A DNA stretch of 64,000 bases from Thalia democratica (lineage: Eukaryota), in contig CBDBBG010000218.1 of the NCBI GenBank assembly GCA_965202585.1, positions 1 through 64,000 of the forward strand, read 5' to 3'. Both the position numbers and the translations under genes were made by a program. This document shows, in pieces, positions 1 through 64,000 of this stretch; the stretch's first letter is position 1, and each line of letters starts with the position of its first letter. The notes under the pieces are model-generated. The model saw nothing but the letters and a program-made list of their open reading frames with translations. It ran no database searches and was not told where the DNA came from.

Positions 1-242
1 TTTGTTCCATGTTCAAGTGAGCTGGGTTAGGGATAACGGTATACAAAAATAAGTATACGCCAGTATATATCTTAATTTAATTAATATTTTTCGGCATTTT
101 AAAACAATTCTGAGATTAAAGTGTTTATGAGTTACTCTTAAAATCAATACACACTTGAAAAGAAATTTGTGCATCAATTAAAAATAAGAACTACAACTAA
201 TCTAAAAAAGTTTAAAATCAAGGAAATTATGTTGGTAAAAAG

Positions 243-314
243 TAATGTAGCGAGGGCTCGAACTCGGGTCCCTGGGTTGAGGGGCGCGAGCACTGAACTC
301 TACACTATTGTTCC
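243..314 (-). mobile_element. tRNA-derived SINE-head or pseudo-tRNA (also 28255-28326, 56225-56296)
   Basis: Minus strand has A-box-like TAGTGTAGAGT and B-box GAGTTCGAGCC, then TTTTT ~15 nt later. No acceptor-stem pairing. Confidence 0.55.
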
Positions 315-2982
315 ACACAAAATGATACGTTTTTAAGATTATATAATTTTGCATGATAATTTAATTGCATATAACTTATTTAGTTCATAATATTATTAAA
401 TTGAACCAAAACATTTTATTCGAGTAAGCACAGTACCAGCTGTGACATATTTCTTCACACAGCTTTCCGCCTTAGCTTTATAAAACTATTGAAATATAAC
501 TTTTAAATTAGCCCCTATAGTTAATAATAATGCCATGGTTATAAAATTTTGTTCAAATCGTTTCTTGCTCAGTGCAAATTGTAGTAATCAAGTAGTTAGT
601 CGCTTGCCGTGTGCTGCAAGTATGACCATCTCTGTTCTATGATAAAGTTGTTAAAAATAAAACCGTCAGACTTATAGCTTAAACATAATTATAGGCTAGA
701 TATGAGGGCGAGTCCGACCTACCCAACAAAAACATCTGGCTAGAAACGTAATAAATAGAAACGCAACTAAAGTTGAGTTTTTTATATCTTTTCAAAGAAG
801 ATGCTATTAACTTTATTTTTAGTACAAAGTTGTGCTTACTTCAATGTTCATTTAAAATTACTTTTGCTTTAAAGATTATTTTTGCTGTCGTCTTCAACAA
901 TTATCGCTTCACGCAGTATAATATCTATATGTTTAGCCCGCCGACCAGAAAAGTTTCTACTTATATTATAGGTCAAAAAAAAAAGTATAGTTGAAGTGAA
1001 ATTTAGAACAAATAAATTAAAAAAAGTACCTTGTTGCGGACCGCAACTTGTGGATTTTTCTGAACATTAGATACTAGTAACAAAGTAAAAGCACAAGGTA
1101 TTGATTAATGCTTAAACGGTTAAAAGTTTAGACCTCCTAACAAATTAATGTTTTTTTTACTATTTTTAAAACTTCCATTTAAAAACAAAAATAAAGTCCA
1201 TTATTTTAAAACTAACATTTTGTGGGTATTAAATCAGATAGGTTATGTTAAATTATTTTATAATACAATTTATGTACTAAAATTTGATATGTACAACATT
1301 TCAATAACTAGAAACGAAAGTCCAAGTTGTAACTTAAGTTGTAACAAGAAATACATCTAATCATTTTTTAAACTAACCTTCAATATTTATCTTTGTCGAA
1401 CACAAAACCTTATCTTTTTTTTTTCTAATTCAATAAATTTTTTAATCTTTTTCAAAAATAAAATTTATTATTGATATTAAATTCGAGTTATATATATTGT
1501 TTATTGAACGATAAGAAAAACCCTTAAAAAATTTTGGTATAAGGATGTGGTGTAGAAAAGAACCTTTCGGTTATCGAGTTGTACACCACAGTATATAAGT
1601 ATTTATATTTTAAACAGTAAAACTATAAAGGAAAAGTCTTTACTTAACTATAAATAAAACTCAGTTTTAAGTTAATATCAGTGGTAGTTATGAGATAAAA
1701 AAAATAGTAAACTTCTATACCCCTGAAAACTTGTTGTATTTAGACATAAGTTTACCGTGAACTTTACTTTTGTTGTATACCTTTAAAAATAGATTAAGTT
1801 AATAATAAATAGATTTTTTTTTGTTCATAACTAGTTAGGAATTTGTTAACTTCTTGTTTCTTGTGGAACTTTTATGTAACTAAATGTAACACAACACACT
1901 TTATAAAAATTATCTGTAAAAAGTTATATCTTAAAAAACAGTCTTTACTGATAGTATAAAACTAATTATAAATAAAAAATACTAAATTTTGTTTTGAGTT
2001 AACTCCTTTTTGTAGTAAAGACTTGATAAAACTTGAAGTTTTATTTAGCTTATAGCCGTAGCATTTAATTTTAGTTGTGTGCATATTTAAAGTCAAAGTT
2101 AATCGTAAACTGGTACCTATCTAGAAATATATAACATTTTATCTAAAATAGGTATTTGTATCGGTTTGTCGTAGAACTAGCAAAAAAAAACTTTTTCCTT
2201 TTAGCTATTTATGTAGTTACAAACTATAAGTTTATTTGAAAAGATTTAGTTGTTTTTCCAAAGCTTTATTAGTTGAAGTAAGTACGGCCCTAAATTAGCA
2301 GTTGGCCCATAGTTTGCTCGCTTCTAGTCTAATTTAAAGTTTTATACTTTGCCTTGTTTTTTTTTAACAACTTTTATAACAGCTTATTTCTAACTTTTAT
2401 TTTATGATGAAAAGTAATTTTTTTTATAAACGGTTTTACCTGTTTAGAAATTAAATTTTGTTAACATTTTGTATCATTAAAAGTTTAAAGCAAAATGTTT
2501 TTCAGAAAACTTTCCTTTATACTTAAATGTAATAAACGTTTGTTTTACTTAATATATCACCTTTACGAACTTATAGAGTAGTACATGTTAATAAAACGTA
2601 GAAAATACCTTTTGTTTAATATACTTAATGAAAGCTTATAGTTAAAAAAAGTTAATGATAGATAAATTGACGATTTCAGCATCTAAATACTTGAATAGCA
2701 TGAAAACGTTTATATGTTCTTTTTTAGTTTCAACAGTATTACGGTTTTGTATTGGTGTATTGTTTTACAACCAGAAGTTTGATGAGAAGCATAATTAAAC
2801 TGTTTCAAGTTTTAAAATGTAACACAGAACTTGTTATTTATCTTATTAAAGGTTTGTAACAATTTTATTTTAATGCCTAGGTCCAGAGTTAGACAATAAA
2901 CTGACAGTAATCAAGCGTTGTTACTTTAAAAAATAAAAATAAAATCTATTCAACGAGTTTATTCAGTAACATCAAAGTATAT

Positions 2983-3035
2983 TTATTGGTAATTGAAGTA
3001 CCTCGGCGGTGTTGGGCGTCTGATTCGGTCTGTCC
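2983..3035 (-). pseudogene. Internally deleted paralog of the CUB terminal exon
   Basis: Aligns to 27240-27398 with deletions of 5, 92 and 9 nt. Acceptor and stop retained. Confidence 0.8.
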
Positions 3036-3871
3036 CTTTGAAAATGTTTATTTGATTGTTTTGAGAATTGAACTTGAAAATTAAAAGAAGCAGAACATTT
3101 TTCAAAATAGAATAAGCCATTGGTTTAGAGTTTGTTTAGCGTTTTTTATCTTTCCAGTTTAAACAAATTCTTTTTTAAACTCATTATAGAATCATTTTGT
3201 GTTAATATATACTGTTTAAACTCCGAATTTATTTCCAAACACTTTAGTAGATAAGAACTTAAAAGTGTGAACTTACAACCAACTCTCCTTTTCCATTAAC
3301 TGAGTTTTACATATTTCTAATTAATAATATTTTGTTGCAAAAATTTTGCTTTGTCGAGTTGCTACAAATAAATTTTTTATTAATTAAAGAAAACTAATGA
3401 AAATCTATGCTTTAACCGTAATGAATCTGGTGTTGGTGTATTAAAACAAACTAAACTTACAAGAGGTTAATATAAACTTTTATAATTAAAATTTTATTTT
3501 TCCACAAATGTATTCATTTATTGATAAAAGCTATTAAAGGTCAACTTCAAAAACCTGCTAGTAGTTTGCTTATGTCAAAAATAATTTTTCAAACACTTTG
3601 TCAATTTATTTCTAATTTTAAATATTAAATAATTTTTTCGTTTGTTCCATGTTCAAGTGAGCTGGGATAAGGGTATACAAAAATAAGTATACGCCAGTAT
3701 ATATCTTAATTTAATTAATATTTTTCTGCATTTTAAAACAATTCTAAGGTAATTCGTGAGTCACTCTTAAAATCAATACACACTTGAATAGAAATTGATG
3801 CATTAATTAAAAATAAGAACTACAACTCATCTAAGAAAGTTTAAAATCAAGGAAATTATGTTGGTAAAAAG

Positions 3872-3943
3872 TAATGCAGCGAGGGCTCGAACTCGGGTCT
3901 CTGGACTGAGGGGCGCGAGCATTGACCTCTACACTATTGTTCC
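3872..3943 (-). mobile_element. tRNA-derived SINE-head or pseudo-tRNA, paralog (also 31884-31955, 59854-59925)
   Basis: A-box TAGTGTAGAGG, B-box GAGTTCGAGCC and a T5 run. Lies inside the older 1.2-kb duplication. Confidence 0.55.
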
Positions 3944-5829
3944 ACATGAAATTATTACGTTTTCGAGATTATATAATTTTGCATGATAATTTAATTGCAT
4001 ATAACTTATTTAGTTCATAATATTATTAAATTGTTTAAAAACTTGTAGCGCTTATGCCTAAAATAAAACAAAAAGTTTGGTAACTATCAATGAGAACCAA
4101 AACATTTTATTGGAGTAAGCACAGTACTATGGATGAATCAAAAAGTAGTATATAAGTACAACATTAAACAAGCTTCGATGCTTTTTATACATTTTAAGAC
4201 AGTTATCTTATTAAACGATGTTACTTCAAGACAATATTTATTCATTAAGTTATAAGTTTATTATTAACTAGTATGATAAATTAAATGTTTAAACTTTGAT
4301 AAACGTAAAGTAATTTTGTTTATATTATTACTTAAAGTAAAACTTAAGCAGATTTTTACAATTTTTTGATTGTCATGTATAACTAGCAAACTTCTTCATT
4401 TTAAAGATAGAATCTAAACAGTTTATTGGAAAGATAAAAAATGATTTAATAGTGTCTTAGTAAAAAAAAAAGAATAAATAACATTAAAATCAAATAATTT
4501 TATTTTTACGTCATTTCGTCAATTAACAACATTTGGGTAAAAGAGTAAATTATATTTAATATTTAATAAAACGGACACTTTACAAATTTACTTACATTAC
4601 AATTTTAATTTAAAGAATAAAAGTAAATTAAACTTATAAACATTAAATTTAAATTTAAAGCTTATAAGAAATAAGGAATTGAAAATAAAATTAAAATAAA
4701 CCTGATTTCTTACTTAAACAATTGTTAAGATTCAATTGTAATTAAACTAAAATAGAGACATAATTAACTTATAGTCTACGCGAAAACAAGACTTATAGGT
4801 GTACTTAAACTTTTATAAATAGACGATATAATTGTAATAGCAGTTACTTTAGTTATTAAATTGTGTCTTGTCATTTGCTACTTAAAGGACATATTATCGT
4901 ACTAAAAACAGTATCTAAAGTCGATTACAAAAGAATAATTATAACAAGTTTGATTACAATAACTATTTAAAACTGTTGAGTCGTTAAACGTTGCTTTTAT
5001 TGTCAAATAAATTCGTGTGGTTGCTTATAAATTTTAAGTAAAACAAATAACACGTAGTATGTCTAATTGAAATTAAATTAAAATAGTGACATGAGCAACT
5101 TTTAACTGACTTTTATAAACAAACAGTCTACAAGATAATTAAATACAAAAAAAAATTTTTATTGCTATTTATGAGACTTAGTATTAAATACAATAAAATA
5201 GTTTAACTACTTGAATTACAATAGATACTGACATACTAAACTACAATGCAAAACTGCTGTGTTACTTATAGAATAATACCAAGGTTGTCTACTATAAAAA
5301 TGCATCATTCATAGTACAACACCAAGGATATATACTATAAAACATCAAGCTTTACTTTTAGTTTAAACCTAACTTTAAAAATAAAATTCTGCTTAGTTTT
5401 GGGCTGTTAATAGAATTAAATACGAAACAGCATTAACTCTCAATAACAAACGCTATTAGTTCAGGTTGAACAAAAATTAAAATAACTTGACAGACATAAG
5501 AAATTATAAGCTATCTAACAATACGATTTATCTAACTTATCTAACAATAATTTCGTTTAGATTGAAACATATATTTTAGTTAATCCAAAAGTTTTATTTA
5601 CTTATAAATAAATAACTATCCTACCTTTATTTTCCAAAACATACAAAATACACTTAAAATATAAATATATATAATTATATTCAGTCTTTACTTATTCGGC
5701 AAGAAATATAACTAAATAGACAAACAAAAAAGCATAATATAACAACAAAATAGACTTATACACAAATAACATTAATTAAAAAGAACACATAGATTTATTT
5801 TTAAGTAAACCTTGAAATAGTTTTACTGA

Positions 5830-8800
5830 AACAACAAAAAACAATGAAGTGTTAACTAAAAATATAAAGCTGGACCTAACTTTAGTTTATTAAAATAGAA
5901 TTAACTTACGAAATAAGAAATTTGAAGCATAATAACAAATTAGACTTATAAATAAACATTAGGACAATTTCATAAGAAACCATACAAACATGTTTTTACA
6001 ATTTAAAAAAGTTCTACAGCAACATCAATGAACTATTTACTAAAATATGATGTAATTTTGTTAAAAGGAAAGAAATAAATCATTAGTAAAATACACATTT
6101 GAACTAATTCCGAGTTTTGTTGAACTTTAACAAATACTTGTCCAATTAAAAACGATCCCATAACATTAGAAAAAACTACATTGAATACAATGAATGCTAC
6201 AACGAAGTAGTTACATTTGGAAAACTCACAAACATATGAAAAGAGAATTAATTTGCCTAATTCCATTGAGTTTTATGTTGGTGATAAGCAGAAGTATAAA
6301 TGATCAGAATCTTTAAGAAAAGATGGGCAATAAATCATAACATAGTATTTAGTTAACTGTTTTAGTTATTGAAACATGTATGAAATATTGAGGCATTGTT
6401 AAACCAAACAGTTTAGATTTCATAAGACTCTAAATGTAGTACCTATTTTCAATGTTTTTCAACTTTATTGAAAAATTTTTTAAAAATACAACTTAGACAA
6501 GACCATTATGTATGAAATACAAAACAATATGGAGTTACCAAAATTACTGTAAACAATAACTAAACGAGACCCCAAAATTAAAATGGTTTTTGAACTGGCC
6601 TTGATTATAATAAAAACATAAGTTAATTTTAAGTTTTTGAATTTAGAGAAACATATAATGTTTGGCGTTAAAGACCTAATAAGTTTTACAGGACTTTAAT
6701 AAGCTTTTATATAGAAAGTATATTCGAGCTGTAATTATTATCTGTAAGTTAAAGTTAAATGTTGTTTTTAGAATAAATCTGGAATTAGTAATATAAACCA
6801 GCGCGACAAGATAATAGTTCATAATAAAATACTAAGAGCAAATTTTAATTTAAAAATCAGTATGTTCTGAAAATAATAGGAGAATAAAACAAAATATATA
6901 GATGTATATATTAGAATGATTAAAGAGAAACCATAGTTAAAGAAAACTTTAGTTAACATCACAGTAAAACGAACGGAAGAATTTTATACCAGCTAAAAAT
7001 ACGAAATTGGATCTAATTTTAGTCTTGTTGAGAATAAGTATATTTATTCACGAATACGACATAAATCATAGTTCAAAGCTCTATGCTAAACCAATATTTT
7101 TTTAAATTGAAATGATTGAATAACGTAAATTTCGACAAAAGTAGGACAAATTTACGAACCAGAGTTGCCATAATACCATTATCAATTGAACGTTATACGC
7201 TTATTAAAATTTGGTTCATTTAAAACTAAAATCTCTAGTGAATAATTTGTAAGGTAAGCAAGTATGTTGCAGACATTTTAAAACTAGATTTAGCGATTCA
7301 GTTGAATTTTATATGGTAATAAACATACTTTTTTAGTAAAACTAGATGTAGAGTAAATAGTCTAAGTAGATAAGGTAGTTACAAGCAGGATTATTTGTAG
7401 TTATGAAGTGAAATTAAAGGAAATTAGTATTAAATCCGTAAACAACTGCTTCACTTAAATTAAGTAAAAACACATCATAGATTTCTAATAACCTAACGTT
7501 TAATTGCATCCAAAATCAAACCAACCAAGTAGTTCTACAGATGATTAATAATTAACAAAAATAAGTGTAATAATTAACATACGAATAACAATGCAATAAC
7601 TAAGAAAATACTAAAACTTGAATGATAAAACATTAATAAAAGCTCTTCATCAATACATCTTGACACTTTAAAGCATATGTTAATGTAGAGAAAACTACCA
7701 CACTTAATGAGACTATATGATGACGTAATAATAGTGTGTAATAAGACCAAATAAATTTCAACTAAAACACCTAAACTATATGGATAAAAAAAGATATTTC
7801 GTTACTTTAATAATGCATACAATTTTATGTGGACAAACAAAGACGTTTATTATGAGAAATTTGAACTTGATTGAAAATTATTGTGCAAAATTACTTGCAC
7901 TTAAAAGAACTAAAACTATTTACAAATATTATTAACTAAAGAGAACCCGTGGAAAAGTTTCCAAATAACCTTGGTATTTAAATTGCAAAGTTATTTTACA
8001 GTAACATGAACAAAACAATGAAGTGTTAACTAAAAATATATCTAAACCATGAGTAAAACAAACTTTATAATATAAAACTCACTTTTAAACCAAAATTTAT
8101 CGAAGTAGAATTAAATCAAGAAAAAATTAAATTTAGAACATAATAACGAATTAGACTTATAAACAAACTTTAGAACAAATTCATGAAAAACCAATTTTTT
8201 TTAAACAAACTTTCAAGTATTCTACAGTAATAATAATGAAACAATCACTAAAACATGATCCGTTTTTGATTGATAAGACTTAGATTGACCCATAAATAAA
8301 TTAAAACTAAATAAATTTACTTCACCGTTTTCTAACCTTTCTTTATATAAAGATTTCAAAAAAGAACTGTAAAAAAAAATATGTTTTAAAAAGTTTAAAT
8401 CAAGTAGACGAGCTTTAGAACATGTAAAACTAAGGAAGTTTTCAAATTAGTTGACAGAAAATAAGACCATAGTATATACAATCTTATACTAAAAAACCAC
8501 CAAAAACAACTAAACAAGTTGAAAAAAACAAAATACGACCTCAAAATTGAAATGTTTACTTAATCGGCACAGTTTTATAACTTCGCCAGTATTTGGTTTA
8601 GAGTTATATATATTAGTGTAAAATAAAGTCATACATAACGATTTAATTTAATACAGACCGTTTATTGTTTAAAACATAAAATTGGAAATAACCATATAAA
8701 GCAGCGCAACAAAATTAGTTATTAAGATTAATTAAGAATAAAATCAAAGATTATATATTAAGAATTGAAAGTAATTATAACATAAATTAATCTTCAGCGC

Positions 8801-11800
8801 GGTAAGGTATTGTTTAAAACTGAATGCATACTTAATTGTTTACTTAAGAAATACTTTTCTATCAAAGTGATTAGTATAAAATAAATAGTTAATGTAGAAA
8901 AATAAGTTAATAAAAGGGCGAATTAGTGATAATTAGCTATTAATTGATTGTTTAATTAGACAATTAAAACCAAACTGATGATCTAAGTTGAAAGATTTAC
9001 ATAGGTAAAATGCCTTTGTTATTTGAAATATGAACAGTGTTATGGCTAAGCAATAAAATACTTATTTTAAATAGATGCGCTTTAAAAAAATACGAACTAG
9101 GGAGATTTAATTCTTTTAAATTACTAAACAGCAAGTTTGTGCTTAGATAAGACATTAGCAAACATAATGTTTGGTAAACACAACCTTGTAGACCAAAAGT
9201 TTGGCTTAAATGGCACAACATAAATTACAGCTGAAAAACAAAACCTTTAAACTTATAAAGCCTCTAAGTGTATTTCAACTGTAATTATTACTTGAAAGAA
9301 ACAGTTTAATTTTTTAAATTCAAAGATAAATATATGTTGTTTGTGACATAAAACTAGAAATAATCATATAAACCAGCACAAAATGATAAAAATTAATGAT
9401 TAAGTATTAAGAATTTATTGTAATTTTGATACTAGTTTAATTAAATACGCAGCAATTAAATAAAAAAAAGAGTTAATTGCCACATACATATGTGTTATTT
9501 AATTAAGAGGCACCTTATCCAATATTTTTTATGATGCTATGATTACATTACTTTATCGATACTTCTTACGTAATTAAGGCAGAATACACAACTTACCTTA
9601 AAAAAATCTACCAAAACTAACCTTTTAAAACGACTTGAAAGTTCAATAAAAGATAAGAATAATAGTAGTAGACTAAATAAAGAAATAGTAGAAACGAGCT
9701 AGTTGGGCTACATAAAGCCCAAGCGTAAACTACAGTTTTAAGACAAGTGTACCCTTGTGTTTACATAGATTAAATCAGTAAGAAAATATAAAATCTTTCA
9801 ATTAAATGTAGACGCATTACAAACATACGAATTTGAGGATACTAAATGCTTTTAAGCAAAAATATAATTTTGACAAGACAAGTAAGTATAATATGCTCAT
9901 TCTTGTATACAAAAAAAAAACTTTGCTTAATCGTACTACAAAAACTATTCTTAAAAAATTATAAACAAGACCTCAAAAATAAAACAGTTACTTAATTGGC
10001 GTAACTGTGTTCAGTTAGAAAACAATTATTTGAAGCTGGTCAATTCGCCATTTTTAGTTTAGGTAGAGACAGTTTTATAATGTAAACATATACAAGGTTG
10101 TCACATATCGAGTTGAAAAAAATTTACGGATTTTTGGATTTAATTCAAAAATACATAAACAATGACTTGAAATTATGTGAAATTTTTAATCTTAGTTTTT
10201 TATAAGTTTTAACAACAGTTTATGATTCAATCATATAAGTTTTCCATTGCACTATTTGAATCATATGTATATTATTAATGTATACGCAATAAAAAGCTCT
10301 ACAAGCAAAATACTTGTATCTTTACCACATAATAAATACACACATGAGGTCATAGAAGATTTTAATTTGTTCCAAAAATTCAACTAAACCTTGAAAAAAA
10401 ATGAAGTGCAATTTTTTTTGGAAGTAACATTCTCAAAATGCAGTTTATAGTGATGATAAGCTTTCATATTAACAGCATGTTTATATCAAATTTCATGACA
10501 TTTTTAAAAACCCCTACTTTTTCCTGATTTTGTGGTACCATGTATATAACGGTTAAGTGTAGTACAGACCGTGAAACTATACTTTTTAAAACGGGATGGT
10601 AACTTTAAATAGACATTTTATCTCATTGAATTTCGAGTGAAATAAATATTTTTTAATGCAATAGATATAACAGTTAAAACAAGCGCAACAAGATGATAAT
10701 CAATGATAAAACCATAAGAGTTGGTTTTAGTTTGAATATTTGTTTAACTTAAGTTTAGTAAGGGAGTGTACAAAATTATATGAACAAAACTGTTTAATTA
10801 AGAAACACTGCTCTATCAAATTAAAATAGTAGGAAAACAAACAATAACGATTGTTTAATATCAAAATTAATTTCATCAAATCAAGACTTATGATCAGGGT
10901 TGCAACAGGATTTCTTCTAGATTTTCAAATTACACGTTTATTGGTCTATTTTTAATTAAAAGTTAAGTTTAACGTAAAAAAACTGTGTTAAACAGTAAAA
11001 CAACATTACTGTGAAGCTACTTTAAATGTATTTTAAAATAAATAATTATAGATGACAAAAAGTATTTATACATTTGATAGATTGTTCGCGTCGAATCAAA
11101 ATTTTACTACTTAACATGTAAAAATTGTTTAAAATTCAAGGTTTTTTCAAAATTTCACAAGTTCCAGGTTTTTCGGCAACCCGGCATGATCTAAATTTTA
11201 CAATAAACATAAAAAGTAGTTATTAGTATCAATAAAGTATTGTGAACTTTTTACAATATAGATCACAATAAAAGTTTTTGACTAAATAATAAGGAGAACA
11301 ATCAATTCAATATCATAAATTTTGTTAATAAAATAATGTTTCACTCGTTTGAACTAAGTCAAACGAGACCAGGCAATAAAACATTACTAGTTGGTTACCA
11401 TATATGCTTAAATACAAGAAATTTATTAAAAAATATGTTATTCATTGCTTATTATGCATATGTAAGTGGTAGCAAGCATCCCTGCAATCATAAACAACCA
11501 ATAAATAAGAAACATGGCAACTACAACAGACGAAAACACAAAAAAAAAATTAAAGCAAGTTGTTTAAATGAACTAACACTTTAGAATATACACAAGGTTG
11601 ATCAACGGAATCTAGGAAGTTTGAAGTACAAGTAAACAAAGTTTGTCTGTTAGATCTAATTAAAGGATGAGTAAGAAGTTATACATAAAAATAAACTAGT
11701 AAATCTTGATGTTATTCATCCATTATTAGAAAGTTATTTGCTTTAAAAGATAGTTTATAAATATAACTTGCGTGCATATTACATAAGAAGCAAAACCCTA

Positions 11801-12045
11801 ATAAATTATTAAAAAAAGAGACTTATTATGACGTAACAATACGGTAAAATAAAAATAAAATTTAAGGACTTAATGTGAAAAAATAGCTGAAAAAGAAAAG
11901 TTCGTATAATTGATGCAGATTATTTTTTAAATTTCCTACCTTTATGTGGACAAATTAAGAAGAAATTATTTTATTTACTATTGTACGATTAACGCAAATA
12001 ATTTGTAAATTTACCTAATTTTGTGTGGACAAATTAAGACGTAAA
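5830..12045 (+). repeat. Cryptic, highly diverged same-strand repeat cluster (possibly a decayed gene or TE array)
   Basis: Perfect 29-mer at 5838-5866 and 8012-8040. Recurrent motifs ac(g/a)(a)gacc(c/t)caaaa at ~6563/8535/9963, a(c/g)cagc(g/a)c(a/g)ac at ~6797/8700/9372/10680, and t(a/g)tgtggacaaa at ~7826/11943/12022. Confidence 0.7.
10895..11184. mobile_element. Probable decayed hAT-type MITE
   Basis: Termini CAGGGTTGC...GCAACCCGG (8/9 inverted match). Subterminal ttcaagg/ttccagg motifs. Flanks cttatgat / catgat resemble an eroded TSD. Confidence 0.5.
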
Positions 12046-12239
12046 TAGTTTGCAGAAAACAAGTGGCTCATATTAATTTATATCTGTTAATTAATTTAAA
12101 TACTAAAATTAGTCTGTTCTATCTAATAACTTCTAGTGAAAATAAAGTTTAGTTGTGACTTAGAAGTACTAGCACATTTACTCGTACATCCAAGTCATAA
12201 CTCAAGGAGGTGCCGACCAGCATAGTGGCCGGGCCTAAA

Positions 12240-12344
12240 GGACAAGAATTAAAAAAAAACTAAGGGCAGGCCGGGGAGATGACAGGTGCGAAGCACCGTG
12301 TCATCGACCGGCCGTAGCCCTTTGTTTTTTTTTAATTCTTGTCC
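12240..12344. repeat. 105-nt imperfect inverted repeat (long hairpin)
   Basis: GGACAAGAATT-A9-C pairs with G-T9-AATTCTTGTCC (21 bp perfect). Further stems: AAGGGC/GCCCTT, GGCCGG/CCGGCC, GATGACA/TGTCATC, GGTGC/GCACC, closed by a GAA loop. Confidence 0.95.
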
Positions 12345-12499
12345 GCTACCTATAAACTTACTAATCAAACTCACCAATATAAAACCACTCAGTCAATAAC
12401 TAAAAAACTATCAACCGATATTACCGTCAGGCCTTTAATGGTTATACACTGATAAGTTAGATCACATAAGCTCAAGGTTAGTAAAAGATAACAGATAAA

Positions 12500-12870
12500 G
12501 ACCGTACAAATATACAAACGTACATTTGTTTGGCAGTTACGCTACTCACGGTCCATTTGACAGAAAAAGGTGGCCTTCAAGAAAAAAGGCCGTGGAGAAA
12601 AAGGGAAAAGGAAAAATGTGAAAAATTTCGCGGAGCCGGCGAAATGCCTTAAAAAAATTATTTTAAATAATCTTCATCAAAAATTTCCCATCGATTTTCG
12701 GTTTGGGGGATTCCCCATATTGAAAAAATGGGTGGCGGGCCGTAAAATTTATCGCGTACCTTGTGCGGGTGGTGCGTACTCTTTAAAGAAAACCTATAGT
12801 TGCAACAGAAAAGGTTCTATTAAAAAACTAGTGCGTACTCCTTAAAATGCGTACCTTAGAGATGTATTTA
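12500..12870 (+). promoter_or_regulatory. CpG-rich putative promoter, probably of UTP14 (also 40467-40837)
   Basis: Local GC/CpG enrichment and four same-orientation GCGTAC motifs (12754, 12774, 12833, 12849). CpG-depleted DNA begins abruptly just downstream. Assignment to UTP14 is inference. Confidence 0.4.
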
Positions 12871-15800
12871 TTTTGTTAAAACCACACACTTAATGGTTAT
12901 GGTTTAGAGAGCCTAAATTTAATGAATATAGTTTCAGATATTACATCATCCTACTTAGTTACCTAATATTTTACAAATACATAGAAAACAGTTCATCAAT
13001 ATCATAGATAAGTGTACTTTTTTATGACAAAATGTACCAAATAAAAATAGAAAGAATAATATGAGTCTAAATGTGTACATTGACAAATCTATTTATATGA
13101 TTGAACTGTATCCTATGTATATTTAAACAACAGTCACTTAACTTGCTTATGTAAATTGATTTTAATTAGTAACCTTTTCAAAACAGTATAAATCTTAAAT
13201 TTTTCAATATTAGATAAATGCTTGAGATTAGACTAAACAGTTTAAAGTTTTTTAATTTGAGTAATAACTGTAAATTTGTTTAACTTCGATTCTATACTGT
13301 TACAGTATATCATTTTACTTGTCATCATCTTACATAAGCTAAAGTTTTCCATGACAGTTAAGTTTGTCTCAATATTGTGTGTTTCTTTAAGTGTGCATAG
13401 AAATTAAAGGAGCTTGATGTTTTGAATTTATCATCTCAATACATTGTTACAAACTAAAACAGTTAAACCACACTACTTTGTGTCAATAACATATGTAGTT
13501 CTTTTCAAAGTTTTTCAAATGCTTGCATCTTAAATACTCTGCATTTAACACCATTTAACTAATATTTATATTGTTCCAAAATTTAGTCTTTACATTTGTC
13601 ATATACATAAAAAACAGTACAGCAAGTTGTTGTCAAAAGCTTATTAGTGCAAACATATGAACAAAAGAAGTTGTTGATAGATAAAAGAAGAGAAAGAAGT
13701 TAATGATAGAAGAATAGAAAAATTAAACAAAGGTAAGAACAATCCTCATACACATATGAATTAACAACTTTTAAATTTTGCTTGCTGTGAACTGCTTTGT
13801 AAATATATGAATGTAAGCTTAAAATTTTGGAACTTTTTTTACTAGCAAACTTAATCCTCATATGGTTCAACTGTTTTCTTTCGTAAAAAATTTTATTAAT
13901 AATAACAATTTGTTTTATAATTACTCTTGCCTAACATGTTTCATGCACACTTTGAAAAGTACTTTTTATTACAAATTATTAATCTATGAACACATAAACT
14001 ACATTAATACAACCAGAATTTAAATTTTATGCTGTAAATAAACTTCTACACTTAGCTTGCTGTCTCTTTGGGCTTCATTCATGAATGCAACACTTCTTTA
14101 TACAAGCTTGTAAAATTTAACACAAGTGCTGCTACTTTTTAATGATTTTATTTATTCCCTTATTTAAGTTTTCTTTTAAGGTAACCTAGCAATTTTAGGA
14201 GAATGAAGCCCAACACGACAAATATATGTTTATGGTATAAGCCAAGTTTACAACTCCATGAATAGAAAGTGCTAGTCTGAATTTGTGCAAAACTTAAATA
14301 ACATCTAAAGCTTAATGTTACTCAAGGATGAGCACTCAAAAAATTTTTAAGTGACAAAAGGACTCACCAATTAACAAGTAGAAAATATAATTTTTTAAGA
14401 TTTATTATAATATCCTATAATATTTAATTTTGTTAGAGACTCAACTAGTCTGGCTGCTTGAAATAGCAAAAAATACTAAGTTTTGCACAAATTAAAACAA
14501 TCTAATTAACTATTAAACAAACTAACCTCAACAGCTGCTGTAGTAGGTACTCATCATCCAATCAGAATCCAAAGAAGTGTGATCTGAACTCTGCATGTAG
14601 GAAAAAGTCACAGTAACAACGTATAAAGACAAAGGATTTGAAACAAGCTCAGAAGTTTTAAAACTTTACTGAGGTTCAAAAGACTTTCAAAAAGATTTTT
14701 TTGAGCTTTTTTCTACCCAGTTCACTTTACAATGGTGTTTCAAAGATTAAAAAAACTGAGATGCAAAATTTCAAAGCCTCTTGATGATCTTTTTTAGCAT
14801 GATGTAAGTGCATTCTTAACATGTCATGCTTGTAAATATAAAAGTGCTTTATATGATGAATTAGAAGATAAAGTAAAGAGTCATTTCAAAGGTTTTGCAT
14901 AAGAAAAACAATACAGATTATCAACATAAACTTTCAAGACTGTTGATTCCCAAACTAGGTCTTAAACTTACACTCACTCAGTGAAGAAAAATAAGAATTA
15001 TAGAAGATAAAATGAGCAACAATTATCAAGTTTTATCTTCAACAGTATTGATAATCAAATAGAGTTTGCTTAAGTATTCCACAAAGCTCACATAAACAGC
15101 ATAAAAAAAGAAAAAAAAGTAAAAATTTACACCTACAGCATCCAGAGCTCTTACTACTACAAGTGCTTTTCTCAAAAGAATTTTCATTGAAAAAAATTAT
15201 TTTCTAAAATACTATTTTAGTGTGATGTCACAATAAAATGTAAGAATTTACAGAATTTATCAAAAACTACAAGTTGAAACACTATGTTAGCATAGCAGGG
15301 TGGTTTTTAGCTTTTTTGAACATAAAGTACTTTACATAACTTTATTTCTACCTTTTTTACTGCATTAGTGATAGTTGGTTAAACGTATTGTTTAATATTT
15401 AAGCTACAGTAATTCATTATGCTCATATAAATTACATTGACAACTTTATTTAAGTATATGAATTAAGTATTTAACTCTAAACTTTACGAAATTGTTTTTT
15501 ATTTGTTTTTAAGATGTTTAACACCTAACAATTTGTATAAGATTTAATATATTTAGCTTAAAGCCTTTAATTTCATCAGGTTACATTTAACTTTTTCAAA
15601 CTCATTTCAGTAATAATTTAGTTCGAATCGTTTTGCCATGTTTGCCAAAACTACTGAGTTTTTGTAGTCATTGATGTAACAACTTTTTAAAGCAGGTAGA
15701 AAACAAAAAGCCATATTGTTCATAGTGAGTGAATGCTAAATAAAGACACAATTAACAAAATATTTTTGTATGACTGTGAAAAATAACTACTTATATTTGA

Positions 15801-16697
15801 GTGAAACATATTTTATATCAAACAAAACCATCATTACATTATGATATTTCAAGTTCAGTTTTAAGCCACAAAAATGATAAGTTTAAATTTTTCTAAAGTC
15901 TTTATTTGTTTTAATTAACTAAATAAGTATTGATATAATACTGCTGTAAAAACTTCTTATGTTGCTAGACTAAATTGTATCTTAGAACTTAGTCTAGTTT
16001 TGGAAAGTTATGAACATTAACTACTTGTGAACTGTATTTAAAATGTTTCATATATATGAACTTTAGTGCTTATAACTACTTAAATTAATCTTTACTAAAT
16101 TAAGTCTTTGAAGCATGCAAACCATACAACTATTTATATGAATATCTTAAAGTACAAATTAATTTAAGTAAACAGAAAAATTTCATCAAGGTACCCAACA
16201 CAAGTAAAAGCTTAGTATTAACAATATTGTTAAACTTCTAACAGAAAATATATTAAAATCAACTAAATCTCATCACCAAAAAACCTTATATGAACTGAGC
16301 AAGCCTATATGGTATTATGAGAAGGCTGATCTGAAGAAAACATCTAGTTTTGAAAATGCAATTCCTTCTGAAACCGAGTTAAGATATAGGAGTGAGGAAC
16401 CCAAGATCATACAATAATTTTTGTAAGTGATTTTTATTAATTATTTTATTCTATCACAAGTCAAAGTTTATTTTTGAAAAGGGCTGAAATCTTTCAGTTT
16501 AAAATTCTTTGAATAGATTATGATTCTAAGTTATTCACAAGCTTGTAGCCAATTAGAAAGTGTGTTATTAGTTTTAGTTGTATGAACATTTATTCTGAAT
16601 AAGAATATGTAAAAGTTAGTCCATTTTTGACCAAAATAACAATTTGTAATTCTTTGCCCCTAAGGTAAAAAAAAAATAAACTCTTTAAATTGTAAAG

Positions 16698-19600
16698 GAG
16701 GAGGAAGAGAAGCAAGCCACTAACAAAAGACGCAGGACTTTGGTTGACGGTCCGGTGTTAAATGAAAGTGACACTGCTTTTGGTGACATATTTGAAGAGG
16801 GAAATGTTAAAGGTAGGCGATTTAATTGTTTATATACTAATAGTTTTCGTTATTATAGATTGCATAAATATATGCAAACAGATAATTTATAAAATGTTGT
16901 TGTCAATATAAACTTTTATTTGTTTCATTGCTTACTTTTTTTGTTGTAGTAGTCTTCATAACTTTTTTACTAATATTATAGAATTTCAGAATTTATTACA
17001 TTTAAAATGTACATTTAACTTTTATGTTTTCATAAATTTTAAGATATTTAGATCCTTATCATGTTTTCATTAATTTACATAAATAAGCAAAATTCTTTCA
17101 TATTTAAGGGCATAGGGTGATAAATCACCTTTTCACAATTTAGTCTTATTTTATTGAGTTTTAACTAAGCTTCAAGTTGCTTTTTACATGTTTTTAAAAC
17201 TCAGAAAAATCTTTGAGATACAGCAGGTCAAAGTCAGAAGCAACAATTGGTTACTTATGGGGGGCGCAAACTAAAACAACAAATAACTAGAAATCACTAA
17301 AAATTCATCTTCTACGTTTTTTAAGATAACTACCTCAAATTTTTAGGAAATGGTTCTTGCAATATTTAGAAAACTTTGTCAAAAGAAAATTTGAAGAAAT
17401 TAAAAAAATAAAAATTTTATGATAAAAAACAAAACTGTTTTTGCGGTTATAGTTTGCACCCCCCATAAGGAACCTATTGTTGCCCCTGACTTTGGCCTGC
17501 TATATCTCAAATAATATTTAAACTTTAAAAATCTGTAAAAAGCATTTTGTAGCTTATTTAAAACTCTTTAAAATAAGACTAAATTGTGAAAATAGTGAAT
17601 AACCCCCCTATGCCCTTAATTCATTTTTGTGTATAGGTTTTTTGAAGCTTGGTTCTTACTTCATTCCAAATTTTGGTTTTTTTTTCAATAAATTAATGTT
17701 ATCACCAAATGAGTTTTTCTGGTTTCCTTTAATTTAGTCTTGCTTTATTGAAAAAATAAAATACTATTTTATAAATTTAAATTAATTAAACATTTTAAAT
17801 AGAATGTTTTGAAACTATGTGCTTATGATTTAAGGGCATAGGGGGTGGTCACCTTGATTTTTACAAGTTGATTTTATTTTATACAGTTTTATCTGCGCTA
17901 TCAGTCATTTTTAATCGCTTTAATAAACTCAAAGTAATTTTTGATATAAAAGCAATCAAAGTCGGTGATGTTAATAAGTTTCTGATGGAAAGCACAAACC
18001 AAAACCGCTTTTTCAAAAATAAAATTTTCATAAAAAAAAAAACTTTTTTTCTTTTTTTTTATTCTAAAAATTATATTTTTTCATATTTTGAAAATTGCAA
18101 CATTTAAAGCCTTTTAAACTATAAAATGATCGTTTCCTGAAAGTCTGATGTCTCTAGCTCAAAAAATAAAGAAGAAGATAGATTTTTAGTGGTTTTTCAA
18201 ATTTCTGAGAATATTGAATACAAAAAATTGCGGTCTAAACGTATTATCAGAAGCTTTATACAAAGATTACAATATATTAAAAGTTAAATATGATTTTTTA
18301 ATTCTATAAAAACTGGCTTGTAGTACGTACTTTCATATGTGGCTTTCATATAAGATCCAATGTTATTTTTAGTAAAAATAATCGTCAGACACTACCCTAT
18401 GCCCTTAAACTTGTTTATCATAGTTCAAGAACGTTAAAACAAATATTATTTTATAGTTTGTTAAACGATACTAACTTTTCAGAACTAAACTTTAACTAAG
18501 CTATGTTTTCTTCTATTTTAGAAAATAATTCAATTAGTTTGTTTAATTAATCTTATTGCTTTTTTATATAGCAAGTTTTTGACTGTAAATGATAAATAAG
18601 TGTAAATTAGACTAAACACAAAACCTAATCTAAGAACACTATTAATTACAAAAGTTTAATCATTTAAAGTTGTAAAGTAATTAAGTTTAAGAAGTTTCTG
18701 TTAAAAAGTTATCCTCTTATATGTATAATAAAACAGTGGTAAGTGTTTTAGTTGAATATTTAAAGAAATTCAGTTACTATTTACTTTTTAAAATTTGATG
18801 AATATAATTTTTCGTCCTTTAACAAATAAAAAACCTTGAGTTTAGAATTAACTTTCTTATTTTCAGGCGACCAAATGAAAAGAAAGATGGAGATGCTTGA
18901 AAAGAACAAGAAAACGTTGCAGGCCGAACCGAGCAAGCCGGAGTCGAAGCGCATCCAGATGAGGGCGCTCGCCATCAAAAACAACAAGGAGGCTTCCAAG
19001 TGGGACGATCACGCCCAGCTGATGTGGCGGGAAGACCACATAATGTTCCCGCCAAAACAGAAGCCGCTGAGGAGCAACTACCTGGGAAAGATGGGGGCAA
19101 ACTCGAGAGGTGGGGTTTTAGTTGTATGGATTTTTTATTTTGAATATTCTTTTTAAGGTATTATAAGTTTATGGAACTAGAATTTACGCTGATTTTTGTA
19201 ATTTAAACAGTTTATTACTACAAATAACTTTGCAGGCATTATAGTAAGCTATTTTTAATGATTTTTTGAGATTAGGTCGTTCAATATGCTTAAAAATGAA
19301 CTATAGCACTTTACTTTAAACTTTTTAATTTGAGTATATCTTTATCATGTGAACCTATATTATTAGTAAGTAACTTAAATTGTCGGAATTTCAAAAAAAA
19401 AACTATAATTACAACTACTCAAAAGCTTATACTGTGCGCATTTATTTCTCGGTTGTCTAATAACTTTTACTCCAATACACGCAGTCACAACAGCCAGGAA
19501 GCCGGTTTGCGATTTGGAAGCCCAACTGATGGCAACGTACGGTCCGAAAGATAAGGAAATCGACCACGGCAGGTATGTATACGTAGCGCATTTGTAATAA

Positions 19601-22600
19601 ATATACATGTGTGTTATGAGTAGTAGGGTGCATGACTATTTAAATTCTTGATTTATTTTAAGTTCCTTTTTTAGTGGTTTTTTATGTAATACAATGTTTA
19701 CCGATCTTATGTTTTTTATCAATTTAAACCGGACAACTTTAAACAAATTGTTTCACAAGGTGGCGGGGACTGACACTAAGGGACAAGGAGGCGCTAGAGA
19801 GGATGTCCGAGCAGGAAGCGAGGGAGAGGCTGAAGCAGCTGCAGAAGAACAGGGTCTTCATGGGAAGGATGCAGCAGATGTACAAGAGGACCAAGAAGAT
19901 CAAAAGCAAGAACTTCAGGAGGGTGCAGAGAAAGAAGAAAGAGAAGGTTCGAATATATAATTTCATAAATCAGTTTCACTTTTTTATAATTATTTATTGG
20001 AACAATATAAAGGTCATTTTGTTGTTTAATGGTCGAAAAGTATTTTTTATAAAGAAATTTTGAAAGATAAAGTTGTTTGTTCTGTTATTAAGTTTTAAAT
20101 GACTGAGTGAAATTTTTATGAACAAAAAACCATTGTTTTATTAAAAATATCTGAGCAAACATAGTTTTAAAAATACAATTTATTTAAAGTAATTACTACT
20201 GATTTAATATTTTTAATGGTAATTTAAAAAATTATAGTAAATTATAAAGATCCAACATTTAGAAAAAAAATCAACAGGAGCAGCAGAAGTTGAAGGAGCT
20301 GCAAGGGAGCGACGAGGAAGATCAGGAAGACGAGGAAGAGGAACACATGAGAGCGAGAGCCAAGGAGAGGGCTACGTTGGCTCACCGGGGGCAGGGAAAA
20401 TGGCACAAGAACAAGGTTGGGTTGTAATCTATTTAGGTGTAATTAAGTTATTCATATTCTTATGTTAGTCATTAGCAATTTTATCATGACGGGATAATGC
20501 AGAAGAACAAGGTGAATTTTGCAATGTAATTTTAAATAAATACAACGATGTTAGTGGTTAGAAACTTTATTCTAAATAGAAGTTAAGTAACAAACTAAAT
20601 AATTACTTCAAAATTTAAAATGGTTTATGCATAAGTTTTGTAACAAAATTCAAAATTTAAGGCGAAGATTGCCAAATACAATGAAGACGTCAGGGAAAAG
20701 ATGAACGCCGAAGCCGACCGGCACAAGGAACTTATGAAGAAGAGAAAGGTGTGTTACAATAATAAATGTATTTATAATTTCTTAAATAAAATGATAAGTA
20801 TAAAATGTGTTTGGTTTGTTTGGTGTTTATCGCATCAATTGATTTGATGGCTCGTTCAAAATGTTTATGAAGTGTTTGTTGAAGTTTAAAAAATAACGTA
20901 AAGGTTCTTTATTCAATGGAGTTAGAAAGTTTACTTAAAAAAATTTATCAGGTTGAGAGTGACAGCAGTGAATCGGAGGAAGACGACGACGATGAAGGAG
21001 AAAATGACAATGTTCAGCAAGAGGTTGTGAAACCGCTGAAGTCTGATAACAAGTGGCTGGCAGCTGAACAAGATGACAGTGAAGAGGCTGAAGGTTTGTA
21101 TTTGTTCTTGTTTGTTTAATAAGAACAATTAATTAGAAAGTTTAAAAAATTATTTGCAATTTAACTTTGAAACTAAAACTTTACAGCCAATTTTAGTTTT
21201 TTTAGAATCAGTTATTTTACATCTGAAAATTCTAATTTTTAACAGATTAAAGTTAAATTTAAAGGCTATGTCCAAGTTTTTATAATCTGTAAATAATAAA
21301 ATACTCGAATGAAATTTAAAACTTTCATTAAAACCAAAAAGGTCAAGAAGAAGCAGACAATCATGCTCAGGACAGCGAAGCGTTAAGGAACGAGCAAAAG
21401 TTCACCAGCGCGTTGGAATCACTGAAATCCTTGCAAGCAGCAGAGGAGGTGGTGAAGGCGGCCAGGGAGAAGCAGGAAGCCGAAGAGAAGGAAGAAAACA
21501 CGGTGATGGTGCAAGTTGAGACGGAGGAGGCCGGTTTGGACGGAGAGGGGGAAACGAAGATGGTGGCTGTGGAAAGGAAGGTTTGTTATGATGACGATAA
21601 GGAAATATTAATTTGTATAAATTAAATCTTAAAAAAAATAAACTTTGTTGTTCAAACTAATAAATGTATAATTTCTTCTCTAAAAGTTGAGACATCTTTG
21701 TTTGTTTTCTTAAAATCAAAACACATAACAACAAACGTATTCATGATTCTCAAACGTGATAGTTTCAATTCAGCGACTTGTTTGTTTTTTGTAACAAGTG
21801 ATTCAGCAGGAGGAAGTGTTGAAGCCGGTGAAGTTGCGCGACGGTGAAGAGGAGCTGATCGTCGTGGGAGGAGGGAAGGAGGTTGAGGAAGACGTGGACG
21901 ACCTCATGAACGATTTCGTTCCGGGTGAGTGCTTTTTATATTAAATATCTTATCTGTCTTTTTGAAGTTAAATTATAAACTTTACAACGTTTAAATACGA
22001 TGAAATTTTAAAAATGTTTCAAAAAATTGTTTAACTTCAATTTAGAATGACTTTTTCTAGAAATCTTTCCTTGATTTTTCACTTGCCCCCAATTTACCAT
22101 ATTTTTTGGTAAAACCCATACATGATGTTCAATTTTTTTCCACAGACAAGAACGCGGGGTTGATCGAGGAGGCGTTCGAGGAGGACGACGTGTGGGGGGA
22201 GCACGAGAAGGAGGAGGAGCGGAAGAGGGAGAAGGAGATGATGGAGCTGGACATGCCGGGGTTCGGTACCGGGTGGGCGGGGGAAGGGATCACCCAGAAG
22301 AAGAAGAAGGCCAAGGTTGTTTGGTTGCAGATTGATTAGAATATGATTATTTTTTTATATTTTTCTTGATATGTTGTAAGATTTTTATTATCACGGCAAT
22401 TGTTTTGAGAACTTTATATTTATTTTTGACACCTTTGTCAAATAAAGTATTCAAGTTAAAAAGAGTAAAGTTCGCATTGCATGAATTACAGAACGAAAAA
22501 ACAATCGAATAAATAGTTTTTGTTTAAAATTAAGTTTTTCAAATGTTGTTTTATGTTGTAGAAGAGGAAGATGAGGGATGTGGAGAAAGAGAGGAAGAGC

Positions 22601-23438
22601 TTCGCGTGGATCCCGACCAAACACAGAGATCTCGGTTTGACCAAGATGCAGGTTTTTATTGAGTTCTTGATGTATATGGCTGGGGTAAAATTATTTGTTT
22701 CTCATTTAGAAGTTGCTGAAATAGCTACAATGTGCGCATCAAAGCTTTTTTTTTATTAATTTTGTTTTATGCTTATTATTATTTTATTATTAAAACTATT
22801 ATATATTTAATTATAAGCTAGTTCTAAAAGCTCCTTTTTGCCATCATAACAAACAAACGTAAACAAACCAACGCGCAAACAGGTGCAGCAGATACCGTGG
22901 GAGTACCACAGGGACGTCCCCGCTTTCGAGAGGTCACTGGACTACCCAGTGGCGAGGCAGTACAACACGGCTCTCTCGCTCAAGAAGATCAACCGGCCCA
23001 AGATCGAGACTGTTTCAGGTATGCACGTTGTATTTGTGTTTAGTAAATAATCTAAAAAGGTTGAAAAAATATCTAGTGTCGAGCACATTCGTTGCGATAC
23101 AGTGTCAACTAGTAGATTACGGCCGGTTCCAAACATTTTTTTTTTCTGTTTACAATTTAAACACATTAAAGTTAGTTTTAGATAACGAAAATTACTCTTG
23201 TCAAAATAAAAATTAATGATTATCAACAAACAAGCAAACGAAGGCTTGCTGAACCTACGACCCTGACAAAGGAAATTAGATTAACAAACTTTTTACAGGC
23301 AAGTTCATCAGTCCAATGCACCCGGATGTAGTGAAGGTGGACGTTGGTCAGAGTAGAAGGAGGAAACAGCAGAAACTGCAGTTTGGCATGACCAAGAAGC
23401 AAAAGCATTATAAGAGGGTGGGAGAGCTCGGAAAGTAA
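16698..23438 (+). CDS. UTP14: U3 snoRNA-associated protein 14 (SSU processome), copy 1; 13 exons, first (ATG) exon not located
   Basis: Manual GT-AG splicing gives one open frame of 630 aa plus TAA. Exons: 16698-16812, 18867-19109, 19485-19572, 19760-19946, 20278-20415, 20662-20748, 20952-21093, 21342-21580, 21807-21924, 22146-22315, 22562-22651, 22883-23018, 23299-23438; all phases agree. Utp14-like motifs in the expected order: SKWD..MFP, KKIKSKNFRRV, ERATLAHRGQGKW, IEEAFEEDDV, DMPGFGTGWAG, FERSLDYPVARQYNT..KINRPKIETVSGKFISP. Confidence 0.93.
17108..17615. mobile_element. Non-autonomous foldback MITE with ~175-bp imperfect TIRs and TTAA TSD (Kolobok-like termini)
   Basis: TTAA|GGGCATAGGG...CCCTATGCCC|TTAA. 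The arms stay complementary (~80% by eye) for ~175 bp. Lies in the UTP14 intron 16813-18866. Confidence 0.85.
17834..18404. mobile_element. Second MITE with the same GGGCATAGGG termini and TTAA TSD but unrelated interior
   Basis: TTAA|GGGCATAGGGGGTG...CACTACCCTATGCCC|TTAA. Confidence 0.85.
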
Positions 23439-23481
23439 AAACTAAGAAAACAGTAGATTTGTCTTTTTTTTGATGTTAGAA

Positions 23482-23487
23482 AATAAA
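23482..23487 (+). promoter_or_regulatory. Candidate polyadenylation signal of UTP14 (also 51452-51457)
   Basis: AATAAA ~45 nt after the TAA stop, followed by T-rich sequence. Confidence 0.45.
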
Positions 23488-26400
23488 TTTGAAGTATATA
23501 CTATTATAGTTTAGTTTTTTATTGCAAGTAGTTTAAAGAATATTTAGTTTTAATTGCTATAAACAGTTTTATATGTTTAAGCTATCACAGTTTTACTATT
23601 AACATTTTTAAAGCTTTATATTACTTACTATAGTAAATGTTGTTTAAAATAATGTTTTCACATAAAAAAAAAACAAAATGTTTTGATGAATATTTTATCT
23701 CAAATTACTTATTTGATATTTTGTGGAAGACAATCTTGTATTTTTATTTACACGTTGATTCAGTTATATAATGATTTTAGAAACTTTAATAGGCTAATAT
23801 TTATAGGTTAGAATTGTTTATGTACGTTTTTAACATCGTTTTATTTGTCTTAGAAAAATTAATGTTTTTACCACTGATTATAAAACATGGTTATTTGATT
23901 GAGGTGTTTTTAGTTTAAAGTACAAAAAATATATTTGGTACTTTAATTATTATTCTATTTACAAAAGCTAAGTTGATTTAGACTTTTTTTTGGATAAAAA
24001 TTAAAAATGAATAGTAATAGATAGAGATAAAATCAAAATTACATGTTTTTGATATTATCAACTTATACACTTTTTAAAAATAATACCTATGAAGAATAGT
24101 TAGATTTTATTGTGTTTCATGTTAAATTTTCACACTTATTTTAAAGCAGTTTTATGTGTATGCTTATGTTTATGCATCTACTTGTAAGTTTTTTTGCTAG
24201 GTAAGAGAATTACAAGAATAATTTTTTTCTACACTTTATAGTGTAGGAAGAAAACTTAACTAAAATGTATATCTAAGTAATTTATTTGAGCAACAAATGC
24301 CCTTAAAAAATTTATTTGTCAGACAGTTTAAAGTTCTTGAGCTAAGATAGATTAAATGGTTATAAGTAATTTATGGTAATTTAATTTCATAAGGATAAAT
24401 TTTGTTACTTAGATGATTCAAAATGTTTAGTTAACTTAGCAAGGTAAGGTTTTAATCTGTGTTTCATATTATTGTCTACAAACATTATTTTTATTCGTTA
24501 CAGTATTATCCATCGCGAAATTTAAAAAGTAAAGTTTTAAGTTGATGGTGTTTTTTTTGCTTCTCTATACAATGGTATATAGATAAGTTTAATGAAAAAG
24601 TTTATCAAAATGTTTTATCTATAAAAAGTGATTTTAAGCAGCTTGATCAACGATATTTTAAAAAATTTTGCTCTTAAAATTGCTTAAGAAAGTTTTGGCA
24701 GTATTAAATACAAGTTATCAATAATTAAAGCTACCTGTTAAGGTGTGCTTGCCTTTGGTGAAGCGAATTATAAATGATATAATTTTAAAAATACTATAAG
24801 CCTGTTTCAAGACATTTTATTTAAGAAAATCTGCTAACAGATTATATGGTGGTAATAATATTTGTATGACGTCATTATAGTATTTTTATGACGTCGGACT
24901 GAATAAATTTAGTAATAAAATTACAAGTCCACTTAACATATATTCTATAAAAATTAAACATAACTTTCAATAAATGTATTATGTCAACTAGTTATGTTAA
25001 TGAATATTATTGTGTTAAGTATATCAAGTAATTTAGATGTTTGTTTTTTCATCAATGTTAGTAATCATCCAAAGACAAAGATTTGTAAATACTAAAATAT
25101 TAGGTGATTATTTTACAGTTAATAATTTTAGACTACAATTAATGAAAGATTAGTTTAAATATTATAAGTAATATCAATTTTATTTTTAGAATAGCTTTGC
25201 ACATTCTTAATTGTAAAAATGTCTTTCGTTTTGGTCTAAAAGTTTTTGTTTTTAAGCACTCGACTTTTAAAATTAGCTAAGTTTGAATCTGTTTATGCAA
25301 AAAAAAATATTTTTCCATATATAATAATTTGTCCTTTGAACGCTTCTTACTTTAAGTTTGTAGAAACAATACTTTTACGTGTTTTCACTTTAAAATAATC
25401 CTTGGAAAATAAAATAATGAATCCTAGTTTTGAGATAACCCGGTTTTTCAATTAAACCAATTTGGAAATAGTAAAATAAAAAGAAAGCTGCAATACACTG
25501 CTTGATGTTTTGATAAAAATGTTTAGTTATTTTTTACGGTTTATAAATTTTTTGCGTTATTTTCACTGATTTTACGACAAAACATTGATCTTTACAACGA
25601 GCACTAGCAAGAATAGAAATAAAGTTAAAGCTTATTTAAAAAAAAAAAGAGTGAATGTTTATTAACTTAGCACGGATAGTTTTAAACAAACATACGTGTA
25701 TTCTAGATAGCTATTTATTATAACTTTATGTTAATTGATGTTAGTGTTAAAAAGATATTAAGAGAAAATGTTTCGAAGAGCATAAGCTTTTTTTTTTGAA
25801 AAATTAAATTGTTTCTGTCTTAGATAATTACCGAATACGGTCTTTTCTGTTATGTTTCTTTTTTCAAAAATATAATTTGTATCCTAACTAAGTTCTGGCC
25901 GGATCAAAATGACTCAAAAGCAAGAGTCAATATTTTTTTGTAGAACACGACGTTATACTTCAAAAACCAATCATACTAACTAAACGACATAACTGCCTTA
26001 AATTACACAAGTCTTAAAATAAACACTTTATTAAATACTTTTAAAACCCCTAGTTGATGCATATTTTAATAAAAAAAAACATTTTTGTTGCTAAAGAAGT
26101 TAGAAAACTAATTGATATAAAATTCAAAATTAATTTTCAATTTGAACTTTGTTTGTTATTTCTTTTCGTACTATACCATTAGAAGCGAGTGGATGTTTTA
26201 TAGCTTCACGTTGTTTCTTAACTTCAATATACATATTTGTCTTTTGACTTCAATACATACTATTCGAAATTTTGGTGTTTTTAACTCCCAAATTTCATTT
26301 TATCTTGTTCTAAATTTTAGTAGTTATAAGTAAATCAAATAAATTGTATTGCGTTTGTATAATTTTATCATCGTACTTAAAAGTTATATTCTAAAGTAAT

Positions 26401-26969
26401 CGACAGTAGACGTTGAAGTTTTATGAACTTTATACCACTGAACATTAAACTTTTAAGTTAAAAATTTATATATGCAACAAAAGTTTAAACAAATTACACA
26501 AGGGAAAGTTGAAAAAAGTTCAAGTGAGTATCATTAAGTTGAACTAGCATAACTGTAAGTATACTCTAATTTCAACTTTAAACTTAAATTATCGGAAATT
26601 TTAAAATTAAAGTTGATTAAAGGTAAAGTTTTAAATTTGGAACTAAAAACAGAGCTGTGCTAAAGTTTCAAGCTTTTCCAGATTGATTTTGAATCGTAAA
26701 ACTATCCAACTTTAGTTTTCAAGTGCATCTAATCTGTTTTTCTCCGTACCACACTAACTTTAAATTATTCATAAACAATATTAAACATGATATTAAAGCA
26801 TATAAAAAACTTTTTTGTTTAAATTATTTGAAGCAAGGAGGTTAACAATATTTTAAACCACGGTTTACGCAGCTTATTCGTATAAAACACCAGAAAATAT
26901 AACTTGTTTTCTTTTTTTAATTAGACAATGAACTTTACCGCAAGATCAACAACAACAGCATCCGAGACA

Positions 26970-27014
26970 ATCCTACGACCAGTTTCGTCCTTATTAGGAC
27001 TCATCAGATGACCG
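26970..27014 (-). ncRNA. Minimal type I hammerhead ribozyme motif (Penelope-like-element type)
   Basis: Minus strand reads cggucau-CUGAUGA-GUCC-UAAUAA-GGAC-GAAA-C-UG-GUC^guagga. Catalytic core is perfect, stem II is 4 bp, stem III is ACUGGU. Predicted cut between 26977 and 26976. Stem I pairing is weak. Confidence 0.8.
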
Positions 27015-27239
27015 AAATAAATATTGGCTTTTTTAATTAGGAAACGGTACAAAGTTGTAGTACTGAAACATGATAGTACAGCATATTTTTGATCAAAACC
27101 CGAAAACTACTCCAAAAAAAAATAATAATGGTGAAGGAATTTTTATTTATCATATAAAAACATTATAGATTTACTTAGAATAAATACAAATACAAATATT
27201 ATACATTAAACGAGTTTATTCAGTAACATCAAAGTATGT

Positions 27240-27398
27240 TTATTGGTAATCGAAGTAGAATCCCTTGGCGGTGTTGGCGCTGTCAGATCTGAACACGATG
27301 TACATCCAGTTACCGGTCGCTTCAATGTGGTACCTCTGGTTGTAGTTGTCGAAAATGTTGGCCAGTTGGGCGTCAGATTCGGTTTGTCCGTCGTACAC
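27240..27398 (-). CDS. Terminal exon of a CUB-domain protein (C-terminal half of a CUB domain)
   Basis: GC-rich island after acceptor ttttcaaag. Translates VYDGQTESDAQLANIFDNYNQRYHIEATGNWMYIVFRSDSANTAKGFYFDYQ*, matching the CUB pattern VYDG...I..TGN.M.I.F.SD.....GF...Y. AATAAA overlaps the stop and recurs at 27215-27220. Confidence 0.85.
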   Translation of the reverse strand: MYDGQTESDAQLANIFDNYNQRYHIEATGNWMYIVFRSDSANTAKGFYFDYQ

Positions 27399-27642
27399 CT
27401 TTGAAAACGTTTATTTGATTTTTTTAATCTCTAAAATACTTGGACGTTAAAAAAAGTAGAAAATTTTTCAAAATAGAATAAGCCATTGCTTTAGAGTTTA
27501 TTTATCGTTTTTAATCTTTCCAGTTTAAACAAATTCTTATTTAAACTCATTATAGAATCCTTTTGTGTTAATATATACTGTTTTAACTCCGAATTTATTT
27601 CCAAACACTTTTGTAAATAAGAACTTAAAAGTGTGAACTTAC

Positions 27643-27665
27643 AACCAGCTCTCCTTTTCCGTTAA
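27643..27665 (-). CDS. Candidate 23-nt microexon of the CUB gene (xNGKGELV); also 55613-55635
   Basis: ctcag|ttaacggaaaaggagagctggtt|gtaagt. Splices in frame to give GELVVYDG (compare CUB 'YLEVYDG'). Its paralog at 3277-3299 differs only at two synonymous sites (aac/aat, ctg/ttg). Confidence 0.55.
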
Positions 27666-30600
27666 CTGAGTTTTACATATTTCCTATTATATTTAATATT
27701 TTGTTGCAAAAATTTTGCTTTGTCGAGTTGCTACAAGTAATTTTTATATTAATTAAAGAAAACTAATGTAAATGCTATGCTTTAACCGTAATGAATCTGG
27801 TGTTGGTGTATTAAAATAAACTAAACTTACAAGAGGTTAATATAAACTTTTATAATTAAAATTTTATTTTTCCACAAAATTGTATTCATTTATTGATAAA
27901 AGATATCAAAGGTCAGCTTCACAAACCTGCTAGTAGTTTGTTTATGTCAAAAATAATTTTTCAAACACTTTGTCATTTTATTTCTAATTTTAAATATTTA
28001 ATAATTGTTTTGTTTGTTCCATGTTCAAGTGAGCTGGGTTAGGGATAACGGTATACAAAAATAAGTATACGCCAGTATATATCTTAATTTAATTAATATT
28101 TTTCGGCATTTTAAAACAATTCTGAGATTAAAGTGTTTATGAGTTACTCTTAAAATCAATACACACTTGAAAAGAAATTTGTGCATCAATTAAAAATAAG
28201 AACTACAACTAATCTAAAAAAGTTTAAAATCAAGGAAATTATGTTGGTAAAAAGTAATGTAGCGAGGGCTCGAACTCGGGTCCCTGGGTTGAGGGGCGCG
28301 AGCACTGAACTCTACACTATTGTTCCACACAAAATGATACGTTTTTAAGATTATATAATTTTGCATGATAATTTAATTGCATATAACTTATTTAGTTCAT
28401 AATATTATTAAATTGAACCAAAACATTTTATTCGAGTAAGCACAGTACCAGCTGTGACATATTTCTTCACACAGCTTTCCGCCTTAGCTTTATAAAACTA
28501 TTGAAATATAACTTTTAAATTAGCCCCTATAGTTAATAATAATGCCATGGTTATAAAATTTTGTTCAAATCGTTTCTTGCTCAGTGCAAATTGTAGTAAT
28601 CAAGTAGTTAGTCGCTTGCCGTGTGCTGCAAGTATGACCATCTCTGTTCTATGATAAAGTTGTTAAAAATAAAACCGTCAGACTTATAGCTTAAACATAA
28701 TTATAGGCTAGATATGAGGGCGAGTCCGACCTACCCAACAAAAACATCTGGCTAGAAACGTAATAAATAGAAACGCAACTAAAGTTGAGTTTTTTATATC
28801 TTTTCAAAGAAGATGCTATTAACTTTATTTTTAGTACAAAGTTGTGCTTACTTCAATGTTCATTTAAAATTACTTTTGCTTTAAAGATTATTTTTGCTGT
28901 CGTCTTCAACAATTATCGCTTCACGCAGTATAATATCTATATGTTTAGCCCGCCGACCAGAAAAGTTTCTACTTATATTATAGGTCAAAAAAAAAAGTAT
29001 AGTTGAAGTGAAATTTAGAACAAATAAATTAAAAAAAGTACCTTGTTGCGGACCGCAACTTGTGGATTTTTCTGAACATTAGATACTAGTAACAAAGTAA
29101 AAGCACAAGGTATTGATTAATGCTTAAACGGTTAAAAGTTTAGACCTCCTAACAAATTAATGTTTTTTTTACTATTTTTAAAACTTCCATTTAAAAACAA
29201 AAATAAAGTCCATTATTTTAAAACTAACATTTTGTGGGTATTAAATCAGATAGGTTATGTTAAATTATTTTATAATACAATTTATGTACTAAAATTTGAT
29301 ATGTACAACATTTCAATAACTAGAAACGAAAGTCCAAGTTGTAACTTAAGTTGTAACAAGAAATACATCTAATCATTTTTTAAACTAACCTTCAATATTT
29401 ATCTTTGTCGAACACAAAACCTTATCTTTTTTTTTTCTAATTCAATAAATTTTTTAATCTTTTTCAAAAATAAAATTTATTATTGATATTAAATTCGAGT
29501 TATATATATTGTTTATTGAACGATAAGAAAAACCCTTAAAAAATTTTGGTATAAGGATGTGGTGTAGAAAAGAACCTTTCGGTTATCGAGTTGTACACCA
29601 CAGTATATAAGTATTTATATTTTAAACAGTAAAACTATAAAGGAAAAGTCTTTACTTAACTATAAATAAAACTCAGTTTTAAGTTAATATCAGTGGTAGT
29701 TATGAGATAAAAAAAATAGTAAACTTCTATACCCCTGAAAACTTGTTGTATTTAGACATAAGTTTACCGTGAACTTTACTTTTGTTGTATACCTTTAAAA
29801 ATAGATTAAGTTAATAATAAATAGATTTTTTTTTGTTCATAACTAGTTAGGAATTTGTTAACTTCTTGTTTCTTGTGGAACTTTTATGTAACTAAATGTA
29901 ACACAACACACTTTATAAAAATTATCTGTAAAAAGTTATATCTTAAAAAACAGTCTTTACTGATAGTATAAAACTAATTATAAATAAAAAATACTAAATT
30001 TTGTTTTGAGTTAACTCCTTTTTGTAGTAAAGACTTGATAAAACTTGAAGTTTTATTTAGCTTATAGCCGTAGCATTTAATTTTAGTTGTGTGCATATTT
30101 AAAGTCAAAGTTAATCGTAAACTGGTACCTATCTAGAAATATATAACATTTTATCTAAAATAGGTATTTGTATCGGTTTGTCGTAGAACTAGCAAAAAAA
30201 AACTTTTTCCTTTTAGCTATTTATGTAGTTACAAACTATAAGTTTATTTGAAAAGATTTAGTTGTTTTTCCAAAGCTTTATTAGTTGAAGTAAGTACGGC
30301 CCTAAATTAGCAGTTGGCCCATAGTTTGCTCGCTTCTAGTCTAATTTAAAGTTTTATACTTTGCCTTGTTTTTTTTTAACAACTTTTATAACAGCTTATT
30401 TCTAACTTTTATTTTATGATGAAAAGTAATTTTTTTTATAAACGGTTTTACCTGTTTAGAAATTAAATTTTGTTAACATTTTGTATCATTAAAAGTTTAA
30501 AGCAAAATGTTTTTCAGAAAACTTTCCTTTATACTTAAATGTAATAAACGTTTGTTTTACTTAATATATCACCTTTACGAACTTATAGAGTAGTACATGT

Positions 30601-30994
30601 TAATAAAACGTAGAAAATACCTTTTGTTTAATATACTTAATGAAAGCTTATAGTTAAAAAAAGTTAATGATAGATAAATTGACGATTTCAGCATCTAAAT
30701 ACTTGAATAGCATGAAAACGTTTATATGTTCTTTTTTAGTTTCAACAGTATTACGGTTTTGTATTGGTGTATTGTTTTACAACCAGAAGTTTGATGAGAA
30801 GCATAATTAAACTGTTTCAAGTTTTAAAATGTAACACAGAACTTGTTATTTATCTTATTAAAGGTTTGTAACAATTTTATTTTAATGCCTAGGTCCAGAG
30901 TTAGACAATAAACTGACAGTAATCAAGCGTTGTTACTTTAAAAAATAAAAATAAAATCTATTCAACGAGTTTATTCAGTAACATCAAAGTATAT

Positions 30995-31047
30995 TTATTG
31001 GTAATTGAAGTACCTCGGCGGTGTTGGGCGTCTGATTCGGTCTGTCC
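30995..31047 (-). pseudogene. Deleted CUB exon paralog, unit 2
   Basis: Identical to 2983-3035. Confidence 0.8.
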
Positions 31048-34000
31048 CTTTGAAAATGTTTATTTGATTGTTTTGAGAATTGAACTTGAAAATTAAAAGA
31101 AGCAGAACATTTTTCAAAATAGAATAAGCCATTGGTTTAGAGTTTGTTTAGCGTTTTTTATCTTTCCAGTTTAAACAAATTCTTTTTTAAACTCATTATA
31201 GAATCATTTTGTGTTAATATATACTGTTTAAACTCCGAATTTATTTCCAAACACTTTAGTAGATAAGAACTTAAAAGTGTGAACTTACAACCAACTCTCC
31301 TTTTCCATTAACTGAGTTTTACATATTTCTAATTAATAATATTTTGTTGCAAAAATTTTGCTTTGTCGAGTTGCTACAAATAAATTTTTTATTAATTAAA
31401 GAAAACTAATGAAAATCTATGCTTTAACCGTAATGAATCTGGTGTTGGTGTATTAAAACAAACTAAACTTACAAGAGGTTAATATAAACTTTTATAATTA
31501 AAATTTTATTTTTCCACAAATGTATTCATTTATTGATAAAAGCTATTAAAGGTCAACTTCAAAAACCTGCTAGTAGTTTGCTTATGTCAAAAATAATTTT
31601 TCAAACACTTTGTCAATTTATTTCTAATTTTAAATATTAAATAATTTTTTCGTTTGTTCCATGTTCAAGTGAGCTGGGATAAGGGTATACAAAAATAAGT
31701 ATACGCCAGTATATATCTTAATTTAATTAATATTTTTCTGCATTTTAAAACAATTCTAAGGTAATTCGTGAGTCACTCTTAAAATCAATACACACTTGAA
31801 TAGAAATTGATGCATTAATTAAAAATAAGAACTACAACTCATCTAAGAAAGTTTAAAATCAAGGAAATTATGTTGGTAAAAAGTAATGCAGCGAGGGCTC
31901 GAACTCGGGTCTCTGGACTGAGGGGCGCGAGCATTGACCTCTACACTATTGTTCCACATGAAATTATTACGTTTTCGAGATTATATAATTTTGCATGATA
32001 ATTTAATTGCATATAACTTATTTAGTTCATAATATTATTAAATTGTTTAAAAACTTGTAGCGCTTATGCCTAAAATAAAACAAAAAGTTTGGTAACTATC
32101 AATGAGAACCAAAACATTTTATTGGAGTAAGCACAGTACTATGGATGAATCAAAAAGTAGTATATAAGTACAACATTAAACAAGCTTCGATGCTTTTTAT
32201 ACATTTTAAGACAGTTATCTTATTAAACGATGTTACTTCAAGACAATATTTATTCATTAAGTTATAAGTTTATTATTAACTAGTATGATAAATTAAATGT
32301 TTAAACTTTGATAAACGTAAAGTAATTTTGTTTATATTATTACTTAAAGTAAAACTTAAGCAGATTTTTACAATTTTTTGATTGTCATGTATAACTAGCA
32401 AACTTCTTCATTTTAAAGATAGAATCTAAACAGTTTATTGGAAAGATAAAAAATGATTTAATAGTGTCTTAGTAAAAAAAAAAGAATAAATAACATTAAA
32501 ATCAAATAATTTTATTTTTACGTCATTTCGTCAATTAACAACATTTGGGTAAAAGAGTAAATTATATTTAATATTTAATAAAACGGACACTTTACAAATT
32601 TACTTACATTACAATTTTAATTTAAAGCTTATAAGAAATAAGGAATTGAAAATAAAATTAAAATAAACCTGATTTCTTACTTAAACAATTGTTAAGATTC
32701 AATTGTAATTAAACTAAAATAGAGACATAATTAACTTATAGTCTACGCGAAAACAAGACTTATAGGTGTACTTAAACTTTTATAAATAGACGATATAATT
32801 GTAATAGCAGTTACTTTAGTTATTAAATTGTGTCTTGTCATTTGCTACTTAAAGGACATATTATCGTACTAAAAACAGTATCTAAAGTCGATTACAAAAG
32901 AATAATTATAACAAGTTTGATTACAATAACTATTTAAAACTGTTGAGTCGTTAAACGTTGCTTTTATTGTCAAATAAATTCGTGTGGTTGCTTATAAATT
33001 TTAAGTAAAACAAATAACACGTAGTATGTCTAATTGAAATTAAATTAAAATAGTGACATGAGCAACTTTTAACTGACTTTTATAAACAAACAGTCTACAA
33101 GATAATTAAATACAAAAAAAAATTTTTATTGCTATTTATGAGACTTAGTATTAAATACAATAAAATAGTTTAACTACTTGAATTACAATAGATACTGACA
33201 TACTAAACTACAATGCAAAACTGCTGTGTTACTTATAGAATAATACCAAGGTTGTCTACTATAAAAATGCATCATTCATAGTACAACACCAAGGATATAT
33301 ACTATAAAACATCAAGCTTTACTTTTAGTTTAAACCTAACTTTAAAAATAAAATTCTGCTTAGTTTTGGGCTGTTAATAGAATTAAATACGAAACAGCAT
33401 TAACTCTCAATAACAAACGCTATTAGTTCAGGTTGAACAAAAATTAAAATAACTTGACAGACATAAGAAATTATAAGCTATCTAACAATACGATTTATCT
33501 AACTTATCTAACAATAATTTCGTTTAGATTGAAACATATATTTTAGTTAATCCAAAAGTTTTATTTACTTATAAATAAATAACTATCCTACCTTTATTTT
33601 CCAAAACATACAAAATACACTTAAAATATAAATATATATAATTATATTCAGTCTTTACTTATTCGGCAAGAAATATAACTAAATAGACAAACAAAAAAGC
33701 ATAATATAACAACAAAATAGACTTATACACAAATAACATTAATTAAAAAGAACACATAGATTTATTTTTAAGTAAACCTTGAAATAGTTTTACTGAAACA
33801 ACAAAAAACAATGAAGTGTTAACTAAAAATATAAAGCTGGACCTAACTTTAGTTTATTAAAATAGAATTAACTTACGAAATAAGAAATTTGAAGCATAAT
33901 AACAAATTAGACTTATAAATAAACATTAGGACAATTTCATAAGAAACCATACAAACATGTTTTTACAATTTAAAAAAGTTCTACAGCAACATCAATGAAC

Positions 34001-37000
34001 TATTTACTAAAATATGATGTAATTTTGTTAAAAGGAAAGAAATAAATCATTAGTAAAATACACATTTGAACTAATTCCGAGTTTTGTTGAACTTTAACAA
34101 ATACTTGTCCAATTAAAAACGATCCCATAACATTAGAAAAAACTACATTGAATACAATGAATGCTACAACGAAGTAGTTACATTTGGAAAACTCACAAAC
34201 ATATGAAAAGAGAATTAATTTGCCTAATTCCATTGAGTTTTATGTTGGTGATAAGCAGAAGTATAAATGATCAGAATCTTTAAGAAAAGATGGGCAATAA
34301 ATCATAACATAGTATTTAGTTAACTGTTTTAGTTATTGAAACATGTATGAAATATTGAGGCATTGTTAAACCAAACAGTTTAGATTTCATAAGACTCTAA
34401 ATGTAGTACCTATTTTCAATGTTTTTCAACTTTATTGAAAAATTTTTTAAAAATACAACTTAGACAAGACCATTATGTATGAAATACAAAACAATATGGA
34501 GTTACCAAAATTACTGTAAACAATAACTAAACGAGACCCCAAAATTAAAATGGTTTTTGAACTGGCCTTGATTATAATAAAAACATAAGTTAATTTTAAG
34601 TTTTTGAATTTAGAGAAACATATAATGTTTGGCGTTAAAGACCTAATAAGTTTTACAGGACTTTAATAAGCTTTTATATAGAAAGTATATTCGAGCTGTA
34701 ATTATTATCTGTAAGTTAAAGTTAAATGTTGTTTTTAGAATAAATCTGGAATTAGTAATATAAACCAGCGCGACAAGATAATAGTTCATAATAAAATACT
34801 AAGAGCAAATTTTAATTTAAAAATCAGTATGTTCTGAAAATAATAGGAGAATAAAACAAAATATATAGATGTATATATTAGAATGATTAAAGAGAAACCA
34901 TAGTTAAAGAAAACTTTAGTTAACATCACAGTAAAACGAACGGAAGAATTTTATACCAGCTAAAAATACGAAATTGGATCTAATTTTAGTCTTGTTGAGA
35001 ATAAGTATATTTATTCACGAATACGACATAAATCATAGTTCAAAGCTCTATGCTAAACCAATATTTTTTTAAATTGAAATGATTGAATAACGTAAATTTC
35101 GACAAAAGTAGGACAAATTTACGAACCAGAGTTGCCATAATACCATTATCAATTGAACGTTATACGCTTATTAAAATTTGGTTCATTTAAAACTAAAATC
35201 TCTAGTGAATAATTTGTAAGGTAAGCAAGTATGTTGCAGACATTTTAAAACTAGATTTAGCGATTCAGTTGAATTTTATATGGTAATAAACATACTTTTT
35301 TAGTAAAACTAGATGTAGAGTAAATAGTCTAAGTAGATAAGGTAGTTACAAGCAGGATTATTTGTAGTTATGAAGTGAAATTAAAGGAAATTAGTATTAA
35401 ATCCGTAAACAACTGCTTCACTTAAATTAAGTAAAAACACATCATAGATTTCTAATAACCTAACGTTTAATTGCATCCAAAATCAAACCAACCAAGTAGT
35501 TCTACAGATGATTAATAATTAACAAAAATAAGTGTAATAATTAACATACGAATAACAATGCAATAACTAAGAAAATACTAAAACTTGAATGATAAAACAT
35601 TAATAAAAGCTCTTCATCAATACATCTTGACACTTTAAAGCATATGTTAATGTAGAGAAAACTACCACACTTAATGAGACTATATGATGACGTAATAATA
35701 GTGTGTAATAAGACCAAATAAATTTCAACTAAAACACCTAAACTATATGGATAAAAAAAGATATTTCGTTACTTTAATAATGCATACAATTTTATGTGGA
35801 CAAACAAAGACGTTTATTATGAGAAATTTGAACTTGATTGAAAATTATTGTGCAAAATTACTTGCACTTAAAAGAACTAAAACTATTTACAAATATTATT
35901 AACTAAAGAGAACCCGTGGAAAAGTTTCCAAATAACCTTGGTATTTAAATTGCAAAGTTATTTTACAGTAACATGAACAAAACAATGAAGTGTTAACTAA
36001 AAATATATCTAAACCATGAGTAAAACAAACTTTATAATATAAAACTCACTTTTAAACCAAAATTTATCGAAGTAGAATTAAATCAAGAAAAAATTAAATT
36101 TAGAACATAATAACGAATTAGACTTATAAACAAACTTTAGAACAAATTCATGAAAAACCAATTTTTTTTAAACAAACTTTCAAGTATTCTACAGTAATAA
36201 TAATGAAACAATCACTAAAACATGATCCGTTTTTGATTGATAAGACTTAGATTGACCCATAAATAAATTAAAACTAAATAAATTTACTTCACCGTTTTCT
36301 AACCTTTCTTTATATAAAGATTTCAAAAAAGAACTGTAAAAAAAAATATGTTTTAAAAAGTTTAAATCAAGTAGACGAGCTTTAGAACATGTAAAACTAA
36401 GGAAGTTTTCAAATTAGTTGACAGAAAATAAGACCATAGTATATACAATCTTATACTAAAAAACCACCAAAAACAACTAAACAAGTTGAAAAAAACAAAA
36501 TACGACCTCAAAATTGAAATGTTTACTTAATCGGCACAGTTTTATAACTTCGCCAGTATTTGGTTTAGAGTTATATATATTAGTGTAAAATAAAGTCATA
36601 CATAACGATTTAATTTAATACAGACCGTTTATTGTTTAAAACATAAAATTGGAAATAACCATATAAAGCAGCGCAACAAAATTAGTTATTAAGATTAATT
36701 AAGAATAAAATCAAAGATTATATATTAAGAATTGAAAGTAATTATAACATAAATTAATCTTCAGCGCGGTAAGGTATTGTTTAAAACTGAATGCATACTT
36801 AATTGTTTACTTAAGAAATACTTTTCTATCAAAGTGATTAGTATAAAATAAATAGTTAATGTAGAAAAATAAGTTAATAAAAGGGCGAATTAGTGATAAT
36901 TAGCTATTAATTGATTGTTTAATTAGACAATTAAAACCAAACTGATGATCTAAGTTGAAAGATTTACATAGGTAAAATGCCTTTGTTATTTGAAATATGA

Positions 37001-38861
37001 ACAGTGTTATGGCTAAGCAATAAAATACTTATTTTAAATAGATGCGCTTTAAAAAAATACGAACTAGGGAGATTTAATTCTTTTAAATTACTAAACAGCA
37101 AGTTTGTGCTTAGATAAGACATTAGCAAACATAATGTTTGGTAAACACAACCTTGTAGACCAAAAGTTTGGCTTAAATGGCACAACATAAATTACAGCTG
37201 AAAAACAAAACCTTTAAACTTATAAAGCCTCTAAGTGTATTTCAACTGTAATTATTACTTGAAAGAAACAGTTTAATTTTTTAAATTCAAAGATAAATAT
37301 ATGTTGTTTGTGACATAAAACTAGAAATAATCATATAAACCAGCACAAAATGATAAAAATTAATGATTAAGTATTAAGAATTTATTGTAATTTTGATACT
37401 AGTTTAATTAAATACGCAGCAATTAAATAAAAAAAAGAGTTAATTGCCACATACATATGTGTTATTTAATTAAGAGGCACCTTATCCAATATTTTTTATG
37501 ATGCTATGATTACATTACTTTATCGATACTTCTTACGTAATTAAGGCAGAATACACAACTTACCTTAAAAAAATCTACCAAAACTAACCTTTTAAAACGA
37601 CTTGAAAGTTCAATAAAAGATAAGAATAATAGTAGTAGACTAAATAAAGAAATAGTAGAAACGAGCTAGTTGGGCTACATAAAGCCCAAGCGTAAACTAC
37701 AGTTTTAAGACAAGTGTACCCTTGTGTTTACATAGATTAAATCAGTAAGAAAATATAAAATCTTTCAATTAAATGTAGACGCATTACAAACATACGAATT
37801 TGAGGATACTAAATGCTTTTAAGCAAAAATATAATTTTGACAAGACAAGTAAGTATAATATGCTCATTCTTGTATACAAAAAAAAAACTTTGCTTAATCG
37901 TACTACAAAAACTATTCTTAAAAAATTATAAACAAGACCTCAAAAATAAAACAGTTACTTAATTGGCGTAACTGTGTTCAGTTAGAAAACAATTATTTGA
38001 AGCTGGTCAATTCGCCATTTTTAGTTTAGGTAGAGACAGTTTTATAATGTAAACATATACAAGGTTGTCACATATCGAGTTGAAAAAAATTTACGGATTT
38101 TTGGATTTAATTCAAAAATACATAAACAATGACTTGAAATTATGTGAAATTTTTAATCTTAGTTTTTTATAAGTTTTAACAACAGTTTATGATTCAATCA
38201 TATAAGTTTTCCATTGCACTATTTGAATCATATGTATATTATTAATGTATACGCAATAAAAAGCTCTACAAGCAAAATACTTGTATCTTTACCACATAAT
38301 AAATACACACATGAGGTCATAGAAGATTTTAATTTGTTCCAAAAATTCAACTAAACCTTGAAAAAAAATGAAGTGCAATTTTTTTTGGAAGTAACATTCT
38401 CAAAATGCAGTTTATAGTGATGATAAGCTTTCATATTAACAGCATGTTTATATCAAATTTCATGACATCTTTAAAAACCCCTACTTTTTCCTGATTTTGT
38501 GGTACCATGTATATAACGGTTAAGTGTAGTACAGACCGTGAAACTATACTTTTTAAAACGGGATGGTAACTTTAAATAGACATTTTATCTCATTGAATTT
38601 CGAGTGAAATAAATATTTTTTAATGCAATAGATATAACAGTTAAAACAAGCGCAACAAGATGATAATCAATGATAAAACCATAAGAGTTGGTTTTAGTTT
38701 GAATATTTGTTTAACTTAAGTTTAGTAAGGGAGTGTACAAAATTATATGAACAAAACTGTTTAATTAAGAAACACTGCTCTATCAAATTAAAATAGTAGG
38801 AAAACAAACAATAACGATTGTTTAATATCAAAATTAATTTCATCAAATCAAGACTTATGAT

Positions 38862-39151
38862 CAGGGTTGCAACAGGATTTCTTCTAGATTTTCAAATTAC
38901 ACGTTTATTGGTCTATTTTTAATTAAAAGTTAAGTTTAACGTAAAAAAACTGTGTTAAACAGTAAAACAACATTACTGTGAAGCTACTTTAAATGTATTT
39001 TAAAATAAATAATTATAGATGACAAAAAGTATTTATACATTTGATAGATTGTTCGCGTCGAATCAAAATTTTACTACTTAACATGTAAAAATTGTTTAAA
39101 ATTCAAGGTTTTTTCAAAATTTCACAAGTTCCAGGTTTTTCGGCAACCCGG
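38862..39151. mobile_element. Probable decayed hAT-type MITE, unit 2
   Basis: Identical to 10895-11184. Confidence 0.5.
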
Positions 39152-40206
39152 CATGATCTAAATTTTACAATAAACATAAAAAGTAGTTATTAGTATCAAT
39201 AAAGTATTGTGAACTTTTTACAATATAGATCACAATAAAAGTTTTTGACTAAATAATAAGGAGAACAATCAATTCAATATCATAAATTTTGTTAATAAAA
39301 TAATGTTTCACTCGTTTGAACTAAGTCAAACGAGACCAGGCAATAAAACATTACTAGTTGGTTACCATATATGCTTAAATACAAGAAATTTATTAAAAAA
39401 TATGTTATTCATTGCTTATTATGCATATGTAAGTGGTAGCAAGCATCCCTGCAATCATAAACAACCAATAAATAAGAAACATGGCAACTACAACAGACGA
39501 AAACACAAAAAAAAAATTAAAGCAAGTTGTTTAAATGAACTAACACTTTAGAATATACACAAGGTTGATCAACGGAATCTAGGAAGTTTGAAGTACAAGT
39601 AAACAAAGTTTGTCTGTTAGATCTAATTAAAGGATGAGTAAGAAGTTATACATAAAAATAAACTAGTAAATCTTGATGTTATTCATCCATTATTAGAAAG
39701 TTATTTGCTTTAAAAGATAGTTTATAAATATAACTTGCGTGCATATTACATAAGAAGCAAAACCCTAATAAATTATTAAAAAAAGAGACTTATTATGACG
39801 TAACAATACGGTAAAATAAAAATAAAATTTAAGGACTTAATGTGAAAAAATAGCTGAAAAAGAAAAGTTCGTATAATTGATGCAGATTATTTTTTAAATT
39901 TCCTACCTTTATGTGGACAAATTAAGAAGAAATTATTTTATTTACTATTGTACGATTAACGCAAATAATTTGTAAATTTACCTAATTTTGTGTGGACAAA
40001 TTAAGACGTAAATAGTTTGCAGAAAACAAGTGGCTCATATTAATTTATATCTGTTAATTAATTTAAATACTAAAATTAGTCTGTTCTATCTAATAACTTC
40101 TAGTGAAAATAAAGTTTAGTTGTGACTTAGAAGTACTAGCACATTTACTCGTACATCCAAGTCATAACTCAAGGAGGTGCCGACCAGCATAGTGGCCGGG
40201 CCTAAA

Positions 40207-40311
40207 GGACAAGAATTAAAAAAAAACTAAGGGCAGGCCGGGGAGATGACAGGTGCGAAGCACCGTGTCATCGACCGGCCGTAGCCCTTTGTTTTTTTTT
40301 AATTCTTGTCC
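40207..40311. repeat. 105-nt hairpin, unit 2
   Basis: Identical to 12240-12344. Confidence 0.95.
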
Positions 40312-43300
40312 GCTACCTATAAACTTACTAATCAAACTCACCAATATAAAACCACTCAGTCAATAACTAAAAAACTATCAACCGATATTACCGTCAGGCC
40401 TTTAATGGTTATACACTGATAAGTTAGATCACATAAGCTCAAGGTTAGTAAAAGATAACAGATAAAGACCGTACAAATATACAAACGTACATTTGTTTGG
40501 CAGTTACGCTACTCACGGTCCATTTGACAGAAAAAGGTGGCCTTCAAGAAAAAAGGCCGTGGAGAAAAAGGGAAAAGGAAAAATGTGAAAAATTTCGCGG
40601 AGCCGGCGAAATGCCTTAAAAAAATTATTTTAAATAATCTTCATCAAAAATTTCCCATCGATTTTCGGTTTGGGGGATTCCCCATATTGAAAAAATGGGT
40701 GGCGGGCCGTAAAATTTATCGCGTACCTTGTGCGGGTGGTGCGTACTCTTTAAAGAAAACCTATAGTTGCAACAGAAAAGGTTCTATTAAAAAACTAGTG
40801 CGTACTCCTTAAAATGCGTACCTTAGAGATGTATTTATTTTGTTAAAACCACACACTTAATGGTTATGGTTTAGAGAGCCTAAATTTAATGAATATAGTT
40901 TCAGATATTACATCATCCTACTTAGTTACCTAATATTTTACAAATACATAGAAAACAGTTCATCAATATCATAGATAAGTGTACTTTTTTATGACAAAAT
41001 GTACCAAATAAAAATAGAAAGAATAATATGAGTCTAAATGTGTACATTGACAAATCTATTTATATGATTGAACTGTATCCTATGTATATTTAAACAACAG
41101 TCACTTAACTTGCTTATGTAAATTGATTTTAATTAGTAACCTTTTCAAAACAGTATAAATCTTAAATTTTTCAATATTAGATAAATGCTTGAGATTAGAC
41201 TAAACAGTTTAAAGTTTTTTAATTTGAGTAATAACTGTAAATTTGTTTAACTTCGATTCTATACTGTTACAGTATATCATTTTACTTGTCATCATCTTAC
41301 ATAAGCTAAAGTTTTCCATGACAGTTAAGTTTGTCTCAATATTGTGTGTTTCTTTAAGTGTGCATAGAAATTAAAGGAGCTTGATGTTTTGAATTTATCA
41401 TCTCAATACATTGTTACAAACTAAAACAGTTAAACCACACTACTTTGTGTCAATAACATATGTAGTTCTTTTCAAAGTTTTTCAAATGCTTGCATCTTAA
41501 ATACTCTGCATTTAACACCATTTAACTAATATTTATATTGTTCCAAAATTTAGTCTTTACATTTGTCATATACATAAAAAACAGTACAGCAAGTTGTTGT
41601 CAAAAGCTTATTAGTGCAAACATATGAACAAAAGAAGTTGTTGATAGATAAAAGAAGAGAAAGAAGTTAATGATAGAAGAATAGAAAAATTAAACAAAGG
41701 TAAGAACAATCCTCATACACATATGAATTAACAACTTTTAAATTTTGCTTGCTGTGAACTGCTTTGTAAATATATGAATGTAAGCTTAAAATTTTGGAAC
41801 TTTTTTTACTAGCAAACTTAATCCTCATATGGTTCAACTGTTTTCTTTCGTAAAAAATTTTATTAATAATAACAATTTGTTTTATAATTACTCTTGCCTA
41901 ACATGTTTCATGCACACTTTGAAAAGTACTTTTTATTACAAATTATTAATCTATGAACACATAAACTACATTAATACAACCAGAATTTAAATTTTATGCT
42001 GTAAATAAACTTCTACACTTAGCTTGCTGTCTCTTTGGGCTTCATTCATGAATGCAACACTTCTTTATACAAGCTTGTAAAATTTAACACAAGTGCTGCT
42101 ACTTTTTAATGATTTTATTTATTCCCTTATTTAAGTTTTCTTTTAAGGTAACCTAGCAATTTTAGGAGAATGAAGCCCAACACGACAAATATATGTTTAT
42201 GGTATAAGCCAAGTTTACAACTCCATGAATAGAAAGTGCTAGTCTGAATTTGTGCAAAACTTAAATAACATCTAAAGCTTAATGTTACTCAAGGATGAGC
42301 ACTCAAAAAATTTTTAAGTGACAAAAGGACTCACCAATTAACAAGTAGAAAATATAATTTTTTAAGATTTATTATAATATCCTATAATATTTAATTTTGT
42401 TAGAGACTCAACTAGTCTGGCTGCTTGAAATAGCAAAAAATACTAAGTTTTGCACAAATTAAAACAATCTAATTAACTATTAAACAAACTAACCTCAACA
42501 GCTGCTGTAGTAGGTACTCATCATCCAATCAGAATCCAAAGAAGTGTGATCTGAACTCTGCATGTAGGAAAAAGTCACAGTAACAACGTATAAAGACAAA
42601 GGATTTGAAACAAGCTCAGAAGTTTTAAAACTTTACTGAGGTTCAAAAGACTTTCAAAAAGATTTTTTTGAGCTTTTTTCTACCCAGTTCACTTTACAAT
42701 GGTGTTTCAAAGATTAAAAAAACTGAGATGCAAAATTTCAAAGCCTCTTGATGATCTTTTTTAGCATGATGTAAGTGCATTCTTAACATGTCATGCTTGT
42801 AAATATAAAAGTGCTTTATATGATGAATTAGAAGATAAAGTAAAGAGTCATTTCAAAGGTTTTGCATAAGAAAAACAATACAGATTATCAACATAAACTT
42901 TCAAGACTGTTGATTCCCAAACTAGGTCTTAAACTTACACTCACTCAGTGAAGAAAAATAAGAATTATAGAAGATAAAATGAGCAACAATTATCAAGTTT
43001 TATCTTCAACAGTATTGATAATCAAATAGAGTTTGCTTAAGTATTCCACAAAGCTCACATAAACAGCATAAAAAAAGAAAAAAAAGTAAAAATTTACACC
43101 TACAGCATCCAGAGCTCTTACTACTACAAGTGCTTTTCTCAAAAGAATTTTCATTGAAAAAAATTATTTTCTAAAATACTATTTTAGTGTGATGTCACAA
43201 TAAAATGTAAGAATTTACAGAATTTATCAAAAACTACAAGTTGAAACACTATGTTAGCATAGCAGGGTGGTTTTTAGCTTTTTTGAACATAAAGTACTTT

Positions 43301-44664
43301 ACATAACTTTATTTCTACCTTTTTTACTGCATTAGTGATAGTTGGTTAAACGTATTGTTTAATATTTAAGCTACAGTAATTCATTATGCTCATATAAATT
43401 ACATTGACAACTTTATTTAAGTATATGAATTAAGTATTTAACTCTAAACTTTACGAAATTGTTTTTTATTTGTTTTTAAGATGTTTAACACCTAACAATT
43501 TGTATAAGATTTAATATATTTAGCTTAAAGCCTTTAATTTCATCAGGTTACATTTAACTTTTTCAAACTCATTTCAGTAATAATTTAGTTCGAATCGTTT
43601 TGCCATGTTTGCCAAAACTACTGAGTTTTTGTAGTCATTGATGTAACAACTTTTTAAAGCAGGTAGAAAACAAAAAGCCATATTGTTCATAGTGAGTGAA
43701 TGCTAAATAAAGACACAATTAACAAAATATTTTTGTATGACTGTGAAAAATAACTACTTATATTTGAGTGAAACATATTTTATATCAAACAAAACCATCA
43801 TTACATTATGATATTTCAAGTTCAGTTTTAAGCCACAAAAATGATAAGTTTAAATTTTTCTAAAGTCTTTATTTGTTTTAATTAACTAAATAAGTATTGA
43901 TATAATACTGCTGTAAAAACTTCTTATGTTGCTAGACTAAATTGTATCTTAGAACTTAGTCTAGTTTTGGAAAGTTATGAACATTAACTACTTGTGAACT
44001 GTATTTAAAATGTTTCATATATATGAACTTTAGTGCTTATAACTACTTAAATTAATCTTTACTAAATTAAGTCTTTGAAGCATGCAAACCATACAACTAT
44101 TTATATGAATATCTTAAAGTACAAATTAATTTAAGTAAACAGAAAAATTTCATCAAGGTACCCAACACAAGTAAAAGCTTAGTATTAACAATATTGTTAA
44201 ACTTCTAACAGAAAATATATTAAAATCAACTAAATCTCATCACCAAAAAACCTTATATGAACTGAGCAAGCCTATATGGTATTATGAGAAGGCTGATCTG
44301 AAGAAAACATCTAGTTTTGAAAATGCAATTCCTTCTGAAACCGAGTTAAGATATAGGAGTGAGGAACCCAAGATCATACAATAATTTTTGTAAGTGATTT
44401 TTATTAATTATTTTATTCTATCACAAGTCAAAGTTTATTTTTGAAAAGGGCTGAAATCTTTCAGTTTAAAATTCTTTGAATAGATTATGATTCTAAGTTA
44501 TTCACAAGCTTGTAGCCAATTAGAAAGTGTGTTATTAGTTTTAGTTGTATGAACATTTATTCTGAATAAGAATATGTAAAAGTTAGTCCATTTTTGACCA
44601 AAATAACAATTTGTAATTCTTTGCCCCTAAGGTAAAAAAAAAATAAACTCTTTAAATTGTAAAG

Positions 44665-47600
44665 GAGGAGGAAGAGAAGCAAGCCACTAACAAAAGACGC
44701 AGGACTTTGGTTGACGGTCCGGTGTTAAATGAAAGTGACACTGCTTTTGGTGACATATTTGAAGAGGGAAATGTTAAAGGTAGGCGATTTAATTGTTTAT
44801 ATACTAATAGTTTTCGTTATTATAGATTGCATAAATATATGCAAACAGATAATTTATAAAATGTTGTTGTCAATATAAACTTTTATTTGTTTCATTGCTT
44901 ACTTTTTTTGTTGTAGTAGTCTTCATAACTTTTTTACTAATATTATAGAATTTCAGAATTTATTACATTTAAAATGTACATTTAACTTTTATGTTTTCAT
45001 AAATTTTAAGATATTTAGATCCTTATCATGTTTTCATTAATTTACATAAATAAGCAAAATTCTTTCATATTTAAGGGCATAGGGTGATAAATCACCTTTT
45101 CACAATTTAGTCTTATTTTATTGAGTTTTAACTAAGCTTCAAGTTGCTTTTTACATGTTTTTAAAACTCAGAAAAATCTTTGAGATACAGCAGGTCAAAG
45201 TCAGAAGCAACAATTGGTTACTTATGGGGGGCGCAAACTAAAACAACAAATAACTAGAAATCACTAAAAATTCATCTTCTACGTTTTTTAAGATAACTAC
45301 CTCAAATTTTTAGGAAATGGTTCTTGCAATATTTAGAAAATTTTGTCAAAAGAAAATTTGAAGAAATTAAAAAAATAAAAATTTTATGATAAAAAACAAA
45401 ACTGTTTTTGCGGTTATAGTTTGCACCCCCCATAAGGAACCTAATGTTGCCCCTGACTTTGGCCTGCTATGTCTCAAATACTATTTTAAACTTTAAAAAT
45501 CTGTAAAAAGCATTTTGTAGCTTATTTAAAACTCTTTAAAATAAGACTAAATTGTGAAAATAGTGAATAACCCCCTATGTCCTTAATTCAATTTTGTGTA
45601 TAGGTTTTTTGAAGCTTGGTTCTTACTTCATTCCAAATTTTGGTATTTTTTTCAATAATTTAATGTTATCACCAAATGAGTTTTTCTGGTTTCCTTTAAT
45701 TTAGTCTTGCTTTATTGAAAAAATAAAATACTATTTTATAAATTTAAATTAATTAAACATTTTAAATAGAATGTTTTGAAACTATGTGCTTAAGATTTAA
45801 GGGCATAGGGGGTGATCACCTTGATTTTTACAAGTTGATTTTATTTTATACAGTTTTATCTGCGCTATCAGTCATTTTTAATCGCTTTAATAAACTCAAA
45901 GTAATTTTTGATATAAAAGCAATCAAAGTCGGTGATGTTAATAAGTTTCTGATGGAAAGCACAAACTAAAACCGCTTTTTGAAAAATAAAATTTTCATAA
46001 AAAAAAAAACTTTTTTATTTTTTTTTTTATTCTAAAAATTATATTTTTTCATATTTTGAAAGTTGCAACATTTAAAGCCTTTTAAACTATAAAATGATCG
46101 TTTCCTGAAAGTCTGATGTCTCTAGCTCAAAAAATAAAGAAGAAGATAGATTTTTAGTGGTTTTTCAAATTTCTGAGAATATTGAATACAAAAAATTGCG
46201 GTCTAAACATATTATCAGAAGCTTTATACAAAGATTACAATATATCAAAAGTTAAATATGATTTTTTAATTCTATAAAAACTGGCTTGTAGTACGTACTT
46301 TCATATGTGGCTTTCATATAAGATTTAATGTTATTTTTAGTAAAAATAATCGTCAGACACTACCCTATGCCCTTAAACTTGTTTATCATAGTTCAAGAAC
46401 GTTAAAACAAATATTATTTTATAGTTTGTTAAACGATACTAACTTTTCAGAACTAAACTTTAACTAAGCTATGTTTTCTTCTATTTTAGAAAATAATTCG
46501 ATTAGTTTGTTTAATTAATCTTATTGCTTTTTTATATAGCAAGTTTTTGACTGTAAATGATAAATAAGTGTAAATTAGACTAAACACAAAACCTAATCTA
46601 AGAACACTATTAATTACAAAAGTTTAATCATTTAAAGTTGTAAAGTAATTAAGTTAAAGAAGTTTCAGTTAAAAAGTTATTCTCTTATATGAATAACAAA
46701 AACAGTGTTAAGTGTTTTAGTCGAATATATTAAAGAAATTCAGTTACTATTTACTTTTTAAAATTTGATGAATATAATTTTTCATCCTTTAACAAATAAA
46801 AAACCTTGAGTTTAGAATTAACTTTCTTATTTTCAGGCGACCAAATGAAGAGAAAGATGGAGATGCTTGAAAAGAACAAGAAAACGTTGCAGGCCGAACC
46901 GAGCAAGCCGGAGTCGAAGCGCATGCAGATGAAGGCGCTCGCCATCAAAAACAACAAGGAAGCTTCCAAGTGGGACGATCACGCCCAGCTGATGTGGCGG
47001 GAAGACCACATAATGTTCCCGCCAAAACAGAAGCCGCTGAGGAGCAACTACCTGGGAAAGATGGGGGCAAACTCGAGAGGTGGGGTTTTAGTTGTATGGA
47101 TTTTTTATTTTGAATATTCTTTTTAAGGTATTATAAGTTTATGGAACTAGAATTTACGCTGATTTTTGTAATTTAAACAGTTTATTACTACAAATAACTT
47201 TGCAGGCATTATAGTAAGCTATTTTTAATGATTTTTTGAGATTAGGTCGTTCAATATGCTTAAAAATGAACTATAGCACTTTACTTTAAACTTTTTAATT
47301 TGAGTATATCTTTATCATGTGAACCTATATTATTAGTAAGTAACTTAAATTGTCGGAATTTCAAAAAAAAAACTATAATTACAACTACTCAAAAGCTTAT
47401 ACTGTGCGCATTTATTTCTCGGTTGTCTAATAACTTTTACTCCAATACACGCAGTCACAACAGCCAGGAAGCCGGTTTGCGATTTGGAAGCCCAACTGAT
47501 GGCAACGTACGGTCCGAAAGATAAGGAAATCGACCACGGCAGGTATGTATACGTAGCGCATTTGTAATAAATATACATGTGTGTTATGAGTAGTAGGGTG

Positions 47601-50600
47601 CATGACTATTTAAATTCTTGATTTATTTTAAGTTCCTTTTTTAGTGGTTTTTTATGTAATACAATGTTTACCGATCTTATGTTTTTTATCAATTTAAACC
47701 GGACAACTTTAAACAAATTGTTTCACAAGGTGGCGGGGACTGACACTAAGGGACAAGGAGGCGCTAGAGAGGATGTCCGAGCAGGAAGCGAGGGAGAGGC
47801 TGAAGCAGCTGCAGAAGAACAGGGTCTTCATGGGAAGGATGCAGCAGATGTACAAGAGGACCAAGAAGATCAAAAGCAAGAACTTCAGGAGGGTGCAGAG
47901 AAAGAAGAAAGAGAAGGTTCGAATATATAATTTCATAAATCAGTTTCACTTTTTTATAATTATTTATTGGAACAATATAAAGGTCATTTTGTTGTTTAAT
48001 GGTCGAAAAGTATTTTTTATAAAGAAATTTTGAAAGATAAAGTTGTTTGTTCTGTTATTAAGTTTTAAATGACTGAGTGAAATTTTTATGAACAAAAAAC
48101 CATTGTTTTATTAAAAATATCTGAGCAAACATAGTTTTAAAAATACAATTTATTTAAAGTAATTACTACTGATTTAATATTTTTAATGGTAATTTAAAAA
48201 ATTATAGTAAATTATAAAGATCCAACATTTAGAAAAAAAATCAACAGGAGCAGCAGAAGTTGAAGGAGCTGCAAGGGAGCGACGAGGAAGATCAGGAAGA
48301 CGAGGAAGAGGAACACATGAGAGCGAGAGCCAAGGAGAGGGCTACGTTGGCTCACCGGGGGCAGGGAAAATGGCACAAGAACAAGGTTGGGTTGTAATCT
48401 ATTTAGGTGTAATTAAGTTATTCATATTCTTATGTTAGTCATTAGCAATTTTATCATGACGGGATAATGCAGAAGAACAAGGTGAATTTTGCAATGTAAT
48501 TTTAAATAAATACAACGATGTTAGTGGTTAGAAACTTTATTCTAAATAGAAGTTAAGTAACAAACTAAATAATTACTTCAAAATTTAAAATGGTTTATGC
48601 ATAAGTTTTGTAACAAAATTCAAAATTTAAGGCGAAGATTGCCAAATACAATGAAGACGTCAGGGAAAAGATGAACGCCGAAGCCGACCGGCACAAGGAA
48701 CTTATGAAGAAGAGAAAGGTGTGTTACAATAATAAATGTATTTATAATTTCTTAAATAAAATGATAAGTATAAAATGTGTTTGGTTTGTTTGGTGTTTAT
48801 CGCATCAATTGATTTGATGGCTCGTTCAAAATGTTTATGAAGTGTTTGTTGAAGTTTAAAAAATAACGTAAAGGTTCTTTATTCAATGGAGTTAGAAAGT
48901 TTACTTAAAAAAATTTATCAGGTTGAGAGTGACAGCAGTGAATCGGAGGAAGACGACGACGATGAAGGAGAAAATGACAATGTTCAGCAAGAGGTTGTGA
49001 AACCGCTGAAGTCTGATAACAAGTGGCTGGCAGCTGAACAAGATGACAGTGAAGAGGCTGAAGGTTTGTATTTGTTCTTGTTTGTTTAATAAGAACAATT
49101 AATTAGAAAGTTTAAAAAATTATTTGCAATTTAACTTTGAAACTAAAACTTTACAGCCAATTTTAGTTTTTTTAGAATCAGTTATTTTACATCTGAAAAT
49201 TCTAATTTTTAACAGATTAAAGTTAAATTTAAAGGCTATGTCCAAGTTTTTATAATCTGTAAATAATAAAATACTCGAATGAAATTTAAAACTTTCATTA
49301 AAACCAAAAAGGTCAAGAAGAAGCAGACAATCATGCTCAGGACAGCGAAGCGTTAAGGAACGAGCAAAAGTTCACCAGCGCGTTGGAATCACTGAAATCC
49401 TTGCAAGCAGCAGAGGAGGTGGTGAAGGCGGCCAGGGAGAAGCAGGAAGCCGAAGAGAAGGAAGAAAACACGGTGATGGTGCAAGTTGAGACGGAGGAGG
49501 CCGGTTTGGACGGAGAGGGGGAAACGAAGATGGTGGCTGTGGAAAGGAAGGTTTGTTATGATGACGATAAGGAAATATTAATTTGTATAAATTAAATCTT
49601 AAAAAAAATAAACTTTGTTGTTCAAACTAATAAATGTATAATTTCTTCTCTAAAAGTTGAGACATCTTTGTTTGTTTTCTTAAAATCAAAACACATAACA
49701 ACAAACGTATTCATGATTCTCAAACGTGATAGTTTCAATTCAGCGACTTGTTTGTTTTTTGTAACAAGTGATTCAGCAGGAGGAAGTGTTGAAGCCGGTG
49801 AAGTTGCGCGACGGTGAAGAGGAGCTGATCGTCGTGGGAGGAGGGAAGGAGGTTGAGGAAGACGTGGACGACCTCATGAACGATTTCGTTCCGGGTGAGT
49901 GCTTTTTATATTAAATATCTTATCTGTCTTTTTGAAGTTAAATTATAAACTTTACAACGTTTAAATACGATGAAATTTTAAAAATGTTTCAAAAAATTGT
50001 TTAACTTCAATTTAGAATGACTTTTTCTAGAAATCTTTCCTTGATTTTTCACTTGCCCCCAATTTACCATATTTTTTGGTAAAACCCATACATGATGTTC
50101 AATTTTTTTCCACAGACAAGAACGCGGGGTTGATCGAGGAGGCGTTCGAGGAGGACGACGTGTGGGGGGAGCACGAGAAGGAGGAGGAGCGGAAGAGGGA
50201 GAAGGAGATGATGGAGCTGGACATGCCGGGGTTCGGTACCGGGTGGGCGGGGGAAGGGATCACCCAGAAGAAGAAGAAGGCCAAGGTTGTTTGGTTGCAG
50301 ATTGATTAGAATATGATTATTTTTTTATATTTTTCTTGATATGTTGTAAGATTTTTATTATCACGGCAATTGTTTTGAGAACTTTATATTTATTTTTGAC
50401 ACCTTTGTCAAATAAAGTATTCAAGTTAAAAAGAGTAAAGTTCGCATTGCATGAATTACAGAACGAAAAAACAATCGAATAAATAGTTTTTGTTTAAAAT
50501 TAAGTTTTTCAAATGTTGTTTTATGTTGTAGAAGAGGAAGATGAGGGATGTGGAGAAAGAGAGGAAGAGCTTCGCGTGGATCCCGACCAAACACAGAGAT

Positions 50601-51408
50601 CTCGGTTTGACCAAGATGCAGGTTTTTATTGAGTTCTTGATGTATATGGCTGGGGTAAAATTATTTGTTTCTCATTTAGAAGTTGCTGAAATAGCTACAA
50701 TGTGCGCATCAAAGCTTTTTTTTTATTAATTTTGTTTTATGCTTATTATTATTTTATTATTAAAACTATTATATATTTAATTATAAGCTAGTTCTAAAAG
50801 CTCCTTTTTGCCATCATAACAAACAAACGTAAACAAACCAACGCGCAAACAGGTGCAGCAGATACCGTGGGAGTACCACAGGGACGTCCCCGCTTTCGAG
50901 AGGTCACTGGACTACCCAGTGGCGAGGCAGTACAACACGGCTCTCTCGCTCAAGAAGATCAACCGGCCCAAGATCGAGACTGTTTCAGGTATGCACGTTG
51001 TATTTGTGTTTAGTAAATAATCTAAAAAGGTTGAAAAAATATCTAGTGTCGAGCACATTCGTTGCGATACAGTGTCAACTAGTAGATTACGGCCGGTTCC
51101 AAACATTTTTTTTTTCTGTTTACAATTTAAACACATTAAAGTTAGTTTTAGATAACGAAAATTACTCTTGTCAAAATAAAAATTAATGATTATCAACAAA
51201 CAAGCAAACGAAGGCTTGCTGAACCTACGACCCTGACAAAGGAAATTAGATTAACAAACTTTTTACAGGCAAGTTCATCAGTCCAATGCACCCGGATGTA
51301 GTGAAGGTGGACGTTGGTCAGAGTAGAAGGAGGAAACAGCAGAAACTGCAGTTTGGCATGACCAAGAAGCAAAAGCATTATAAGAGGGTGGGAGAGCTCG
51401 GAAAGTAA
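44665..51408 (+). CDS. UTP14: U3 snoRNA-associated protein 14, copy 2
   Basis: Same exon structure (first exon +27967, others +27970). Differs in the second exon by I>M (atc/atg), R>K (agg/aag) and two synonymous changes. Confidence 0.93.
45075..45582. mobile_element. Foldback MITE, unit 2 copy (right TIR mutated to CCCTATGTCC)
   Basis: Corresponds to 17108-17615; TTAA flanks. Confidence 0.83.
45801..46372. mobile_element. Second TTAA MITE, unit 2 copy
   Basis: Corresponds to 17834-18404. Confidence 0.85.
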
Positions 51409-54400
51409 AAACTAAGAAAACAGTAGATTTGTCTTTTTTTTGATGTTAGAAAATAAATTTGAAGTATATACTATTATAGTTTAGTTTTTTATTGCAAGTA
51501 GTTTAAAGAATATTTAGTTTTAATTGCTATAAACAGTTTTATATGTTTAAGCTATCACAGTTTTACTATTAACATTTTTAAAGCTTTATATTACTTACTA
51601 TAGTAAATGTTGTTTAAAATAATGTTTTCACATAAAAAAAAAACAAAATGTTTTGATGAATATTTTATCTCAAATTACTTATTTGATATTTTGTGGAAGA
51701 CAATCTTGTATTTTTATTTACACGTTGATTCAGTTATATAATGATTTTAGAAACTTTAATAGGCTAATATTTATAGGTTAGAATTGTTTATGTACGTTTT
51801 TAACATCGTTTTATTTGTCTTAGAAAAATTAATGTTTTTACCACTGATTATAAAACATGGTTATTTGATTGAGGTGTTTTTAGTTTAAAGTACAAAAAAT
51901 ATATTTGGTACTTTAATTATTATTCTATTTACAAAAGCTAAGTTGATTTAGACTTTTTTTTGGATAAAAATTAAAAATGAATAGTAATAGATAGAGATAA
52001 AATCAAAATTACATGTTTTTGATATTATCAACTTATACACTTTTTAAAAATAATACCTATGAAGAATAGTTAGATTTTATTGTGTTTCATGTTAAATTTT
52101 CACACTTATTTTAAAGCAGTTTTATGTGTATGCTTATGTTTATGCATCTACTTGTAAGTTTTTTTGCTAGGTAAGAGAATTACAAGAATAATTTTTTTCT
52201 ACACTTTATAGTGTAGGAAGAAAACTTAACTAAAATGTATATCTAAGTAATTTATTTGAGCAACAAATGCCCTTAAAAAATTTATTTGTCAGACAGTTTA
52301 AAGTTCTTGAGCTAAGATAGATTAAATGGTTATAAGTAATTTATGGTAATTTAATTTCATAAGGATAAATTTTGTTACTTAGATGATTCAAAATGTTTAG
52401 TTAACTTAGCAAGGTAAGGTTTTAATCTGTGTTTCATATTATTGTCTACAAACATTATTTTTATTCGTTACAGTATTATCCATCGCGAAATTTAAAAAGT
52501 AAAGTTTTAAGTTGATGGTGTTTTTTTTGCTTCTCTATACAATGGTATATAGATAAGTTTAATGAAAAAGTTTATCAAAATGTTTTATCTATAAAAAGTG
52601 ATTTTAAGCAGCTTGATCAACGATATTTTAAAAAATTTTGCTCTTAAAATTGCTTAAGAAAGTTTTGGCAGTATTAAATACAAGTTATCAATAATTAAAG
52701 CTACCTGTTAAGGTGTGCTTGCCTTTGGTGAAGCGAATTATAAATGATATAATTTTAAAAATACTATAAGCCTGTTTCAAGACATTTTATTTAAGAAAAT
52801 CTGCTAACAGATTATATGGTGGTAATAATATTTGTATGACGTCATTATAGTATTTTTATGACGTCGGACTGAATAAATTTAGTAATAAAATTACAAGTCC
52901 ACTTAACATATATTCTATAAAAATTAAACATAACTTTCAATAAATGTATTATGTCAACTAGTTATGTTAATGAATATTATTGTGTTAAGTATATCAAGTA
53001 ATTTAGATGTTTGTTTTTTCATCAATGTTAGTAATCATCCAAAGACAAAGATTTGTAAATACTAAAATATTAGGTGATTATTTTACAGTTAATAATTTTA
53101 GACTACAATTAATGAAAGATTAGTTTAAATATTATAAGTAATATCAATTTTATTTTTAGAATAGCTTTGCACATTCTTAATTGTAAAAATGTCTTTCGTT
53201 TTGGTCTAAAAGTTTTTGTTTTTAAGCACTCGACTTTTAAAATTAGCTAAGTTTGAATCTGTTTATGCAAAAAAAAATATTTTTCCATATATAATAATTT
53301 GTCCTTTGAACGCTTCTTACTTTAAGTTTGTAGAAACAATACTTTTACGTGTTTTCACTTTAAAATAATCCTTGGAAAATAAAATAATGAATCCTAGTTT
53401 TGAGATAACCCGGTTTTTCAATTAAACCAATTTGGAAATAGTAAAATAAAAAGAAAGCTGCAATACACTGCTTGATGTTTTGATAAAAATGTTTAGTTAT
53501 TTTTTACGGTTTATAAATTTTTTGCGTTATTTTCACTGATTTTACGACAAAACATTGATCTTTACAACGAGCACTAGCAAGAATAGAAATAAAGTTAAAG
53601 CTTATTTAAAAAAAAAAAGAGTGAATGTTTATTAACTTAGCACGGATAGTTTTAAACAAACATACGTGTATTCTAGATAGCTATTTATTATAACTTTATG
53701 TTAATTGATGTTAGTGTTAAAAAGATATTAAGAGAAAATGTTTCGAAGAGCATAAGCTTTTTTTTTTGAAAAATTAAATTGTTTCTGTCTTAGATAATTA
53801 CCGAATACGGTCTTTTCTGTTATGTTTCTTTTTTCAAAAATATAATTTGTATCCTAACTAAGTTCTGGCCGGATCAAAATGACTCAAAAGCAAGAGTCAA
53901 TATTTTTTTGTAGAACACGACGTTATACTTCAAAAACCAATCATACTAACTAAACGACATAACTGCCTTAAATTACACAAGTCTTAAAATAAACACTTTA
54001 TTAAATACTTTTAAAACCCCTAGTTGATGCATATTTTAATAAAAAAAAACATTTTTGTTGCTAAAGAAGTTAGAAAACTAATTGATATAAAATTCAAAAT
54101 TAATTTTCAATTTGAACTTTGTTTGTTATTTCTTTTCGTACTATACCATTAGAAGCGAGTGGATGTTTTATAGCTTCACGTTGTTTCTTAACTTCAATAT
54201 ACATATTTGTCTTTTGACTTCAATACATACTATTCGAAATTTTGGTGTTTTTAACTCCCAAATTTCATTTTATCTTGTTCTAAATTTTAGTAGTTATAAG
54301 TAAATCAAATAAATTGTATTGCGTTTGTATAATTTTATCATCGTACTTAAAAGTTATATTCTAAAGTAATCGACAGTAGACGTTGAAGTTTTATGAACTT

Positions 54401-54939
54401 TATACCACTGAACATTAAACTTTTAAGTTAAAAATTTATATATGCAACAAAAGTTTAAACAAATTACACAAGGGAAAGTTGAAAAAAGTTCAAGTGAGTA
54501 TCATTAAGTTGAACTAGCATAACTGTAAGTATACTCTAATTTCAACTTTAAACTTAAATTATCGGAAATTTTAAAATTAAAGTTGATTAAAGGTAAAGTT
54601 TTAAATTTGGAACTAAAAACAGAGCTGTGCTAAAGTTTCAAGCTTTTCCAGATTGATTTTGAATCGTAAAACTATCCAACTTTAGTTTTCAAGTGCATCT
54701 AATCTGTTTTTCTCCGTACCACACTAACTTTAAATTATTCATAAACAATATTAAACATGATATTAAAGCATATAAAAAACTTTTTTGTTTAAATTATTTG
54801 AAGCAAGGAGGTTAACAATATTTTAAACCACGGTTTACGCAGCTTATTCGTATAAAACACCAGAAAATATAACTTGTTTTCTTTTTTTAATTAGACAATG
54901 AACTTTACCGCAAGATCAACAACAACAGCATCCGAGACA

Positions 54940-54984
54940 ATCCTACGACCAGTTTCGTCCTTATTAGGACTCATCAGATGACCG
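54940..54984 (-). ncRNA. Minimal type I hammerhead ribozyme motif, unit 2
   Basis: Identical to 26970-27014. Confidence 0.8.
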
Positions 54985-55209
54985 AAATAAATATTGGCTT
55001 TTTTAATTAGGAAACGGTACAAAGTTGTAGTACTGAAACATGATAGTACAGCATATTTTTGATCAAAACCCGAAAACTACTCCAAAAAAAAATAATAATG
55101 GTGAAGGAATTTTTATTTATCATATAAAAACATTATAGATTTACTTAGAATAAATACAAATACAAATATTATACATTAAACGAGTTTATTCAGTAACATC
55201 AAAGTATGT

Positions 55210-55368
55210 TTATTGGTAATCGAAGTAGAATCCCTTGGCGGTGTTGGCGCTGTCAGATCTGAACACGATGTACATCCAGTTACCGGTCGCTTCAATGTGG
55301 TACCTCTGGTTGTAGTTGTCGAAAATGTTGGCCAGTTGGGCGTCAGATTCGGTTTGTCCGTCGTACAC
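55210..55368 (-). CDS. Terminal exon of a CUB-domain protein, copy in unit 2
   Basis: Identical to 27240-27398 (offset 27970). Confidence 0.85.
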   Translation of the reverse strand: MYDGQTESDAQLANIFDNYNQRYHIEATGNWMYIVFRSDSANTAKGFYFDYQ

Positions 55369-55982
55369 CTTTGAAAACGTTTATTTGATTTTTTTAATCT
55401 CTAAAATACTTGGACGTTAAAAAAAGTAGAAAATTTTTCAAAATAGAATAAGCCATTGCTTTAGAGTTTATTTATCGTTTTTAATCTTTCCAGTTTAAAC
55501 AAATTCTTATTTAAACTCATTATAGAATCCTTTTGTGTTAATATATACTGTTTTAACTCCGAATTTATTTCCAAACACTTTTGTAAATAAGAACTTAAAA
55601 GTGTGAACTTACAACCAGCTCTCCTTTTCCGTTAACTGAGTTTTACATATTTCCTATTATATTTAATATTTTGTTGCAAAAATTTTGCTTTGTCGAGTTG
55701 CTACAAGTAATTTTTATATTAATTAAAGAAAACTAATGTAAATGCTATGCTTTAACCGTAATGAATCTGGTGTTGGTGTATTAAAATAAACTAAACTTAC
55801 AAGAGGTTAATATAAACTTTTATAATTAAAATTTTATTTTTCCACAAAATTGTATTCATTTATTGATAAAAGATATCAAAGGTCAGCTTCACAAACCTGC
55901 TAGTAGTTTGTTTATGTCAAAAATAATTTTTCAAACACTTTGTCATTTTATTTCTAATTTTAAATATTTAATAATTGTTTTG

Positions 55983-58900
55983 TTTGTTCCATGTTCAAGT
56001 GAGCTGGGTTAGGGATAACGGTATACAAAAATAAGTATACGCCAGTATATATCTTAATTTAATTAATATTTTTCGGCATTTTAAAACAATTCTGAGATTA
56101 AAGTGTTTATGAGTTACTCTTAAAATCAATACACACTTGAAAAGAAATTTGTGCATCAATTAAAAATAAGAACTACAACTAATCTAAAAAAGTTTAAAAT
56201 CAAGGAAATTATGTTGGTAAAAAGTAATGTAGCGAGGGCTCGAACTCGGGTCCCTGGGTTGAGGGGCGCGAGCACTGAACTCTACACTATTGTTCCACAC
56301 AAAATGATACGTTTTTAAGATTATATAATTTTGCATGATAATTTAATTGCATATAACTTATTTAGTTCATAATATTATTAAATTGAACCAAAACATTTTA
56401 TTCGAGTAAGCACAGTACCAGCTGTGACATATTTCTTCACACAGCTTTCCGCCTTAGCTTTATAAAACTATTGAAATATAACTTTTAAATTAGCCCCTAT
56501 AGTTAATAATAATGCCATGGTTATAAAATTTTGTTCAAATCGTTTCTTGCTCAGTGCAAATTGTAGTAATCAAGTAGTTAGTCGCTTGCCGTGTGCTGCA
56601 AGTATGACCATCTCTGTTCTATGATAAAGTTGTTAAAAATAAAACCGTCAGACTTATAGCTTAAACATAATTATAGGCTAGATATGAGGGCGAGTCCGAC
56701 CTACCCAACAAAAACATCTGGCTAGAAACGTAATAAATAGAAACGCAACTAAAGTTGAGTTTTTTATATCTTTTCAAAGAAGATGCTATTAACTTTATTT
56801 TTAGTACAAAGTTGTGCTTACTTCAATGTTCATTTAAAATTACTTTTGCTTTAAAGATTATTTTTGCTGTCGTCTTCAACAATTATCGCTTCACGCAGTA
56901 TAATATCTATATGTTTAGCCCGCCGACCAGAAAAGTTTCTACTTATATTATAGGTCAAAAAAAAAAGTATAGTTGAAGTGAAATTTAGAACAAATAAATT
57001 AAAAAAAGTACCTTGTTGCGGACCGCAACTTGTGGATTTTTCTGAACATTAGATACTAGTAACAAAGTAAAAGCACAAGGTATTGATTAATGCTTAAACG
57101 GTTAAAAGTTTAGACCTCCTAACAAATTAATGTTTTTTTTACTATTTTTAAAACTTCCATTTAAAAACAAAAATAAAGTCCATTATTTTAAAACTAACAT
57201 TTTGTGGGTATTAAATCAGATAGGTTATGTTAAATTATTTTATAATACAATTTATGTACTAAAATTTGATATGTACAACATTTCAATAACTAGAAACGAA
57301 AGTCCAAGTTGTAACTTAAGTTGTAACAAGAAATACATCTAATCATTTTTTAAACTAACCTTCAATATTTATCTTTGTCGAACACAAAACCTTATCTTTT
57401 TTTTTTCTAATTCAATAAATTTTTTAATCTTTTTCAAAAATAAAATTTATTATTGATATTAAATTCGAGTTATATATATTGTTTATTGAACGATAAGAAA
57501 AACCCTTAAAAAATTTTGGTATAAGGATGTGGTGTAGAAAAGAACCTTTCGGTTATCGAGTTGTACACCACAGTATATAAGTATTTATATTTTAAACAGT
57601 AAAACTATAAAGGAAAAGTCTTTACTTAACTATAAATAAAACTCAGTTTTAAGTTAATATCAGTGGTAGTTATGAGATAAAAAAAATAGTAAACTTCTAT
57701 ACCCCTGAAAACTTGTTGTATTTAGACATAAGTTTACCGTGAACTTTACTTTTGTTGTATACCTTTAAAAATAGATTAAGTTAATAATAAATAGATTTTT
57801 TTTTGTTCATAACTAGTTAGGAATTTGTTAACTTCTTGTTTCTTGTGGAACTTTTATGTAACTAAATGTAACACAACACACTTTATAAAAATTATCTGTA
57901 AAAAGTTATATCTTAAAAAACAGTCTTTACTGATAGTATAAAACTAATTATAAATAAAAAATACTAAATTTTGTTTTGAGTTAACTCCTTTTTGTAGTAA
58001 AGACTTGATAAAACTTGAAGTTTTATTTAGCTTATAGCCGTAGCATTTAATTTTAGTTGTGTGCATATTTAAAGTCAAAGTTAATCGTAAACTGGTACCT
58101 ATCTAGAAATATATAACATTTTATCTAAAATAGGTATTTGTATCGGTTTGTCGTAGAACTAGCAAAAAAAAACTTTTTCCTTTTAGCTATTTATGTAGTT
58201 ACAAACTATAAGTTTATTTGAAAAGATTTAGTTGTTTTTCCAAAGCTTTATTAGTTGAAGTAAGTACGGCCCTAAATTAGCAGTTGGCCCATAGTTTGCT
58301 CGCTTCTAGTCTAATTTAAAGTTTTATACTTTGCCTTGTTTTTTTTTAACAACTTTTATAACAGCTTATTTCTAACTTTTATTTTATGATGAAAAGTAAT
58401 TTTTTTTATAAACGGTTTTACCTGTTTAGAAATTAAATTTTGTTAACATTTTGTATCATTAAAAGTTTAAAGCAAAATGTTTTTCAGAAAACTTTCCTTT
58501 ATACTTAAATGTAATAAACGTTTGTTTTACTTAATATATCACCTTTACGAACTTATAGAGTAGTACATGTTAATAAAACGTAGAAAATACCTTTTGTTTA
58601 ATATACTTAATGAAAGCTTATAGTTAAAAAAAGTTAATGATAGATAAATTGACGATTTCAGCATCTAAATACTTGAATAGCATGAAAACGTTTATATGTT
58701 CTTTTTTAGTTTCAACAGTATTACGGTTTTGTATTGGTGTATTGTTTTACAACCAGAAGTTTGATGAGAAGCATAATTAAACTGTTTCAAGTTTTAAAAT
58801 GTAACACAGAACTTGTTATTTATCTTATTAAAGGTTTGTAACAATTTTATTTTAATGCCTAGGTCCAGAGTTAGACAATAAACTGACAGTAATCAAGCGT

Positions 58901-61900
58901 TGTTACTTTAAAAAATAAAAATAAAATCTATTCAACGAGTTTATTCAGTAACATCAAAGTATATTTATTGGTAATTGAAGTACCTCGGCGGTGTTGGGCG
59001 TCTGATTCGGTCTGTCCCTTTGAAAATGTTTATTTGATTGTTTTGAGAATTGAACTTGAAAATTAAAAGAAGCAGAACATTTTTCAAAATAGAATAAGCC
59101 ATTGGTTTAGAGTTTGTTTAGCGTTTTTTATCTTTCCAGTTTAAACAAATTCTTTTTTAAACTCATTATAGAATCATTTTGTGTTAATATATACTGTTTA
59201 AACTCCGAATTTATTTCCAAACACTTTAGTAGATAAGAACTTAAAAGTGTGAACTTACAACCAACTCTCCTTTTCCATTAACTGAGTTTTACATATTTCT
59301 AATTAATAATATTTTGTTGCAAAAATTTTGCTTTGTCGAGTTGCTACAAATAAATTTTTTATTAATTAAAGAAAACTAATGAAAATCTATGCTTTAACCG
59401 TAATGAATCTGGTGTTGGTGTATTAAAACAAACTAAACTTACAAGAGGTTAATATAAACTTTTATAATTAAAATTTTATTTTTCCACAAATGTATTCATT
59501 TATTGATAAAAGCTATTAAAGGTCAACTTCAAAAACCTGCTAGTAGTTTGCTTATGTCAAAAATAATTTTTCAAACACTTTGTCAATTTATTTCTAATTT
59601 TAAATATTAAATAATTTTTTCGTTTGTTCCATGTTCAAGTGAGCTGGGATAAGGGTATACAAAAATAAGTATACGCCAGTATATATCTTAATTTAATTAA
59701 TATTTTTCTGCATTTTAAAACAATTCTAAGGTAATTCGTGAGTCACTCTTAAAATCAATACACACTTGAATAGAAATTGATGCATTAATTAAAAATAAGA
59801 ACTACAACTCATCTAAGAAAGTTTAAAATCAAGGAAATTATGTTGGTAAAAAGTAATGCAGCGAGGGCTCGAACTCGGGTCTCTGGACTGAGGGGCGCGA
59901 GCATTGACCTCTACACTATTGTTCCACATGAAATTATTACGTTTTCGAGATTATATAATTTTGCATGATAATTTAATTGCATATAACTTATTTAGTTCAT
60001 AATATTATTAAATTGTTTAAAAACTTGTAGCGCTTATGCCTAAAATAAAACAAAAAGTTTGGTAACTATCAATGAGAACCAAAACATTTTATTGGAGTAA
60101 GCACAGTACTATGGATGAATCAAAAAGTAGTATATAAGTACAACATTAAACAAGCTTCGATGCTTTTTATACATTTTAAGACAGTTATCTTATTAAACGA
60201 TGTTACTTCAAGACAATATTTATTCATTAAGTTATAAGTTTATTATTAACTAGTATGATAAATTAAATGTTTAAACTTTGATAAACGTAAAGTAATTTTG
60301 TTTATATTATTACTTAAAGTAAAACTTAAGCAGATTTTTACAATTTTTTGATTGTCATGTATAACTAGCAAACTTCTTCATTTTAAAGATAGAATCTAAA
60401 CAGTTTATTGGAAAGATAAAAAATGATTTAATAGTGTCTTAGTAAAAAAAAAAGAATAAATAACATTAAAATCAAATAATTTTATTTTTACGTCATTTCG
60501 TCAATTAACAACATTTGGGTAAAAGAGTAAATTATATTTAATATTTAATAAAACGGACACTTTACAAATTTACTTACATTACAATTTTAATTTAAAGAAT
60601 AAAAGTAAATTAAACTTATAAACATTAAATTTAAATTTAAAGCTTATAAGAAATAAGGAATTGAAAATAAAATTAAAATAAACCTGATTTCTTACTTAAA
60701 CAATTGTTAAGATTCAATTGTAATTAAACTAAAATAGAGACATAATTAACTTATAGTCTACGCGAAAACAAGACTTATAGGTGTACTTAAACTTTTATAA
60801 ATAGACGATATAATTGTAATAGCAGTTACTTTAGTTATTAAATTGTGTCTTGTCATTTGCTACTTAAAGGACATATTATCGTACTAAAAACAGTATCTAA
60901 AGTCGATTACAAAAGAATAATTATAACAAGTTTGATTACAATAACTATTTAAAACTGTTGAGTCGTTAAACGTTGCTTTTATTGTCAAATAAATTCGTGT
61001 GGTTGCTTATAAATTTTAAGTAAAACAAATAACACGTAGTATGTCTAATTGAAATTAAATTAAAATAGTGACATGAGCAACTTTTAACTGACTTTTATAA
61101 ACAAACAGTCTACAAGATAATTAAATACAAAAAAAAATTTTTATTGCTATTTATGAGACTTAGTATTAAATACAATAAAATAGTTTAACTACTTGAATTA
61201 CAATAGATACTGACATACTAAACTACAATGCAAAACTGCTGTGTTACTTATAGAATAATACCAAGGTTGTCTACTATAAAAATGCATCATTCATAGTACA
61301 ACACCAAGGATATATACTATAAAACATCAAGCTTTACTTTTAGTTTAAACCTAACTTTAAAAATAAAATTCTGCTTAGTTTTGGGCTGTTAATAGAATTA
61401 AATACGAAACAGCATTAACTCTCAATAACAAACGCTATTAGTTCAGGTTGAACAAAAATTAAAATAACTTGACAGACATAAGAAATTATAAGCTATCTAA
61501 CAATACGATTTATCTAACTTATCTAACAATAATTTCGTTTAGATTGAAACATATATTTTAGTTAATCCAAAAGTTTTATTTACTTATAAATAAATAACTA
61601 TCCTACCTTTATTTTCCAAAACATACAAAATACACTTAAAATATAAATATATATAATTATATTCAGTCTTTACTTATTCGGCAAGAAATATAACTAAATA
61701 GACAAACAAAAAAGCATAATATAACAACAAAATAGACTTATACACAAATAACATTAATTAAAAAGAACACATAGATTTATTTTTAAGTAAACCTTGAAAT
61801 AGTTTTACTGAAACAACAAAAAACAATGAAGTGTTAACTAAAAATATAAAGCTGGACCTAACTTTAGTTTATTAAAATAGAATTAACTTACGAAATAAGA

Positions 61901-64000
61901 AATTTGAAGCATAATAACAAATTAGACTTATAAATAAACATTAGGACAATTTCATAAGAAACCATACAAACATGTTTTTACAATTTAAAAAAGTTCTACA
62001 GCAACATCAATGAACTATTTACTAAAATATGATGTAATTTTGTTAAAAGGAAAGAAATAAATCATTAGTAAAATACACATTTGAACTAATTCCGAGTTTT
62101 GTTGAACTTTAACAAATACTTGTCCAATTAAAAACGATCCCATAACATTAGAAAAAACTACATTGAATACAATGAATGCTACAACGAAGTAGTTACATTT
62201 GGAAAACTCACAAACATATGAAAAGAGAATTAATTTGCCTAATTCCATTGAGTTTTATGTTGGTGATAAGCAGAAGTATAAATGATCAGAATCTTTAAGA
62301 AAAGATGGGCAATAAATCATAACATAGTATTTAGTTAACTGTTTTAGTTATTGAAACATGTATGAAATATTGAGGCATTGTTAAACCAAACAGTTTAGAT
62401 TTCATAAGACTCTAAATGTAGTACCTATTTTCAATGTTTTTCAACTTTATTGAAAAATTTTTTAAAAATACAACTTAGACAAGACCATTATGTATGAAAT
62501 ACAAAACAATATGGAGTTACCAAAATTACTGTAAACAATAACTAAACGAGACCCCAAAATTAAAATGGTTTTTGAACTGGCCTTGATTATAATAAAAACA
62601 TAAGTTAATTTTAAGTTTTTGAATTTAGAGAAACATATAATGTTTGGCGTTAAAGACCTAATAAGTTTTACAGGACTTTAATAAGCTTTTATATAGAAAG
62701 TATATTCGAGCTGTAATTATTATCTGTAAGTTAAAGTTAAATGTTGTTTTTAGAATAAATCTGGAATTAGTAATATAAACCAGCGCGACAAGATAATAGT
62801 TCATAATAAAATACTAAGAGCAAATTTTAATTTAAAAATCAGTATGTTCTGAAAATAATAGGAGAATAAAACAAAATATATAGATGTATATATTAGAATG
62901 ATTAAAGAGAAACCATAGTTAAAGAAAACTTTAGTTAACATCACAGTAAAACGAACGGAAGAATTTTATACCAGCTAAAAATACGAAATTGGATCTAATT
63001 TTAGTCTTGTTGAGAATAAGTATATTTATTCACGAATACGACATAAATCATAGTTCAAAGCTCTATGCTAAACCAATATTTTTTTAAATTGAAATGATTG
63101 AATAACGTAAATTTCGACAAAAGTAGGACAAATTTACGAACCAGAGTTGCCATAATACCATTATCAATTGAACGTTATACGCTTATTAAAATTTGGTTCA
63201 TTTAAAACTAAAATCTCTAGTGAATAATTTGTAAGGTAAGCAAGTATGTTGCAGACATTTTAAAACTAGATTTAGCGATTCAGTTGAATTTTATATGGTA
63301 ATAAACATACTTTTTTAGTAAAACTAGATGTAGAGTAAATAGTCTAAGTAGATAAGGTAGTTACAAGCAGGATTATTTGTAGTTATGAAGTGAAATTAAA
63401 GGAAATTAGTATTAAATCCGTAAACAACTGCTTCACTTAAATTAAGTAAAAACACATCATAGATTTCTAATAACCTAACGTTTAATTGCATCCAAAATCA
63501 AACCAACCAAGTAGTTCTACAGATGATTAATAATTAACAAAAATAAGTGTAATAATTAACATACGAATAACAATGCAATAACTAAGAAAATACTAAAACT
63601 TGAATGATAAAACATTAATAAAAGCTCTTCATCAATACATCTTGACACTTTAAAGCATATGTTAATGTAGAGAAAACTACCACACTTAATGAGACTATAT
63701 GATGACGTAATAATAGTGTGTAATAAGACCAAATAAATTTCAACTAAAACACCTAAACTATATGGATAAAAAAAGATATTTCGTTACTTTAATAATGCAT
63801 ACAATTTTATGTGGACAAACAAAGACGTTTATTATGAGAAATTTGAACTTGATTGAAAATTATTGTGCAAAATTACTTGCACTTAAAAGAACTAAAACTA
63901 TTTACAAATATTATTAACTAAAGAGAACCCGTGGAAAAGTTTCCAAATAACCTTGGTATTTAAATTGCAAAGTTATTTTACAGTAACATGAACAAAACAA
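55983..64000 (+). repeat. ~28-kb tandem repeat unit, copy 3 (partial, cut by window end)
   Basis: Matches 1-8018 at offset 55982 and retains the 45-bp segment (60598-60642). Confidence 0.99.
58965..59017 (-). pseudogene. Deleted CUB exon paralog, unit 3
   Basis: Identical to 2983-3035. Confidence 0.8.

What the first reader, a model, noticed from the sequence alone, without database searches (positions are those of the whole stretch)
1..64000. Near-perfect ~28-kb tandem amplification carrying the normally single-copy ribosome-biogenesis gene UTP14
Seen: at least 2.3 head-to-tail copies, nearly identical over tens of kb, each full copy with an intact UTP14 frame. Known: UTP14 is generally single-copy, the well-known exceptions being mammalian retrocopies (UTP14C/Utp14b). 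Inference: a very recent amplification (unequal crossover, or rolling-circle/eccDNA reintegration) raising SSU-processome gene dosage, or an assembly artefact from concatenated haplotypes.
Basis: partly seen in the sequence, partly recalled or inferred. Interest (0 to 1): 0.7.

Follow-up and report, generated by a model that had tools for sequence, protein, structure and literature searches.

The report
Real ten-copy tandem array of UTP14
This marine animal really carries about ten near-identical head-to-tail copies of a 28,000-letter block holding the ribosome-building gene UTP14, set inside an older row of four more working copies, so a gene that is usually single here exists only as a gene array.

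Summary
The window holds 2.29 head-to-tail copies of a unit of 27,967-28,012 bp, 99.85-100% identical.

The window is the start of a 74-kb unplaced contig made only of this array. The array belongs in a 100-N gap on chromosome C1 at 26.474 Mb. Both gap flanks are the same unit.

It is not a false duplication. In contig data of the best-holding sample, stretches specific to the young unit have depth about 450. Stretches specific to the neighbouring diverged copy have depth about 46, so there are roughly 10 copies. The assembly resolves at least 8.

The young array (X) sits inside an older UTP14 array, alpha-beta-gamma-[X]n-zeta:
- The older copies differ by 11-18% in introns.
- All copies have open 12-exon GT-AG frames.
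- dN/dS is 0.04-0.09.
- Probes with three exons found no intact UTP14 elsewhere in the genome.

One subtype of the young unit is a zeta/X recombinant. Its switch point lies inside a conserved exon, which points to unequal crossing-over.

An unexpected extra: a 12.4-kb non-coding element of the unit recurs in a second perfect 27.8-kb array that carries a prenyltransferase-beta gene.

A first-reader note on another piece of this genome (s1-311444) had already flagged a UTP14 tandem array.

The parts
1..28012 (+). Tandem unit copy 1 (subtype A)
   Evidence: Self-BLAST and variant table. 100% identical to copy 3 and to the chromosomal copy 'delta' on C1.
28013..55982 (+). Tandem unit copy 2 (subtype B, 27,970 bp)
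   Evidence: 99.85% identical to copy 1. The differences lie in the patch 45341-46961, a 45-nt deletion after unit 4615 and one substitution.
55983..64000 (+). Tandem unit copy 3 (subtype A), cut by the window end. It continues to contig position 74,373 (unit position 18,391).
16698..23438 (+). UTP14 gene, copy 1. Exons: 16698-16812, 18867-19109 (ATG at 18875), 19485-19572, 19760-19946, 20278-20415, 20662-20748, 20952-21093, 21342-21580, 21807-21924, 22146-22315, 22562-22651, 22883-23018, 23299-23438 (stop TAA). The first (ATG) exon was not located.
   Evidence: Collinear Pfam PF04615 hits. Top PDB matches are Utp14/UTP14A. GT-AG model is open in all six paralogue versions. The upstream exon shows 8 synonymous and 1 non-synonymous difference against alpha.
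44665..51408 (+). UTP14 gene, copy 2. Exons: 44665-44779, 46837-47079, 47455-47542, 47730-47916, 48248-48385, 48632-48718, 48922-49063, 49312-49550, 49777-49894, 50116-50285, 50532-50621, 50853-50988, 51269-51408.
   Evidence: Differs from copy 1 by 4 exon substitutions, 2 of them amino-acid changes.
17374..18991 (.). The A/B patch, the only region where young units differ systematically (about 2%). Subtype B is identical here to the flanking older copy zeta.
18991..19069 (.). Recombination switch interval inside the conserved exon 18867-19109. B units are zeta-like to its left and X-like to its right.
4105..16462 (.). 'S-core', a 12.4-kb non-coding, repeat-derived block directly upstream of the UTP14 exons. 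The copy 2 equivalent is 32117-44429.
   Evidence: Collinear at 75-85% with the unit of the C60 array. Conserved equally in all six frames, with stops. Many copies share the right end at unit 16462.
27243..27410 (-). Terminal exon encoding the second half of a CUB domain, convergent with UTP14. The copy 2 equivalent is 55213-55380. A degenerate duplicate lies at 2949-3047.
   Evidence: Pfam CUB PF00431, profile positions 60-110 of 110, E=3e-4. ORF lists.
3035..4033 (+). 1-kb internal direct repeat. Its partner is 27398-28415 (91.6% identical), which spans the arbitrary unit boundary.

Best explanation
The window is part of a real chromosomal tandem array on the minus strand of chromosome C1 at about 26.43-26.56 Mb.

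An older array of UTP14-bearing units of about 28-29 kb (alpha, beta, gamma, X, zeta) arose by successive tandem duplications. All of its genes have been kept functional by purifying selection.

Very recently one unit (X) expanded to about 9-10 near-identical copies. The mechanism was unequal crossing-over or gene conversion between misaligned neighbouring units (non-allelic homologous recombination). The same process made beta and gamma near-identical.

The assembler could not close the young array. It left a 100-N gap on C1 and three unplaced array-only contigs: C227 (the window), C536 and C559.

The effect is about 13-14 UTP14 genes per haploid genome that encode nearly identical proteins. 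That raises the template number for one factor of the small-subunit processome.

Shown: the structure, the copy number, the selection on the coding sequence and the recombinant units. Inferred: that dosage is the selected benefit, and that all copies are transcribed.
For: Structure
- Period and identity.
- C227 (74,373 bp), C536 (45,618 bp) and C559 (44,493 bp) consist only of the unit.
- On C1 the order is gamma gene, then X copy 'delta' (100% identical over 19,615 bp), then a 100-N gap at 26474074-26474173, then 'epsilon', then zeta. Zeta's upstream 19 kb is X-identical and its gene body is 8-16% diverged.

Copy number (table 8)
- In run X1, exact contigs specific to zeta have depth 45.7 and 46.4. 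Contigs shared with the young unit have depth 394-547. X-type gene contigs have depth 454-469.
- In run X2 the figures are 40.9 against 338-459.
- The high-depth contigs carry the X letters at 23 of 23 diagnostic sites, against 11 of 23 for gamma.
- The variant table distinguishes at least 8 different young copies in the assembly.

Genes
- 12-exon GT-AG frames are open in XA, XB, gamma, beta, zeta and alpha.
- dN/dS is 0.04-0.09. dS of 0.11-0.18 equals the intron divergence of 0.11-0.18.
- The C-terminal exon has 9 open copies, exon 3 has 11, and the upstream exon has 13. All lie in the array.

Mechanism
- B units equal zeta at 1259 of 1259 sites of the patch, and equal X from 19069 onward. 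The switch lies inside a conserved exon.
- Young copies differ otherwise by only about 5 private events in about 210 kb.
Against: - No read spanning two or more units could be examined. Only contig data of older runs were served, and no raw reads.
- The depth argument uses per-contig mean word depth. The tool itself warns that this is no copy number. It rests on two runs of one sample, which may be the sample that was assembled.
- The single-copy baseline is two or three short zeta-specific contigs, not genome-wide coverage.
- No RNA data exist, so expression of any copy is unshown.
- The first exon is missing from the model.
- The extra copies could in principle be episomal rather than in the gap.
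Confidence: 0.78

Rival explanations
1. Assembly artefact. The true locus has one or two units, and the contigs are concatenated or duplicated haplotypes.
For: - C227, C536 and C559 are short, unplaced, array-only contigs.
- The A-B-A order in C227 could look like alternating alleles.
- Copies are almost too identical.
Against: - X-specific contigs have about 10x the depth of zeta-specific ones in two runs.
- At least 8 copies are distinguishable by private variants.
- The chromosome itself contains unit-to-unit junctions on both sides of a gap.
- Older diverged units with the same period flank it.
Confidence: 0.04
2. Extrachromosomal or rolling-circle origin. A 28-kb circle excised by recombination between neighbouring units is amplified. 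It either persists as episomal multimers or has been re-integrated at the locus.
For: - The array has one more copy of the intergenic block than of the X gene body. That is the architecture expected after excision and re-integration through the repeated block.
- The copies are extremely uniform.
- About 2 of the roughly 10 copies are not in the assembly.
Against: - Contigs mix subtypes (A-B-A, B-B), with further private variants. This is not what one rolling circle would produce.
- Both gap flanks on C1 are X units, so a chromosomal home exists.
- Unequal crossing-over gives the same architecture without extra assumptions.
Confidence: 0.08
3. Element-driven amplification. The 12.4-kb S-core element directly upstream of UTP14 acts in cis, as a mobile or recombination/replication-promoting element. 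It generates tandem amplicons of about 28 kb made of itself plus the adjacent gene. UTP14 is then cargo, not the target of selection.
For: - A collinear 12.4-kb homologue (75-85%) sits in a second perfect array, C60. That array has 5 units at a spacing of 27,842 bp, and adjacent copies are 100% identical over the 1,159 nt compared. It carries a prenyltransferase-beta gene.
- In both arrays the gene lies 0.25-1.5 kb beyond the same end of the element, in the same orientation.
- Pieces of the element lie in further arrays with periods of 5.5, 22.2 and 25.7 kb.
Against: - The element belongs to a repeat family with hundreds of candidate copies (335-605 first-look candidates).
- By earlier unchecked notes this genome is full of tandem arrays, so co-occurrence may be chance.
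- No ORF, terminal inverted repeat or Helitron-type end was seen.
- The array periods differ.
- The recombinant B units are explained by ordinary homologous recombination.
Confidence: 0.1
4. Neutral or passenger copy-number polymorphism. The young expansion is a private, selectively neutral structural variant of the sequenced individual, with no dosage role.
For: - The young copies are almost mutation-free, so the event is very recent.
- A run labelled as another organism (X3) shows similar depth on both sides of the boundary, with no 10x step.
Against: - Five older lineages have been kept intact at dN/dS 0.04-0.09 over dS 0.11-0.18. This argues that multiple UTP14 copies are useful or at least tolerated in the long term.
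- The identity of X3 and how its contigs map are uncertain.
Confidence: 0.3

Closest known systems
Ampliconic or tandem segmental-duplication gene arrays shaped by non-allelic homologous recombination and concerted evolution (dosage arrays such as histone, 5S or amylase-type copy-number arrays)
   Same: - Head-to-tail units in one orientation.
- A near-identical core with more diverged edge copies.
- Recombinant units whose switch points lie in homologous sequence.
- Gene copies kept intact.
- An assembly gap at the array.
   Different: - The unit is large (28 kb) and mostly non-coding.
- The cargo is an SSU-processome factor for which I found no report of tandem arrays.
- The array holds the whole UTP14 complement of the genome.
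Mammalian UTP14 retrocopies (Utp14b, UTP14C)
   Same: An extra UTP14 gene copy beside the parental gene. UTP14c is described as a retrogene in PMC5408686.
   Different: Those copies are intronless, dispersed and RNA-mediated. Here every copy keeps at least 12 GT-AG introns and lies in tandem, so the copies are DNA-mediated.
Other large-unit tandem arrays of normally single-copy genes noted by this scan in the same genome (Islet with units of about 26 kb, s1-301158; POC1 halves, s1-306614), and the prenyltransferase-beta array on C60 found here
   Same: - Units of 16-28 kb.
- Same-strand arrays.
- Selectively maintained copies.
- The C60 array shares the 12.4-kb S-core and the near-perfect identity between units.
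   Different: - The Islet units are strongly diverged.
- The POC1 units carry half-genes.
- The earlier notes are unchecked AI notes.

Membership tests
UTP14 (Pfam PF04615, U3 snoRNA-associated protein 14) | Collinear match along the Utp14 profile | tested here: met
   Six exon pieces hit PF04615 in order, at profile positions 55-126, 165-220, 220-271, 271-300, 583-641 and 671-722. Three pieces exceed the 30.2-bit cut-off on their own.
UTP14 (Pfam PF04615, U3 snoRNA-associated protein 14) | Conserved KIKSK-type basic helix and the C-terminal 'PGWG.W.G' segment, aligned with Utp14 of solved SSU processomes | tested here: met
   The top PDB sequence hits of two exons are Utp14 (5oql_K, 5wlc_SS, 6ke6_RQ) and human UTP14A (7mq8_SS), at the expected positions. 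Single-exon E-values are weak, 0.09-0.15.
UTP14 (Pfam PF04615, U3 snoRNA-associated protein 14) | Complete open reading frame from start to stop | tested here: inconclusive
   630 codons are open over 13 exons. The upstream exon 16698-16812 has no ATG and is clearly coding. The first exon was not found.
UTP14 (Pfam PF04615, U3 snoRNA-associated protein 14) | Expression, and a role in 18S rRNA processing | not testable with these tools
   No RNA run holds the stretch.
Tandem segmental amplification by unequal crossing-over (NAHR) | Head-to-tail units with constant period and the same orientation | tested here: met
Tandem segmental amplification by unequal crossing-over (NAHR) | Sequencing depth proportional to the claimed copy number | tested here: met
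   About 450 against about 46 in run X1, and about 390 against 41 in run X2 (table 8). Diagnostic letters confirm the X type at 23 of 23 sites. These are contig word depths of one sample, not raw reads.
Tandem segmental amplification by unequal crossing-over (NAHR) | Recombinant units with a switch point inside sequence shared by the paralogues | tested here: met
   B units are zeta-identical up to 18991 and X-identical from 19069. The switch lies inside exon 18867-19109.
Tandem segmental amplification by unequal crossing-over (NAHR) | Single molecules spanning two or more units and the array edges | not testable with these tools
   Only contigs of older runs are available. The assembly contigs themselves span up to 2.66 units.
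False duplication / haplotig artefact | Summed depth over the copies equals single-copy level | tested here: not met
   Depth of the young unit is about 10x that of the adjacent unique sequence.
Retrocopy (UTP14C/Utp14b type) | Intronless, dispersed copy with a poly(A) remnant | tested here: not met
   All copies keep at least 12 introns with GT-AG borders and lie in tandem.

The most novel reading that the evidence does not exclude
The 12.4-kb non-coding S-core block is a cis-acting, possibly mobile 'amplifier'. Wherever it lands just upstream of a gene, it promotes formation of near-perfect tandem amplicons of about 28 kb, made of itself plus that gene. This would explain why two unrelated housekeeping genes sit at the same end of the element, in the same orientation, in two independent young arrays of almost the same period. 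The genes are UTP14 on C1 and GGTase-I/prenyltransferase beta on C60 and C6. The periods are 28,012 and 27,842 bp.
Probability: 0.1. Interest if true: 0.8.

Novelty: new member of a known kind. Interest (0 to 1): 0.45.

Why it matters
UTP14 is a core factor of the small-subunit processome. It is single-copy in most animals apart from mammalian retrocopies.

Here the gene exists only as a tandem family of about 13-14 members. It has an old, selectively maintained layer and a very young layer of about 10 copies. That makes it a natural case for three questions:
- Can the dosage of a single ribosome-biogenesis factor be limiting?
- How fast do arrays expand by unequal crossing-over?
- How do such arrays distort assemblies? 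This one leaves a gap and three orphan contigs.

The shared 12-kb block with a second perfect array hints that some large amplifications in this genome may not be independent accidents.

Tried and rejected
- **Rfam at gathering thresholds and ARAGORN** found nothing in the window. The unit is therefore not an rDNA or tRNA array, despite the GC-skewed 18-24 kb segment.
- **A whole-genome search with the Pfam family PF04615** returned nothing, even in the control genomes.
- **A 14-kb DNA query** was swamped by common repeats, with only 1 candidate scored.
- **An automatic GC-based exon-chaining script** gave a wrong 3' end and spurious mini-exons. It was corrected by hand with the paralogue alignment. 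An alternative reading 'AIITNKRK' from acceptor 22831 was rejected because 2- and 4-nt indels in the paralogues break it.
- **The first (ATG) exon** was not found, either in the 235 nt between S-core and exon 16698 or by comparison with alpha.
- **The GC-rich island 12.1-12.85 kb** is not coding.
- **S-core** shows no protein-coding signature in tblastx against two diverged copies. It has no terminal inverted repeats or Helitron-like end.
- **Raw reads and RNA runs** were not available. Spanning reads, true depth profiles and expression could therefore not be examined.
The alpha-beta and beta-gamma intergenic blocks, the C6:60.71 Mb paralogue and the C4/C6 arrays were mapped only by coordinates.
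- **The organism** was not identified here. 'Pelagic tunicate' comes only from earlier unchecked notes.
Full report
**1. The observation**

The window (GC 27%, no N) has one dominant self-match offset of 27,967-28,015 bp. Self-BLAST resolves three copies:
- Copy 1 is 1-28012.
- Copy 2 is 28013-55982, 99.85% identical to copy 1 (36 mismatches, 7 gaps).
- Copy 3 starts at 55983 and is 100% identical to copy 1.

Rfam at gathering thresholds and ARAGORN find nothing, so this is not an rDNA or tRNA array. The repeat is real and far beyond chance.

**2. Where the window sits**

The window is positions 1-64000 of contig C227 of an 802-Mb, 1,833-contig assembly.
- C227 is only 74,373 bp long and consists of 2.66 units and nothing else.
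- Two more unplaced contigs, C536 (45,618 bp) and C559 (44,493 bp), are 1.6 units each.

The same unit lies on the minus strand of the 116.9-Mb chromosome C1. In unit orientation the order on C1 is:
- An older UTP14 copy 'gamma'. Its gene body is 90-93% identical to the unit, and its 3' flank is 98-99%.
- Copy 'delta', unit positions 1-19615, 100% identical to window copy 1.
- A 100-N gap at C1:26474074-26474173.
- Copy 'epsilon', unit positions 9716-28012.
- Copy 'zeta'. Its first 19 kb are identical to the young unit, and its UTP14 gene body is 8-16% diverged. Homology stops at unit position 23988.

Further upstream lie 'beta' and 'alpha' at a spacing of about 29.3 kb. The unplaced contigs are therefore pieces of an array that the scaffolder could not close.

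**3. Real copies or false duplication?**

Only contig data of older public runs were available, and no raw reads. I laid four runs on a 6-kb stretch of C1 (L021) that crosses the boundary between sequence shared with the young unit and zeta-specific sequence.

Run X1, individual contigs:
- Exact zeta-specific contigs have word depth 45.7 and 46.4.
- Contigs on the shared part have 394-547.
- Contigs that map onto the zeta gene at about 95% have 454-469.

Run X2 (same sample): 40.9 against 338-459.

The high-depth contigs carry the young-unit letter at 23 of 23 diagnostic sites. Gamma matches only 11 of 23 and alpha only 9 of 23. This gives about 10 young copies per zeta copy.

Independently, private variants distinguish at least 8 different young copies in the assembly.

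Caveats:
- The tool warns that contig depth is no copy number.
- The runs come from one sample, perhaps the one that was assembled.
- The baseline is a few short contigs.
- A run labelled as another organism (X3) shows no such depth step. This hints that the burst is lineage- or individual-specific, but it is weak evidence.

**4. The gene**

No unspliced ORF reaches 120 aa. Stop-free pieces on the + strand hit Pfam Utp14 (PF04615) collinearly. Their best PDB sequence matches are Utp14 of yeast and Chaetomium and human UTP14A.

With the help of a five-paralogue alignment I built a 12-exon GT-AG model, from ATG 18875 to the stop at 23436-23438, 589 codons. An additional upstream exon lies at 16698-16812. 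Its 9 differences from alpha are 8 synonymous and 1 non-synonymous, so it is coding. It joins exon 18867 in frame but lacks an ATG. The true first exon remains unfound.

The model is open in both window copies and in gamma, beta, zeta and alpha. Splice sites are canonical except at the variable acidic exon 6/7 border in three older copies.

**5. Selection and age**

Between lineages, dN/dS is 0.04-0.09. dS (0.11-0.18) equals the intron divergence (0.11-0.18). The older copies are therefore ordinary, long-retained functional paralogues, not pseudogenes and not products of exon-limited conversion.

Beta and gamma differ by 1 site in 4,771, so they are a second recent duplication.

Outside one patch, the young copies differ by about five private events in about 210 kb. 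The burst is thus orders of magnitude younger than the split from gamma.

Whole-genome six-frame searches place every copy in this array:
- The C-terminal exon has 9 copies.
- Exon 3 has 11 copies.
- The upstream exon has 13 copies.

The only exception is a frameshifted relic at C1:98.064-98.072 Mb. There is no separate 'housekeeping' UTP14.

**6. Mechanism**

Young units come in two subtypes that differ only in unit positions 17374-18991.
- Subtype A: C227 copies 1 and 3, and delta.
- Subtype B: all other young copies.

In this patch B is identical to zeta at 1259 of 1259 sites. From 19069 onward B is identical to A and differs from zeta. The switch lies within 78 nt of the conserved exon 18867-19109.

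B units are thus zeta/X recombinants. This is the expected product of unequal crossing-over or gene conversion between misaligned neighbouring units.

The array has one more copy of the 19.8-kb intergenic block than of the X gene body, with graded identity at the gamma edge. This also fits concerted evolution by homologous recombination.

Excision and re-integration of a circle would give the same architecture and cannot be excluded. The mixed A-B-A and B-B orders, however, argue against a single rolling circle.

**7. What else is in the unit**

Apart from UTP14, the only clear coding piece is a terminal CUB half-domain exon on the minus strand, at 27243-27410. A degenerate duplicate lies at 2949-3047.

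Most of the rest is repeat-derived. Unit positions 4105-16462 ('S-core') have no ORFs, and all six frames are conserved equally against diverged copies.

This 12.4-kb block is collinear at 75-85% with part of the unit of another array on the unplaced contig C60 (125 kb).
- That array has five units at a spacing of exactly 27,842 bp.
- Adjacent copies are 100% identical over the 1,159 nt I could compare.
- The rest of its unit carries a three-exon prenyltransferase-beta gene. Pfam PF00432 is covered at positions 1-304, with E-values from 1e-19 to 3e-46.

In both arrays the gene starts 0.25-1.5 kb beyond the same end of the block, in the same orientation. S-core pieces also occur in arrays with periods of 5.5, 22.2 and 25.7 kb.

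A closer paralogue of the whole intergenic block, without UTP14, lies at C6:60.71-60.73 Mb.

The block belongs to a family with hundreds of candidate copies, and earlier unchecked notes describe many tandem arrays in this genome. Chance co-occurrence is therefore the default. A causal role is my low-probability novel reading.

**8. Comparison with what is known**

This works like a classical ampliconic tandem array maintained by non-allelic homologous recombination. It passes the tests I could run for that class.

It is not like the mammalian UTP14 retrocopies, which are intronless (PMC5408686).

A full-text search for UTP14 together with 'tandem duplication' returned six papers. By title and abstract, none describes a UTP14 tandem array.

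A first-reader note on another piece of this genome (s1-311444) had already flagged a UTP14 tandem array. It had no follow-up.

**9. Verdict**

- The artefact reading is rejected.
- The 'recent amplification by unequal crossing-over' reading is supported, and extended to an older, selected, multi-lineage UTP14 array.
- Novelty: a new member of a known kind.
- Interest is moderate. The case is clean and unusual for this gene. However, tandem amplification is a known process and appears common in this genome, and expression and benefit are untested.

Noticed in passing
Contig C60 (G000:C60:1-125204); loci L026, L027, L028, L024 = C60:93000-122000: A second near-perfect tandem array, with five units at a spacing of exactly 27,842 bp. 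Each unit has a three-exon prenyltransferase-beta (GGTase-I-beta-like) gene on the minus strand (C60:112952-115987) and a 12.4-kb homologue of the UTP14 unit's S-core. An older copy of the exon, split over two frames, lies at C6:70294331-70294895.
   Followed up: partly
window 4105-16462 (and 32117-44429): S-core is a 12.4-kb non-coding block with a sharply shared right end at unit 16462. It has hundreds of candidate copies, many of them inside other tandem arrays: C4:84.44 Mb (period 5,522), C6:77.12-77.19 Mb (period 22,248) and C127 (about 25.7 kb). Its nature is unknown: a large non-autonomous element, or a nest of repeats.
   Followed up: partly
G000:C6:60713654-60733095: A paralogue (86-94% identical) of the whole non-UTP14 part of the unit, from the CUB-exon region through S-core up to 75 nt before UTP14 exon 16698. 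It has no UTP14 exons. It may be the source or a derivative of the intergenic block.
   Followed up: no
G000:C1:98064370-98065247 and 98072070-98072178: A decayed UTP14 relic on the same chromosome, 71 Mb away. It has 71% DNA identity to exons 3-5 with their introns, and a frameshifted copy of the upstream exon. It may be an ancestral or old dispersed locus.
   Followed up: no
window 26905-27008: A dispersed repeat of about 100 nt with many 93-99% identical copies on most chromosomes, often in inverted pairs 230-330 nt apart. Rfam at gathering threshold reported no ribozyme in the window.
   Followed up: partly
window 16970-18370 (intron upstream of exon 18867): Contig word depths of 50,000-240,000 fall on this stretch in three runs (table 2). 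This means very high-copy repeats inside the UTP14 intron that also holds the A/B patch. Beta and gamma differ by 4.4% here although they are identical in the gene body.
   Followed up: no
window 12240-12344: A GC-rich hairpin of about 105 nt. It matches itself on the opposite strand at 82% in the genome search. It lies in a GC-rich island at 12.1-12.85 kb that shows no coding signal.
   Followed up: no
window 4616-4660 vs 32628: Copy 2 lacks 45 nt between two 'AATTTAAAG' direct repeats. This is a replication-slippage deletion, and it accounts for most of the length difference between the units.
   Followed up: yes
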